DNA of 64,000 bases, taken from contig OZ059899.1 in assembly GCA_964057225.1 (NCBI GenBank), forward strand, positions 10,044,001-10,108,000. Direction: 5' to 3'. Positions 1-64,000 of this stretch are shown piece by piece. Position numbers and translations under genes: made by a program. The notes beneath the pieces were generated by a model. The model was not told where the DNA came from. It worked only from the letters and a program-made list of their open reading frames with translations, and made no database searches. Numbering within the stretch: position 1 is the stretch's first letter; every line of letters begins with the position of its first letter. This stretch comes from Auanema rhodensis (Eukaryota > Animalia > Nematoda).

Positions 1-3000
1 GAAAAGAACTAGTTTTTTCTATTTTAAAACAAACAATAATAAACAAAATGAAAAGATTGTTAGATATCCAATTTTAACTTATACATTTACTTCGATGAAG
101 AGCCTATTAGATTGAATTTTTATGTCTTACAGTTCTCCAACAGAACAGACTGATCCTGATTTTTCTACGATTACATAAAACTCTCGTTTGATATACAAAA
201 AGGAGAGGAATAACGTTTCCAGGATATCAATGATATCGAATCTAGTGATATTGTAGAAAAATGTAATGTCAGCTCCATAGTTTTTCTCTTAATTTCTCTC
301 ATCACAATAGTCTTAGTTTTTTTTCATAAGAGTTTCTGAAATCTTAGTTGAACAAGGCAGTATATATTTTTTTCTGGAATTCGAAAGCATTTGGGATGAA
401 AATTAGAAAGAAAAGAACTAGTTTTTCCTACTTTAAAACAAAAATAAGAAATAAAATGAAAAAGATTGTTAGATATCCAATTTAAACTTATACATTTACT
501 TCGATAAAGAGCCTATTAGTTTGAAATTTTATGTCTTACAGTTCTCCAACAGAACAGACTGATCCTGATTTCTCTATGATTACATAAAACTCTCGTTTGA
601 TATAAAAGCATATTGGATAGAAATTTCGAGAGCATTTTGGATGGAAATTAGAACGAAAAGAACTAGTTTTTTTCTATTTTAAAACAAACAATAATAAACA
701 AAATGAAAAGATTGTTAGATATCCAATTTTAACTTATACATTTACTTCGATGAAGAGCCTATTAGATTGAATTTTTATGTCTTACAGTTCTCCAACAGAA
801 CAGACTGATCCTGATTTTTCTACGATTACATAAAACTCTCGTTTGATATACAAAAAGGAGAGGAATAACGTTTCCAGGATATCAATGATATCGAATCTAG
901 TGATATTGTAGAAAAATGTAATGTCAGCTCCATAGTTTTTCTCTTAATTTCTCTCATCACAATAGTCTTAGTTTTTTTTCATAAGAGTTTCTGAAATCTT
1001 AGTTGAACAAGGCAGTATATATTTTTTTCTGGAATTCGAAAGCATTTGGGATGAAAATTAGAAAGAAAAGAACTAGTTTTTCCTACTTTAAAACAAAAAT
1101 AAGAAATAAAATGAAAAAGATTGTTAGATATCCAATTTAAACTTATACATTTACTTCGATAAAGAGCCTATTAGTTTGAAATTTTATGTCTTACAGTTCT
1201 CCAACAGAACAGACTGATCCTGATTTCTCTATGATTACATAAAACTCTCGTTTGATATAAAAGCATATTGGATAGAAATTTCGAGAGCATTTTGGATGGA
1301 AATTAGAACGAAAAGAACTAGTTTTTTTCTATTTTAAAACAAACAATAATAAACAAAATGAAAAGATTGTAAGATATCCAATTTTAACTTATACATTTAC
1401 TTCGATGAAGAGCCTATTAGATTGAATTTTTATGTCTTACAGTTCTCCAACAGAACAGACTGATCCTGATTTTTCTACGATTACATAAAACTCTCGTTTG
1501 ATATACAAAAAGGAGAGGAATAACGTTTCCAGGATATCAATGATATCGAATCTAGTGATATTGTAGAAAAATATAATGTCAGCTCCATAGTTTTTCTCTT
1601 AATTTCTCTCATCACAATAGTCTTAGTTTTTTTTCATAAGAGTTTCTGAAATCTTAGTTGAACAAGGCAGTATATATTTTTTTCTGGAATTCGAAAGCAT
1701 TTGAAATGAAAATTAGAAAGAAAAGAACTAGTTTTTCCTACTTTAAAACAAACAATAAGAAATAAAATGAAAAAGATTGTTAGATATCCAATTTTAACTT
1801 ATACATTTACTTCGATAAAGAGCCTATTAGTTTGAAATTTTATGTCTTACAGTTCTCCAACAGAACAGACTGATCCTGATTTTTCTACGATTACATAAAA
1901 CTCTCGTTTGATATACAAAAAGGAGAGGAATAACGTTTCCAGGATATCAATGATATCGAATCTAGTGATATTGTAGAAAAATGTAATGTCAGCTCCATAG
2001 TTTTTCTCTTAATTTCTCTCATCACAATAGTCTTAGTTTTTTTTCATAAGAGTTTCTGAAATCTTAGTTGAACAAGGCAGTATATATTTTTTTCTGGAAT
2101 TCGAAAGCATTTGGGATGAAAATTAGAAAGAAAAGAACTAGTTTTTCCTACTTTAAAACAAACAATAAGAAATAAAATGAAAAAGATTGTTAGATATCCA
2201 ATTTAAACTTATACATTTACTTCGATAAAGAGCCTATTAGTTTGAAATTTTATGTCTTACAGTTCTCCAACAGAACAGACTGATCCTGATTTCTCTATGA
2301 TTACATAAAACTCTCGTTTGATATAAAAGCATATTGGATAGAAATTTCGAAAGCATTTTGGATGGAAATTAGAACGAAAAGAACTAGTTTTTTCTATTTC
2401 AAAACAAACAATAATAAACAAAATGAAAAGATTGTTAGATATCCAATTTTAACTTATACATTTACTTCGATGAAGAGCCTATTAGATTGAATTTTTATGT
2501 CTTACAGTTCTCCAACAGAACAGACTTATCCTGATTTTTCTACGATTACATAAAACTCTCGTTTGATATACAAAAAGGAGAGGAATAACGTTTCCAGGAT
2601 ATCAATGATATCGAATCTAGTGATATTGTAGAAAAATGTAATGTCAGCTCCATAGTTTTTCTCTTAATTTCTCTCATCACAATAGTCTTAGTTTTTTTTC
2701 ATAAGAGTTTCTGAAATCTTAGTTGAACAAGGCAGTATATATTTTTTTCTGGAATTCGAAAGCATTTGGGATGAAAATTAGAAAGAAAAGAACTAGTTTT
2801 TCCTACTTTAAAACAAACAATAAGAAATAAAATGAAAAAGATTGTTAGATATCCAATTTAAACTTATACATTTACTTCGATAAAGAGCCTATTAGTTTGA
2901 AATTTTATGTCTTACAGTTCTCCAACAGAACAGACTGATCCTGATTTCTCTATGATTACATAAAACTCTCGTTTGATATAAAAGCATATTGGATAGAAAT

Positions 3001-6000
3001 TTCGAAAGCATTTTGGATGGAAATTAGAACGAAAAGAACTAGTTTTTTCTATTTTAAAACAAACAATAATAAACAAAATGAAAAGATTGTTAGATATCCA
3101 ATTTTAACTTATACATTTACTTCGATGAAGAGCCTATTAGATTGAATTTTTATGTCTTACAGTTCTCCAACAGAACAGACTGATCCTGATTTTTCTACGA
3201 TTACATAAAACTCTCGTTTGATATACAAAAAGGAGAGGAATAACGTTTCCAGGATATCAATGATATCGAATCTAGTGACATTGTAGAAAAATGTAATGTC
3301 AGCTCCATAGTTTTTCTCTTAATTTCTCTCATCACAATAGTCTTAGTTTTTTTTCATAAGAGTTTCTGAAATCTTAGTTGAACAAGGCAGTATATATTTT
3401 TTTCTGGAATTCGAAAGCATTTGGGATGGAAATTAGAAAGAAAAGAACTAGTTTTTCCTACTTTAAAACAAACAATAAGAAATAAAATGAAAAAGATTGT
3501 TAGATATCCAATTTAAACTTATACATTTACTTCGATAAAGAGCCTATTAGTTTGAAATTTTATGTCTTACAGTTCTCCAACAGAACAGACTGATCCTGAT
3601 TTTTCTACGATTACATAAAACTCTTGTTTGATATACAAAAAGGAGAGGAATAACGTTTCCAGGATATCAATGATATCGAATCTAGTGATATTGTAGAAAA
3701 ATGTAATGTCAGCTCCATAGTTTTTCTCTTAATTTCTCTCATCACAATAGTCTTAGTTTTTTTTCATAAGAGTTTCTGAAATCTCAGTTGAACAAGGCAG
3801 TATATATTTTTTTCTGGAATTCGAAAGCATTTGGGATGGAAATTAGAAAGAAAAGAACTAGTTTTTCCTACTTTAAAACAAACAATAAGAAATAAAATGA
3901 AAAAGATTGTTAGATATCCAATTTAAACTTATACATTTACTTCGATAAAGAGCCTATTAGTTTGAAATTTTATGTCTTACAGTTCTCCAACAGAACAGAC
4001 TGATCCTGATTTCTCTATGATTACATAAAACTCTCGTTTGATATAAAAGCATATTGGATAGAAATTTCGAAAGCATTTTGGATGGAAATTAGAACGAAAA
4101 GAACTAGTTTTTTCTATTTTAAAACAAACAATAATAAACAAAATGAAAAGATTGTTAGATATCCAATTTTAACTTATACATTTACTTCGATGAAGAGCCT
4201 ATTAGATTGAATTTTTATGTCTTACAGTTCTCCAACAGAACAGACTGATCCTGATTTTTCTACGATTACATAAAACTCTCGTTTGATATACAAAAAGGAG
4301 AGGAATAACGTTTCCAGGATATCAATGATATCGAATCTAGTGACATTGTAGAAAAATGTAATGTCAGCTCCATAGTTTTTCTCTTAATTTCTCTCATCAC
4401 AATAGTCTTAGTTTTTTTTCATAAGAGTTTCTGAAATCTTAGTTGAACAAGGCAGTATATATTTTTTTCTGGAATTCGAAAGCATTTGGGATGGAAATTA
4501 GAAAGAAAAGAACTAGTTTTTCCTACTTTAAAACAAACAATAAGAAATAAAATGAAAAAGATTGTTAGATATCCAATTTAAACTTATACATTTACTTCGA
4601 TAAAGAGCCTATTAGTTTGAAATTTTATGTCTTACAGTTCTCCAACAGAACAGACTGATCCTGATTTTTCTACGATTACATAAAACTCTTGTTTGATATA
4701 CAAAAAGGAGAGGAATAACGTTTCCAGGATATCAATGATATCGAATCTAGTGATATTGTAGAAAAATGTAATGTCAGCTCCATAGTTTTTCTCTTAATTT
4801 CTCTCATCACAATAGTCTTAGTTTTTTTTCATAAGAGTTTCTGAAATCTTAGTTGAACAAGGCAGTATATTTTTTTTTCTGGAATTCGAAAGCATTTGGG
4901 ATGAAAATTAGAAAGAAAAGAACTAGTTTTTCCTACTTTAAAACAAACAATAAGAAATAAAATGAAAAAGATTGTTAGATATCCAATTTAAACTTATACA
5001 TTTACTTCGATAAAGAGCCTATTAGTTTGAAATTTTATGTCTTACAGTTCTCCAACAGAACAGACTGATCCTGATTTCTCTATGATTACATAAAACTCTC
5101 GTTTGATATAAAAGCATATTGGATAGAAATTTCGGAAGCATTTTGGATGGAAATTAGAACGAAAAGAACTAGTTTTTTCTATTTTAAAACAAACAATAAT
5201 AAACAAAATGAAAAGATTGTTAGATATCCAATTTTAACTTATACATTTACTTCGATGAAGAGCCTATTAGATTGAATTTTTATGTCTTACAGTTCTCCAA
5301 CAGAACAGACTTATCCTGATTTTTCTACGATTACATAAAACTCTCGTTTGATATACAAAAAGAAGAGGAATAACGTTTCCAGGATATTAATGATATCGAA
5401 TCTAGTGATATTGTAGAAAAATGTAATGTCAGCTCCATAGTTTTTCTCTTAATTTCTCTCATCACAATAGTCTTAGTTTTTTTTCATAAGAGTTTCTGAA
5501 ATCTTAGTTGAACAAGGCAGTATATATTTTTTTCTGGAATTCGAAAGCATTTGGGATGAAAATTAGAAAGAAAAGAACTAGTTTTTCCTACTTTAAAACA
5601 AACAATAAGAAATAAAATGAAAAAGATTGTTAGATATCCAATTTAAACTTATACATTTACTTCGATAAAGAGCCTATTAGTTTGAAATTTTATGTCTTAC
5701 AGTTCTCCAACAGAACAGACTGATCCTGATTTCTCTATGATTACATAAAACTCTCGTTTGATATAAAAGCATATTGGATAGAAATTTCGAAAGCATTTTG
5801 GATGGAAATTAGAACGAAAAGAACTAGTTTTTTCTATTTTAAAACAAACAATAATAAACAAAATGAAAAGATTGTTAGATATCCAATTTTAACTTATACA
5901 TTTACTTCGATGAAGAGCCTATTAGATTGAATTTTTATGTCTTACAGTTCTCCAACAGAACAGACTGATCCTGATTTTTCTACGATTACATAAAACTCTC

Positions 6001-9000
6001 GTTTGATATACAAAAAGGAGAGGAATAACGTTTCCAGGATATCAATGATATCGAATCTAGTGATATTGTAGAAAAATGTAATGTCAGCTCCATAGTTTTT
6101 CTCTTAATTTCTCTCATCACAATAGTCTTAGTTTTTTTTCATAAGAGTTTCTGAAATCTTAGTTGAACAAGGCAGTATATATTTTTTTCTGGAATTCGAG
6201 AGCATTTGGGATGAAAATTAGAAAGAAAAGAACTAGTTTTTCCTACTTTAAAACAAAAATAAGAAATAAAATGAAAAAGATTGTTAGATATCCAATTTAA
6301 ACTTATACATTTACTTCGATAAAGAGCCTATTAGTTTGAAATTTTATGTCTTACAGTTCTCCAACAGAACAGACTGATCCTGATTTTTCTACGATTACAT
6401 AAAACTCTCGTTTGATATACAAAAAGGAGAGGAATAACGTTTCCAGGATATCAATGATATCGAATCTAGTGATATTGTAGAAAAATATAATGTCAGCTCC
6501 ATAGTTTTTCTCTTAATTTCTCTCATCACAATAGTCTTAGTTTTTTTTCATAAGAGTTTCTGAAATCTTAGTTGAACAAGGCAGTATATATTTTTTTCTG
6601 GAATTCGAAAGCATTTGAAATGAAAATTAGAAAGAAAAGAACTAGTTTTTCCTACTTTAAAACAAACAATAAGAAATAAAATGAAAAAGATTGTTAGATA
6701 TCCAATTTTAACTTATACATTTACTTCGATAAAGAGCCTATTAGTTTGAAATTTTATGTCTTACAGTTCTCCAACAGAACAGACTGATCCTGATTTTTCT
6801 ACGATCACATAAAACTCTCGTTTGATATACAAAAAGGAGAGGAATAACGTTTCCAGGATATCAATGATATCGAATCTAGTGATATTGTAGAAAAATGTAA
6901 TGTCAGCTCCATAGTTTTTCTCTTAATTTCTCTCATCACAATAGTCTTAGTTTTTTTTCATAAGAGTTTCTGAAATCTTAGTTGAACAAGGCAGTATATA
7001 TTTTTTTCTGGAATTCGAAAGCATTTGGGATGGAAATTAGAAAGAAAAGAACTAGTTTTTCCTACTTTAAAACAAACAATAAGAAATAAAATGTAAAAGA
7101 TTGTTAGATATCCAATTTAAACTTATACATTTACTTCGATAAAGAGCCTATTAGTTTGAAATTTTATGTCTTACAGTTCTCCAACAGAACAGACTGATCC
7201 TGATTTCTCTATGATTACATAAAACTCTCGTTTGATATAAAAGCATATTGGATAGAAATTTCGAAAGCATTTTGGATGGAAATTAGAACGAAAAGAACTA
7301 GTTTTTTCTATTTTAAAACAAACAATAATAAACAAAATGAAAAGATTGTTAGATATCCAATTTTAACTTATACATTTACTTCGATGAAGAGCCTATTAGA
7401 TTGAATTTTTATGTCTTACAGTTCTCTAACAGAAAAGACTGATCCTGATTTTTCTACGATTACATAAAACTCTCGTTTGATATACAAAAAGGAGAGGAAT
7501 AACGTTTCCAGGATATCAATGATATCGAATCTAGTGACATTGTAGAAAAATGTAATGTCAGCTCCATAGTTTTTCTCTTAATTTCTCTCATCACAATAGT
7601 CTTAGTTTTTTTTCATAAGAGTTTCTGAAATCTTAGTTGAACAAGGCAGTATATATCTTTTTCTGGAATTCGAAAGCATTTGGGATGGAAATTAGAAAGA
7701 AAAGAACTAGTTTTTCCTACTTTAAAACAAACAATAAAAAATAAAATGAAAAAGATTGTTAGATATCCAATTTAAACTTATACATTTACTTCGATAAAGA
7801 GCCTATTAGTTTGAAATTTTATGTCTTACAGTTCTCCAACAGAACAGACTGATCCTGATTTCTCTATGATTACATAAAACTCTCGTTTGATATAAAAGCA
7901 TATTGGATAGAAATTTCGAAAGCATTTTGGATGGAAATTAGAACGAAAAGAACTAGTTTTTTCTATTTTAAAACAAACAATAATAAACAAAATGAAAAGA
8001 TTGTTAGATATCCAATTTTAACTTATACATTTACTTCGATGAAGAGCCTATTAGATTGAATTTTTATGTCTTACAGTTCTCCAACAGAACAGACTTATCC
8101 TGATTTTTCTACGATTACATAAAACTCTCGTTTGATATACAAAAAGGAGAGGAATAACGTTTCCAGGATATCAATGATATCGAATCTAGTGATATTGTAG
8201 AAAAATGTAATGTCAGCTCCATAGTTTTTCTCTTAATTTCTCTCATCACAATAGTCTTAGTTTTTTTCATAAGAGTTTCTGAAATCTTAGTTGAACAAGG
8301 CAGTATATATTTTTTTCTGGAATTCGAAAGCATTTGGGATGGAAATTAGAAAGAAAAGAACTAGTTTTTCCTACTTTAAAACAAACAATAAGAAATAAAA
8401 TGAAAAAGATTGTTAGATATCCAATTTAAACTTATACATTTACTTCGATAAAGAGCCTATTAGTTTGAAATTTTATGTCTTACAGTTCTCCAACAGAACA
8501 GACTGATCCTGATTTCTCTATGATTACATAAAACTCTCGTTTGATATAAAAGCATATTGGATAGAAATTTCGAAAGCATTTTGGATGGAAATTAGAACGA
8601 AAAGAACTAGTTTTTTCTATTTTAAAACAAACAATAATAAACAAAATGAAAAGATTGTTAGATATCCAATTTTAACTTATACATTTACTTCGATGAAGAG
8701 CCTATTAGATTGAATTTTTATGTCTTACAGTTCTCCAACAGAACAGACTTATCCTGATTTTTCTACGATTACATAAAACTCTCGTTTGATATACAAAAAG
8801 GAGAGGAATAACGTTTCCAGGATATCAATGATATCGAATCTAGTGATATTGTAGAAAAATGTAATGTCAGCTCCATAGTTTTTCTCTTAATTTCTCTCAT
8901 CACAATAGTCTTAGTTTTTTTCATAAGAGTTTCTGAAATCTTAGTTGAACAAGGCAGTATATATTTTTTTCTGGAATTCGAAAGCATTTGGGATGGAAAT

Positions 9001-12000
9001 TAGAAAGAAAAGAACTAGTTTTTCCTACTTTAAAACAAACAATAAGAAATAAAATAAAAAAGATTGTTAGATATCCAATTTAAACTTATACATTTACTTC
9101 GATAAAGAGCCTATTAGTTTGAAATTTTATGTCTTACAGTTCTCCAACAGAACAGACTGATCCTGATTTCTCTATGATTACATAAAACTCTCGTTTGATA
9201 TAAAAGCATATTGGATAGAAATTTCGAAAGCATTTTGGATGGAAATTAGAACGAAAAGAACTAGTTTTTTCTATTTTAAAACAAACAATAATAAACAAAA
9301 TGAAAAGATTGTTAGATATCCAATTTTAACTTATACATTTACTTCGATGAAGAGCCTATTAGATTGAATTTTTATGTCTTACAGTTCTCCAACAGAACAG
9401 ACTTATCCTGATTTTTCTACGATTACATAAAACTCTCGTTTGATATACAAAAAGGAGAGGAATAACGTTTCCAGGATATCAATGATATCGAATCTAGTGA
9501 TATTGTAGAAAAATGTAATGTCAGCTCCATAGTTTTTCTCTTAATTTCTCTCATCACAATAGTCTTAGTTTTTTTCATAAGAGTTTCTGAAATCTTAGTT
9601 GAACAAGGCAGTATATATTTTTTTCTGGAATTCGAAAGCATTTGGGATGGAAATTAGAAAGAAAAGAACTAGTTTTTCCTACTTTAAAACAAACAATAAG
9701 AAATAAAATGAAAAAGATTGTTAGATATCCAATTTAAACTTATACATTTACTTCGATAAAGAGCCTATTAGTTTGAAATTTTATGTCTTACAGTTCTCCA
9801 ACAGAACAGACTGATCCTGATTTCTCTATGATTACATAAAACTCTCGTTTGATATAAAAGCATATTGGATAGAAATTTCGAAAGCATTTTGGATGGAAAT
9901 TAGAACGAAAAGAACTAGTTTTTTCTATTTTAAAACAAACAATAATAAACAAAATGAAAAGATTGTTAGATATCCAATTTTAACTTATACATTTACTTCG
10001 ATGAAGACCCTATTAGATTGAATTTTTATGTCTTACAGTTCTCCAACAGAACAGACTGATCCTGATTTTTCTACGATTACATAAAACTCTCGTTTGATAT
10101 ACAAAAAGGAGAGGAATAACGTTTCCAGGATATCAATGATATCGAATCTAGTGACATTGTAGAAAAATGTAATGTCAGCTCCATAGTTTTTCTCTTAATT
10201 TCTCTCATCACAATAGTCTTAGTTTTGTTTCATAAGAGTTTCTGAAATCTTAGTTGAACAAGGCAGTATATATTTTTTTCTGGAATTCGAAAGCATTTGG
10301 GATGGAAATTAGAAAGAAAAGAACTAGTTTTTCCTACTTTAAAACAAACAATAAGAAATAAAATGAAAAAGATTGTTAGATATCCAATTTAAACTTATAC
10401 ATTTACTTCGATAAAGAGCCTATTAGTTTGAAATTTTATGTCTTACAGTTCTCCAACAGAACAGACTGATCCTGATTTTTCTACGATTACATAAAACTCT
10501 TGTTTGATATACAAAAAGGAGAGGAATAACGTTTCCAGGATATCAATGATATCGAATCTAGTGATATTGTAGAAAAATGTAATGTCAGCTCCATAGTTTT
10601 TCTCTTAATTTCTCTCATCACAATAGTCTTAGTTTTTTTTCATAAGAGTTTCTGAAATCTTAGTTGAACAAGGCAGTATATTTTTTTTTCTGGAATTCGA
10701 AAGCATTTGGGATGAAAATTAGAAAGAAAAGAACTAGTTTTTCCTACTTTAAAACAAACAATAAGAAATAAAATGAAAAAGATTGTTAGATATCCAATTT
10801 AAACTTATACATTTACTTCGATAAAGAGCCTATTAGTTTGAAATTTTATGTCTTACAGTTCTCCAACAGAACAGACTGATCCTGATTTCTCTATGATTAC
10901 ATAAAACTCTCGTTTGATATAAAAGCATATTGGATAGAAATTTCGAAAGCATTTTGGATGGAAATTAGAACGAAAAGAACTAGTTTTTTCTATTTTAAAA
11001 CAAACAATAATAAACAAAATGAAAAGATTGTTAGATATCCAATTTTAACTTATACATTTACTTCGATGAAGAGCCTATTAGATTGAATTTTTATGTCTTA
11101 CAGTTCTCCAACAGAACAGACTTATCCTGATTTTTCTACGATTACATAAAACTCTCGTTTGATATACAAAAAGGAGAGGAATAACGTTTCCAGGATATCA
11201 ATGATATCGAATCTAGTGATATTGTAGAAAAATGTAATGTCAGCTCCATAGTTTTTCTCTTAATTTCTCTCATCACAATAGTCTTAGTTTTTTTTCATAA
11301 GAGTTTCTGAAATCTTAGTTGAACAAGGCAGTATATATTTTTTTCTGGAATTCGAAAGCATTTGGGATGAAAATTAGAAAGAAAAGAACTAGTTTTTCCT
11401 ACTTTAAAACAAACAATAATAAACAAAATGAAAAGATTGTTAGATATCCAATTTTAACTTATACATTTACTTCGATGAAGAGCCTATTAGATTGAATTTT
11501 TATGTCTTACAGTTCTCCAACAGAACAGACTGATCCTGATTTTTCTACGATTACATAAAACTCTCGTTTGATATACAAAAAGGAGAGGAATAACGTTTCC
11601 AGGATATCAATGATATCGAATCTAGTGATATTGTAGAAAAATGTAATGTCAGCTCCATAGTTTTTCTCTTAATTTCTCTCATCACAATAGTCTTAGTTTT
11701 TTTTCATAAGAGTTTCTGAAATCTTAGTTGAACAAGGCAGTATATATTTTTTTCTGGAATTCGAAAGCATTTGGGATGGAAATTAGAAAGAAAAGAACTA
11801 GTTTTTCCTACTTTAAAACAAACAATAAGAAATAAAATGAAAAAGATTGTTAGATATCCAATTTAAACTTATACATTTACTTCGATAAAGAGCCTATTAG
11901 TTTGAAATTTTATGTCTTACAGTTCTCCAACAGAACAGACTGATCCTGATTGCTCTATGATTACATAAAACTCTCGTTTGATATAAAAGCATATTGGATA

Positions 12001-15000
12001 GAAATTTCGAAAGCATTTTGGATGGAAATTAGAACGAAAAGAACTAGTTTTTTCTATTTTAAAACAAACAATAATAAACAAAATGAAAAGATTGTTAGAT
12101 ATCCAATTTTAACTTATACATTTACTTCGATGAAGAGCCTATTAGATTGAATTTTTATGTCTTACAGTTCTCCAACAGAACAGACTTATCCTGATTTTTC
12201 TACGATTACATAAACCTCTCGTTTGATATACAAAAAGGAGACGAATAACGTTTCCAGGATATCAATGATATCGAATCTAGTGATATTGTAGAAAAATGTA
12301 ATGTCAGCTCCATAGTTTTTCTCTTAATTTCTCTCATCACAATAGTCTTAGTTTTTTTTCATAAGAGTTTCTGAAATCTTAGTTGAACAAGGCAGTATAT
12401 ATTTTTTTCTGGAATTCGAAAGCATTTGGGATGAAAATTAGAAAGAAAAGAACTAGTTTTTCCTACTTTAAAACAAACAATAAGAAATAAAATGAAAAAG
12501 TTTGTTAGATATCCAATTTAAACTTATACATTTACTTCGATAAAGAGCCTATTAGTTTGAAATTTCATGTCTTACAGTTCTCCAACAGAACAGACTGATC
12601 CTGATTTCTCTATGATTACATAAAACTCTCGTTTGATATAAAAGCATATTGGATAGAAATTTCGAAAGCATTTTGGATGGAAATTAGAACGAAAAGAACT
12701 AGTTTTTTCTATTTTAAAACAAACAATAATAAACAAAATGAAAAGATTGTTAGATATCCAATTTTAACTTATACATTTACTTCGATGAAGAGCCTATTAG
12801 ATTGAATTTTTATGTCTTACAGTTCTCCAACAGAACAGACTTATCCTGATTTTTCTACGATTACATAAACCTCTTGTTTGATATACAAAAAGGAGACGAA
12901 TAACGTTTCCAGGATATCAATGATATCGAATCTAGTGATATTGTAGAAAAATGTAATGTCAGCTCCATAGTTTTTCTCTTAATTTCTCTCATCACAATAG
13001 TCTTAGTTTTTTTTCATAAGAGTTTCTGAAATCTTAGTTGAACAAGGCAGTATATATTTTTTTCTGGAATTCGACAGCATTTGGGATGAAAATTAGAAAG
13101 AAAAGAACTAGTTTTTCCTACTTTAAAACAAACAATAAGAAATAAAATGAAAAAGATTGTTAGATATCCAATTTAAACTTATACATTTACTTCGATAAAG
13201 AGCCTATTAGTTTGAAATTTTATGTCTTACAGTTCTCCAACAGAACAGACTGATCCTGATTTCTCTATGATTACATAAAACTCTCGTTTGATATAAAAGC
13301 ATATTGGATAGAAATTTCGAAAGCATTTTGGATGGAAATTAGAACGAAAAGAACTAGTTTTTTCTATTTTAAAACAAACAATAATAAACAAAATGAAAAG
13401 ATTGTTAGATATCCAATTTTAACTTATACATTTACTTCGATGAAGAGCCTATTAGATTGAATTTTTATGTCTTACAGTTCTCCAACAGAACAGACTTATC
13501 CTGATTTTTCTACGATTACATAAACCTCTCGTTTGATATACAAAAAGGAGACGAATAACGTTTCCAGGATATCAATGATATCGAATCTAGTGATATTGTA
13601 GAAAAATGTAATGTCAGCTCCATAGTTTTTCTCTTAATTTCTCTCATCACAATAGTCTTAGTTTTTTTTCATAAGAGTTTCTGAAATCTTAGTTGAACAA
13701 GGCAGTATATATTTTTTTCTGGAATTCGACAGCATTTGGGATGAAAATTAGAAAGAAAAGAACTAGTTTTTCCTACTTTAAAACAAACAATAAGAAATAA
13801 AATGAAAAAGATTGTTAGATATCCAATTTAAACTTATACATTTACTTCGATAAAGAGCCTATTAGTTTGAAATTTTATGTCTTACAGTTCTCCAACAGAA
13901 CAGACTGATCCTGATTTCTCTATGATTACATAAAACTCTCGTTTGATATAAAAGCATATTGGATAGAAATTTCGAAAGCATTTTGGATGGAAATTAGAAC
14001 GAAAAGAACTAGTTTTTTCTATTTTAAAACAAACAATAATAAACAAAATGAAAAGGTTGTTAGATATCCAATTTTAACTTATACATTTACTTCGATGAAG
14101 AGCCTATTAGATTGAATTTTTATGTCTTACAGTTCTCCAACAGAACAGACTGATCCTGATTTCTCTATGATTACATAAAACTCTCGTTTGATATAAAAGC
14201 ATATTGGATAGAAATTTCGAAAGCATTTTGGATGGAAATTAGAACGAAAAGAACTAGTTTTTTCTATTTTAAAACAAACAATAATAAACAAAATGAAAAG
14301 ATTGTTAGATATCCAATTTTAACTTATACATTTACTTCGATGAAGAGCCTATTAGATTGAATTTTTATGTCTTACAGTTCTCCAACAGAACAGACTGATC
14401 CTGATTTCTCTATGATTACATAAAACTCTCGTTTGATATAAAAGCATATTGGATAGAAATTTCGAAAGCATTTTGGATGGAAATTAGAACGAAAAGAACT
14501 AGTTTTTTCTATTTTAAAACAAACAATAATAAACAAAATGAAAAGATTGTTAGATATCCAATTTTAACTTATACATTTACTTCGATGAAGAGCCTATTAG
14601 ATTGAATTTTTATGTCTTACAGTTCTCCAACAGAACAGACTTATCCTGATTTTTCTACGATTACATAAACCTCTCGTTTGATATACAAAAAGGAGACGAA
14701 TAACGTTTCCAGGATATCAATGATATCGAATCTAGTGATATTGTAGAAAAATGTAATGTCAGCTCCATAGTTTTTCTCTTAATTTCTCTCATCACAATAG
14801 TCTTAGTTTTTTTTCATAAGAGTTTCTGAAATCTTAGTTGAACAAGGCAGTATATATTTTTTTCTGGAATTCGACAGCATTTGGGATGAAAATTAGAAAG
14901 AAAAGAACTAGTTTTTCCTACTTTAAAACAAACAATAAGAAATAAAATGAAAAAGATTGTTAGATATCCAATTTAAACTTATACATTTACTTCGATAAAG

Positions 15001-18000
15001 AGCCTATTAGTTTGAAATTTTATGTCTTACAGTTCTCCAACAGAACAGACTGATCCTGATTTCTCTATGATTACATAAAACTCTCGTTTGATATAAAAGC
15101 ATATTGGATAGAAATTTCGAAAGCATTTTGGATGGAAATTAGAACGAAAAGAACTAGTTTTTTCTATTTTAAAACAAACAATAATAAACAAAATGAAAAG
15201 ATTGTTAGATATCCAATTTTAACTTATACATTTACTTCGATGAAGAGCCTATTAGATTGAATTTTTATGTCTTACAGTTCTCCAACAGAACAGACTGATC
15301 CTGATTTTTCTACGATTACACAAAACTCTCGTTTGATATACAAAAAGGAGAGGAATAACGTTTCCAGGATATCAATGATATCGAATCTAGTGATATTGTA
15401 GAAAAATGTAATGTCAGCTCCATAGTTTTTCTCTTAATTTCTCTCATCACAATAGTCTTACTTTTTTTCATAAGAGTTTCTGAAATCTTAGTTGAACAAG
15501 GCAGTATATATTTTTTTCTGGAATTCGAAAGCATTTGAAATGAAAATTAGAAAGAAAAGAACTAGTTTTTCCTACTTTAAAACAAACAATAATAAACAAA
15601 ATGAAAAGGTTGTTAGATATCCAATTTTAACTTATACATTTACTTCGATGAAGAGCCTATTAGATTGAAATTTTATGTCTTACAGTTCTCCAACAGAACA
15701 GACTGATCCTGATTTCTCTATGATTACATAAAACTCTCGTTTGATATAAAAGCATATTGGATAGAAATTTCGAAAGCATTTTGGATGGAAATTAGAACGA
15801 AAAGAACTAGTTTTTTCTATTTTAAAACAAACAATAATAAACAAAATGAAAAGATTGTTAGATATCCAATTTTAACTTATACATTTACTTCGATGAAGAG
15901 CCTATTAGATTGAATTTTTATGTCTTACAGTTCTCCAACAGAACAGACTGATCCTGATTTCTCTATGATTACATAAAACTCTCGTTTGATATAAAAGCAT
16001 ATTGGATAGAAATTTCGAAAGCATTTTGGATGGAAATTAGAACGAAAAGAACTAGTTTTTTCTATTTTAAAACAAACAATAATAAACAAAATGAAAAGAT
16101 TGTTAGATATCCAATTTTAACTTATACATTTACTTCGATGAAGAGCCTATTAGATTGAATTTTTATGTCTTACAGTTCTCCAACAGAACAGACTGATCCT
16201 GATTTTTCTACGATTACATAAAACTCTCGTTTGATATAAAAGCATATTGGATAGAAATTTCGAAAGCATTTTGGATGGAAATTAGAACGAAAAGAACTAG
16301 TTTTTTCTATTTTAAAACAAACAATAATAAACAAAATGAAAAGATTGTTAGATATCCAATTTTAACTTATACATTTACTTCGATGAAGAGCCTATTAGAT
16401 TGAATTTTTATGTCTTACAGTTCTCCAACAGAACAGACTGATCCTGATTTTTCTACGATTACATAAAACTCTCGTTTGATATACAAAAAGGAGAGGAATA
16501 ACGTTTCCAGGATATCAATGATATCGAATCTAGTGATATTGTAGAAAAATGTAATGTCAGCTCCATAGTTTTTCTCTTAATTTCTCTCATCACAATAGTC
16601 TTACTTTTTTTCATAAGAGTTTCTGAAATCTTAGTTGAACAAGGCAGTATATATTTTTTTCTGGAATTCGAAAGCATTTGAAATGAAAATTAGAAAGAAA
16701 AGAACTAGTTTTTCCTACTTTAAAACAAACAATAAGAAATAAAATGAAAAAGATTGTTAGATATCCAATTTTAACTTATACATTTACTTCGATAAAGAGC
16801 CTATTAGTTTGAAATTTTATGTCTTACAGTTCTCCAACAGAACAGACTGATCCTGATTTCTCTATGATTACATAAAACTCTCGTTTGATATAAAAGCATA
16901 TTGGATAGAAATTTCGAAAGCATTTTGGATGGAAATTAGAACGAAAAGAACTAGTTTTTTCTATTTTAAAACAAACAATAATAAACAAAATGAAAAGATT
17001 GTTAGATATCCAATTTTAACTTATACATTTACTTCGATGAAGAGCCTATTAGATTGAATTTTTATGTCTTACAGTTCTCCAACAGAACAGACTGATCCTG
17101 ATTTCTCTATGATTACATAAAACTCTCGTTTGATATAAAAGCATATTGGATAGAAATTTCGAAAGCATTTTGGATGGAAATTAGAACGAAAAGAACTAGT
17201 TTTTTCTATTTTAAAACAAACAATAATAAACAAAATGAAAAGATTGTTAGATATCCAATTTTAACTTATACATTTACTTCGATGAAGAGCCTATTAGATT
17301 GAATTTTTATGTCTTACAGTTCTCCAACAGAACAGACTGATCCTGATTTCTCTATGATTACATAAAACTCTCGTTTGATATAAAAGCATATTGGATAGAA
17401 ATTTCGAAAGCATTTTGGATGGAAATTAGAACGAAAAGAACTAGTTTTTTCTATTTTAAAACAAACAATAATAAACAAAATGAAAAGATTGTTAGATATC
17501 CAATTTTAACTTATACATTTACTTCGATGAAGAGCCTATTAGATTGAATTTTTATGTCTTACAGTTCTCCAACAGAACAGACTGATCCTGATTTTTCTAC
17601 GATTACATAAAACTCTCGTTTGATATAAAAGCATATTGGATAGAAATTTCGAAAGCATTTTGGATGGAAATTAGAACGAAAAGAACTAGTTTTTTCTATT
17701 TTAAAACAAACAATAATAAACAAAATGAAAAGATTGTTAGATATCCAATTTTAACTTATACATTTACTTCGATGAAGAGCCTATTAGATTGAATTTTTAT
17801 GTCTTACAGTTCTCCAACAGAACAGACTGATCCTGATTTTTCTACGATTACATAAAACTCTCGTTTGATATACAAAAAGGAGAGGAATAACGTTTCCAGG
17901 ATATCAATGATATCGAATCTAGTGATATTGTAGAAAAATGTAATGTCAGCTCCATAGTTTTTCTCTTAATTTCTCTCATCACAATAGTCTTACTTTTTTT

Positions 18001-20322
18001 CATAAGAGTTTCTGAAATCTTAGTTGAACAAGGCAGTATATATTTTTTTCTGGAATTCGAAAGCATTTGAAATGAAAATTAGAAAGAAAAGAACTAGTTT
18101 TTCCTACTTTAAAACAAACAATAAGAAATAAAATGAAAAAGATTGTTAGATATCCAATTTTAACTTATACATTTACTTCGATAAAGAGCCTATTAGTTTG
18201 AAATTTTATGTCTTACAGTTCTCCAACAGAACAGACTGATCCTGATTTCTCTATGATTACATAAAACTCTCGTTTGATATAAAAGCATATTGGATAGAAA
18301 TTTCGAAAGCATTTTGGATGGAAATTAGAACGAAAAGAACTAGTTTTTTCTATTTTAAAACAAACAATAATAAACAAAATGAAAAGATTGTTAGATATCC
18401 AATTTTAACTTATACATTTACTTCGATGAAGAGCCTATTAGATTGAATTTTTATGTCTTACAGTTCTCCAACAGAACAGACTGATCCTGATTTCTCTATG
18501 ATTACATAAAACTCTCGTTTGATATAAAAGCATATTGGATAGAAATTTCGAAAGCATTTTGGATGGAAATTAGAACGAAAAGAACTAGTTTTTTCTATTT
18601 TAAAACAAACAATAATAAACAAAATGAAAAGATTGTTAGATATCCAATTTTAACTTATACATTTACTTCGATGAAGAGCCTATTAGATTGAATTTTTATG
18701 TCTTACAGTTCTCCAACAGAACAGACTGATCCTGATTTCTCTATGATTACATAAAACTCTCGTTTGATATAAAAGCATATTGGATAGAAATTTCGAAAGC
18801 ATTTTGGATGGAAATTAGAACGAAAAGAACTAGTTTTTTCTATTTTAAAACAAACAATAATAAACAAAATGAAAAGATTGTTAGATATCCAATTTTAACT
18901 TATACATTTACTTCGATAAAGAGCCTATTAGTTTGAAATTTTATGTCTTACAGTTCTCCAACAGAACAGACTGATACTGATTTTTCTACGATTACATAAA
19001 ACTCTCGTTTGATATAAAAGCATATTGGATAGAAATTTCGAAAGCATTTTGGATGGAAATTAGAACGAAAAGAACTAGTTTTTCCTACTTTAAAACAAAC
19101 AATAAGAAATAAATTGAAAAAGATTGTTAGATATCCAATTTAAACTTATACATTTACTTCGATAAAGAGCCTATTAGTTTGAAATTTTATGTCTTACAGT
19201 TCTCCAACAGAACAGACTGATACTGATTTTTCTACGATTACATAAAACTCTCGTTTGATATAAAAGCATATTGGATAGAAATTTCGAAAGCATTTTGGAT
19301 GGAAATTAGAACGAAAAGAACTAGTTTTTTCTATTTTAAAACAAACAATAATAAACAAAATGAAAAGATTGTTAGATATCCAATTTAAACTTATACATTT
19401 ACTTCGATGAAGAGCCTATTAGATTGAAATTTTATGTCTTACAGTTCTCCAACAGAACAGACTGATCCTGATTGCTCTATGATTACATAAAACTCTCGTT
19501 TGATATAAAAGCATATTGGATAGAAATTTCGAAAGCATTTTGGATGGAAATTAGAACGAAAAGAACTAGTTTTTTCTATTTTAAAACAAACAATAATAAA
19601 CAAAATGAAAAGATTGTTAGATATCCAATTTTAACTTATACATTTACTTCGATGAAGAGCCTATTAGATTGAATTTTTATGTCTTACAGTTCTCCAACAG
19701 AACAGACTGATCCTGATTTTTCTACGATTACTGAAAACTCTCGTTTGATATACAAAAAGGAGAGGAATAACGTTTCCAGGATATCAATGATATCGAATCT
19801 AGTGATATTGTAGAAAAATGTGATGTCAGCTCCATAGTTTTTCTCTTAATTTCTCTCATCACAATAGTCTTAGTTTTTTTTCATAAGAGTTTGTGAAATC
19901 TTAGTTGAACAAGGCAGTATATATTTTTTTCTGGAATTCGAAAGCATTTGGGATGGAAATTAGAAAGAAAAGAACTAGTTTTTCCTATTTTAAAACAAAC
20001 AATAAGAAATAAAATGAAAAAGAATGTTAGATATCCAATTTAAACTTGTACATTTACTTCGATAAAGAGCCTATCAGTTTGAAATTTTATGTCTTACAGT
20101 TCTCCAACAGAACAGACTGATCCTGATTTCTCTATGATTACATAAAACTCTCGTTTGATATACAAAAAGGAGAGGAATAACGTTTCCAGGATATCAATGA
20201 TATCGAATCTAGTGATATTGTAGAAAAATGTAATGTCAGCTCCATAGTTTTTCTCTTAATTTCTCTCATCACAATAGTCTTAGTTTTTTTTCATAAGAGT
20301 TTCTGAAATCTTAGTTGAACAA
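1..20322 (+). repeat. tRNA-less domain: L+S dimers (~654-655 bp), L-L-S trimers (~1065 bp) and S runs
   Basis: No GGCCGCGTGG occurs before 20323. A 654-bp period shows in ORF-track copies at 8115/8769/9423. L monomers have AACAAGGCAGTATATAT where the tRNA would be. Confidence 0.95.
13755..19740 (+). repeat. Sub-domain dominated by the 245-bp S monomer, including a 1389-bp (4S+L) higher-order unit
   Basis: Consecutive S monomers at 245-bp spacing; identical L variants (CTTACTTTTTT, TTTGAAATG) at 16459 and 17848 are 1389 bp apart. Confidence 0.88.
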
Positions 20323-20395
20323 GGCCGCGTGGCGCAATGGATAACGCGTCTGCCTACGGAGCAGAAGATTGTAGGTTTGAATCCTGCCGTGGTCG
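20323..20395 (+). pseudogene. tRNA-Arg(ACG) with B-box C56T, probably inactive
   Basis: Full 73-nt body, but the T-loop reads GGTTTGAATCC instead of GGTTCGAATCC. Confidence 0.8.
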
Positions 20396-20399
20396 TAAA

Positions 20400-20406
20400 T
20401 TTTTTT
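20400..20406 (+). terminator. RNA Pol III terminator (T7); an equivalent T-run follows every tRNA copy
   Basis: GGTCG-TAAA-TTTTTTT lies 4 nt after the discriminator G73. Confidence 0.85.
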
Positions 20407-21339
20407 CATTTCACTTGTCATTTATAAAAATCGAATTTATCTTCTTCAACGATTTTTTTTGCAATGTGTCATAAGAATTTCATAGTTGAACAAAACGTTT
20501 TTTAAGAAGTTTTTTTGTTGTCAACATATATATTTTCCTGGAATTCGAAAGCATTTGGGATGGAAATTAGAAAGAAAAGAACTAGTTTTTCCTACTTTAA
20601 AACAAACAATAAGAAATAAAATGAAAAAGATTGTTAGATATCCAATTTAAACTTGTACATTTACTTCGATAAAGAGCCTATCAGTTTGAAATTTTATGTC
20701 TTACAGTTCTCCAACAGAACAGACTGATCCTGATTTCTCTATGATTACATAAAACTCTCGTTTGATATACAAAAAGGAGAGGAATAACGTTTCCAGGATA
20801 TCAATGATATCGAATCTAGTGATATTGTAGAAAAATGTAATGTCAGCTCCATAGTTTTTCTCTTAATTTCTCTCATCACAATAGTCTTAGTTTTTTTCAT
20901 AAGAGTTTGTGAAATCTTAGTTGAACAAGGCAGTATATATTTTTTTCTGGAATTCGAAAGCATTTGGGATGGAAATTAGAAAGAAAAGAACTAGTTTTTC
21001 CTACTTTAAAACAAACAATAAGAAATAAAGTGAAAAAGATTGTTAGATATCCAATTTAAACTTGTACATTTACTTCGATAAAGAGCCTATCAGTTTGAAA
21101 TTTTATGTCTTACAGTTCTCCAACAGAACAGACTGATCCTGATTTCTCTATGATTACATAAAACTCTCGTTTGATATACAAAAAGGAGAGGAATAACGTT
21201 TCCAGGATATCAATGATATCGAATCTAGTGATATTGTAGAAAAATGTAATGTCAGCTCCATAGTTTTTCTCTTAATTTCTCTCATCACAATAGTCTTAGT
21301 TTTTTTTTCATAAGAGTTTCTGAAATCTTAGTTGAACAA

Positions 21340-21412
21340 GGCCGCGTGGCGCAATGGATAACGCGTCTGCCTACGGAGCAGAAGATTGTAGGTTTGAATC
21401 CTGCCGTGGTCG
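21340..21412 (+). pseudogene. tRNA-Arg(ACG) with B-box C56T
   Basis: GGTTTGAATCC T-loop. Confidence 0.8.
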
Positions 21413-22601
21413 TAAATTTTTTTCATTTCACTTGTCATTTATAAAAATCGAATTTATCTTCTTCAACGATTTTTTTTGCAATGTGTCATAAGAATTTCAT
21501 AGTTGAACAAAACGTTTTTTAAGAAGTTTTTTTGTTGTCAACATATATATTTTCCTGGAATTCGAAAGCATTTGGGATGGAAATTAGAAAGAAAAGAACT
21601 AGTTTTTCCTACTTTAAAACAAACAATAAGAAATAAAATGAAAAAGATTGTTAGATATCCAATTTAAACTTATACATTTACTTTGATAAAGAGCCTATTA
21701 GATTGAAATTTTATGTCTTACAGTTCTCCAACAGAACAGACTGATCCTGATTTTTCTACGATTACATAAAACTCTCGTTTGATATAAAAGCATATTGGAT
21801 AGAAATTTCGAAAGCATTTTGGATGGAAATTAGAACGAAAAGAACTAGTTTTTTCTATTTTAAAACAAACAATAATAAACAAAATGAAAAGATTGTTAGA
21901 TATCCAATTTTAACTTATACATTTACTTCGATGAAGAGCCTATTAGATTGAATTTTTATGTCTTACAGTTCTCCAACAGAACAGACTGATCCTGATTTTT
22001 CTACGATTACATAAAACTCTCGTTTGATATACAAAAAGGAGAGGAATAACGTTTCCAGGATATCAATGATATCGAATCTAGTGATATTGTAGAAAAATGT
22101 AATGTCAGCTCCATAGTTTTTCTCTTAATTTCTCTCATCACAATAGTCTTAGTTTTTTTTCATAAGAGTTTCTGAAATCTTGGTTGAACAAGGCAGTATA
22201 TATTTTTTTCTGGAATTCGAAAGCATTTGGGATGAAAATTAGAAAGAAAAGAACTAGTTTTTCCTACTTTAAAACAAACAATAAGAAATAAAATGAAAAA
22301 GATTGTTAGATATCCTATTTAAACTTGTACATTTACTTCGATAAAGAGCCTATCAGTTTGAAATTTTATGTCTTACAGTTCTCCAACAGAACAGACTGAT
22401 CCTGATTTCTCTATGATTACATAAAACTCTCGTTTGATATACAAAAAGGAGAGGAATAACGTTTCCAGGATATCAATGATATCGAATCTAGTGATATTGT
22501 AGAAAAATGTAATGTCAGCTCCATAGTTTTTCTCTTAATTTCTCTCATCACAATAGTCTTAGTTTTTTTTCATAAGAGTTTCTGAAATCTTAGTTGAACA
22601 A

Positions 22602-22674
22602 GGCCGCGTGGCGCAATGGATAACGCGTCTGCCTACGGAGCAGAAGATTGTAGGTTTGAATCCTGCCGTGGTCG
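22602..22674 (+). pseudogene. tRNA-Arg(ACG) with B-box C56T
   Basis: GGTTTGAATCC T-loop. Confidence 0.8.
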
Positions 22675-23863
22675 TAAATTTTTTTCATTTCACTTGTCAT
22701 TTATAAAAATCGAATTTATCTTCTTCAACGATTTTTTTTGCAATGTGTCATAAGAATTTCATAGTTGAACAAAACGTTTTTTAAGAAGTTTTTTTGTTGT
22801 CAACATATATATTTTCCTGGAATTCGAAAGCATTTGGGATGGAAATTAGAAAGAAAAGAACTAGTTTTTCCTACTTTAAAACAAACAATAAGAAATAAAA
22901 TGAAAAAGATTGTTAGATATCCAATTTAAACTTATACATTTACTTTGATAAAGAGCCTATTAGATTGAAATTTTATGTCTTACAGTTCTCCAACAGAACA
23001 GACTGATCCTGATTTTTTTACGATTACATAAAACTCTCGTTTGATATAAAAGCATATTGGATAGAAATTTCGAAAGCATTTTGGATGGAAATTAGAACGA
23101 AAAGAACTATTTTTTTCTATTTTAAAACAAACAATAATAAACAAAATGAAAAGATTGTTAGATATCCAATTTTAACTTATACATTTACTTCGATGAAGAG
23201 CCTATTAGATTGAATTTTTATGTCTTACAGTTCTCCAACAGAACAGACTGATCCTGATTTTTCTACGATTACATAAAACTCTCGTTTGATATACAAAAAG
23301 GAGAGGAATAACGTTTCCAGGATATCAATGATATCGAATCTAGTGATATTGTAGAAAAATGTAATGTCAGCTCCATAGTTTTTCTCTTAATTTCTCTCAT
23401 CACAATAGTCTTAGTTTTTTTCCATAAGAGTTTCTGAAATCTTAGTTGAACAAGGCAGTATATATTTTTTTCTGGAATTCGAAAGCATTTGGGATGGAAA
23501 TTAGAAAGAAAAGAACTAGTTTTTCCTACTTTAAAACAAACAATAAGAAATAAAATGAAAAAGATTGTTAGATATCCTATTTAAACTTATACATTTACTT
23601 CGATAAAGAGCCTATCAGTTTGAAATTTTATGTCTTACAGTTCTCCAACAGAACAGACTGATCCTGATTTCTCTATGATTACATAAAACTCTCGTTTAAT
23701 ATACAAAAAGGAGAGGAATAACGTTTCCAGGATATCAATGATATCGAATCTAGTGATATTGTAGAAAAATGTAATGTCAGCTCCATAGTTTTTCTCTTAA
23801 TTTCTCTCATCACAATAGTCTTAGTTTTTTTTCATAAGAGTTTCTGAAATCTTAGTTGAACAA

Positions 23864-23936
23864 GGCCGCGTGGCGTAATGGATAACGCGTCTGCCTACGG
23901 AGCAGAAGATTGTAGGTTCGAATCCTGCCGTGGTCG
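23864..23936 (+). tRNA. tRNA-Arg(ACG), C13T variant
   Basis: TGGCGTAATGG A-box; B-box intact; T13 can pair with A22. Confidence 0.9.
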
Positions 23937-24715
23937 TAAATTTTTTTCATTTCACTTGTCATTTATAAAAATCGAATTTATCTTCTTCAACGATTATTTT
24001 TGCAATGTGTCATAAGAATTTCATAGTTGAACAAAACGTTTTTTAAGAAGTTTTTTTGTTGTCAACATATATATTTTCCTGGAATTCGAAAGCATTTGGG
24101 ATGGAAATTAGAAAGAAAAGAACTAGTTTTTCCTACTTTAAAACAAACAATAAGAAATAAAATAAAAAAGATTGTTAGATATCCAATTTAAACTTATACA
24201 TTTACTTTGATAAAGAGCCTATTAGATTGAAATTTTATGTCTTACAGTTCTCCAACAGAACAGACTGATCCTGATTTTTCTACGATTACATAAAACTCTC
24301 GTTTGATATAAAAGCATATTGGATAGAAATTTCGAAAGCATTTTGGATGGAAATTAGAACGAAAAGAACTAGTTTTTTCTATTTTAAAACAAACAATAAT
24401 AAACAAAATGAAAAGATTGTTAGATATCCAATTTTAACTTATACATTTACTTCGATGAAGAGCCTATTAGATTGAATTTTTATGTCTTACAGTTCTCCAA
24501 CAGAACGGACTGATCCTGATTTTTCTACGATTACATAAAACTCTCGTTCGATATACAAAAAGGAGAGGAATAACGTTTCCAGGATATCAATGATATCGAA
24601 TCTAGTGATACTGTAGAAAAATATAATGTCAGCACCATAGTTTTTCTCTTAATTTCTCTCATCACAATAGTCTTAGTTTTTTTTCATAAGAGTTTCTGAA
24701 ATCTCAGTTGAACAA

Positions 24716-24788
24716 GGCCGCGTGGCGCAATGGATAACGCGTCTGCCTACGGAGCAGAAGATTGTAGGTTCGAATCCTGCCGTGGTCG
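24716..24788 (+). tRNA. tRNA-Arg(ACG), consensus
   Basis: Cloverleaf: acceptor GGCCGCG/CGTGGTC, D-arm GCG/CGC, anticodon stem TCTGC/GCAGA with loop CT-ACG-GA, T-arm GTAGG-TTCGAAT-CCTGC. A20/C35 Arg identity elements present; no intron; CCA not encoded. Confidence 0.97.
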
Positions 24789-25567
24789 TAAATTTTTTTC
24801 ATTTCACTTGTCATTTATAAAAATCGAATTTATCTTCTTCAACGATTATTTTTGCAATGTGTCATAAGTATTTCATAGTTGAACAAAACGTTTTTTAAGA
24901 AGTTTTTTTGTTGTCAACATATATATTTTCCTGGAATTCGAAAGCATTTGGGATGGAAATTAGAAAGAAAAGAACTAGTTTTTCCTACTTTAAAACAAAC
25001 AATAAGAAATAAAATGAAAAAGATTGTTAGATATCCAATTTAAACTTATACATTTACTTTGATAAAGAGCCTATTAGATTGAAATTTTATGTCTTACAGT
25101 TCTCCAACAGAACAGACTGATCCTGATTTTTCTACGATTACATAAAACTCTCGTTTGATATAAAAGCATATTGGATAGAAATTTCGAAAGCATTTTGGAT
25201 GGAAATTAGAACGAAAAGAACTAGTTTTTTCTATTTTAAAACAAACAATAATGAACAGAATGAAAAGATTGTTAGATATCCAATTTTAACTTATACATTT
25301 ACTTCGATGAAGAGCCTATTAGATTGAATTTTTATGTCTTACAGTTCTCCAACAGAACAGACTGATCCTGATTTTTCTACGATTACATAAAACTCTCGTT
25401 TGATATACAAAAAGGAGAGGAATAACGTTTCCAGGATATCAATGATATCGAATCTAGTGATATTGTAGAAAAATGTAATGTCAGCTCCATAGTTTTTCTC
25501 TTAATTTCTCTCATCACAATAGTCTTAGTTTTTTTCCATAAGAGTTTCTGAAATCTTAGTTGAACAA

Positions 25568-25640
25568 GGCCGCGTGGCGCAATGGATAACGCGTCTGCCT
25601 ACGGAGCAGAAGATTGTAGGTTCGAATCCTGCCGTGGTCG
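25568..25640 (+). tRNA. tRNA-Arg(ACG)
   Basis: Identical to consensus copy. Confidence 0.96.
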
Positions 25641-26419
25641 TAAATTTTTTTCATTTCACTTGTCATTTATAAAAATCGAATTTATCTTCTTCAACGATTA
25701 TTTTTGCAATGTGTCATAAGAATTTCATAGTTGAACAAAACGTTTTTTAAGAAGTTTTTTTGTTGTCAACATATATATTTTCCTGGAATTCGAAAGCATT
25801 TGGGATGGAAATTAGAAAGAAAAGAACTAGTTTTTCCTACTTTAAAACAAACAATAAGAAATAAAATGAAAAAGATTGTTAGATATCCAATTTAAACTTA
25901 TACATTTACTTTGATAAAGAGCCTATTAGATTGAAATTTTATGTCTTATAGTTCTCCCACAGAACAGACTGATCCTGATTTTTCTACGATTACATAAAAC
26001 TCTCGTTTGATATAAAAGCATATTGGATAGAAATTTCGAAAGCTTTTTGGATGGAAATTAGAACGAAAAGAACCAGTTTTTTCTATTTTAAAACAAACAA
26101 TAATAAACAAAATGAAAAGATTGTTAGATATCCAATTTTAACTTATACATTTACTTCGATGAAGAGCCTATTAGATTGAATTTTTATGTCTTACAGTTCT
26201 CCAACAGAACAGACTGATCCTGATTTTTCTACGATTACATAAAACTCTCGTTCGATATACAAAAAGGAGAGGAATAACGTTTCCAGGATATCAATGATAT
26301 CGAATCTAGTGATATTGTAGAAAAATGTAATGTCAGCTCCATAGTTTTTCTCTTAATTTCTCTCATCACAATAGTCTTAGTTTTTTTTCATAAGAGTTTC
26401 TGAAATCTTAGTTGAACAA

Positions 26420-26492
26420 GGCCGCGTGGCGCAATGGATAACGCGTCTGCCTACGGAGCAGAAGATTGTAGGTTCGAATCCTGCCGTGGTCG
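26420..26492 (+). tRNA. tRNA-Arg(ACG)
   Basis: Identical to consensus copy. Confidence 0.96.
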
Positions 26493-28091
26493 TAAATTTT
26501 TTTCATTTCACTTGTCATTTATAAAAATCGAATTTATCTTCTTCAACGATTATTTTTGCAATGTGTCATAAGAATTTCATAGTTGAACAAAACGTTTTTT
26601 GAGAAGTTTTTTTGTTGTCAACATATATATTTTCCTGGAATTCGAAAGCATTTGGGATGGAAATTAGAAAGAAAAGAACTAGTTTTTCCTACTTTGAAAC
26701 AAACAATAAGAAATAAAATGAAAAAGATTGTTAGATATCCAATTTAAACTTATACATTTACTTTGATAAAGAGCCTATTAGATTGAAATTTTATGTCTTA
26801 CAGTTCTCCAACAGAAGAGACTGATCCTGATTTTTCTACGATTACATAAAACTCTCGTTTGTTATAAAAGCATATTGGATAGAAATTTCGAAAGCATTTT
26901 GGATGGAAATTAGAACGAAAAGAACTAGTTTTTTCTCTTTTAAAACAAACAATAATAAACAAAATGAAAAGATTGTTAGATATCCAATTTTAACTTATAC
27001 ATTTACTTCGATGAAGAGCCTATTAGATTGAATTTTTATGTCTTACAGTTCTCCAACAGAACAGACTGATCCTGATTTTTCTACGATTACATAAAACTCT
27101 CGTTCGATATACAAAAAGGAGAGGAATAACGTTTCCAGGATATCAATGATATCGAATCTAGTGATACTGTAGAAAAATATAATGTCAGCTCCATAGTTTT
27201 TCTCTTAATTTCTCTCATCACAATAGTCTTAGTTTGTTTTCATAAGAGTTTCTGAAATCTTAGTTGAACAAGGCAGTATATATTTTTTTCTGGAATTCGA
27301 AAGCATTTGGGATGGAAATTAGAAAGAAAAGAACTAGTTTTTCCTACTTTAAAACAAACAATAAGAAATAAAATGAAAAAGATTGTTAGATATCCAATTT
27401 TAACTTATACATTTACTTCGATGAAGAGCCTATTAGATTGAATTTTTATGTCTTACAGTTCTCCAACAGAACAGACTGATCCTGATTTTTCTACGATTAC
27501 ATAAAACTCTCGTTCGATATACAAAAAGGAGAGGAATAACGTTTCCAGGATATCAATGATATCGAATCTAGTGATATTGTAGAAAAATGTAATGTCAGCT
27601 CCATAGTTTTTCTCTTAATTTCTCTCATCACAATAGTCTTAGTTTTTTTTCATAAGAGTTTCTGAAATCTTAGTTGAACAAGGCAGTATATATTTTTTTC
27701 TGGAATTCGAAAGCATTTGGGATGAAAATTAGAAAGAAAAGAACTAGTTTTTCCTACTTTAAAACAAACAATAAGAAATAAAATGAAAAAGATTGTTAGA
27801 TATCCAATTTAAACTTATACATTTACTTCGATGAAGAGCCTATTAGATTGAATTTTTATGTCTTACAGTTCTCCAACAGAACAGACTGATCCTGATTTTT
27901 CTACGATTACATAAAACTCTCGTTCGATATACAAAAAGGAGAGGAATAACGTTTCCAGGATATCAATGATATCGAATCTAGTGATATTGTAGAAAAATAT
28001 AATGTCAGCTCCATAGTTTTTCTCTTAATGTCTCTCATCACAATAGTCTTAGTTATTTTTCATAAGAGTTTCTGAAATCTTAGTTGAACAA

Positions 28092-28164
28092 GGCCGCGTG
28101 GCGCAATGGATAACGCGTCTGCCTACGGAGCAGAAGATTGTAGGTTCGAATCCTGCCGTGGTCG
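28092..28164 (+). tRNA. tRNA-Arg(ACG)
   Basis: Identical to consensus copy. Confidence 0.96.
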
Positions 28165-28944
28165 TAAATTTTTTTCATTTCACTTGTCATTTATAAAAAT
28201 CGAATTTATCTTCTTCAACGATTATTTTTGCAATGTGTCATAAGAATTTCATAGTTGAACAAAACGTTTTTTAAGAAGTTTTTTTGTTGTCAACATATAT
28301 ATTTTCCTGGAATTCGAAAGCATTTGGGATGGAAATTAGAAAGAAAAGAACTAGTTTTTCCTACTTTAAAACAAACAATAAGAAATAATATGAAAAAGAT
28401 TGTTAGATATCCAATTTAAACTTATACATTTATTTCGATAAAGAGCCTATTAGTTTGAAATTTTATGTCTTACAGTTCTCCAACAGAACAGACTGATCCT
28501 GATTTTTCTACGATTACATAAAACTCTCGTTTGATATAAAAGCATATTGGATAGAAATTTCGAAAGCATTTGGGATGGAAATTAGAAAGAAAAGAACTAG
28601 TTTTTCCTACTTTAAAACAAACAATAAGAAATAAAATAAAAAAGATTGTTAGATATCCAATTTAAACTTATACATTTACTTCGATGAAGAGCCTATTAGA
28701 TTGAATTTTTATGTCTTACAGTTCTCCAACAGAACAGACTGATCCTGATTTTTCTACGATTACATAAAACTCTCGTTCGATATACAAAAAGGAGAGGAAT
28801 AACGTTTCCAGGATATCAATGATATCGAATCTAGTGATATTGTAGAAAAATGTAATGTCAGCTCCATAGTTTTTCTCTTAATTTCTCTCATCACAATAGT
28901 CTTAGTTTTTTTCCATAAGAGTTTCTGAAATCTTAGTTGAACAA

Positions 28945-29017
28945 GGCCGCGTGGCGCAATGGATAACGCGTCTGCCTACGGAGCAGAAGATTGTAGGTTC
29001 GAATCCTGCCGTGGTCG
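28945..29017 (+). tRNA. tRNA-Arg(ACG)
   Basis: Identical to consensus copy. Confidence 0.96.
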
Positions 29018-29796
29018 TAAATTTTTTTCATTTCACTTGTCATTTATAAAAATCGAATTTATCTTCTTCAACGATTATTTTTGCAATGTGTCATAAGAAT
29101 TTCATAGTTGAACAAAACGTTTTTTAAGAAGTTTTTTTGTTGTCAACATATATATTTTCCTGGAATTCGAAAGCATTTGGGATGGAAATTAGAAAGAAAA
29201 GAACTAGTTTTTCCTACTTTAAAACAAACAATAAGAAATAAAATGAAAAAGATTGTTAGATATCCAATTTAAACTTATACATTTACTTTGATAAAGAGCC
29301 TATTAGATTGAAATTTTATGTCTTACAGTTCTCCAACAGAACAGACTGATCCTGATTTTTCTACGATTACATAAAACTCTCGTTTGATATAAAAGCATAT
29401 TGGATAGAAATTTCGAAAGCATTTTGGATGGAAATTAGAATGAAAAGAACTAGTTTTTTCTATTTTAAAACAAACAATAATAAACAAAATGAAAAGATTG
29501 TTAGATATCCAATTTTAACTTATACATTTACTTCGATGAAGAGCCTATTAGATTGAATTTTTATGTCTTACAGTTCTCCAACAGAACAGACTGATCCTGA
29601 TTTTTCTACGATTACATAAAACTCTCGTTCGATATACAAAAAGGAGAGGAATAACGTTTCCAGGATATCAATGATATCGAATCTAGTGATACTGTAGAAA
29701 AATATAATGTCAGCTCCATAGTTTTTCTCTTAATTTCTCTCATCACAATAGTCTTAGTTATTTTTCATGAGAGTTTCTGAAATCTTAGTTGAACAA

Positions 29797-29869
29797 GGCC
29801 GCGTGGCGCAATGGATAACGCGTCTGCCTACGGAGCAGAAGATTGTAGGTTCGAATCCTGCCGTGGTCG
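29797..29869 (+). tRNA. tRNA-Arg(ACG)
   Basis: Identical to consensus copy. Confidence 0.96.
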
Positions 29870-31058
29870 TAAATTTTTTTCATTTCACTTGTCATTTATA
29901 AAAATCGAATTTATCTTCTTCAACGATTATTTTTGCAATGTGTCATAAGAATTTCATAGTTGAACGAAACGTTTTTTAAGAAGTTTTTTTGTTGTCAACA
30001 TATATATTTTCCTGGAATTCGAAAGCATTTGGGATGGAAATTAGAAAGAAAAGAACTAGTTTTTCCTACTTTAAAACAAACAATAAGAAATAAAATGAAA
30101 AAGATTGTTAGATATCCAATTTAAACTTATACATTTACTTTGATAAAGAGCCTATTAGATTGAAATTTTATGTCTTACAGTTCTCCAACAGAACAGACTG
30201 ATCCTGATTTTTCTACGATTACATAAAACTCTCGTTTGATATAAAAGCATATTGGATAGAAATTTCGAAAGCATTTTGGATGGAAATTAGAACGAAAAGA
30301 ACTAGTTTTTTCTATTTTAAAACAAACAATAATAAACAGAATGAAAAGATTGTTAGATATCCAATTTTAACTTATACATTTACTTCGATGAAGAGCCTAT
30401 TAGATTGAATTTTTATGTCTTACAGTTCTCCAACAGAACAGACTGATCCTGATTTTTCTACGATTACATAAAACTTTCGTTTGATATACAAAAAGGAGAG
30501 GAATAACGTTTCCAGGATATCAATGATATCGAATCTAGTGATATTGTAGAAAAATGTAATGTCAGCTCCATAGTTTTTCTCTTAATTTCTCTCATCACAA
30601 TAGTCTTAGTTTTTTTTCATAAGAGTTTCTGAAATCTTAGTTGAACAAGGCAGTATATATTTTTTTCTGGAATTCGAAAGCATTTGGGATGAAAATTAGA
30701 AAGAAAAGAACTAGTTTTTCCTACTTTAAAACAAACAATAAGAAATAAAATGAAAAAGATTGTCAGATATCCAATTTAAACTTATACATTTACTTCCATA
30801 AAGAGCCTATCAATTTGAAATTTTATGTCTTACAGTTCTCCAACAGAACAGACTGATCCTGATTTCTCTATGATTACATAAAACTCTCGTTTGATATACA
30901 AAAAGGAGAGGAATAACGTTTCCAGGATATCAATGATATCGAATCTAGTGATATTGTAGAAAAATGTAATGTCAGCTCCATAGTTTTTCTCTTAATTTCT
31001 CTCATCACAATAGTCTTAGTTTTTTTTCATAAGAGTTTCTGAAATCTTAGTTGAACAA

Positions 31059-31131
31059 GGCCGCGTGGCGCAATGGATAACGCGTCTGCCTACGGAGCAG
31101 AAGATTGTAGGTTCGAATCCTGCCGTGGTCG
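31059..31131 (+). tRNA. tRNA-Arg(ACG)
   Basis: Consensus body; variant trailer TGAATTTTTTTCTTTTC. Confidence 0.96.
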
Positions 31132-31909
31132 TGAATTTTTTTCTTTTCACTTGTCATTTATAAAAATCGAATTTATCTTCTTCAACGATTATTTTTGCAA
31201 TGTGTCATAAGAATTTCATAGTTGAACAAAACGTTTTTAAGAAGTTTTTTTGTTGTCAATATATATATTTTCCTGGAATTCGAAAGCATTTGGGATGGAA
31301 ATTAGAAAGAAAAGAACTAGTTTTTCCTACTTTAAAACAAACAATAAGAAATAAAATGAAAAAGATTGTTAGATATCCAATTTAAACTTATACATTTACT
31401 TTGATAAAGAGCCTATTAGATTGAAATTTTATGTCTTACAGTTCTCCAACAGAACAGACTGATCCTGATTTTTCTACGATTACATAAAACTCTCGTTTGA
31501 TATAAAAGCATATTGGATAGAAATTTCGAAAGCATTTTGGATGGAAATTAGAATGAAAAGAACTAGTTTTTTCTATTTTAAAACAAACAATAATAAACAA
31601 AATGAAAAGATTGTTAGATATCCAATTTTAACTTATACATTTACTTCGATGAAGAGCCTATTAGATTGAATTTTTATGTCTTACAGTTCTCCAACAGAAC
31701 AGACTGATCCTGATTTTTCTACGATTACATAAAACTCTCGTTCGATATACAAAAAGGAGAGGAATAACGTTTCCAGGATATCAATGATATCGAATCTAGT
31801 GATACTGTAGAAAAATATAATGTCAGCTCCATAGTTTTTCTCTTAATTTCTCTCATCACAATAGTCTTAGTTATTTTTCATGAGAGTTTCTGAAATCTTA
31901 GTTGAACAA

Positions 31910-31982
31910 GGCCGCGTGGCGCAATGGATAACGCGTCTGCCTACGGAGCAGAAGATTGTAGGTTCGAATCCTGCCGTGGTCG
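31910..31982 (+). tRNA. tRNA-Arg(ACG)
   Basis: Identical to consensus copy. Confidence 0.96.
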
Positions 31983-32761
31983 TAAATTTTTTTCATTTCA
32001 CTTGTCATTTATAAAAATCGAATTTATCTTCTTCAACGATTATTTTTGCAATGTGTCATAAGAATTTCATAGTTGAACGAAACGTTTTTTAAGAAGTTTT
32101 TTTGTTGTCAACATATATATTTTCCTGGAATTCGAAAGCATTTGGGATGGAAATTAGAAAGAAAAGAACTAGTTTTTCCTACTTTAAAACAAACAATAAG
32201 AAATAAAATGAAAAAGATTGTTAGATATCCAATTTAAACTTATACATTTACTTTGATAAAGAGCCTATTAGATTGAAATTTTATGTCTTACAGTTCTCCA
32301 ACAGAACAGACTGATCCTGATTTTTCTACGATTACATAAAACTCTCGTTTGATATAAAAGCATATTGGATAGAAATTTCGAAAGCATTTTGGATGGAAAT
32401 TAGAATGAAAAGAACTAGTTTTTTCTATTTTAAAACAAACAATAATAAACAAAATGAAAAGATTGTTAGATATCCAATTTTAACTTATACATTTACTTCG
32501 ATGAAGAGCCTATTAGATTGAATTTTTATGTCTTACAGTTCTCCAACAGAACAGACTGATCCTGATTTTTCTACGATTACATAAAACTCTCGTTCGATAT
32601 ACAAAAAGGAGAGGAATAACGTTTCCAGGATATCAATGATATCGAATCTAGTGATACTGTAGAAAAATATAATGTCAGCTCCATAGTTTTTCTCTTAATT
32701 TCTCTCATCACAATAGTCTTAGTTATTTTTCATGAGAGTTTCTGAAATCTTAGTTGAACAA

Positions 32762-32834
32762 GGCCGCGTGGCGCAATGGATAACGCGTCTGCCTACGGAG
32801 CAGAAGATTGTAGGTTCGAATCCTGCCGTGGTCG
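32762..32834 (+). tRNA. tRNA-Arg(ACG)
   Basis: Identical to consensus copy. Confidence 0.96.
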
Positions 32835-34023
32835 TAAATTTTTTTCATTTCACTTGTCATTTATAAAAATCGAATTTATCTTCTTCAACGATTATTTTTG
32901 CAATGTGTCATAAGAATTTCATAGTTGAACGAAACGTTTTTTAAGAAGTTTTTTTGTTGTCAACATATATATTTTCCTGGAATTCGAAAGCATTTGGGAT
33001 GGAAATTAGAAAGAAAAGAACTAGTTTTTCCTACTTTAAAACAAACAATAAGAAATAAAATGAAAAAGATTGTTAGATATCCAATTTAAACTTATACATT
33101 TACTTTGATAAAGAGCCTATTAGATTGAAATTTTATGTCTTACAGTTCTCCAACAGAACAGACTGATCCTGATTTTTCTACGATTACATAAAACTCTCGT
33201 TTGATATAAAAGCATATTGGATAGAAATTTCGAAAGCATTTTGGATGGAAATTAGAACGAAAAGAACTAGTTTTTTCTATTTTAAAACAAACAATAATAA
33301 ACAGAATGAAAAGATTGTTAGATATCCAATTTTAACTTATACATTTACTTCGATGAAGAGCCTATTAGATTGAATTTTTATGTCTTACAGTTCTCCAACA
33401 GAACAGACTGATCCTGATTTTTCTACGATTACATAAAACTCTCGTTTGATATACAAAAAGGAGAGGAATAACGTTTCCAGGATATCAATGATATCGAATC
33501 TAGTGATATTGTAGAAAAATGTAATGTCAGCTCCATAGTTTTTCTCTTAATTTCTCTCATCACAATAGTCTTAGTTTTTTTTCATAAGAGTTTCTGAAAT
33601 CTTAGTTGAACAAGGCAGTATATATTTTTTTCTGGAATTCGAAAGCATTTGGGATGAAAATTAGAAAGAAAAGAACTAGTTTTTCCTACTTTAAAACAAA
33701 CAATAAGAAATAAAATGAAAAAGATTGTCAGATATCCAATTTAAACTTATACATTTACTTCCATAAAGAGCCTATCAATTTGAAATTTTATGTCTTACAG
33801 TTCTCCAACAGAACAGACTGATCCTGATTTCTCTATGATTACATAAAACTCTCGTTTGATATACAAAAAGGAGAGGAATAACGTTTCCAGGATATCAATG
33901 ATATCGAATCTAGTGATATTGTAGAAAAATGTAATGTCAGCTCCATAGTTTTTCTCTTAATTTCTCTCATCACAATAGTCTTAGTTTTTTTTCATAAGAG
34001 TTTCTGAAATCTTAGTTGAACAA

Positions 34024-34096
34024 GGCCGCGTGGCGCAATGGATAACGCGTCTGCCTACGGAGCAGAAGATTGTAGGTTCGAATCCTGCCGTGGTCG
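34024..34096 (+). tRNA. tRNA-Arg(ACG)
   Basis: Consensus body; variant trailer TGAATTTTTTTCTTTTC. Confidence 0.96.
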
Positions 34097-35531
34097 TGAA
34101 TTTTTTTCTTTTCACTTGTCATTTATAAAAATCGAATTTATCTTCTTCAACGATTATTTTTGCAATGTGTCATAAGAATTTCATAGTTGAACAAAACGTT
34201 TTTAAGAAGTTTTTTTGTTGTCAATATATATATTTTCCTGGAATTCGAAAGCATTTGGGATGGAAATTAGAAAGAAAAGAACTAGTTTTTCCTACTTTAA
34301 AACAAACAATAAGAAATAAAATGAAAAAGATTGTTAGATATCCAATTTAAACTTATACATTTACTTTGATAAAGAGCCTATTAGATTGAAATTTTATGTC
34401 TTACAGTTCTCCAACAGAACAGACTGATCCTGATTTTTCTACGATTACATGAAACTCTCGTTTGATATAAAAGCATATTGGATAGAAATTTGGAAAGCAT
34501 TTGGGATGGAAATTAGAAAGAAAAGAACTAGTTTTTCCTACTTTAAAACAAACAATAAGAAATAAAATGAAAAAGATTGTTAGATATCCAATTTAAACTT
34601 ATACATTTACTTCGATAAAGAGCCTATTAGTTTGAAATTTGATGTCTTACAGTTCTCCAACAGAACAGACTGATCCTGATTTTTCTACGATTACATGAAA
34701 CTCTCGTTTGATATAAAAGCATATTGGATAGAAATTTCGAAAGCATTTGGGATGGAAATTAGAAAGAAAAGAACTAGTTTTTCCTACTTTAAAACAAACA
34801 AAAAGAAATAAAATAAAAAAGATTGTTAGATATCCAATTTAAACTTATACATTTACTTTGATAAAGAGCCTATTAGATTGAAATTTTATGTCTTACAGTT
34901 CTCCAACAGAACAGACTGATCCTGATTTCTCTATGATTACATGAAACTCTCGTTTGATATAAAAAAAGGAGAGGAATAACGTTTCCAGGATTTCAATGAT
35001 ATCAAATCTAGTGATATTGTAGAAAAATGTAATGTCAGCTCCATAGTTTTTCTCTTAATTTCTCTCATCACAATAGTCTTAGTTTTTTTTCATAAGAGTT
35101 TCTGAAATCTTAGTTGAACAAGGCAGTATATATTTTTTTCTGGAATTCGAAAGCATTTGGGATGAAAATTAGAAAGAAAAGAACTAGTTTTTCCTACTTT
35201 AAAACAAACAATAAGAAATAAAATGAAAAAGATTGTTAGATATCCAATTTAAACTTATACATTTACTTCGATAAAGAGCCTATCAGTTTGAAATTTTATG
35301 TCTTACAGTTCTCCAACAGAACAGACTGATCCTGATTTCTGTATGATTACATAAAACTCTCGTTTGATATACAAAAAGGAGAGGAATAACGTTTCCAGGA
35401 TATCAATGATATCGAATCTAGTGATATTGTAGAAAAATGTAATGTCAGCTCCATAGTTTTTCTCTTAATTTCTCTCATCACAATAGTCTTAGTTTTTTTT
35501 TATGAGAGTTTCTGAAATCTTAGTTGAACAA

Positions 35532-35604
35532 GGCCGCGTGGCGCAATGGATAACGCGTCTGCCTACGGAGCAGAAGATTGTAGGTTCGAATCCTGCCGTG
35601 GTCG
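35532..35604 (+). tRNA. tRNA-Arg(ACG)
   Basis: Identical to consensus copy. Confidence 0.96.
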
Positions 35605-36137
35605 TAAATTTTTTTCATTTCACTTGTCATTTATAAAAATCGAATTTATCTTCTTCAACGATTATTTTTGCAATGTGTCATAAGAATTTCATAGTTGAAC
35701 AAAACGTTTTTTAAGAAGTTTTTTTGTTGTCAATATATATATTTTCCTGGAATTCGAAAGCATTTGGGATGGAAATTAGAAAGAAACAAACTAGTTTTTC
35801 CTACTTTAAAACAAACAATGAGAAACAAAATGAAAAGATTGTTAGATATCCAATTTTAACTTATACATTTACTTCGATGAAGAGCCTATTAGATTGAAAT
35901 TTTATGTCTTACAGTTCTGCAACAGAACAGACTGATCCTGATTTCTCTATGATTACATAAAACTCTCGTTTGATATACAAAAAGGAGAGGAATAACGTTT
36001 CCAGGATATCAATGATATCGAATCTAGTGATATTGTAGAAAAATGTAATGTCAGCTCCATAGTTTTTCTCTTAATTTCTCTCATCACAATAGTCTTAGTT
36101 TTTTTTCATAAGAGTTTCTGAAATCTTAGTTGAACAA

Positions 36138-36210
36138 GGCCGCGTGGCGCAATGGATAATGCGTCTGCCTACGGAGCAGAAGATTGTAGGTTCGAATCCT
36201 GCCGTGGTCG
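36138..36210 (+). tRNA. tRNA-Arg(ACG), C23T variant
   Basis: GGATAATGCG turns D-stem G12-C23 into a G-U wobble; the rest is intact. Confidence 0.85.
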
Positions 36211-37399
36211 TAAATTTTTTTTATTTCACTTGTCATTTATAAAAATCGAATTTATCTTCTTCAACGATTATTTTTGCAATGTGTCATAAGAATTTCATAG
36301 TTGAACAAAACGTTTTTTAAGAAGTTTTTTTGTTGTCAACATATATATTTTCCTGGAATTCGAAAGCATTTGGGATGGAAATTAGAAAGAAAAGAACTAG
36401 TTTTTCCTACTTTAAAACAAACAATAAGAAATAAAATGAAAAAGGTTGTTAGATATCCAATTTAAACTTATACATTTACTTTGATAAAGAGCCTATTAGA
36501 TTGAAATTTTATGTCTTACAGTTCTCCAACAGAACAGACTGATCCTGATTTTTCTACGATTACATAAAACTCTCGTTTGATATAAAAGCATATTGGATAG
36601 AAATTTCGAAAGCATTTTAGATGGAAATTAGAACGAAAAGAACTAGTTTTTTCTATTTTAAAACAAACAATAATAAACAGAATGAAAAGATTGTTAGATA
36701 TCCAATTTTAACTTATACATTTACTTCGATGAAGAGCCTATTAGATTGAATTTTTATGTCTTACAGTTCTCCAACAGAACAGACTGATCCTGATTTTTCT
36801 ACGATTACATAAAACTCTCGTTTGATAAACAAAAAGGAGAGGAATAACGTTTCCAGGATATCAATGATATCGAATCTAGTGATATTGTAGAAAAATGTAA
36901 TGTCAGCTCCATAGTTTTTCTCTTAATTTCTCTCATCACAATAGTCTTAGTTTTTTTTCATAAGAGTTTCTGAAATCTTAGTTGAACAAGGCAGTATATA
37001 TTTTTTTATGGAATTCGAAAGCATTTGGGATGAAAATTACAAAAAAAAGAACTAGTTTTTCCTACTTTAAAACAAACAATAAGAAATAAAATGAAAAAGA
37101 TTGTCAGATATCCAATTTAAACTTATACATTTACTTCCATAAAGAGCCTATCAATTTGAAATTTTATGTCTTACAGTTCTCCAACAGAACAGACTGATCC
37201 TGATTTCTCTACGATTACATAAAACTCTCGTTTGATATACAAAAAGGAGAGGAATAACGTTTCCAGGATATCAATGATATCGAATCTAGTGATATTGTAG
37301 AAAAATGTAATGTCAGCTCCATAGTTTTTCTCTTAATTTCTCTCATCACAATAGTCTTAGTTTTTTTTCATAAGAGTTTTTGAAATCTTAGTTGAACAA

Positions 37400-37473
37400 G
37401 GCCGCGTGGCGCAATGGATAACGCGTCTGCCTACGGATCAGAAGATTGTAGGTTCTGAATCCTGCCGTGGTCG
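37400..37473 (+). pseudogene. tRNA-Arg(ACG) pseudogene (G39T plus 1-nt T-loop insertion)
   Basis: ACGGATCAGA breaks C31-G39; GGTTCTGAATCC disrupts the B-box; 74 nt. Confidence 0.85.
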
Positions 37474-38662
37474 TGAATTTTTTTCTTTTCACTTGTCATT
37501 TATAAAAATCGAATTTATCTTCTTCAACGATTATTTTTGCAATGTGTCATAAGAATTTCATAGTTGAACAAAACGTTTTTAAGAAGTTTTTTTGTTGTCA
37601 ATATATATATTTTCCTGGAATTCGAAAGCATTTGGGATGGAAATTAGAAAGAAAAGAACTAGTTTTTCCTACTTTAAAACAAACAATAAGAAATAAAATG
37701 AAAAAGATTGTTAGATATCCAATTTAAACTTATACATTTACTTCGATAAAGAGCCTATTAGTTTGAAATTTGATGTCTTACAGTTCTCCAACAGAACAGA
37801 CTGATCCTGATTTTTCTACGATTACATGAAACTCTCGTTTGATATAAAAGCATATTGGATAGAAATTTCGAAAGCATTTGGGATGGAAATTAGAAAGAAA
37901 AGAACTAGTTTTTCCTACTTTAAAACAAACAAAAAGAAATAAAATAAAAAAGATTGTTAGATATCCAATTTAAACTTATACATTTACTTTGATAAAGAGC
38001 CTATTAGATTGAAATTTTATGTCTTACAGTTCTCCAACAGAACAGACTGATCCTGATTTCTCTATGATTACATAAAACTCTCGTTTGATATAAAAAAAGG
38101 AGAGGAATAACGTTTCCAGGATGTCAATGATATCGAATCTAGTGATATTGTAGAAAAATGTAATGTCAGCTCCATAGTTTTTCTCTTAATTTCTCTCATC
38201 ACAATAGTCTTAGTTTTTTTTCATAAGAGTTTCTGAAATCTTAGTTGAACAAGGCAGTATATATTTTTTTCTGGAATTCGAAAGCATTTGGGATGAAAAT
38301 TAGAAAGAAAAGAACTAGTTTTTCCTACTTTAAAACAAACAATAAGAAATAAAATGAAAAAGATTGTTAGATATCCAATTTAAACTTATACATTTACTTC
38401 GATAAAGAGCCTATCAGTTTGAAATTTTATGTCTTACAGTTCTCCAACAGAACAGACTGATCCTGATTTCTGTATGATTACATAAAACTCTCGTTTGATA
38501 TACAAAAAGGAGAGGAATAACGTTTCCAGGATATCAATGATATCGAATCTAGTGATATTGTAGAAAAATGTAATGTCAGCTCCATAGTTTTTCTCTTAAT
38601 TTCTCTCATCACAATAGTCTTAGTTTTTTTTCATGAGAGTTTCTGAAATCTTAGTTGAACAA

Positions 38663-38735
38663 GGCCGCGTGGCGCAATGGATAACGCGTCTGCCTACGGA
38701 GCAGAAGATTGTAGGTTCGAATCCTGCCGTGGTCG
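38663..38735 (+). tRNA. tRNA-Arg(ACG)
   Basis: Identical to consensus copy. Confidence 0.96.
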
Positions 38736-39268
38736 TAAATTTTTTTCATTTCACTTGTCATTTATAAAAATCGAATTTATCTTCTTCAACGATTATTTTT
38801 GCAATGTGTCATAAGAATTTCATAGTTGAACAAAACGTTTTTTAAGAAGTTTTTTTGTTGTCAATATATATATTTTCCTGGAATTCGAAAGCATTTGGGA
38901 TGGAAATTAGAAAGAAACAAACTAGTTTTTCCTACTTTAAAACAAACAATGAGAAACAAAATGAAAAGATTGTTAGATATCCAATTTTAACTTATACATT
39001 TACTTCGATGAAGAGCCTATTAGATTGAAATTTTATGTCTTACAGTTCTCCAACAGAACAGACTGATCCTGATTTCTCTATGATTACATAAAACTCTCGT
39101 TTGATATACAAAAAGGAGAGGAATAACGTTTCCAGGATATCAATGATATCGAATCTAGTGATATTGTAGAAAAATGTAATGTCAGCTCCATAGTTTTTCT
39201 CTTAATTTCTCTCATCACAATAGTCTTAGTTTTTTTTCATAAGAGTTTCTGAAATCTTAGTTGAACAA

Positions 39269-39341
39269 GGCCGCGTGGCGCAATGGATAATGCGTCTGCC
39301 AACGGAGCAGAAGATTGTAGGTTCGAATCCTGCCGTGGTCG
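39269..39341 (+). pseudogene. tRNA-Arg(ACG) variant C23T+T33A, probably non-decoding
   Basis: Anticodon loop CAACGGA lacks the invariant U33; A/B boxes intact. Confidence 0.7.
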
Positions 39342-40120
39342 TAAATTTTTTTTATTTCACTTGTCATTTATAAAAATCGAATTTATCTTCTTCAACGATT
39401 ATTTTTGCAATGTGTCATAAGAATTTCATAGTTGAACAAAACGTTTTTTAAGAAGTTTTTTTGTTGTCAACATATATATTTTCCTGGAATTCGAAAGCAT
39501 TTGGGATGGAAATTAGAAAGAAAAGAACTAGTTTTTCCTACTTTAAAACAAACAATAAGAAATAAAATGAAAAAAGTTGTTAGATATCCAATTTAAACTT
39601 ATACATTTACTTTGATAAAGAGCCTATTAGATTGAAATTTTATGTCTTACAGTTCTCCAACAGAACAGACTGATCCTGATTTTTCTACGATTACATAAAA
39701 CTCTCGTTTGATATAAAAGCATATTGGATAGAAATTTCGAAAGCATTTTAGATGGAAATTAGAACGAAAAGAACTAGTTTTTTCTATTTTAAAACAAACA
39801 ATAATAAACAAAATGAAAAGATTGTTAGATATCCAATTTTAACTTATACATTTAATTCGATGAAGAGCCTATTAGATTGAATTTTTATGTCTTACAGTTC
39901 TCCAACAGAACAGACTGATCCTGATTTTTCTACGATTACATAAAACTCTCGTTTGATATACAAAAAGGAGAGGAATAACGTTTCCAGGATATCAATGATA
40001 TCGAATCTAGTGATATTGTAGAAAAATGTAATGTCAGCTCCATAGTTTTTCTCTTAATTTCTCTCATCACAATAGTCTTAGTTTTTTTTCATAAGAGTTT
40101 CTGAAATCTTAGTTGAACAA

Positions 40121-40193
40121 GGCCGCGTGGCGCAATGGATAACGCGTCTGCCTACGGAGCAGAAGATTGTAGGTTCGAATCCTGCCGTGGTCG
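40121..40193 (+). tRNA. tRNA-Arg(ACG)
   Basis: Identical to consensus copy. Confidence 0.96.
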
Positions 40194-41385
40194 TAAATTT
40201 TTTTCATTTCACTTGTCATTTATAAAAATCGAATTTATCTTCTTCAACGATTATTTTTGCAATGTGTCATAAGAATTTCATAGTTGAACAAAACGTTTTT
40301 TAAGAAGTTTTTTTGTTGTCAATATATATATTTTCCTGGAATTCGAAAGCATTTGGGATGGAAATTAGAAAGAAAAGAACTAGTTTTTCCTACTTTAAAA
40401 CAAACAATAAGAAATAATATAAAAAAGATTGTTAGATATCCAATTTAAACTTATACATTTATTTCGATAAAGAGCCTATTAGTTTGAAATTTTATGTCTT
40501 ACAGTTCTCCAACAGAACAGACTGATCCTGATTTTTCTACGATTACATAAAACTCTCGTTTGATATAAAAGCATATTGGATAGAAATTTCGAAAGCATTT
40601 GGGATGGGAATTAGAAAGAAAAGAACTAGTTTTTCCTACTTTAAAACAAACAAAAAGAAATAAAACAAAAAAAGATTGTTAGATATCCAATTTAAACTTA
40701 TACATTTACTTTGATAAAGAGCCTATTAGATTGAAATTTTATGTCTTACAGTTCTCCAACAGAACAGACTGATCCTGATTTCTCTATGATTACATAAAAC
40801 TCTCGTTTGATATAAAAAAAGGAGAGGAATAACGTTTCCAGGATGTCAATGATATCGAATCTAGTGATATTGTAGAAAAATGTAATGTCAGCTCCATAGT
40901 TTTTCTCTTAATTTCTCTCATCACAATAGTCTTAGTTTTTTTTCATAAGAGTTTCTGAAATCTTAGTTGAACAAGGCAGTATATATTTTTTTCTGGAATT
41001 CGAAAGCATTTGGGATGAAAATTAGAAAGAAAAGAACTAGTTTTTCCTACTTTAAAACAAACAATAAGAAATAAAATGAAAAAGATTGTTAGATATCCAA
41101 TTTAAACTTATACATTTACTTCGATAAAGAGCCTATCAGTTTGAAATTTTATGTCTTGCAGTTCTCCAACAGAACAGACTGATCCTGATTTCTCTATGAT
41201 TACATAAAACTCTCGTTTGATATACAAAAAGGAGAGGAATAACGTTTCCAGGATATCAATGATATCGAATCTAGTGATATTGTAGAAAAATGTAATGTCA
41301 GCTCCATAGTTTTTCTCTTAATTTCTCTCATCACAATAGTCTTAGTTTTTTTTTCATAAGAGTTTCTGTAATCTTAGTTGAACAA

Positions 41386-41458
41386 GGCCGCGTGGCGCAA
41401 TGGATAACGCGTCTGCCTACGGAGCAGAAGATTGTAGGTTCGAATCCTGCCGTGGTCG
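41386..41458 (+). tRNA. tRNA-Arg(ACG)
   Basis: Identical to consensus copy. Confidence 0.96.
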
Positions 41459-42649
41459 TAAATTTTTTTTATTTCACTTGTCATTTATAAAAATCGAATT
41501 TATCTTCTTCAACAATTATTTTTGCAATGTGTCATAAGAATTTCATAGTTGAACGAAACGTTTTTTAAGAAGTTTTTTTGTTGTCAATATATATATTTTC
41601 CTGGAATTCGAAAGCATTTGGGATGGAAATTAGAAAGAAAAGAACTAGTTTTTCCTACTTTAAAACAAACAATAAGAAATAAAATGAAAAAGATTGTTAG
41701 ATATCCAATTTAAACTTATACATTTACTTCGATAAAGAGCCTATTAGTTTGAAATTTTATGTCTTACAGTTCTCCAACAGAACAGACTGATCCTGATTTT
41801 TCTACGATTACATAAAACTCTCGTTTGATATAAAAGCATATTGGATAGAAATTTCGAAAGCATTTTGGAATGGAAATTAGAAAGAAAAGAACTAGTTTCT
41901 CCTATTTTAAAACAAACAATAAGAAATAAAATGAAGAAGATTGTTAGATATCCAATTTGAACTTATACATTTACTTTGATAAAAAGCCTATTAGATTGGA
42001 ATTTTCTGTCTTACAGTACTCCAACAGAACAGACTGATCCTGATTTCTCTATGATTACATAAAACTCTCGTTTGATATAAAAAAAGGAGAGGAATAACGT
42101 TTCCAGGATGTCAATGATATCGAATCTAGTGATATTGTAGAAAAATGTAATGTCAGCTCCATAGTTTTTCTCTTAATTTCTCTCATCACAATAGTCTTAG
42201 TTTTTTTTCATAAGAGTTTCTGAAATCTTAGTTGAACAAGGCAGTATATATTTTTTTCTGGAATTCGAAAGCATTTGGGATGAAAATTAGAAAGAAAAGA
42301 ACTAGTTTTTCCTACTTTAAAACAAACAATAAGAAATAAAATGAAAAAGATTGTTAGATATCCAATTTAAACTTATACATTTACTTCGATAAAGAGCCTA
42401 TCAGTTTGAAATTTTATGTCTTGCAGTTCTCCAACAGAACAGACTGATCCTGATTTCTCTATGATTACATAAAACTCTCGTTTGATATACAAAAAGGAGA
42501 GGAATAACGTTTCCAGGATATCAATGATATCGAATCTAGTGATATTGTAGAAAAATGTAATGTCAGCTCCATAGTTTTTCTCTTAATTTCTCTCATCACA
42601 ATAGTCTTAGTTTTTTTTCATAAGAGTTTCTGTAATCTTAGTTGAACAA

Positions 42650-42722
42650 GGCCGCGTGGCGCAATGGATAACGCGTCTGCCTACGGAGCAGAAGATTGTA
42701 GGTTCGAATCCTGCCGTGGTCG
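42650..42722 (+). tRNA. tRNA-Arg(ACG)
   Basis: Identical to consensus copy. Confidence 0.96.
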
Positions 42723-43913
42723 TAAATTTTTTTTATTTCACTTGTCATTTATAAAAATCGAATTTATCTTCTTCAACAATTATTTTTGCAATGTGTCATA
42801 AGAATTTCATAGTTGAACAAAACGTTTTTTAAGAAGTTTTTTTGTTGTCAATATATATATTTTCCTGGAATTCGAAAGCATTTGGGATGGAAATTAGAAA
42901 GAAAAGAACTAGTTTTTCCTACTTTAAAACAAACAATAAGAAATAAAATGAAAAAGATTGTTAGATATCCAATTTAAACTTATACATTTACTTCGATAAA
43001 GAGCCTATTAGTTTGAAATTTTATGTCTTACAGTTCTCCAACAGAACAGACTGATCCTGATTTTTCTACGATTACATAAAACTCTCGTTTGATATAAAAG
43101 CATATTGGATAGAAATTTCGAAAGCATTTTGGAATGGAAATTAGAAAGAAAAGAACTAGTTTCTCCTATTTTAAAACAAACAATAAGAAATAAAATGAAG
43201 AAGATTGTTAGATATCCAATTTGAACTTATACATTTACTTTGATAAAAAGCCTATTAGATTGGAATTTTCTGTCTTACAGTACTCCAACAGAACAGACTG
43301 ATCCTGATTTCTCTACGATTACATTAGCCTCTCGTTTGATATAAAAAAAGAAGAGGGATAACGTTTCCAGGATATCAATGATATCGAATCTAGTGATATT
43401 GTAGAAAAATGTAATGTCAGCTCCATAGTTTTTCTCTTAATTTCTCTCATCACAATAGTCTTAGTTTTTTTTCATAAGAGTTTCTGAAATCTTAGTTGAA
43501 CAAGGCAGTATATATTTTTTTCTGGAATTCGAAAGCATTTGGGATGAAAATTAGAAAGAAAAGAACTAGTTTTTCCTACTTTAAAACAAACAATAAGAAA
43601 TAAAATGAAAAAGATTGTTAGATATCCAATTTAAACTTATACATTTACTTCGATAAAGAGCCTATCAGTTTGAAATTTTATGTCTTGCAGTTCTCCAACA
43701 GAACAGACTGATCCTGATTTCTCTATGATTACATAAAACTCTCGTTTGATATACAAAAAGGAGAGGAATAACGTTTCCAGGATATCAATGATATCGAATC
43801 TAGTGATATTGTAGAAAAATGTAATGTCAGCTCCATAGTTTTTCTCTTAATTTCTCTCATCACAATAGTCTTAGTTTTTTATCATAAGAGTTTCTGTAAT
43901 CTTAGTTGAACAA

Positions 43914-43986
43914 GGCCGCGTGGCGCAATGGATAACGCGTCTGCCTACGGAGCAGAAGATTGTAGGTTCGAATCCTGCCGTGGTCG
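43914..43986 (+). tRNA. tRNA-Arg(ACG)
   Basis: Identical to consensus copy. Confidence 0.96.
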
Positions 43987-45177
43987 TAAATTTTTTTTAT
44001 TTCACTTGTCATTTATAAAAATCGAATTTATCTTCTTCAACAATTATTTTTGCAATGTGTCATAAGAATTTCATAGTTGAACAAAACGTTTTTTAAGAAG
44101 TTTTTTTGTTGTCAATATATATATTTTCCTGGAATTCGAAAGCATTTGGGATGGAAATTAGAAAGAAAAGAACTAGTTTTTCCTACTTTAAAACAAACAA
44201 TAAGAAATAAAATGAAAAAGATTGTTAGATATCCAATTTAAACTTATACATTTACTTCGATAAAGAGCCTATTAGTTTGAAATTTTATGTCTTACAGTTC
44301 TCCAACAGAACAGACTGATCCTGATTTTTCTACGATTACATAAAACTCTCGTTTGATATAAAAGCATATTGGATAGAAATTTCGAAAGCATTTTGGAATG
44401 GAAATTAGAAAGAAAAGAACTAGTTTCTCCTATTTTAAAACAAACAATAAGAAATAAAATGAAGAAGATTGTTAGATATCCAATTTGAACTTATACATTT
44501 ACTTTGATAAAAAGCCTATTAGATTGGAATTTTCTGTCTTACAGTACTCCAACAGAACAGACTGATCCTGATTTCTCTACGATTACATTAGCCTCTCGTT
44601 TGATATAAAAAAAGAAGAGGGATAACGTTTCCAGGATATCAATGATATCGAATCTAGTGATATTGTAGAAAAATGTAATGTCAGCTCCATAGTTTTTCTC
44701 TTAATTTCTCTCATCACAATAGTCTTAGTTTTTTTTCATAAGAGTTTCTGAAATCTTAGTTGAACAAGGCAGTATATATTTTTTTATGGAATTCGAAAGC
44801 ATTTGGGATGAAAATTACAAAGAAAAGAACTAGTTTTTCCTACTTTAAAACAAACAATAAGAAATAAAATGAAAAAGATTGTCAGATATCCAATTTAAAC
44901 TTATACATTTACTTCCATAAAGAGCCTATCAATTTGAAATTTTATGTCTTACAGTTCTCCAACAGAACAGACTGATCCTGATTTCTCTATGATTACATAA
45001 AACTCTCGTTTGATATACAAAAAGGAGAGGAATAACGTTTCCAGGATATCAATGATATCGAATCTAGTGATATTGTAGAAAAATGTAATGTCAGCTCCAT
45101 AGTTTTTCTCTTAATTTCTCTCATCACAATAGTCTTAGTTTTTTTTCATAAGAGTTTCTGAAATCTTAGTTGAACAA

Positions 45178-45251
45178 GGCCGCGTGGCGCAATGGATAAC
45201 GCGTCTGCCTACGGATCAGAAGATTGTAGGTTCTGAATCCTGCCGTGGTCG
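45178..45251 (+). pseudogene. tRNA-Arg(ACG) pseudogene (G39T plus 1-nt T-loop insertion)
   Basis: Same two lesions as the copy at 37400, 7778 bp away. Confidence 0.85.
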
Positions 45252-46440
45252 TGAATTTTTTTCTTTTCACTTGTCATTTATAAAAATCGAATTTATCTTC
45301 TTCAACGATTATTTTTGCAATGTGTCATAAGAATTTCATAGTTGAACAAAACGTTTTTAAGAAGTTTTTTTGTTGTCAATATATATATTTTCCTGGAATT
45401 CGAAAGCATTTGGGATGGAAATTAGAAAGAAAAGAACTAGTTTTTCCTACTTTAAAACAAACAATAAGAAATAAAATGAAAAAGATTGTTAGATATCCAA
45501 TTTAAACTTATACATTTACTTCGATAAAGAGCCTATTAGTTTGAAATTTGATGTCTTACAGTTCTCCAACAGAACAGACTGATCCTGATTTTTCTACGAT
45601 TACATGAAACTCTCGTTTGATATAAAAGCATATTGGATAGAAATTTCGAAAGCATTTGGGATGGAAATTAGAAAGAAAAGAACTAGTTTTTCCTACTTTA
45701 AAACAAACAAAAAGAAATAAAATAAAAAAGATTGTTAGATATCCAATTTAAACTTATACATTTACTTTGATAAAGAGCCTATTAGATTGAAATTTTATGT
45801 CTTACAGTTCTCCAACAGAACAGACTGATCCTGATTTCTCTATGATTACATAAAACTCTCGTTTGATATAAAAAAAGGAGAGGAATAACGTTTCCAGGAT
45901 GTCAATGATATCGAATCTAGTGATATTGTAGAAAAATGTAATGTCAGCTCCATAGTTTTTCTCTTAATTTCTCTCATCACAATAGTCTTAGTTTTTTTTC
46001 ATAAGAGTTTCTGAAATCTTAGTTGAACAAGGCAGTATATATTTTTTTCTGGAATTCGAAAGCATTTGGGATGAAAATTAGAAAGAAAAGAACTAGTTTT
46101 TCCTACTTTAAAACAAACAATAAGAAATAAAATGAAAAAGATTGTTAGATATCCAATTTAAACTTATACATTTACTTCGATAAAGAGCCTATCAGTTTGA
46201 AATTTTATGTCTTACAGTTCTCCAACAGAACAGACTGATCCTGATTTCTGTATGATTACATAAAACTCTCGTTTGATATACAAAAAGGAGAGGAATAACG
46301 TTTCCAGGATATCAATGATATCGAATCTAGTGATATTGTAGAAAAATGTAATGTCAGCTCCATAGTTTTTCTCTTAATTTCTCTCATCACAATAGTCTTA
46401 GTTTTTTTTCATGAGAGTTTCTGAAATCTTAGTTGAACAA

Positions 46441-46513
46441 GGCCGCGTGGCGCAATGGATAACGCGTCTGCCTACGGAGCAGAAGATTGTAGGTTCGAAT
46501 CCTGCCGTGGTCG
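46441..46513 (+). tRNA. tRNA-Arg(ACG)
   Basis: Identical to consensus copy. Confidence 0.96.
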
Positions 46514-47046
46514 TAAATTTTTTTCATTTCACTTGTCATTTATAAAAATCGAATTTATCTTCTTCAACGATTATTTTTGCAATGTGTCATAAGAATTTCA
46601 TAGTTGAACAAAACGTTTTTTAAGAAGTTTTTTTGTTGTCAATATATATATTTTCCTGGAATTCGAAAGCATTTGGGATGGAAATTAGAAAGAAACAAAC
46701 TAGTTTTTCCTACTTTAAAACAAACAATGAGAAACAAAATGAAAAGATTGTTAGATATCCAATTTTAACTTATACATTTACTTCGATGAAGAGCCTATTA
46801 GATTGAAATTTTATGTCTTACAGTTCTCCAACAGAACAGACTGATCCTGATTTCTCTATGATTACATAAAACTCTCGTTTGATATACAAAAAGGAGAGGA
46901 ATAACGTTTCCAGGATATCAATGATATCGAATCTAGTGATATTGTAGAAAAATGTAATGTCAGCTCCATAGTTTTTCTCTTAATTTCTCTCATCACAATA
47001 GTCTTAGTTTTTTTTCATAAGAGTTTCTGAAATCTCAGTTGAACAA

Positions 47047-47119
47047 GGCCGCGTGGCGCAATGGATAATGCGTCTGCCAACGGAGCAGAAGATTGTAGGT
47101 TCGAATCCTGCCGTGGTCG
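47047..47119 (+). pseudogene. tRNA-Arg(ACG) variant C23T+T33A
   Basis: GGATAATGCGTCTGCCAACGGA. Confidence 0.7.
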
Positions 47120-47898
47120 TAAATTTTTTTTATTTCACTTGTCATTTATAAAAATCGAATTTATCTTCTTCAACGATTATTTTTGCAATGTGTCATAAGA
47201 ATTTCATAGTTGAACAAAACGTTTTTTAAGAAGTTTTTTTGTTGTCAACATATATATTTTCCTGGAATTCGAAAGCATTTGGGATGGAAATTAGAAAGAA
47301 AAGAACTAGTTTTTCCTACTTTAAAACAAACAATAAGAAATAAAATGAAAAAGGTTGTTAGATATCCAATTTAAACTTATACATTTACTTTGATAAAGAG
47401 CCTATTAGATTGAAATTTTATGTCTTACAGTTCTCCAACAGAACAGACTGATCCTGATTTTTCTACGATTACATAAAACTCTCGTTTGATATGAAAGCAT
47501 ATTGGATAGAATTTTCGAAAGCATTTTAGATGGAAATTAGAACGAAAAGAACTAGTTTTTTCTATTTTAAAACAAACAATAATAAACAAAATGAAAAGAT
47601 TGTTAGATATCCAATTTTAACTTATACATTTAATTCGATGAAGAGCCTATTAGATTGAATTTTTATGTCTTACAGTTCTCCAACAGAACAGACTGATCCT
47701 GATTTTTCTACGATTACATAAAACTCTCATTTGATATACAAAAAGGAGAGGAATAACGTTTCCAGGATATCAATGATATCGAATCTAGTGATATTGTAGA
47801 AAAATGTAATGTCAGCTCCATAGTTTTTCTCTTAATTTCTCTCATCACAATAGTCTTAGTTTTTTTTCATAAGAGTTTCTGAAATCTTAGTTGAACAA

Positions 47899-47971
47899 GG
47901 CCGCGTGGCGCAATGGATAACGCGTCTGCCTACGGAGCAGAAGATTGTAGGTTCGAATCCTGCCGTGGTCG
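47899..47971 (+). tRNA. tRNA-Arg(ACG)
   Basis: Identical to consensus copy. Confidence 0.96.
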
Positions 47972-49162
47972 TAAATTTTTTTCATTTCACTTGTCATTTA
48001 TAAAAATCGAATTTATCTTCTTCAACGATTATTTTTGCAATGTGTCATAAGAATTTCATAGTTGAACAAAACGTTTTTTAAGAAGTTTTTTTGTTGTCAA
48101 TATATATATTTTCCTGGAATTCGAAAGCATTTGGGATGGAAATTAGAAAGAAAAGAACTAGTTTTTCCTACTTTAAAACAAACAATAAGAAATAATATAA
48201 AAAAGATTGTTAGATATCCAATTTAAACTTATACATTTATTTCGATAAAGAGCCTATTAGTTTGAAATTTTATGTCTTACAGTTCTCCAACAGAACAGAC
48301 TGATCCTGATTTTTCTACGATTACATAAAACTCTCGTTTGATATAAAAGCATATTGGATAGAAATTTCGAAAGCATTTGGGATGGGAATTAGAAAGAAAA
48401 GAACTAGTTTTTCCTACTTTAAAACAAACAAAAAGAAATAAAACAAAAAAAGATTGTTAGATATCCAATTTAAACTTATACATTTACTTTGATAAAGAGC
48501 CTATTAGATTGAAATTTTATGTCTTACAGTTCTCCAACAGAACAGACTGATCCTGATTTCTCTATGATTACATAAAACTCTCGTTTGATATAAAAAAAGG
48601 AGAGGAATAACGTTTCCAGGATGTCAATGATATCGAATCTAGTGATATTGTAGAAAAATGTAATGTCAGCTCCATAGTTTTTCTCTTAATTTCTCTCATC
48701 ACAATAGTCTTAGTTTTTTTTCATAAGAGTTTCTGAAATCTTAGTTGAACAAGGCAGTATATATTTTTTTCTGGAATTCGAAAGCATTTGGGATGAAAAT
48801 TAGAAAGAAAAGAACTAGTTTTTCCTACTTTAAAACAAACAATAAGAAATAAAATGAAAAAGATTGTTAGATATCCAATTTAAACTTATACATTTACTTC
48901 GATAAAGAGCCTATCAGTTTGAAATTTTATGTCTTGCAGTTCTCCAACAGAACAGACTGATCCTGATTTCTCTATGATTACATAAAACTCTCGTTTGATA
49001 TACAAAAAGGAGAGGAATAACGTTTCCAGGATATCAATGATATCGAATCTAGTGATATTGTAGAAAAATGTAATGTCAGCTCCATAGTTTTTCTCTTAAT
49101 TTCTCTCATCACAATAGTCTTAGTTTTTTTTCATAAGAGTTTCTGTAATCTTAGTTGAACAA

Positions 49163-49235
49163 GGCCGCGTGGCGCAATGGATAACGCGTCTGCCTACGGA
49201 GCAGAAGATTGTAGGTTCGAATCCTGCCGTGGTCG
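49163..49235 (+). tRNA. tRNA-Arg(ACG)
   Basis: Identical to consensus copy. Confidence 0.96.
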
Positions 49236-50428
49236 TAAATTTTTTTTATTTCACTTGTCATTTATAAAAATCGAATTTATCTTCTTCAACAATTATTTTT
49301 GCAATGTGTCATAAGAATTTCATAGTTGAACAAAACGTTTTTTAAGAAGTTTTTTTGTTGTCAATATATATATTTTCCTGGAATTCGAAAGCATTTGGGA
49401 TGGAAATTAGAAAGAAAAGAACTAGTTTTTCCTACTTTAAAACAAACAATAAGAAATAAAATGAAAAAGATTGTTAGATATCCAATTTAAACTTATACAT
49501 TTACTTCGATAAAGAGCCTATTAGTTTGAAATTTTATGTCTTACAGTTCTCCAACAGAACAGACTGATCCTGATTTTTCTACGATTACATAAAACTCTCG
49601 TTTGATATAAAAGCATATTGGATAGAAATTTCGAAAGCATTTTGGAATGGAAATTAGAAAGAAAAGAACTAGTTTCTCCTATTTTAAAACAAACAATAAG
49701 AAATAAAATGAAGAAGATTGTTAGATATCCAATTTGAACTTATACATTTACTTTGATAAAAAGCCTATTAGATTGGAATTTTCTGTCTTACAGTACTCCA
49801 ACAGAACAGACTGATCCTGATTTCTCTACGATTACATTAGCCTCTCGTTTGATATAAAAAAAGAAGAGGGATAACGTTTCCAGGATATCAATGATATCGA
49901 ATCTAGTGATATTGTAGAAAAATGTAATGTCAGCTCCATAGTTTTTCTCTTAATTTCTCTCATCACAATAGTCTTAGTTTTTTTTCATAAGAGTTTCCGA
50001 AATCTTAGTTGAACAAAGCAGTATATATTTCTTTCTGGAATTCGAAAGCATTTGGGATGAAAATTAGAAAGAAAAGAACTAGTTTTTCCTACTTTAAAAC
50101 AAAAATTAAGAAATAAAATAAAAAAGATTGTTAGATATCCAATTTAAACTTATACATTTACTTCGATAAAGAGCCTATTAGTTTGAAATTTTATGTCTTA
50201 CAGTTCTCCAACAGAACAGACTGATCCTGATTTCTCTATGATTACATAAAACTCTCGTTTGATATAAAAAAAGGAGAGGAATAACGTTTCCAGGATATCA
50301 ATGATATCCAATTTAGTGATATTGTAAAAAAATGTAATGTCAGCTCCATAGGTTTTCTCTTAATTTCTCTCATCACAATTGTCTTAGTTTTTTTTCTCAT
50401 AAGAGTTTCTGAAATCTTAGTTGAACAA

Positions 50429-50501
50429 GGCCGCGTGGCGCAATGGATAACGCGTCTGCCTACGGAGCAGAAGATTGTAGGTTCGAATCCTGCCGTGGTC
50501 G
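50429..50501 (+). tRNA. tRNA-Arg(ACG)
   Basis: Identical to consensus copy. Confidence 0.96.
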
Positions 50502-52096
50502 TAAATTTTTTTCATTTCACTTGTCATTTATAAAAATCGAATTTATCTTCTTCAACGATTATTTTTGCAATGTGTCATAAGAATTTCATAGTTGAACAAA
50601 ACGTTTTTTAAGAAGTTTTTTTGTTGTCAACATATATATTTTCCTGGAATTCGAAAGCATTTGGGATGGAAATTAGAAAGAAAAGAACTAGTTTTTCCTA
50701 TTTTAAAACAAACAATAAGAAATAAAATGAAAAAGATTGTTAGATATCCAATTTAAACTTATACATTTACTTTGATAAAGAGCCTATTAGATTGAAATTT
50801 TATGTCTTACAGTTCTCCAACAGAACAGACTGATCCTGATTTTTCTACGATTACATAAAACTCTCGTTTGATATAAAAGCATATTGGATAGAAATTTCGA
50901 AAGCATTTTGGATGGAAATTAGAACGAAAAGAACTAGTTTTTTCTATTTTAAAACAAACAATAATAAACAGAATGAAAAGATTGTTAGATATCCAATTTT
51001 AACTCATACATTTACTTCGATGAAGAGCCTATTAGATTGAATTTTTATGTCTTACAGTTCTCCAACAGAACAGACTGATCCTGATTTTTCTACGATTACA
51101 TAAAACTCTCGTTTGATATACAAAAAGGAGAGGAATAACGTTTCCAGGATATCAATGATATCGAATCTAGTGATATTGTAGAAAAATGTAATGTCAGCTC
51201 CATAGTTTTTCTCTTAATTTCTCTCATCACAATAGTCTTAGTTTTTTTTCATAAGAGTTTCTGAAATCTTAGTTGAACAAGGCCGTATATATTTTCCTAG
51301 AATTCGAAAGCATTTGGAATAGAAATTAGAAAGAAAAGAACTAGTTTCTTCTATTTTAAAACAAACAATAAGAAATAAAATGAAGAAGATTGTTAGATAT
51401 CCAATTTGAACTTATACATTTACTTTGATAAAAAGCCTATTAGATTGGAATTTTCTGTCTTACAGTACTCCAACAGAACAGACTGATCCTGATTTCTCTA
51501 CGATTACATTAGCCTCTCGTTTGATATAAAAAAAGAAGAGGGATAACGTTTCCAGGATATCAATGATATCGAATCTAGTGATATTGTAGAAAAATGTAAT
51601 GTCAGCTCCATAGTTTTTCTCTTAATTTCTCTCATCACAATAGTCTTAGTTTTTTTTCATAAGAGTTTCTGAAATCTCAGTTGAACAAGGCCGTATATAT
51701 TTTCCTAGAATTCGAAAGCATTTGGAATGGAAATTAGAAAGAAAAGAACTAGTTTCTCCTATTTTAAAACAAACAATAAGAAATAAAATGAAGAAGATTG
51801 TTAGATATCCAATTTGAACTTATACATTTACTTTGATAAAAAGCCTATTAGATTGGAATTTTCTGTCTTACAGTACTCCAACAGAACAGACTGATCCTGA
51901 TTTCTCTACGATTACATTAGCCTCTCGTTTGATATAAAAAAAGAAGAGGGATAACGTTTCCAGGATATCAATGATATCGAATCTAGTGATATTGTAAAAA
52001 AATGTAATGTCAGCTCCATAGTTTTTCTCTTAATTTCTCTCATCACAATAGTCTTAGTTTTTTTTCATAAGAGTTTCTGAAATCTTAGTTGAACAA

Positions 52097-52169
52097 GGCC
52101 GCGTGGCGCAATGGATAACGCGTCTGCCTACGGAGCAGAAGATTGTAGGTTCGAATCCTGCCGTGGTCG
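52097..52169 (+). tRNA. tRNA-Arg(ACG)
   Basis: Identical to consensus copy. Confidence 0.96.
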
Positions 52170-52702
52170 TAAATTTTTTTTATTTCACTTGTCATTTATA
52201 AAAATCGAATTTATCTTCTTCAACAATTATTTTTGCAATGTGTCATAAGAATTTCATAGTTGAACAAAACGTTTTTTAAGAAGTTTTTTTGTTGTCAACA
52301 TATATATTTTCCTGGAATTCGAAAGCATTTGGGATGGAAATTAGAACGAAAAGAACTAGTTTTTTCTATTTTAAAACAAACAATAATAAACAGAATGAAA
52401 AGATTGTTAGATATCCAATTTTAACTTATACATTTACTTCGATGAAGAGCCTATTAGATTGAATTTTTATGTCTTACAGTTCTCCAACAGAACAGACTGA
52501 TTCTGATTTTTCTATGATTACATAAAACTCTCGTTTGATATACAAAAAGGAGAGGAATAACGTTTCCAGGATATCAATGATATCGAATCTAGTGATACTG
52601 TAGAAAAATATAATGTCAGCTCCATAGTTTTTCTCTTAATTTCTCTCATCACAATAGTCTTAGTTTTTTTTCATAAGAGTTTCTGAAATCTTAGTTGAAC
52701 AA

Positions 52703-52775
52703 GGCCGCGTGGCGCAATGGATAACGCGTCTGCCTACGGAGCAGAAGATTGTAGGTTCGAATCCTGCCGTGGTCG
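52703..52775 (+). tRNA. tRNA-Arg(ACG)
   Basis: Identical to consensus copy. Confidence 0.96.
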
Positions 52776-53554
52776 TAAATTTTTTTCATTTCACTTGTCA
52801 TTTATAAAAATCGAATTTATCTTCTTCAACGATTATTTTTGCAATGTGTCATAAGAATTTCATAGTTGAACAAAACGTTTTTTAAGAAGTTTTTTTGTTG
52901 TCAATATATATATTTTCCTGGAATTCGAAAGCATTTGGGATGGAAATTAGAAAGAAAAGAACTAGTTTTTCCTACTTTAAAACAAACAATAAGAAATAAA
53001 ATGAAAAAGATTGTTAGATATCCAATTTAAACTTGTACATTTACTTCGATAAAGAGCCTATTAGTTTGAAATTTTATATCTTACAGTTCTCCAACAGAAC
53101 AGACTGATCCTGATTTTTCTACGATTACATAAAACTCTCGTTTGATATAAAAGCATATTGGATAGAAATTTCGAAAGCATTTTGGATGGAAATTAGAACG
53201 AAAAGAACTAGTTTTTTCTATTTTAAAACAAACAATAATAAACAGAATGAAAAGAATGTTAGATATCCAATTTTAACTTATACATTTACTTCGATGAAGA
53301 GCCTATTAGATTGAATTTTTATGTCTTACAGTTCTCCAACAGAACAGACTGATTCTGATTTTTCTATGATTACATAAAACTCTCGTTTGATATACAAAAA
53401 GGAGAGGAATAACGTTTCCAGGATATCAATGATATCGAATCTAGTGATACTGTAGAAAAATATAATGTCAGCTCCATAGTTTTTCTCTTAATTTCTCTCA
53501 TCACAATAGTCTTAGTTTTTTTTCATAAGAGTTTCTGAAATCTTAGTTGAACAA

Positions 53555-53627
53555 GGCCGCGTGGCGCAATGGATAACGCGTCTGCCTACGGAGCAGAAGA
53601 TTGTAGGTTCGAATCCTGCCGTGGTCG
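53555..53627 (+). tRNA. tRNA-Arg(ACG)
   Basis: Identical to consensus copy. Confidence 0.96.
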
Positions 53628-54818
53628 TAAATTTTTTTCATTTCACTTGTCATTTATAAAAATCGAATTTATCTTCTTCAACGATTATTTTTGCAATGTG
53701 TCATAAGAATTTCATAGTTGAACAAAACGTTTTTTAAGAAGTTTTTTTGTTGTCAATATATATATTTTCCTGGAATTCGAAAGCATTTGGGATGGAAATT
53801 AGAAAGAAAAGAACTAGTTTTTCCTACTTTAAAACAAACAATAAGAAATAATATAAAAAAGATTGTTAGATATCCAATTTAAACTTATACATTTATTTCG
53901 ATAAAGAGCCTATTAGTTTGAAATTTTATGTCTTACAGTTCTCCAACAGAACAGACTGATCCTGATTTTTCTACGATTACATAAAACTCTCGTTTGATAT
54001 AAAAGCATATTGGATAGAAATTTCGAAAGCATTTGGGATGGGAATTAGAAAGAAAAGAACTAGTTTTTCCTACTTTAAAACAAACAAAAAGAAATAAAAC
54101 AAAAAAAGATTGTTAGATATCCAATTTAAACTTATACATTTACTTTGATAAAGAGCCTATTAGATTGAAATTTTATGTCTTACAGTTCTCCAACAGAACA
54201 GACTGATCCTGATTTCTCTATGATTACATAAAACTCTCGTTTGATATAAAAAAAGGAGAGGAATAACGTTTCCAGGATGTCAATGATATCGAATCTAGTG
54301 ATATTGTAGAAAAATGTAATGTCAGCTCCATAGTTTTTCTCTTAATTTCTCTCATCACAATAGTCTTAGTTTTTTTTCATAAGAGTTTCTGAAATCTTAG
54401 TTGAACAAGGCAGTATATATTTTTTTCTGGAATTCGAAAGCATTTGGGATGAAAATTAGAAAGAAAAGAACTAGTTTTTCCTACTTTAAAACAAACAATA
54501 AGAAATAAAATGAAAAAGATTGTTAGATATCCAATTTAAACTTATACATTTACTTCGATAAAGAGCCTATCAGTTTGAAATTTTATGTCTTGCAGTTCTC
54601 CAACAGAACAGACTGATCCTGATTTCTCTATGATTACATAAAACTCTCGTTTGATATACAAAAAGGAGAGGAATAACGTTTCCAGGATATCAATGATATC
54701 GAATCTAGTGATATTGTAGAAAAATGTAATGTCAGCTCCATAGTTTTTCTCTTAATTTCTCTCATCACAATAGTCTTAGTTTTTTTTCATAAGAGTTTCT
54801 GTAATCTTAGTTGAACAA

Positions 54819-54891
54819 GGCCGCGTGGCGCAATGGATAACGCGTCTGCCTACGGAGCAGAAGATTGTAGGTTCGAATCCTGCCGTGGTCG
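54819..54891 (+). tRNA. tRNA-Arg(ACG)
   Basis: Identical to consensus copy. Confidence 0.96.
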
Positions 54892-56084
54892 TAAATTTTT
54901 TTTATTTCACTTGTCATTTATAAAAATCGAATTTATCTTCTTCAACAATTATTTTTGCAATGTGTCATAAGAATTTCATAGTTGAACAAAACGTTTTTTA
55001 AGAAGTTTTTTTGTTGTCAATATATATATTTTCCTGGAATTCGAAAGCATTTGGGATGGAAATTAGAAAGAAAAGAACTAGTTTTTCCTACTTTAAAACA
55101 AACAATAAGAAATAAAATGAAAAAGATTGTTAGATATCCAATTTAAACTTATACATTTACTTCGATAAAGAGCCTATTAGTTTGAAATTTTATGTCTTAC
55201 AGTTCTCCAACAGAACAGACTGATCCTGATTTTTCTACGATTACATAAAACTCTCGTTTGATATAAAAGCATATTGGATAGAAATTTCGAAAGCATTTTG
55301 GAATGGAAATTAGAAAGAAAAGAACTAGTTTCTCCTATTTTAAAACAAACAATAAGAAATAAAATGAAGAAGATTGTTAGATATCCAATTTGAACTTATA
55401 CATTTACTTTGATAAAAAGCCTATTAGATTGGAATTTTCTGTCTTACAGTACTCCAACAGAACAGACTGATCCTGATTTCTCTACGATTACATTAGCCTC
55501 TCGTTTGATATAAAAAAAGAAGAGGGATAACGTTTCCAGGATATCAATGATATCGAATCTAGTGATATTGTAGAAAAATGTAATGTCAGCTCCATAGTTT
55601 TTCTCTTAATTTCTCTCATCACAATAGTCTTAGTTTTTTTTCATAAGAGTTTCCGAAATCTTAGTTGAACAAAGCAGTATATATTTCTTTCTGGAATTCG
55701 AAAGCATTTGGGATGAAAATTAGAAAGAAAAGAACTAGTTTTTCCTACTTTAAAACAAAAATTAAGAAATAAAATAAAAAAGATTGTTAGATATCCAATT
55801 TAAACTTATACATTTACTTCGATAAAGAGCCTATTAGTTTGAAATTTTATGTCTTACAGTTCTCCAACAGAACAGACTGATCCTGATTTCTCTATGATTA
55901 CATAAAACTCTCGTTTGATATAAAAAAAGGAGAGGAATAACGTTTCCAGGATATCAATGATATCCAATTTAGTGATATTGTAAAAAAATGTAATGTCAGC
56001 TCCATAGGTTTTCTCTTAATTTCTCTCATCACAATTGTCTTAGTTTTTTTTCTCATAAGAGTTTCTGAAATCTTAGTTGAACAA

Positions 56085-56157
56085 GGCCGCGTGGCGCAAT
56101 GGATAACGCGTCTGCCTACGGAGCAGAAGATTGTAGGTTCGAATCCTGCCGTGGTCG
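56085..56157 (+). tRNA. tRNA-Arg(ACG)
   Basis: Identical to consensus copy. Confidence 0.96.
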
Positions 56158-57752
56158 TAAATTTTTTTCATTTCACTTGTCATTTATAAAAATCGAATTT
56201 ATCTTCTTCAACGATTATTTTTGCAATGTGTCATAAGAATTTCATAGTTGAACAAAACGTTTTTTAAGAAGTTTTTTTGTTGTCAACATATATATTTTCC
56301 TGGAATTCGAAAGCATTTGGGATGGAAATTAGAAAGAAAAGAACTAGTTTTTCCTATTTTAAAACAAACAATAAGAAATAAAATGAAAAAGATTGTTAGA
56401 TATCCAATTTAAACTTATACATTTACTTTGATAAAGAGCCTATTAGATTGAAATTTTATGTCTTACAGTTCTCCAACAGAACAGACTGATCCTGATTTTT
56501 CTACGATTACATAAAACTCTCGTTTGATATAAAAGCATATTGGATAGAAATTTCGAAAGCATTTTGGATGGAAATTAGAACGAAAAGAACTAGTTTTTTC
56601 TATTTTAAAACAAACAATAATAAACAGAATGAAAAGATTGTTAGATATCCAATTTTAACTCATACATTTACTTCGATGAAGAGCCTATTAGATTGAATTT
56701 TTATGTCTTACAGTTCTCCAACAGAACAGACTGATCCTGATTTTTCTACGATTACATAAAACTCTCGTTTGATATACAAAAAGGAGAGGAATAACGTTTC
56801 CAGGATATCAATGATATCGAATCTAGTGATATTGTAGAAAAATGTAATGTCAGCTCCATAGTTTTTCTCTTAATTTCTCTCATCACAATAGTCTTAGTTT
56901 TTTTTCATAAGAGTTTCTGAAATCTTAGTTGAACAAGGCCGTATATATTTTCCTAGAATTCGAAAGCATTTGGAATAGAAATTAGAAAGAAAAGAACTAG
57001 TTTCTTCTATTTTAAAACAAACAATAAGAAATAAAATGAAGAAGATTGTTAGATATCCAATTTGAACTTATACATTTACTTTGATAAAAAGCCTATTAGA
57101 TTGGAATTTTCTGTCTTACAGTACTCCAACAGAACAGACTGATCCTGATTTCTCTACGATTACATTAGCCTCTCGTTTGATATAAAAAAAGAAGAGGGAT
57201 AACGTTTCCAGGATATCAATGATATCGAATCTAGTGATATTGTAGAAAAATGTAATGTCAGCTCCATAGTTTTTCTCTTAATTTCTCTCATCACAATAGT
57301 CTTAGTTTTTTTTCATAAGAGTTTCTGAAATCTCAGTTGAACAAGGCCGTATATATTTTCCTAGAATTCGAAAGCATTTGGAATGGAAATTAGAAAGAAA
57401 AGAACTAGTTTCTCCTATTTTAAAACAAACAATAAGAAATAAAATGAAGAAGATTGTTAGATATCCAATTTGAACTTATACATTTACTTTGATAAAAAGC
57501 CTATTAGATTGGAATTTTCTGTCTTACAGTACTCCAACAGAACAGACTGATCCTGATTTCTCTACGATTACATTAGCCTCTCGTTTGATATAAAAAAAGA
57601 AGAGGGATAACGTTTCCAGGATATCAATGATATCGAATCTAGTGATATTGTAAAAAAATGTAATGTCAGCTCCATAGTTTTTCTCTTAATTTCTCTCATC
57701 ACAATAGTCTTAGTTTTTTTTCATAAGAGTTTCTGAAATCTTAGTTGAACAA

Positions 57753-57825
57753 GGCCGCGTGGCGCAATGGATAACGCGTCTGCCTACGGAGCAGAAGATT
57801 GTAGGTTCGAATCCTGCCGTGGTCG
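57753..57825 (+). tRNA. tRNA-Arg(ACG)
   Basis: Identical to consensus copy. Confidence 0.96.
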
Positions 57826-58358
57826 TAAATTTTTTTTATTTCACTTGTCATTTATAAAAATCGAATTTATCTTCTTCAACAATTATTTTTGCAATGTGTC
57901 ATAAGAATTTCATAGTTGAACAAAACGTTTTTTAAGAAGTTTTTTTGTTGTCAACATATATATTTTCCTGGAATTCGAAAGCATTTGGGATGGAAATTAG
58001 AACGAAAAGAACTAGTTTTTTCTATTTTAAAACAAACAATAATAAACAGAATGAAAAGATTGTTAGATATCCAATTTTAACTTATACATTTACTTCGATG
58101 AAGAGCCTATTAGATTGAATTTTTATGTCTTACAGTTCTCCAACAGAACAGACTGATTCTGATTTTTCTATGATTACATAAAACTCTCGTTTGATATACA
58201 AAAAGGAGAGGAATAACGTTTCCAGGATATCAATGATATCGAATCTAGTGATAATGTAGAAAAATATAATGTCAGCTCCATAGTTTTTCTCTTAATTTCT
58301 CTCATCACAATAGTCTTAGTTTTTTTTCATAAGAGTTTCTGAAATCTTAGTTGAACAA

Positions 58359-58431
58359 GGCCGCGTGGCGCAATGGATAACGCGTCTGCCTACGGAGCAG
58401 AAGATTGTAGGTTCGAATCCTGCCGTGGTCG
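58359..58431 (+). tRNA. tRNA-Arg(ACG)
   Basis: Identical to consensus copy. Confidence 0.96.
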
Positions 58432-59210
58432 TAAATTTTTTTCATTTCACTTGTCATTTATAAAAATCGAATTTATCTTCTTCAACGATTATTTTTGCAA
58501 TGTGTCATAAGAATTTCATAGTTGAACAAAACGTTTTTTAAGAAGTTTTTTTGTTGTCAATATATATATTTTCCTGGAATTCGAAAGCATTTGGGATGGA
58601 AATTAGAAAGAAAAGAACTAGTTTTTCCTACTTTAAAACAAACAATAAGAAATAAAATGAAAAAGATTGTTAGATATCCAATTTAAACTTGTACATTTAC
58701 TTCGATAAAGAGCCTATTAGTTTGAAATTTTATATCTTACAGTTCTCCAACAGAACAGACTGATCCTGATTTTTCTACGATTACATAAAACTCTCGTTTG
58801 ATATAAAAGCATATTGGATAGAAATTTCGAAAGCATTTTGGATGGAAATTAGAACGAAAAGAACTAGTTTTTTCTATTTTAAAACAAACAATAATAAACA
58901 GAATGAAAAGAATGTTAGATATCCAATTTTAACTTATACATTTACTTCGATGAAGAGCCTATTAGATTGAATTTTTATGTCTTACAGTTCTCCAACAGAA
59001 CAGACTGATTCTGATTTTTCTATGATTACATAAAACTCTCGTTTGATATACAAAAAGGAGAGGAATAACGTTTCCAGGATATCAATGATATCGAATCTAG
59101 TGATACTGTAGAAAAATATAATGTCAGCTCCATAGTTTTTCTCTTAATTTCTCTCATCACAATAGTCTTAGTTTTTTTTCATAAGAGTTTCTGAAATCTT
59201 AGTTGAACAA

Positions 59211-59283
59211 GGCCGCGTGGCGCAATGGATAACGCGTCTGCCTACGGAGCAGAAGATTGTAGGTTCGAATCCTGCCGTGGTCG
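59211..59283 (+). tRNA. tRNA-Arg(ACG)
   Basis: Identical to consensus copy. Confidence 0.96.
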
Positions 59284-59816
59284 TAAATTTTTTTCATTTC
59301 ACTTGTCATTTATAAAAATCGAATTTATCTTCTTCAACGATTATTTTTGCAATGTGTCATAAGAATTTCATAGTTGAACAAAACGTTTTTTAAGAAGTTT
59401 TTTTGTTGTCAATATATATATTTTCCTGGAATTCGAAAGCATTTGGGATGGAAATTAGAAAGAAACAAACTAGTTTTTCCTACTTTAAAACAAACAATGA
59501 GAAACAAAATGAAAAGATTGTTAGATATCCAATTTTAACTTATACATTTACTTCGATGAAGAGCCTATTAGATTGAAATTTTATGTCTTACAGTTCTCCA
59601 ACAGAACAGACTGATCCTGATTTCTCTATGATTACATAAAACTCTCGTTTGATATACAAAAAGGAGAGGAATAACGTTTCCAGGATATCAATGATATCGA
59701 ATCTAGTGATATTGTAGAAAAATGTAATGTCAGCTCCATAGTTTTTCTCTTAATTTCTCTCATCACAATAGTCTTAGTTTTTTTTCATAAGAGTTTCTGA
59801 AATCTTAGTTGAACAA

Positions 59817-59889
59817 GGCCGCGTGGCGCAATGGATAATGCGTCTGCCAACGGAGCAGAAGATTGTAGGTTCGAATCCTGCCGTGGTCG
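59817..59889 (+). pseudogene. tRNA-Arg(ACG) variant C23T+T33A
   Basis: GGATAATGCGTCTGCCAACGGA. Confidence 0.7.
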
Positions 59890-60668
59890 TAAATTTTTTT
59901 TATTTCACTTGTCATTTATAAAAATCGAAATTATCTTCTTCAACGATTATTTTTGCAATGTGTCATAAGAATTTCATAGTTGAACAAAACGTTTTTTAAG
60001 AAGTTTTTTTGTTGTCAACATATATATTTTCCCGGAATTCGAAAGCATTTGGGATGGAAATTAGAAAGAAAAGAACTAGTTTTTCCTACTTTAAAACAAA
60101 CAATAAGAAATAAAATGAAAAAGGTTGTTAGATATCCAATTTAAACTTATACATTTACTTTGATAAAGAGCCTATTAGATTGAAATTTTATGTCTTACAG
60201 TTCTCCAACAGAACAGACTGATCCTGATTTTTCTACGATTACATAAAACTCTCGTTTGATATGAAAGCATATTGGATAGAAATTTCGAAAGCATTTTAGA
60301 TGGAAATTAGAACGAAAAGAACTAGTTTTTTCTATTTTAAAACAAACAATAATAAACAAAATGAAAAGATTGTTAGATATCCAATTTTAACTTATACATT
60401 TAATTCGATGAAGAGCCTATTAGATTGAATTTTTATGTCTTACAGTTCTCCAACAGAACAGACTGATCCTGATTTTTCTACGATTACATAAAACTCTCAT
60501 TTGATATACAAAAAGTAGAGGAATAACGTTTCCAGGATATCAATGATATCGAATCTAGTGATATTGTAGAAAAATGTAATGTCAGCTCCATAGTTTTTCT
60601 CTTAATTTCTCTCATCACAATAGTCTTAGTTTTTTTTCATAAGAGTTTCTGAAATCTTAGTTGAACAA

Positions 60669-60741
60669 GGCCGCGTGGCGCAATGGATAACGCGTCTGCC
60701 TACGGAGCAGAAGATTGTAGGTTCGAATCCTGCCGTGGTCG
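60669..60741 (+). tRNA. tRNA-Arg(ACG)
   Basis: Identical to consensus copy. Confidence 0.96.
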
Positions 60742-61932
60742 TAAATTTTTTTCATTTCACTTGTCATTTATAAAAATCGAATTTATCTTCTTCAACGATT
60801 ATTTTTGCAATGTGTCATAAGAATTTCATAGTTGAACAAAACGTTTTTTAAGAAGTTTTTTTGTTGTCAATATATATATTTTCCTGGAATTCGAAAGCAT
60901 TTGGGATGGAAATTAGAAAGAAAAGAACTAGTTTTTCCTACTTTGAAACAAACAATAAGAAATAATATAAAAAAGATTGTTAGATATCCAATTTAAACTT
61001 ATACATTTATTTCGATAAAGAGCCTATTAGTTTGAAATTTTATGTCTTACAGTTCTCCAACAGAACAGACTGATCCTGATTTTTCTACGATTACATAAAA
61101 CTCTCGTTTGATATAAAAGCATATTGGATAGAAATTTCGAAAGCATTTGGGATGGGAATTAGAAAGAAAAGAACTAGTTTTTCCTACTTTAAAACAAACA
61201 AAAAGAAATAAAACAAAAAAAGATTGTTAGATATCCAATTTAAACTTATACATTTACTTTGATAAAGAGCCTATTAGATTGAAATTTTATGTCTTACAGT
61301 TCTCCAACAGAACAGACTGATCCTGATTTCTCTATGATTACATAAAACTCTCGTTTGATATAAAAAAAGGAGAGGAATAACGTTTCCAGGATGTCAATGA
61401 TATCGAATCTAGTGATATTGTAGAAAAATGTAATGTCAGCTCCATAGTTTTTCTCTTAATTTCTCTCATCACAATAGTCTTAGTTTTTTTTCATAAGAGT
61501 TTCTGAAATCTTAGTTGAACAAGGCAGTATATATTTTTTTCTGGAATTCGAAAGCATTTGGGATGAAAATTAGAAAGAGAAGAACTAGTTTTTCCTACTT
61601 TAAAACAAACAATAAGAAATAAAATGAAAAAGATTGTTAGATATCCAATTTAAACTTATACATTTACTTCGATAAAGAGCCTATCAGTTTGAAATTTTAT
61701 GTCTTGCAGTTCTCCAACAGAACAGACTGATCCTGATTTCTCTATGATTACATAAAACTCTCGTTTGATATACAAAAAGGAGAGGAATAACGTTTCCAGG
61801 ATATCAATGATATCGAATCTAGTGATATTGTAGAAAAATGTAATGTCAGCTCCATAGTTTTTCTCTTAATTTCTCTCATCACAATAGTCTTAGTTTTTTT
61901 TCATAAGAGTTTCTGTAATCTTAGTTGAACAA

Positions 61933-62005
61933 GGCCGCGTGGCGCAATGGATAACGCGTCTGCCTACGGAGCAGAAGATTGTAGGTTCGAATCCTGCCGT
62001 GGTCG
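61933..62005 (+). tRNA. tRNA-Arg(ACG)
   Basis: Identical to consensus copy. Confidence 0.96.
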
Positions 62006-63198
62006 TAAATTTTTTTTATTTCACTTGTCATTTATAAAAATCGAATTTATCTTCTTCAACAATTATTTTTGCAATGTGTCATAAGAATTTCATAGTTGAA
62101 CAAAACGTTTTTTAAGAAGTTTTTTTGTTGTCAATATATATATTTTCCTGGAATTCGAAAGCATTTGGGATGGAAATTAGAAAGAAAAGAACTAGTTTTT
62201 CCTACTTTAAAACAAACAATAAGAAATAAAATGAAAAAGATTGTTAGATATCCAATTTAAACTTATACATTTACTTCGATAAAGAGCCTATTAGTTTGAA
62301 ATTTTATGTCTTACAGTTCTCCAACAGAACAGACTGATCCTGATTTTTCTACGATTACATAAAACCCTCGTTTGATATAAAAGCATATTGGATAGAAATT
62401 TCGAAAGCATTTTGGAATGGAAATTAGAAAGAAAAGAACTAGTTTCTCCTATTTTAAAACAAACAATAAGAAATAAAATGAAGAAGATTGTTAGATATCC
62501 AATTTGAACTTATACATTTACTTTGATAAAAAGCCTATTAGATTGGAATTTTCTGTCTTACAGTACTCCAACAGAACAGACTGATCCTGATTTCTCTACG
62601 ATTACATTAGCCTCTCGTTTGATATAAAAAAAGAAGAGGGATAACGTTTCCAGGATATCAATGATATCGAATCTAGTGATATTGTAGAAAAATGTAATGT
62701 CAGCTCCATAGTTTTTCTCTTAATTTCTCTCATCACAATAGTCTTAGTTTTTTTTCATAAGAGTTTCTGAAATCTTAGTTGAACAAAGCAGTATATATTT
62801 CTTTCTGGAATTCGAAAGCATTTGGGATGAAAATTAGAAAGAAAAGAACTAGTTTTTCCTACTTTAAAACAAAAATTAAGAAATAAAATAAAAAAGATTG
62901 TTAGATATCCAATTTAAACTTATACATTTACTTCGATAAAGAGCCTATTAGTTTGAAATTTTATGTCTTACAGTTCTCCAACAGAACAGACTGATCCTGA
63001 TTTCTCTATGATTACATAAAACTCTCGTTTGATATAAAAAAAGGAGAGGAATAACGTTTCCAGGATATCAATGATATCCAATTTAGTGATATTGTAAAAA
63101 AATGTAATGTCAGCTCCATAGGTTTTCTCTTAATTTCTCTCATCACAATTGTCTTAGTTTTTTTTCTCATAAGAGTTTCTGAAATCTTAGTTGAACAA

Positions 63199-63271
63199 GG
63201 CCGCGTGGCGCAATGGATAACGCGTCTGCCTACGGAGCAGAAGATTGTAGGTTCGAATCCTGCCGTGGTCG
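63199..63271 (+). tRNA. tRNA-Arg(ACG)
   Basis: Identical to consensus copy. Confidence 0.96.
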
Positions 63272-64000
63272 TAAATTTTTTTCATTTCACTTGTCATTTA
63301 TAAAAATCGAATTTATCTTCTTCAACGATTATTTTTGCAATGTGTCATAAGAATTTCATAGTTGAACAAAACGTTTTTTAAGAAGTTTTTTTGTTGTCAA
63401 CATATATATTTTCCTGGAATTCGAAAGCATTTGGGATGGAAATTAGAAAGAAAAGAACTAGTTTTTCCTATTTTAAAACAAACAATAAGAAATAAAATGA
63501 AAAAGATTGTTAGATATCCAATTTAAACTTATACATTTACTTTGATAAAGAGCCTATTAGATTGAAATTTTATGTCTTACAGTTCTCCAACAGAACAGAC
63601 TGATCCTGATTTTTCTACGATTACATAAAACTCTCGTTTGATATAAAAGCATATTGGATAGAAATTTCGAAAGCATTTTGGATGGAAATTAGAACGAAAA
63701 GAACTAGTTTTTTCTATTTTAAAACAAACAATAATAAACAGAATGAAAAGATTGTTAGATATCCAATTTTAACTCATACATTTACTTCGATGAAGAGCCT
63801 ATTAGATTGAATTTTTATGTCTTACAGTTCTCCAACAGAACAGACTGATCCTGATTTTTCTACGATTACATAAAACTCTCGTTTGATATACAAAAAGGAG
63901 AGGAATAACGTTTCCAGGATATCAATGATATCGAATCTAGTGATATTGTAGAAAAATGTAATGTCAGCTCCATAGATTTTCTCTTAATTTCTCTCATCAC

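Follow-up and report, generated by a model that had tools for sequence, protein, structure and literature searches.

For most satellite DNA we know of no established origin. Satellites derived from 5S rDNA and from rDNA spacers came about when the gene was lost from some units of an array and the remnant spacer was amplified. In Entamoeba the units of the tRNA arrays hold several different tRNA genes and have short tandem repeats in their spacers. The function of these long tandem arrays is unclear (Clark et al. 2006; Tawari et al. 2008, cited in PMC2888827). A tRNA array of 27 triplet units is described on chromosome 1 of Arabidopsis (PMC2886086), and tRNA-related SINE-derived satellites are tandem repeats that are related to tRNA sequence and come from parts of retroposed SINEs (PMC10702118). 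In nematodes, the relevant passages report massive tandem repeats of about 150 tRNA-Trp units of ~200 bp and of 90 tRNA-Ser units in Nippostrongylus brasiliensis (PMC5765664), and tRNA arrays, with 19,554 tRNA loci, in the germline-restricted DNA of Auanema rhodense (bioRxiv 10.64898/2026.08.27.747507).

Massive tRNA arrays of nematodes are already published, and what is added by the 64,000-bp stretch of DNA analysed here (the window) is gene-less unit classes mixed into one such array. The reading that we favour, with a probability of roughly 60%, is that of a satellite family built on a 607-bp tRNA-Arg(ACG) gene repeat (T), in which a gene-less unit (L) arose by deletion and a third, short unit (S) also arose, followed by recombination and the duplication of blocks.

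Architecture of the array

The window (1..64000, plus strand) is a single uninterrupted head-to-tail tandem repeat which continues beyond both window ends. Cutting it at the anchor TTCGAAAGCAT gave 162 whole units in three length classes, namely 68 S (245-246 bp), 53 L (407-411 bp) and 41 T (606-609 bp), and comparison of their consensuses within the window confirmed that the classes are nested (T > L > S), as proposed in a preliminary description of this DNA. In the T unit a core of 226 bp is followed by the upstream module B (163 bp), the tRNA (73 bp) and ~145 bp of 3' flank and tail (Table 1). L is T without a 199-bp cassette, and S is L without the 163-bp B module and a ~20-bp L tail, the place of which is taken by a 21-bp S-specific tail. 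The unit sizes first given were accurate for the 199-bp cassette that separates T from L, but the net difference between L and S is 163-164 bp and not 188 bp.

Units bearing a tRNA gene account for 41 of the 101 units to the right of 19937 and for none to its left, and the first gene starts at 20323, in agreement with the earlier description of a left part of ~20.3 kb without tRNA units and a right part in which T, L and S are mixed. The "polarised" structure read from this is real within the window and holds only there. SL (655 bp) and SLL patterns dominate the tRNA-free domain as far as ~13.7 kb. In the S-run sub-domain one lone S-L pair lies between the first and second S runs, and the S units within runs have cores of the beta subtype. 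The mixed domain consists of multi-unit blocks, for example ST, SLT and SLTT.

Table 1. Positions of the principal features of the array within the window
Feature	Position	Strand	Description
Partial L unit	1-379	+	Window left edge
tRNA-free domain	1..19936	+	S and L only; whole units 0-60 (380-19936): 33 S, 28 L
S-run sub-domain	13725..19527	+	S runs of 3, 3, 4 and 6, with single L units between
Mixed domain	19937..64000	+	41 T, 35 S, 25 L
Imperfect direct repeat DR1/DR2	20291..20493	+	Brackets the tRNA and the 73 bp of 3' flank next to it
First three tRNA genes	20323-20395, 21340-21412, 22602-22674	+	Common B-box C-to-T change (GGTTTGAATCC)
Example L-a unit (L065)	21807..22215	+	Junction GGCAG/TATATAT, then T7 and C
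Example S unit (S072)	24937..25182	+	S tail is the last 21 bp, 25162-25182
Example T unit (T073)	25183..25788	+	Core 25183-25407; B 25408-25567; tRNA-Arg(ACG) 25568-25640; 3' flank and tail to 25788; 199-bp cassette absent from L, ~25573-25771
Tandem duplicate of a 13-unit, 5656-bp block (SLTSLTSLLTTST)	48120..59431	+	Copies 48120-53775 and 53776-59431; one base difference
L-b units L133, L134	50896..51710	+	Junction GGCCG/TATATAT, then TTTTCC; tRNA bases 1-5 and T-type right flank
L-b copies L146, L147	56552-57366	+	Copies of L133, L134
Partial unit	63666-64000	+	Window right edge

These non-coding units, repeated head to tail and with a very high summed word depth in public runs, have the properties of a satellite. 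The longest stop-free stretch in the window is 103 codons, and a coding function for the array was rejected as there is no longer open frame. An Rfam search gave no family besides tRNA above its gathering score. The sole match in the core or B was a weak one to Y RNA (23 bits against a gathering score of 38), so that a hidden RNA gene was rejected as chance, and both modules fold worse than shuffled sequence (z-scores +1.2 and +1.95), indicating no RNA structure. No significant internal homology was found between the core and the remainder of the unit, nor did TRF report short tandem repeats in the window except the 24-bp duplicate of the S tail.

ARAGORN identified 41 tRNA-Arg(ACG) genes, all on the plus strand and one per T unit. 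No other tRNA species is present in the window, and its head-to-tail units with one isoacceptor constitute a tandem tDNA array. The Rfam tRNA score is 58.3 bits against a gathering score of 29, and 31 of the 41 genes are identical, each with this score and with a run of T7-T8 four bases past its 3' end. From their cloverleaf, A and B boxes and Pol III terminator these genes look functional. The other ten have changes at conserved positions (B-box C56T, U33A, a T-loop insertion and a broken anticodon stem, among others), which trace to ~5 mutations later copied together with their blocks. Segregating sites per site come to 0.081 in the tRNA and to the same value in its 3' flank, and selection on individual copies is probably weak or absent. 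Among the public runs, X5 and X8 have dispersed tRNA-Arg(ACG) genes that match the window only over ~25563-25657 (the tRNA and T run); their flanks are unrelated, with neither B nor the array 3' flank. The possibility of a tRNA-derived SINE or a SINE-derived satellite was rejected, since the unit includes an entire tRNA gene, terminator included, and the dispersed copies have only the tRNA in common with it.

Origin of the gene-less units

The 199-bp cassette that L lacks comprises tRNA bases 6-73 and 126 bp of 3' flank, and tRNA bases 1-5, which pair with the tRNA's own 3' acceptor strand, are kept at the junction. One pair of breakpoints is common to all 53 L units. The junction reads GGCAG in 49 of them (L-a) and GGCCG in four (L-b), and the two types are separated by a few point and T-run changes, the T run being longer in L-a. 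T-type sequence flanks the junction on both sides in the four L-b units. Run X5 has an intermediate junction allele (GCCG, then a T run of L-a type), and a junction resembling that of L-b occurs in run X12. The direct repeat listed in Table 1 joins the end of the B module (DR1, 20291-20322) to a sequence within the cassette lost from L (DR2, 20469-20493), with an alignment score of 30 that was reached in 0 of 500 shuffles. Since it holds this diverged copy of the B module end, the cassette is not a foreign insert. The retained tRNA bases, the T-type flanks of L-b and the copy of the B end inside the cassette bear out the deletion from T to L that had been suggested, and the derivation of L by one 199-bp deletion can be regarded as well supported by the sequences. 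This deletion would be an old one; its original junction (GGCCG/TATATAT) survives in a few L-b units, and in the common L-a units the junction has mutated to GGCAG and the T run has lengthened. Two other roles considered for DR1 and DR2 were rejected. As breakpoints of the L deletion they would give, through recombination, a unit of ~429-435 bp, and there is none in the array; as the target-site duplication of an inserted tRNA they would call for a matching empty site, which is absent.

The opposite direction, in which L is ancestral and T was produced by insertion of the tRNA gene, would fit with T being rarer genome-wide, but the target must then by chance have held five bases of the tRNA 5' acceptor strand, a copy of what lies upstream in the target is found inside the supposed insert and the L breakpoints are without a target-site duplication. 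This direction is already disfavoured and we give it very little credence. It could also be proposed that the cassette was excised repeatedly at the same two nucleotides, after the fifth base of the tRNA and 126 bp beyond its end, and that each L-b unit is a young deletion independent of the others. Outside a clean 199-bp gap, L134 and its neighbour T135 are only 5 bases apart, with T-type sequence on both sides of the L134 junction, as such a loss would predict. However, adjacent pairs of L-a and T units are equally similar (4-5 bases apart), the four L-b copies share a private G-to-A tail change (CCTAG) despite cores 25 bases apart, and at the breakpoints there is no microhomology or repeat to drive recurrence; local homogenisation of flanks is the simpler account of the resemblance between L-b and T. 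We therefore consider recurrent loss improbable, but if true it would point to site-specific breakage or excision tied to Pol III genes, in a genome already practising programmed DNA breakage.

In S units, which have neither module B nor the tRNA cassette nor the L/T tail, the end of the core is joined to the S tail. This tail is one sequence in all 68 S units, with one base change in two of them, and this uniformity shows a single origin, with one junction allele. It is a diverged tandem copy of the first core bases, and together with the core start forms a TRF period-24 repeat. Whichever the direction of change, the S junction requires two steps or a templated repair event. S would stem from an L- or T-type unit in which a deletion was sealed with a short sequence copied from the flank beside it, a templated kind of repair known from polymerase-theta end joining in nematodes. 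The beta cores linked to S group in a well-supported clade that lies ~7% away from the alpha cores found after L and T tails, which makes the S junction no younger than the L/T diversity of today. The final place in the series is thus not demonstrated for S, and the ordered chain from T to L to S, as it was put forward at first, is not supported. It is suggested here that the T unit came first.

A different beginning is conceivable, in which a 245-bp S-type satellite existed first and a ~380-bp piece bearing a tRNA-Arg gene and its flanks (B and cassette) replaced part of the S tail to give T, T in turn giving L, before unequal crossover mixed all three. Diversity falls from 0.054 in the core to 0.021 in B and 0.010-0.016 in the cassette, S-linked cores are more diverse than L/T-linked cores (overall 0.043 versus 0.034; on the right side 0.064 versus 0.038), and of all modules T-only sequence is the least abundant genome-wide, exceeded ~5-7 times by the sequence common to L and T as judged by depth in public runs. 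Each of these is as expected after capture, as is the sharing of the tRNA alone, with neither B nor 3' flank, by the dispersed genes in runs X5 and X8. However, nested diversity and abundance can also reflect copy number, through more standing diversity, and cores swapped in from the S lineage, and copy number would by itself produce such a gradient of diversity. Of the three clades of S-linked cores, two (gamma and alpha') nest within L/T-linked alpha diversity, and the S tail, a partial duplicate of the core start, looks secondary. Furthermore, many satellite-scale arrays on other tRNA genes are described for the same genome (bioRxiv 10.64898/2026.08.27.747507), and repeated amplification is simpler than repeated capture. 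On balance capture seems unlikely, although it deserves to be kept in mind.

Recombination, block duplication and the age of the mixture

The core subtypes, ~7% apart, are associated with the tail of the preceding unit (Cramer's V 0.6-0.8) much more than with their own class (~0.3). Beta cores occur in all three classes, and in 49 of 51 cases the upstream unit is S. Chimeric cores with at least 8 distinct alpha/beta switch points indicate recombination within the core. One B haplotype is identical in 16 L and 12 T units, and adjacent L and T units are only 4-5 bases apart outside the cassette. The array in this way evolves as other satellites do: crossover or conversion inside the shared core reshuffles the pairing of core and tail, and neighbouring units are homogenised regardless of class. 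Labelling by own class requires 19 changes on the core tree, which like the B tree is unrooted for want of an outgroup; metagenome contigs scanned for exact matches to a core motif and, separately, to a B motif gave none. Because core type tracks the upstream tail, this tree was uninformative as to the nesting of classes predicted for it. A tree of B and flanking core from L and T units was set aside, being unrooted and poorly resolved with L and T interleaved (6 changes). There is a caution of method in this, as a shared part that is linked to the physical neighbour and not to its own class can make class-labelled core trees misleading.

Cores of adjacent units are up to 7% apart, whereas blocks of 4-13 units differ by 0.02-0.6%. 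Blocks more alike than neighbours, and exchange between units, are both features of higher-order repeats. On the right side T, L and S have been copied jointly in blocks of up to 5.66 kb, the order of units being that of the assembly alone. Such blocks, of up to 13 units, have been duplicated wholesale, intact and defective tRNA genes alike. Amplification of the gene-less derivatives on their own, as originally envisaged, is seen only on the left side (SL dimers and S runs), the right-side classes being co-amplified. Two 5.66-kb blocks one base apart, with no read shown to span such a block, might raise the suspicion that the near-identical blocks or the mixture of classes are a mis-assembled repeat. 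Unit lengths and junctions are, however, regular across the whole window, and the S tail and L junctions recur among the contigs of several independent public runs, which argues that the three classes are not assembly artefacts; we find an artefact scarcely credible.

The core, S tail, B module and tRNA cassette are all found at high depth in runs under three organism labels, with L junctions in each; the identity profile under these labels is the same as for the source organism, and they may be strains or synonyms. With this proviso the mixture reads as long-lived, and the "snapshot of satellite birth" first seen in it is not upheld. What the array shows, so far as its sequence can tell, would be a gene array turning into plain satellite, as an old recombining mixture and not as a fresh ordered birth. 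Of the earlier interpretation as a whole, the deletion from T to L is retained; the ordered chain, the snapshot of birth and independent amplification are not. Four published A. rhodense FISH probes (AT-1, XR-1, XT-1 and XT-2) have no match in the window within 6 mismatches.

Significance and comparison with known systems

The presence in one array of a parent tRNA-gene unit and two gene-less derivatives, with readable junctions, makes the route from gene array to satellite directly measurable, together with the parts played in it by deletion, recombination and block duplication. Should the array lie in germline-only DNA, it would further be relevant to the accumulation of thousands of tRNA genes beyond the reach of somatic selection. 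A literature search for a tRNA-derived satellite of this kind in nematodes found reports of tRNA arrays but none of such a satellite.

The route resembles that of the rDNA-type satellites, the source gene here being a tRNA; units with the gene and units without it remain together in one array and continue to exchange sequence. The arrays of Entamoeba are alike, in the passages describing them, in having tRNA genes in long tandem arrays, but the window has one tRNA per T unit, no short tandem repeats in its spacers and gene-less classes, and is not an array of the Entamoeba type. The Arabidopsis array, as far as its description goes (PMC2886086), similarly grew by multi-unit block duplication through unequal crossover, but every unit keeps its genes and no gene-less satellite derivative is described, whereas the window has gene-less L and S. 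In contrast to SINE-derived satellites (PMC10702118), the T unit contains a complete tRNA gene with its own terminator. The nematode arrays (PMC5765664; bioRxiv 10.64898/2026.08.27.747507) are like the window in that a single tRNA gene with a species-specific spacer is repeated head to tail on a satellite scale. The units described in the passages concerned are uniform and gene-bearing, and to these the window adds tRNA-less derivatives, a third short unit and mixed higher-order blocks, features that go unmentioned in the passages of those reports where such terms would occur.

Composition of the array

The window is tandem repeat from one end to the other (TRF), with a G+C content of about 28-30% throughout. 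Cutting it at the anchor TTCGAAAGCAT yielded 162 complete units, whose lengths fall into three well-separated classes, S (245-246 bp, n=68), L (407-411 bp, n=53) and T (606-609 bp, n=41). The class consensuses are nested: a 226-bp core is common to all three, a 163-bp module, here called B, follows the core in L and T, and the tRNA with its 3' flank is present in the T consensus only. This bears out the three nested unit classes claimed in the preliminary description. For S, which had been described as L without the upstream module, the nesting holds and the composition is corrected, in that S lacks B plus a tail of about 20 bp and carries a 21-bp S-specific tail instead.

ARAGORN located 41 tRNA-Arg(ACG) genes in the window, all on the + strand and the leftmost at 20323, and their identity is backed by Rfam (58.3 bits). 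Units 0-60, extending to 19936, comprise 33 S and 28 L, and the remaining units to the right comprise 41 T, 35 S and 25 L; a polarised structure of the whole array, as had been proposed, is not supported. All 94 L and T tails in the window contain GAATTC (EcoRI), as does that of the partial first unit, while S tails lack it, so an EcoRI ladder of about 409, 607, 655 and 852 bp is expected, which offers a cheap bench check on the make-up of the array. Module B also gave a weak Rfam match to Y RNA (23.4 bits against a gathering score of 38), which was treated as chance, B folding worse than shuffled sequence.

Coordinates of features in the window
Feature	Position	Detail
tRNA allele with B-box C56T (GGTTTGAATCC), invariant C to T	20323-20395; 21340-21412; 22602-22674	first three T units
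tRNA allele with U33A and D-arm change	39269; 47047; 59817	T105; T123; T152
tRNA allele with T-loop insertion and broken anticodon stem	37400; 45178	T101; T119
Imperfect direct repeat, 25-32 bp	20291-20322; 20469-20493	equivalent places in every T unit
Weak Y RNA matches in module B	54282-54375; 54692-54785; 55546-55639	
Growing S runs	13725-19527	3, 3, 4 and 6 units
Segment compared with public runs	25107-25818	
Match of a 12,611-base contig, run X5	25568-25651	

Origin of the gene-less units

The breakpoints are identical in 53/53 L units, which carry two junction alleles. In the rarer, L-b (L133, L134, L146 and L147), GGCCG is joined to TATATAT and then TTTTCC, bringing tRNA bases 1-5 up against sequence that in T is located 126 bp beyond the tRNA. 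The other, L-a, found in 49/53, has GGCAG and a longer T run than L-b. An intermediate junction, GCCG with a long T run, occurs in contigs of the public run X5, and an L-b-like junction was found at low depth under a fourth organism label. The five bases kept in L are genuine tRNA bases, as their pairing with the tRNA's 3' acceptor strand shows, and the lost 199 bp include DR2, which is a diverged copy of the final 32 bp of B. If the tRNA had instead been inserted into L, the target would by chance have had to provide the 5' end of the tRNA, and the inserted piece would have had to contain a duplicate of sequence flanking its own target. The proposed T to L step is therefore sound, and its origin by one old deletion is well supported.

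The direct repeat to which DR2 belongs lies on either side of a segment made up of the tRNA and the 73 bp of 3' flank next to it. After the second copy come AACG and a T run, faintly resembling a junction of tRNA bases 2-5 with the terminator. A far older, decayed version of the gene unit could be present here, but similarity beyond the DR1/DR2 repeat itself is not significant.

All 68 S units have one tail, with a base change in 2/68. The tail duplicates in tandem, with divergence, the opening 21-24 bases of the core, is detected by TRF as a period-24 repeat, and is slightly nearer the beta than the alpha core subtype. S is therefore of single origin. It may have arisen when a deletion from the end of one core to the start of the next was repaired by a short flank-templated copy, or a 245-bp satellite bearing this internal duplicate may have preceded L and T. 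The S junction is compatible with either direction, and the placing of S as the last step of a T to L to S series is not supported, nor is a fresh birth of the satellite.

Exchange, array growth and gene decay

The core subtypes alpha, beta and gamma are about 7% apart, and diagnostic core sites track the preceding unit's class (Cramer's V 0.6-0.8) far more closely than that of the unit in which they lie (about 0.3). Cores after S are beta in 49 cases, mosaic in 10 and alpha in 8; the corresponding counts are 0, 8 and 45 after L, and 2, 7 and 32 after T. The link between core type and preceding tail makes a tail with its downstream core the natural unit. In this phase beta cores lie on S-type units and alpha cores on L- and T-type units, whereas under the earlier unit definition both subtypes occur in each of S, L and T. 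On the core tree that had been put forward as a check, own-class labels require 19 changes and preceding-tail labels 8, the cores being unsorted by class; the beta clade holds 51 cores after S and 2 others, and gamma and alpha' are two smaller S-linked clades nested inside alpha. Mosaic cores have at least 8 different switch points, indicating exchange inside the core. Module B is near-uniform, with 16 L and 12 T units having a single haplotype in common; a tree built from B plus flanks intermingles L with T, and adjacent L and T units differ outside the cassette (the 199 bp missing from L) by merely 4-5 bases.

The right side contains repeated blocks of 4-13 units whose copies differ by 0.02-0.5%, the largest being 13 units (5656 bp, SLTSLTSLLTTST), a tandem duplicate with a single difference between copies. 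On the left side there is gene-less amplification of SL dimers, SLSLL blocks and S runs. The suggestion that gene-less derivatives amplify on their own thus stands for the left side and fails for the right. Some S runs on the left become successively longer toward the first T unit, SSLSSS segments being identical between neighbouring repeats, and this looks like very recent stepwise expansion.

Among the tRNA genes, 31/41 are identical and functional-looking. The three C56T genes, the nearest to the tRNA-free domain, also have a private 3'-flank variant in common and constitute a small local subfamily, probably inactive, at the domain border. The U33A and T-loop-insertion alleles turn up again at the matching place in each duplicate of a block, and block copying thus spreads dead genes. 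Segregating sites per site are equal in the tRNA and its 3' flank (0.081 in both), which we interpret to mean that single tRNA copies are under little selection. Pairwise diversity is 0.054 in the core, 0.021 in B, 0.0095 in the tRNA and 0.016 in the 3' flank. The fall from core to cassette fits a history of capture, in which an S-type satellite came first and acquired the tRNA piece later; it also fits plain copy-number effects together with diverged cores having been brought in from S.

Public runs and known systems

Contigs from four public runs were compared with a segment of the window. Core, S tail, B and cassette are present at very high summed depth in runs of three organism labels, with L junctions under each, and B is about 5-7 times deeper than T-only sequence. 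The same identity profile is seen in all three labels, which may be close relatives or synonyms, and their sharing of these modules is not taken as a sign of great age. In two of the runs there are dispersed tRNA-Arg(ACG) genes, which match the tRNA and its T run only, their flanks being unrelated. One of these lies in unique sequence in the X5 contig, at a word depth of about 29; if this is single-copy depth, a rough estimate of the copy number of module B in X5 is in the low thousands.

Massive tandem tRNA repeats have been reported in Nippostrongylus brasiliensis (PMC5765664), and a 2026 preprint on Auanema rhodense (bioRxiv 10.64898/2026.08.27.747507) gives 19,554 tRNA loci, with tRNA arrays within germline-restricted DNA. 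In the passages covered by a term search, neither source mentions derivative units without the tRNA or blocks of mixed composition, both of which are found in the window. The four FISH probes of the preprint have no match in the window. As a whole, the interpretation given in the preliminary description is partly supported. Satellite DNA formed by the decay of gene arrays is known from 5S and rDNA spacers. Compared with those satellites, the window presents the tRNA version, with the parent and its derivatives still in one array.
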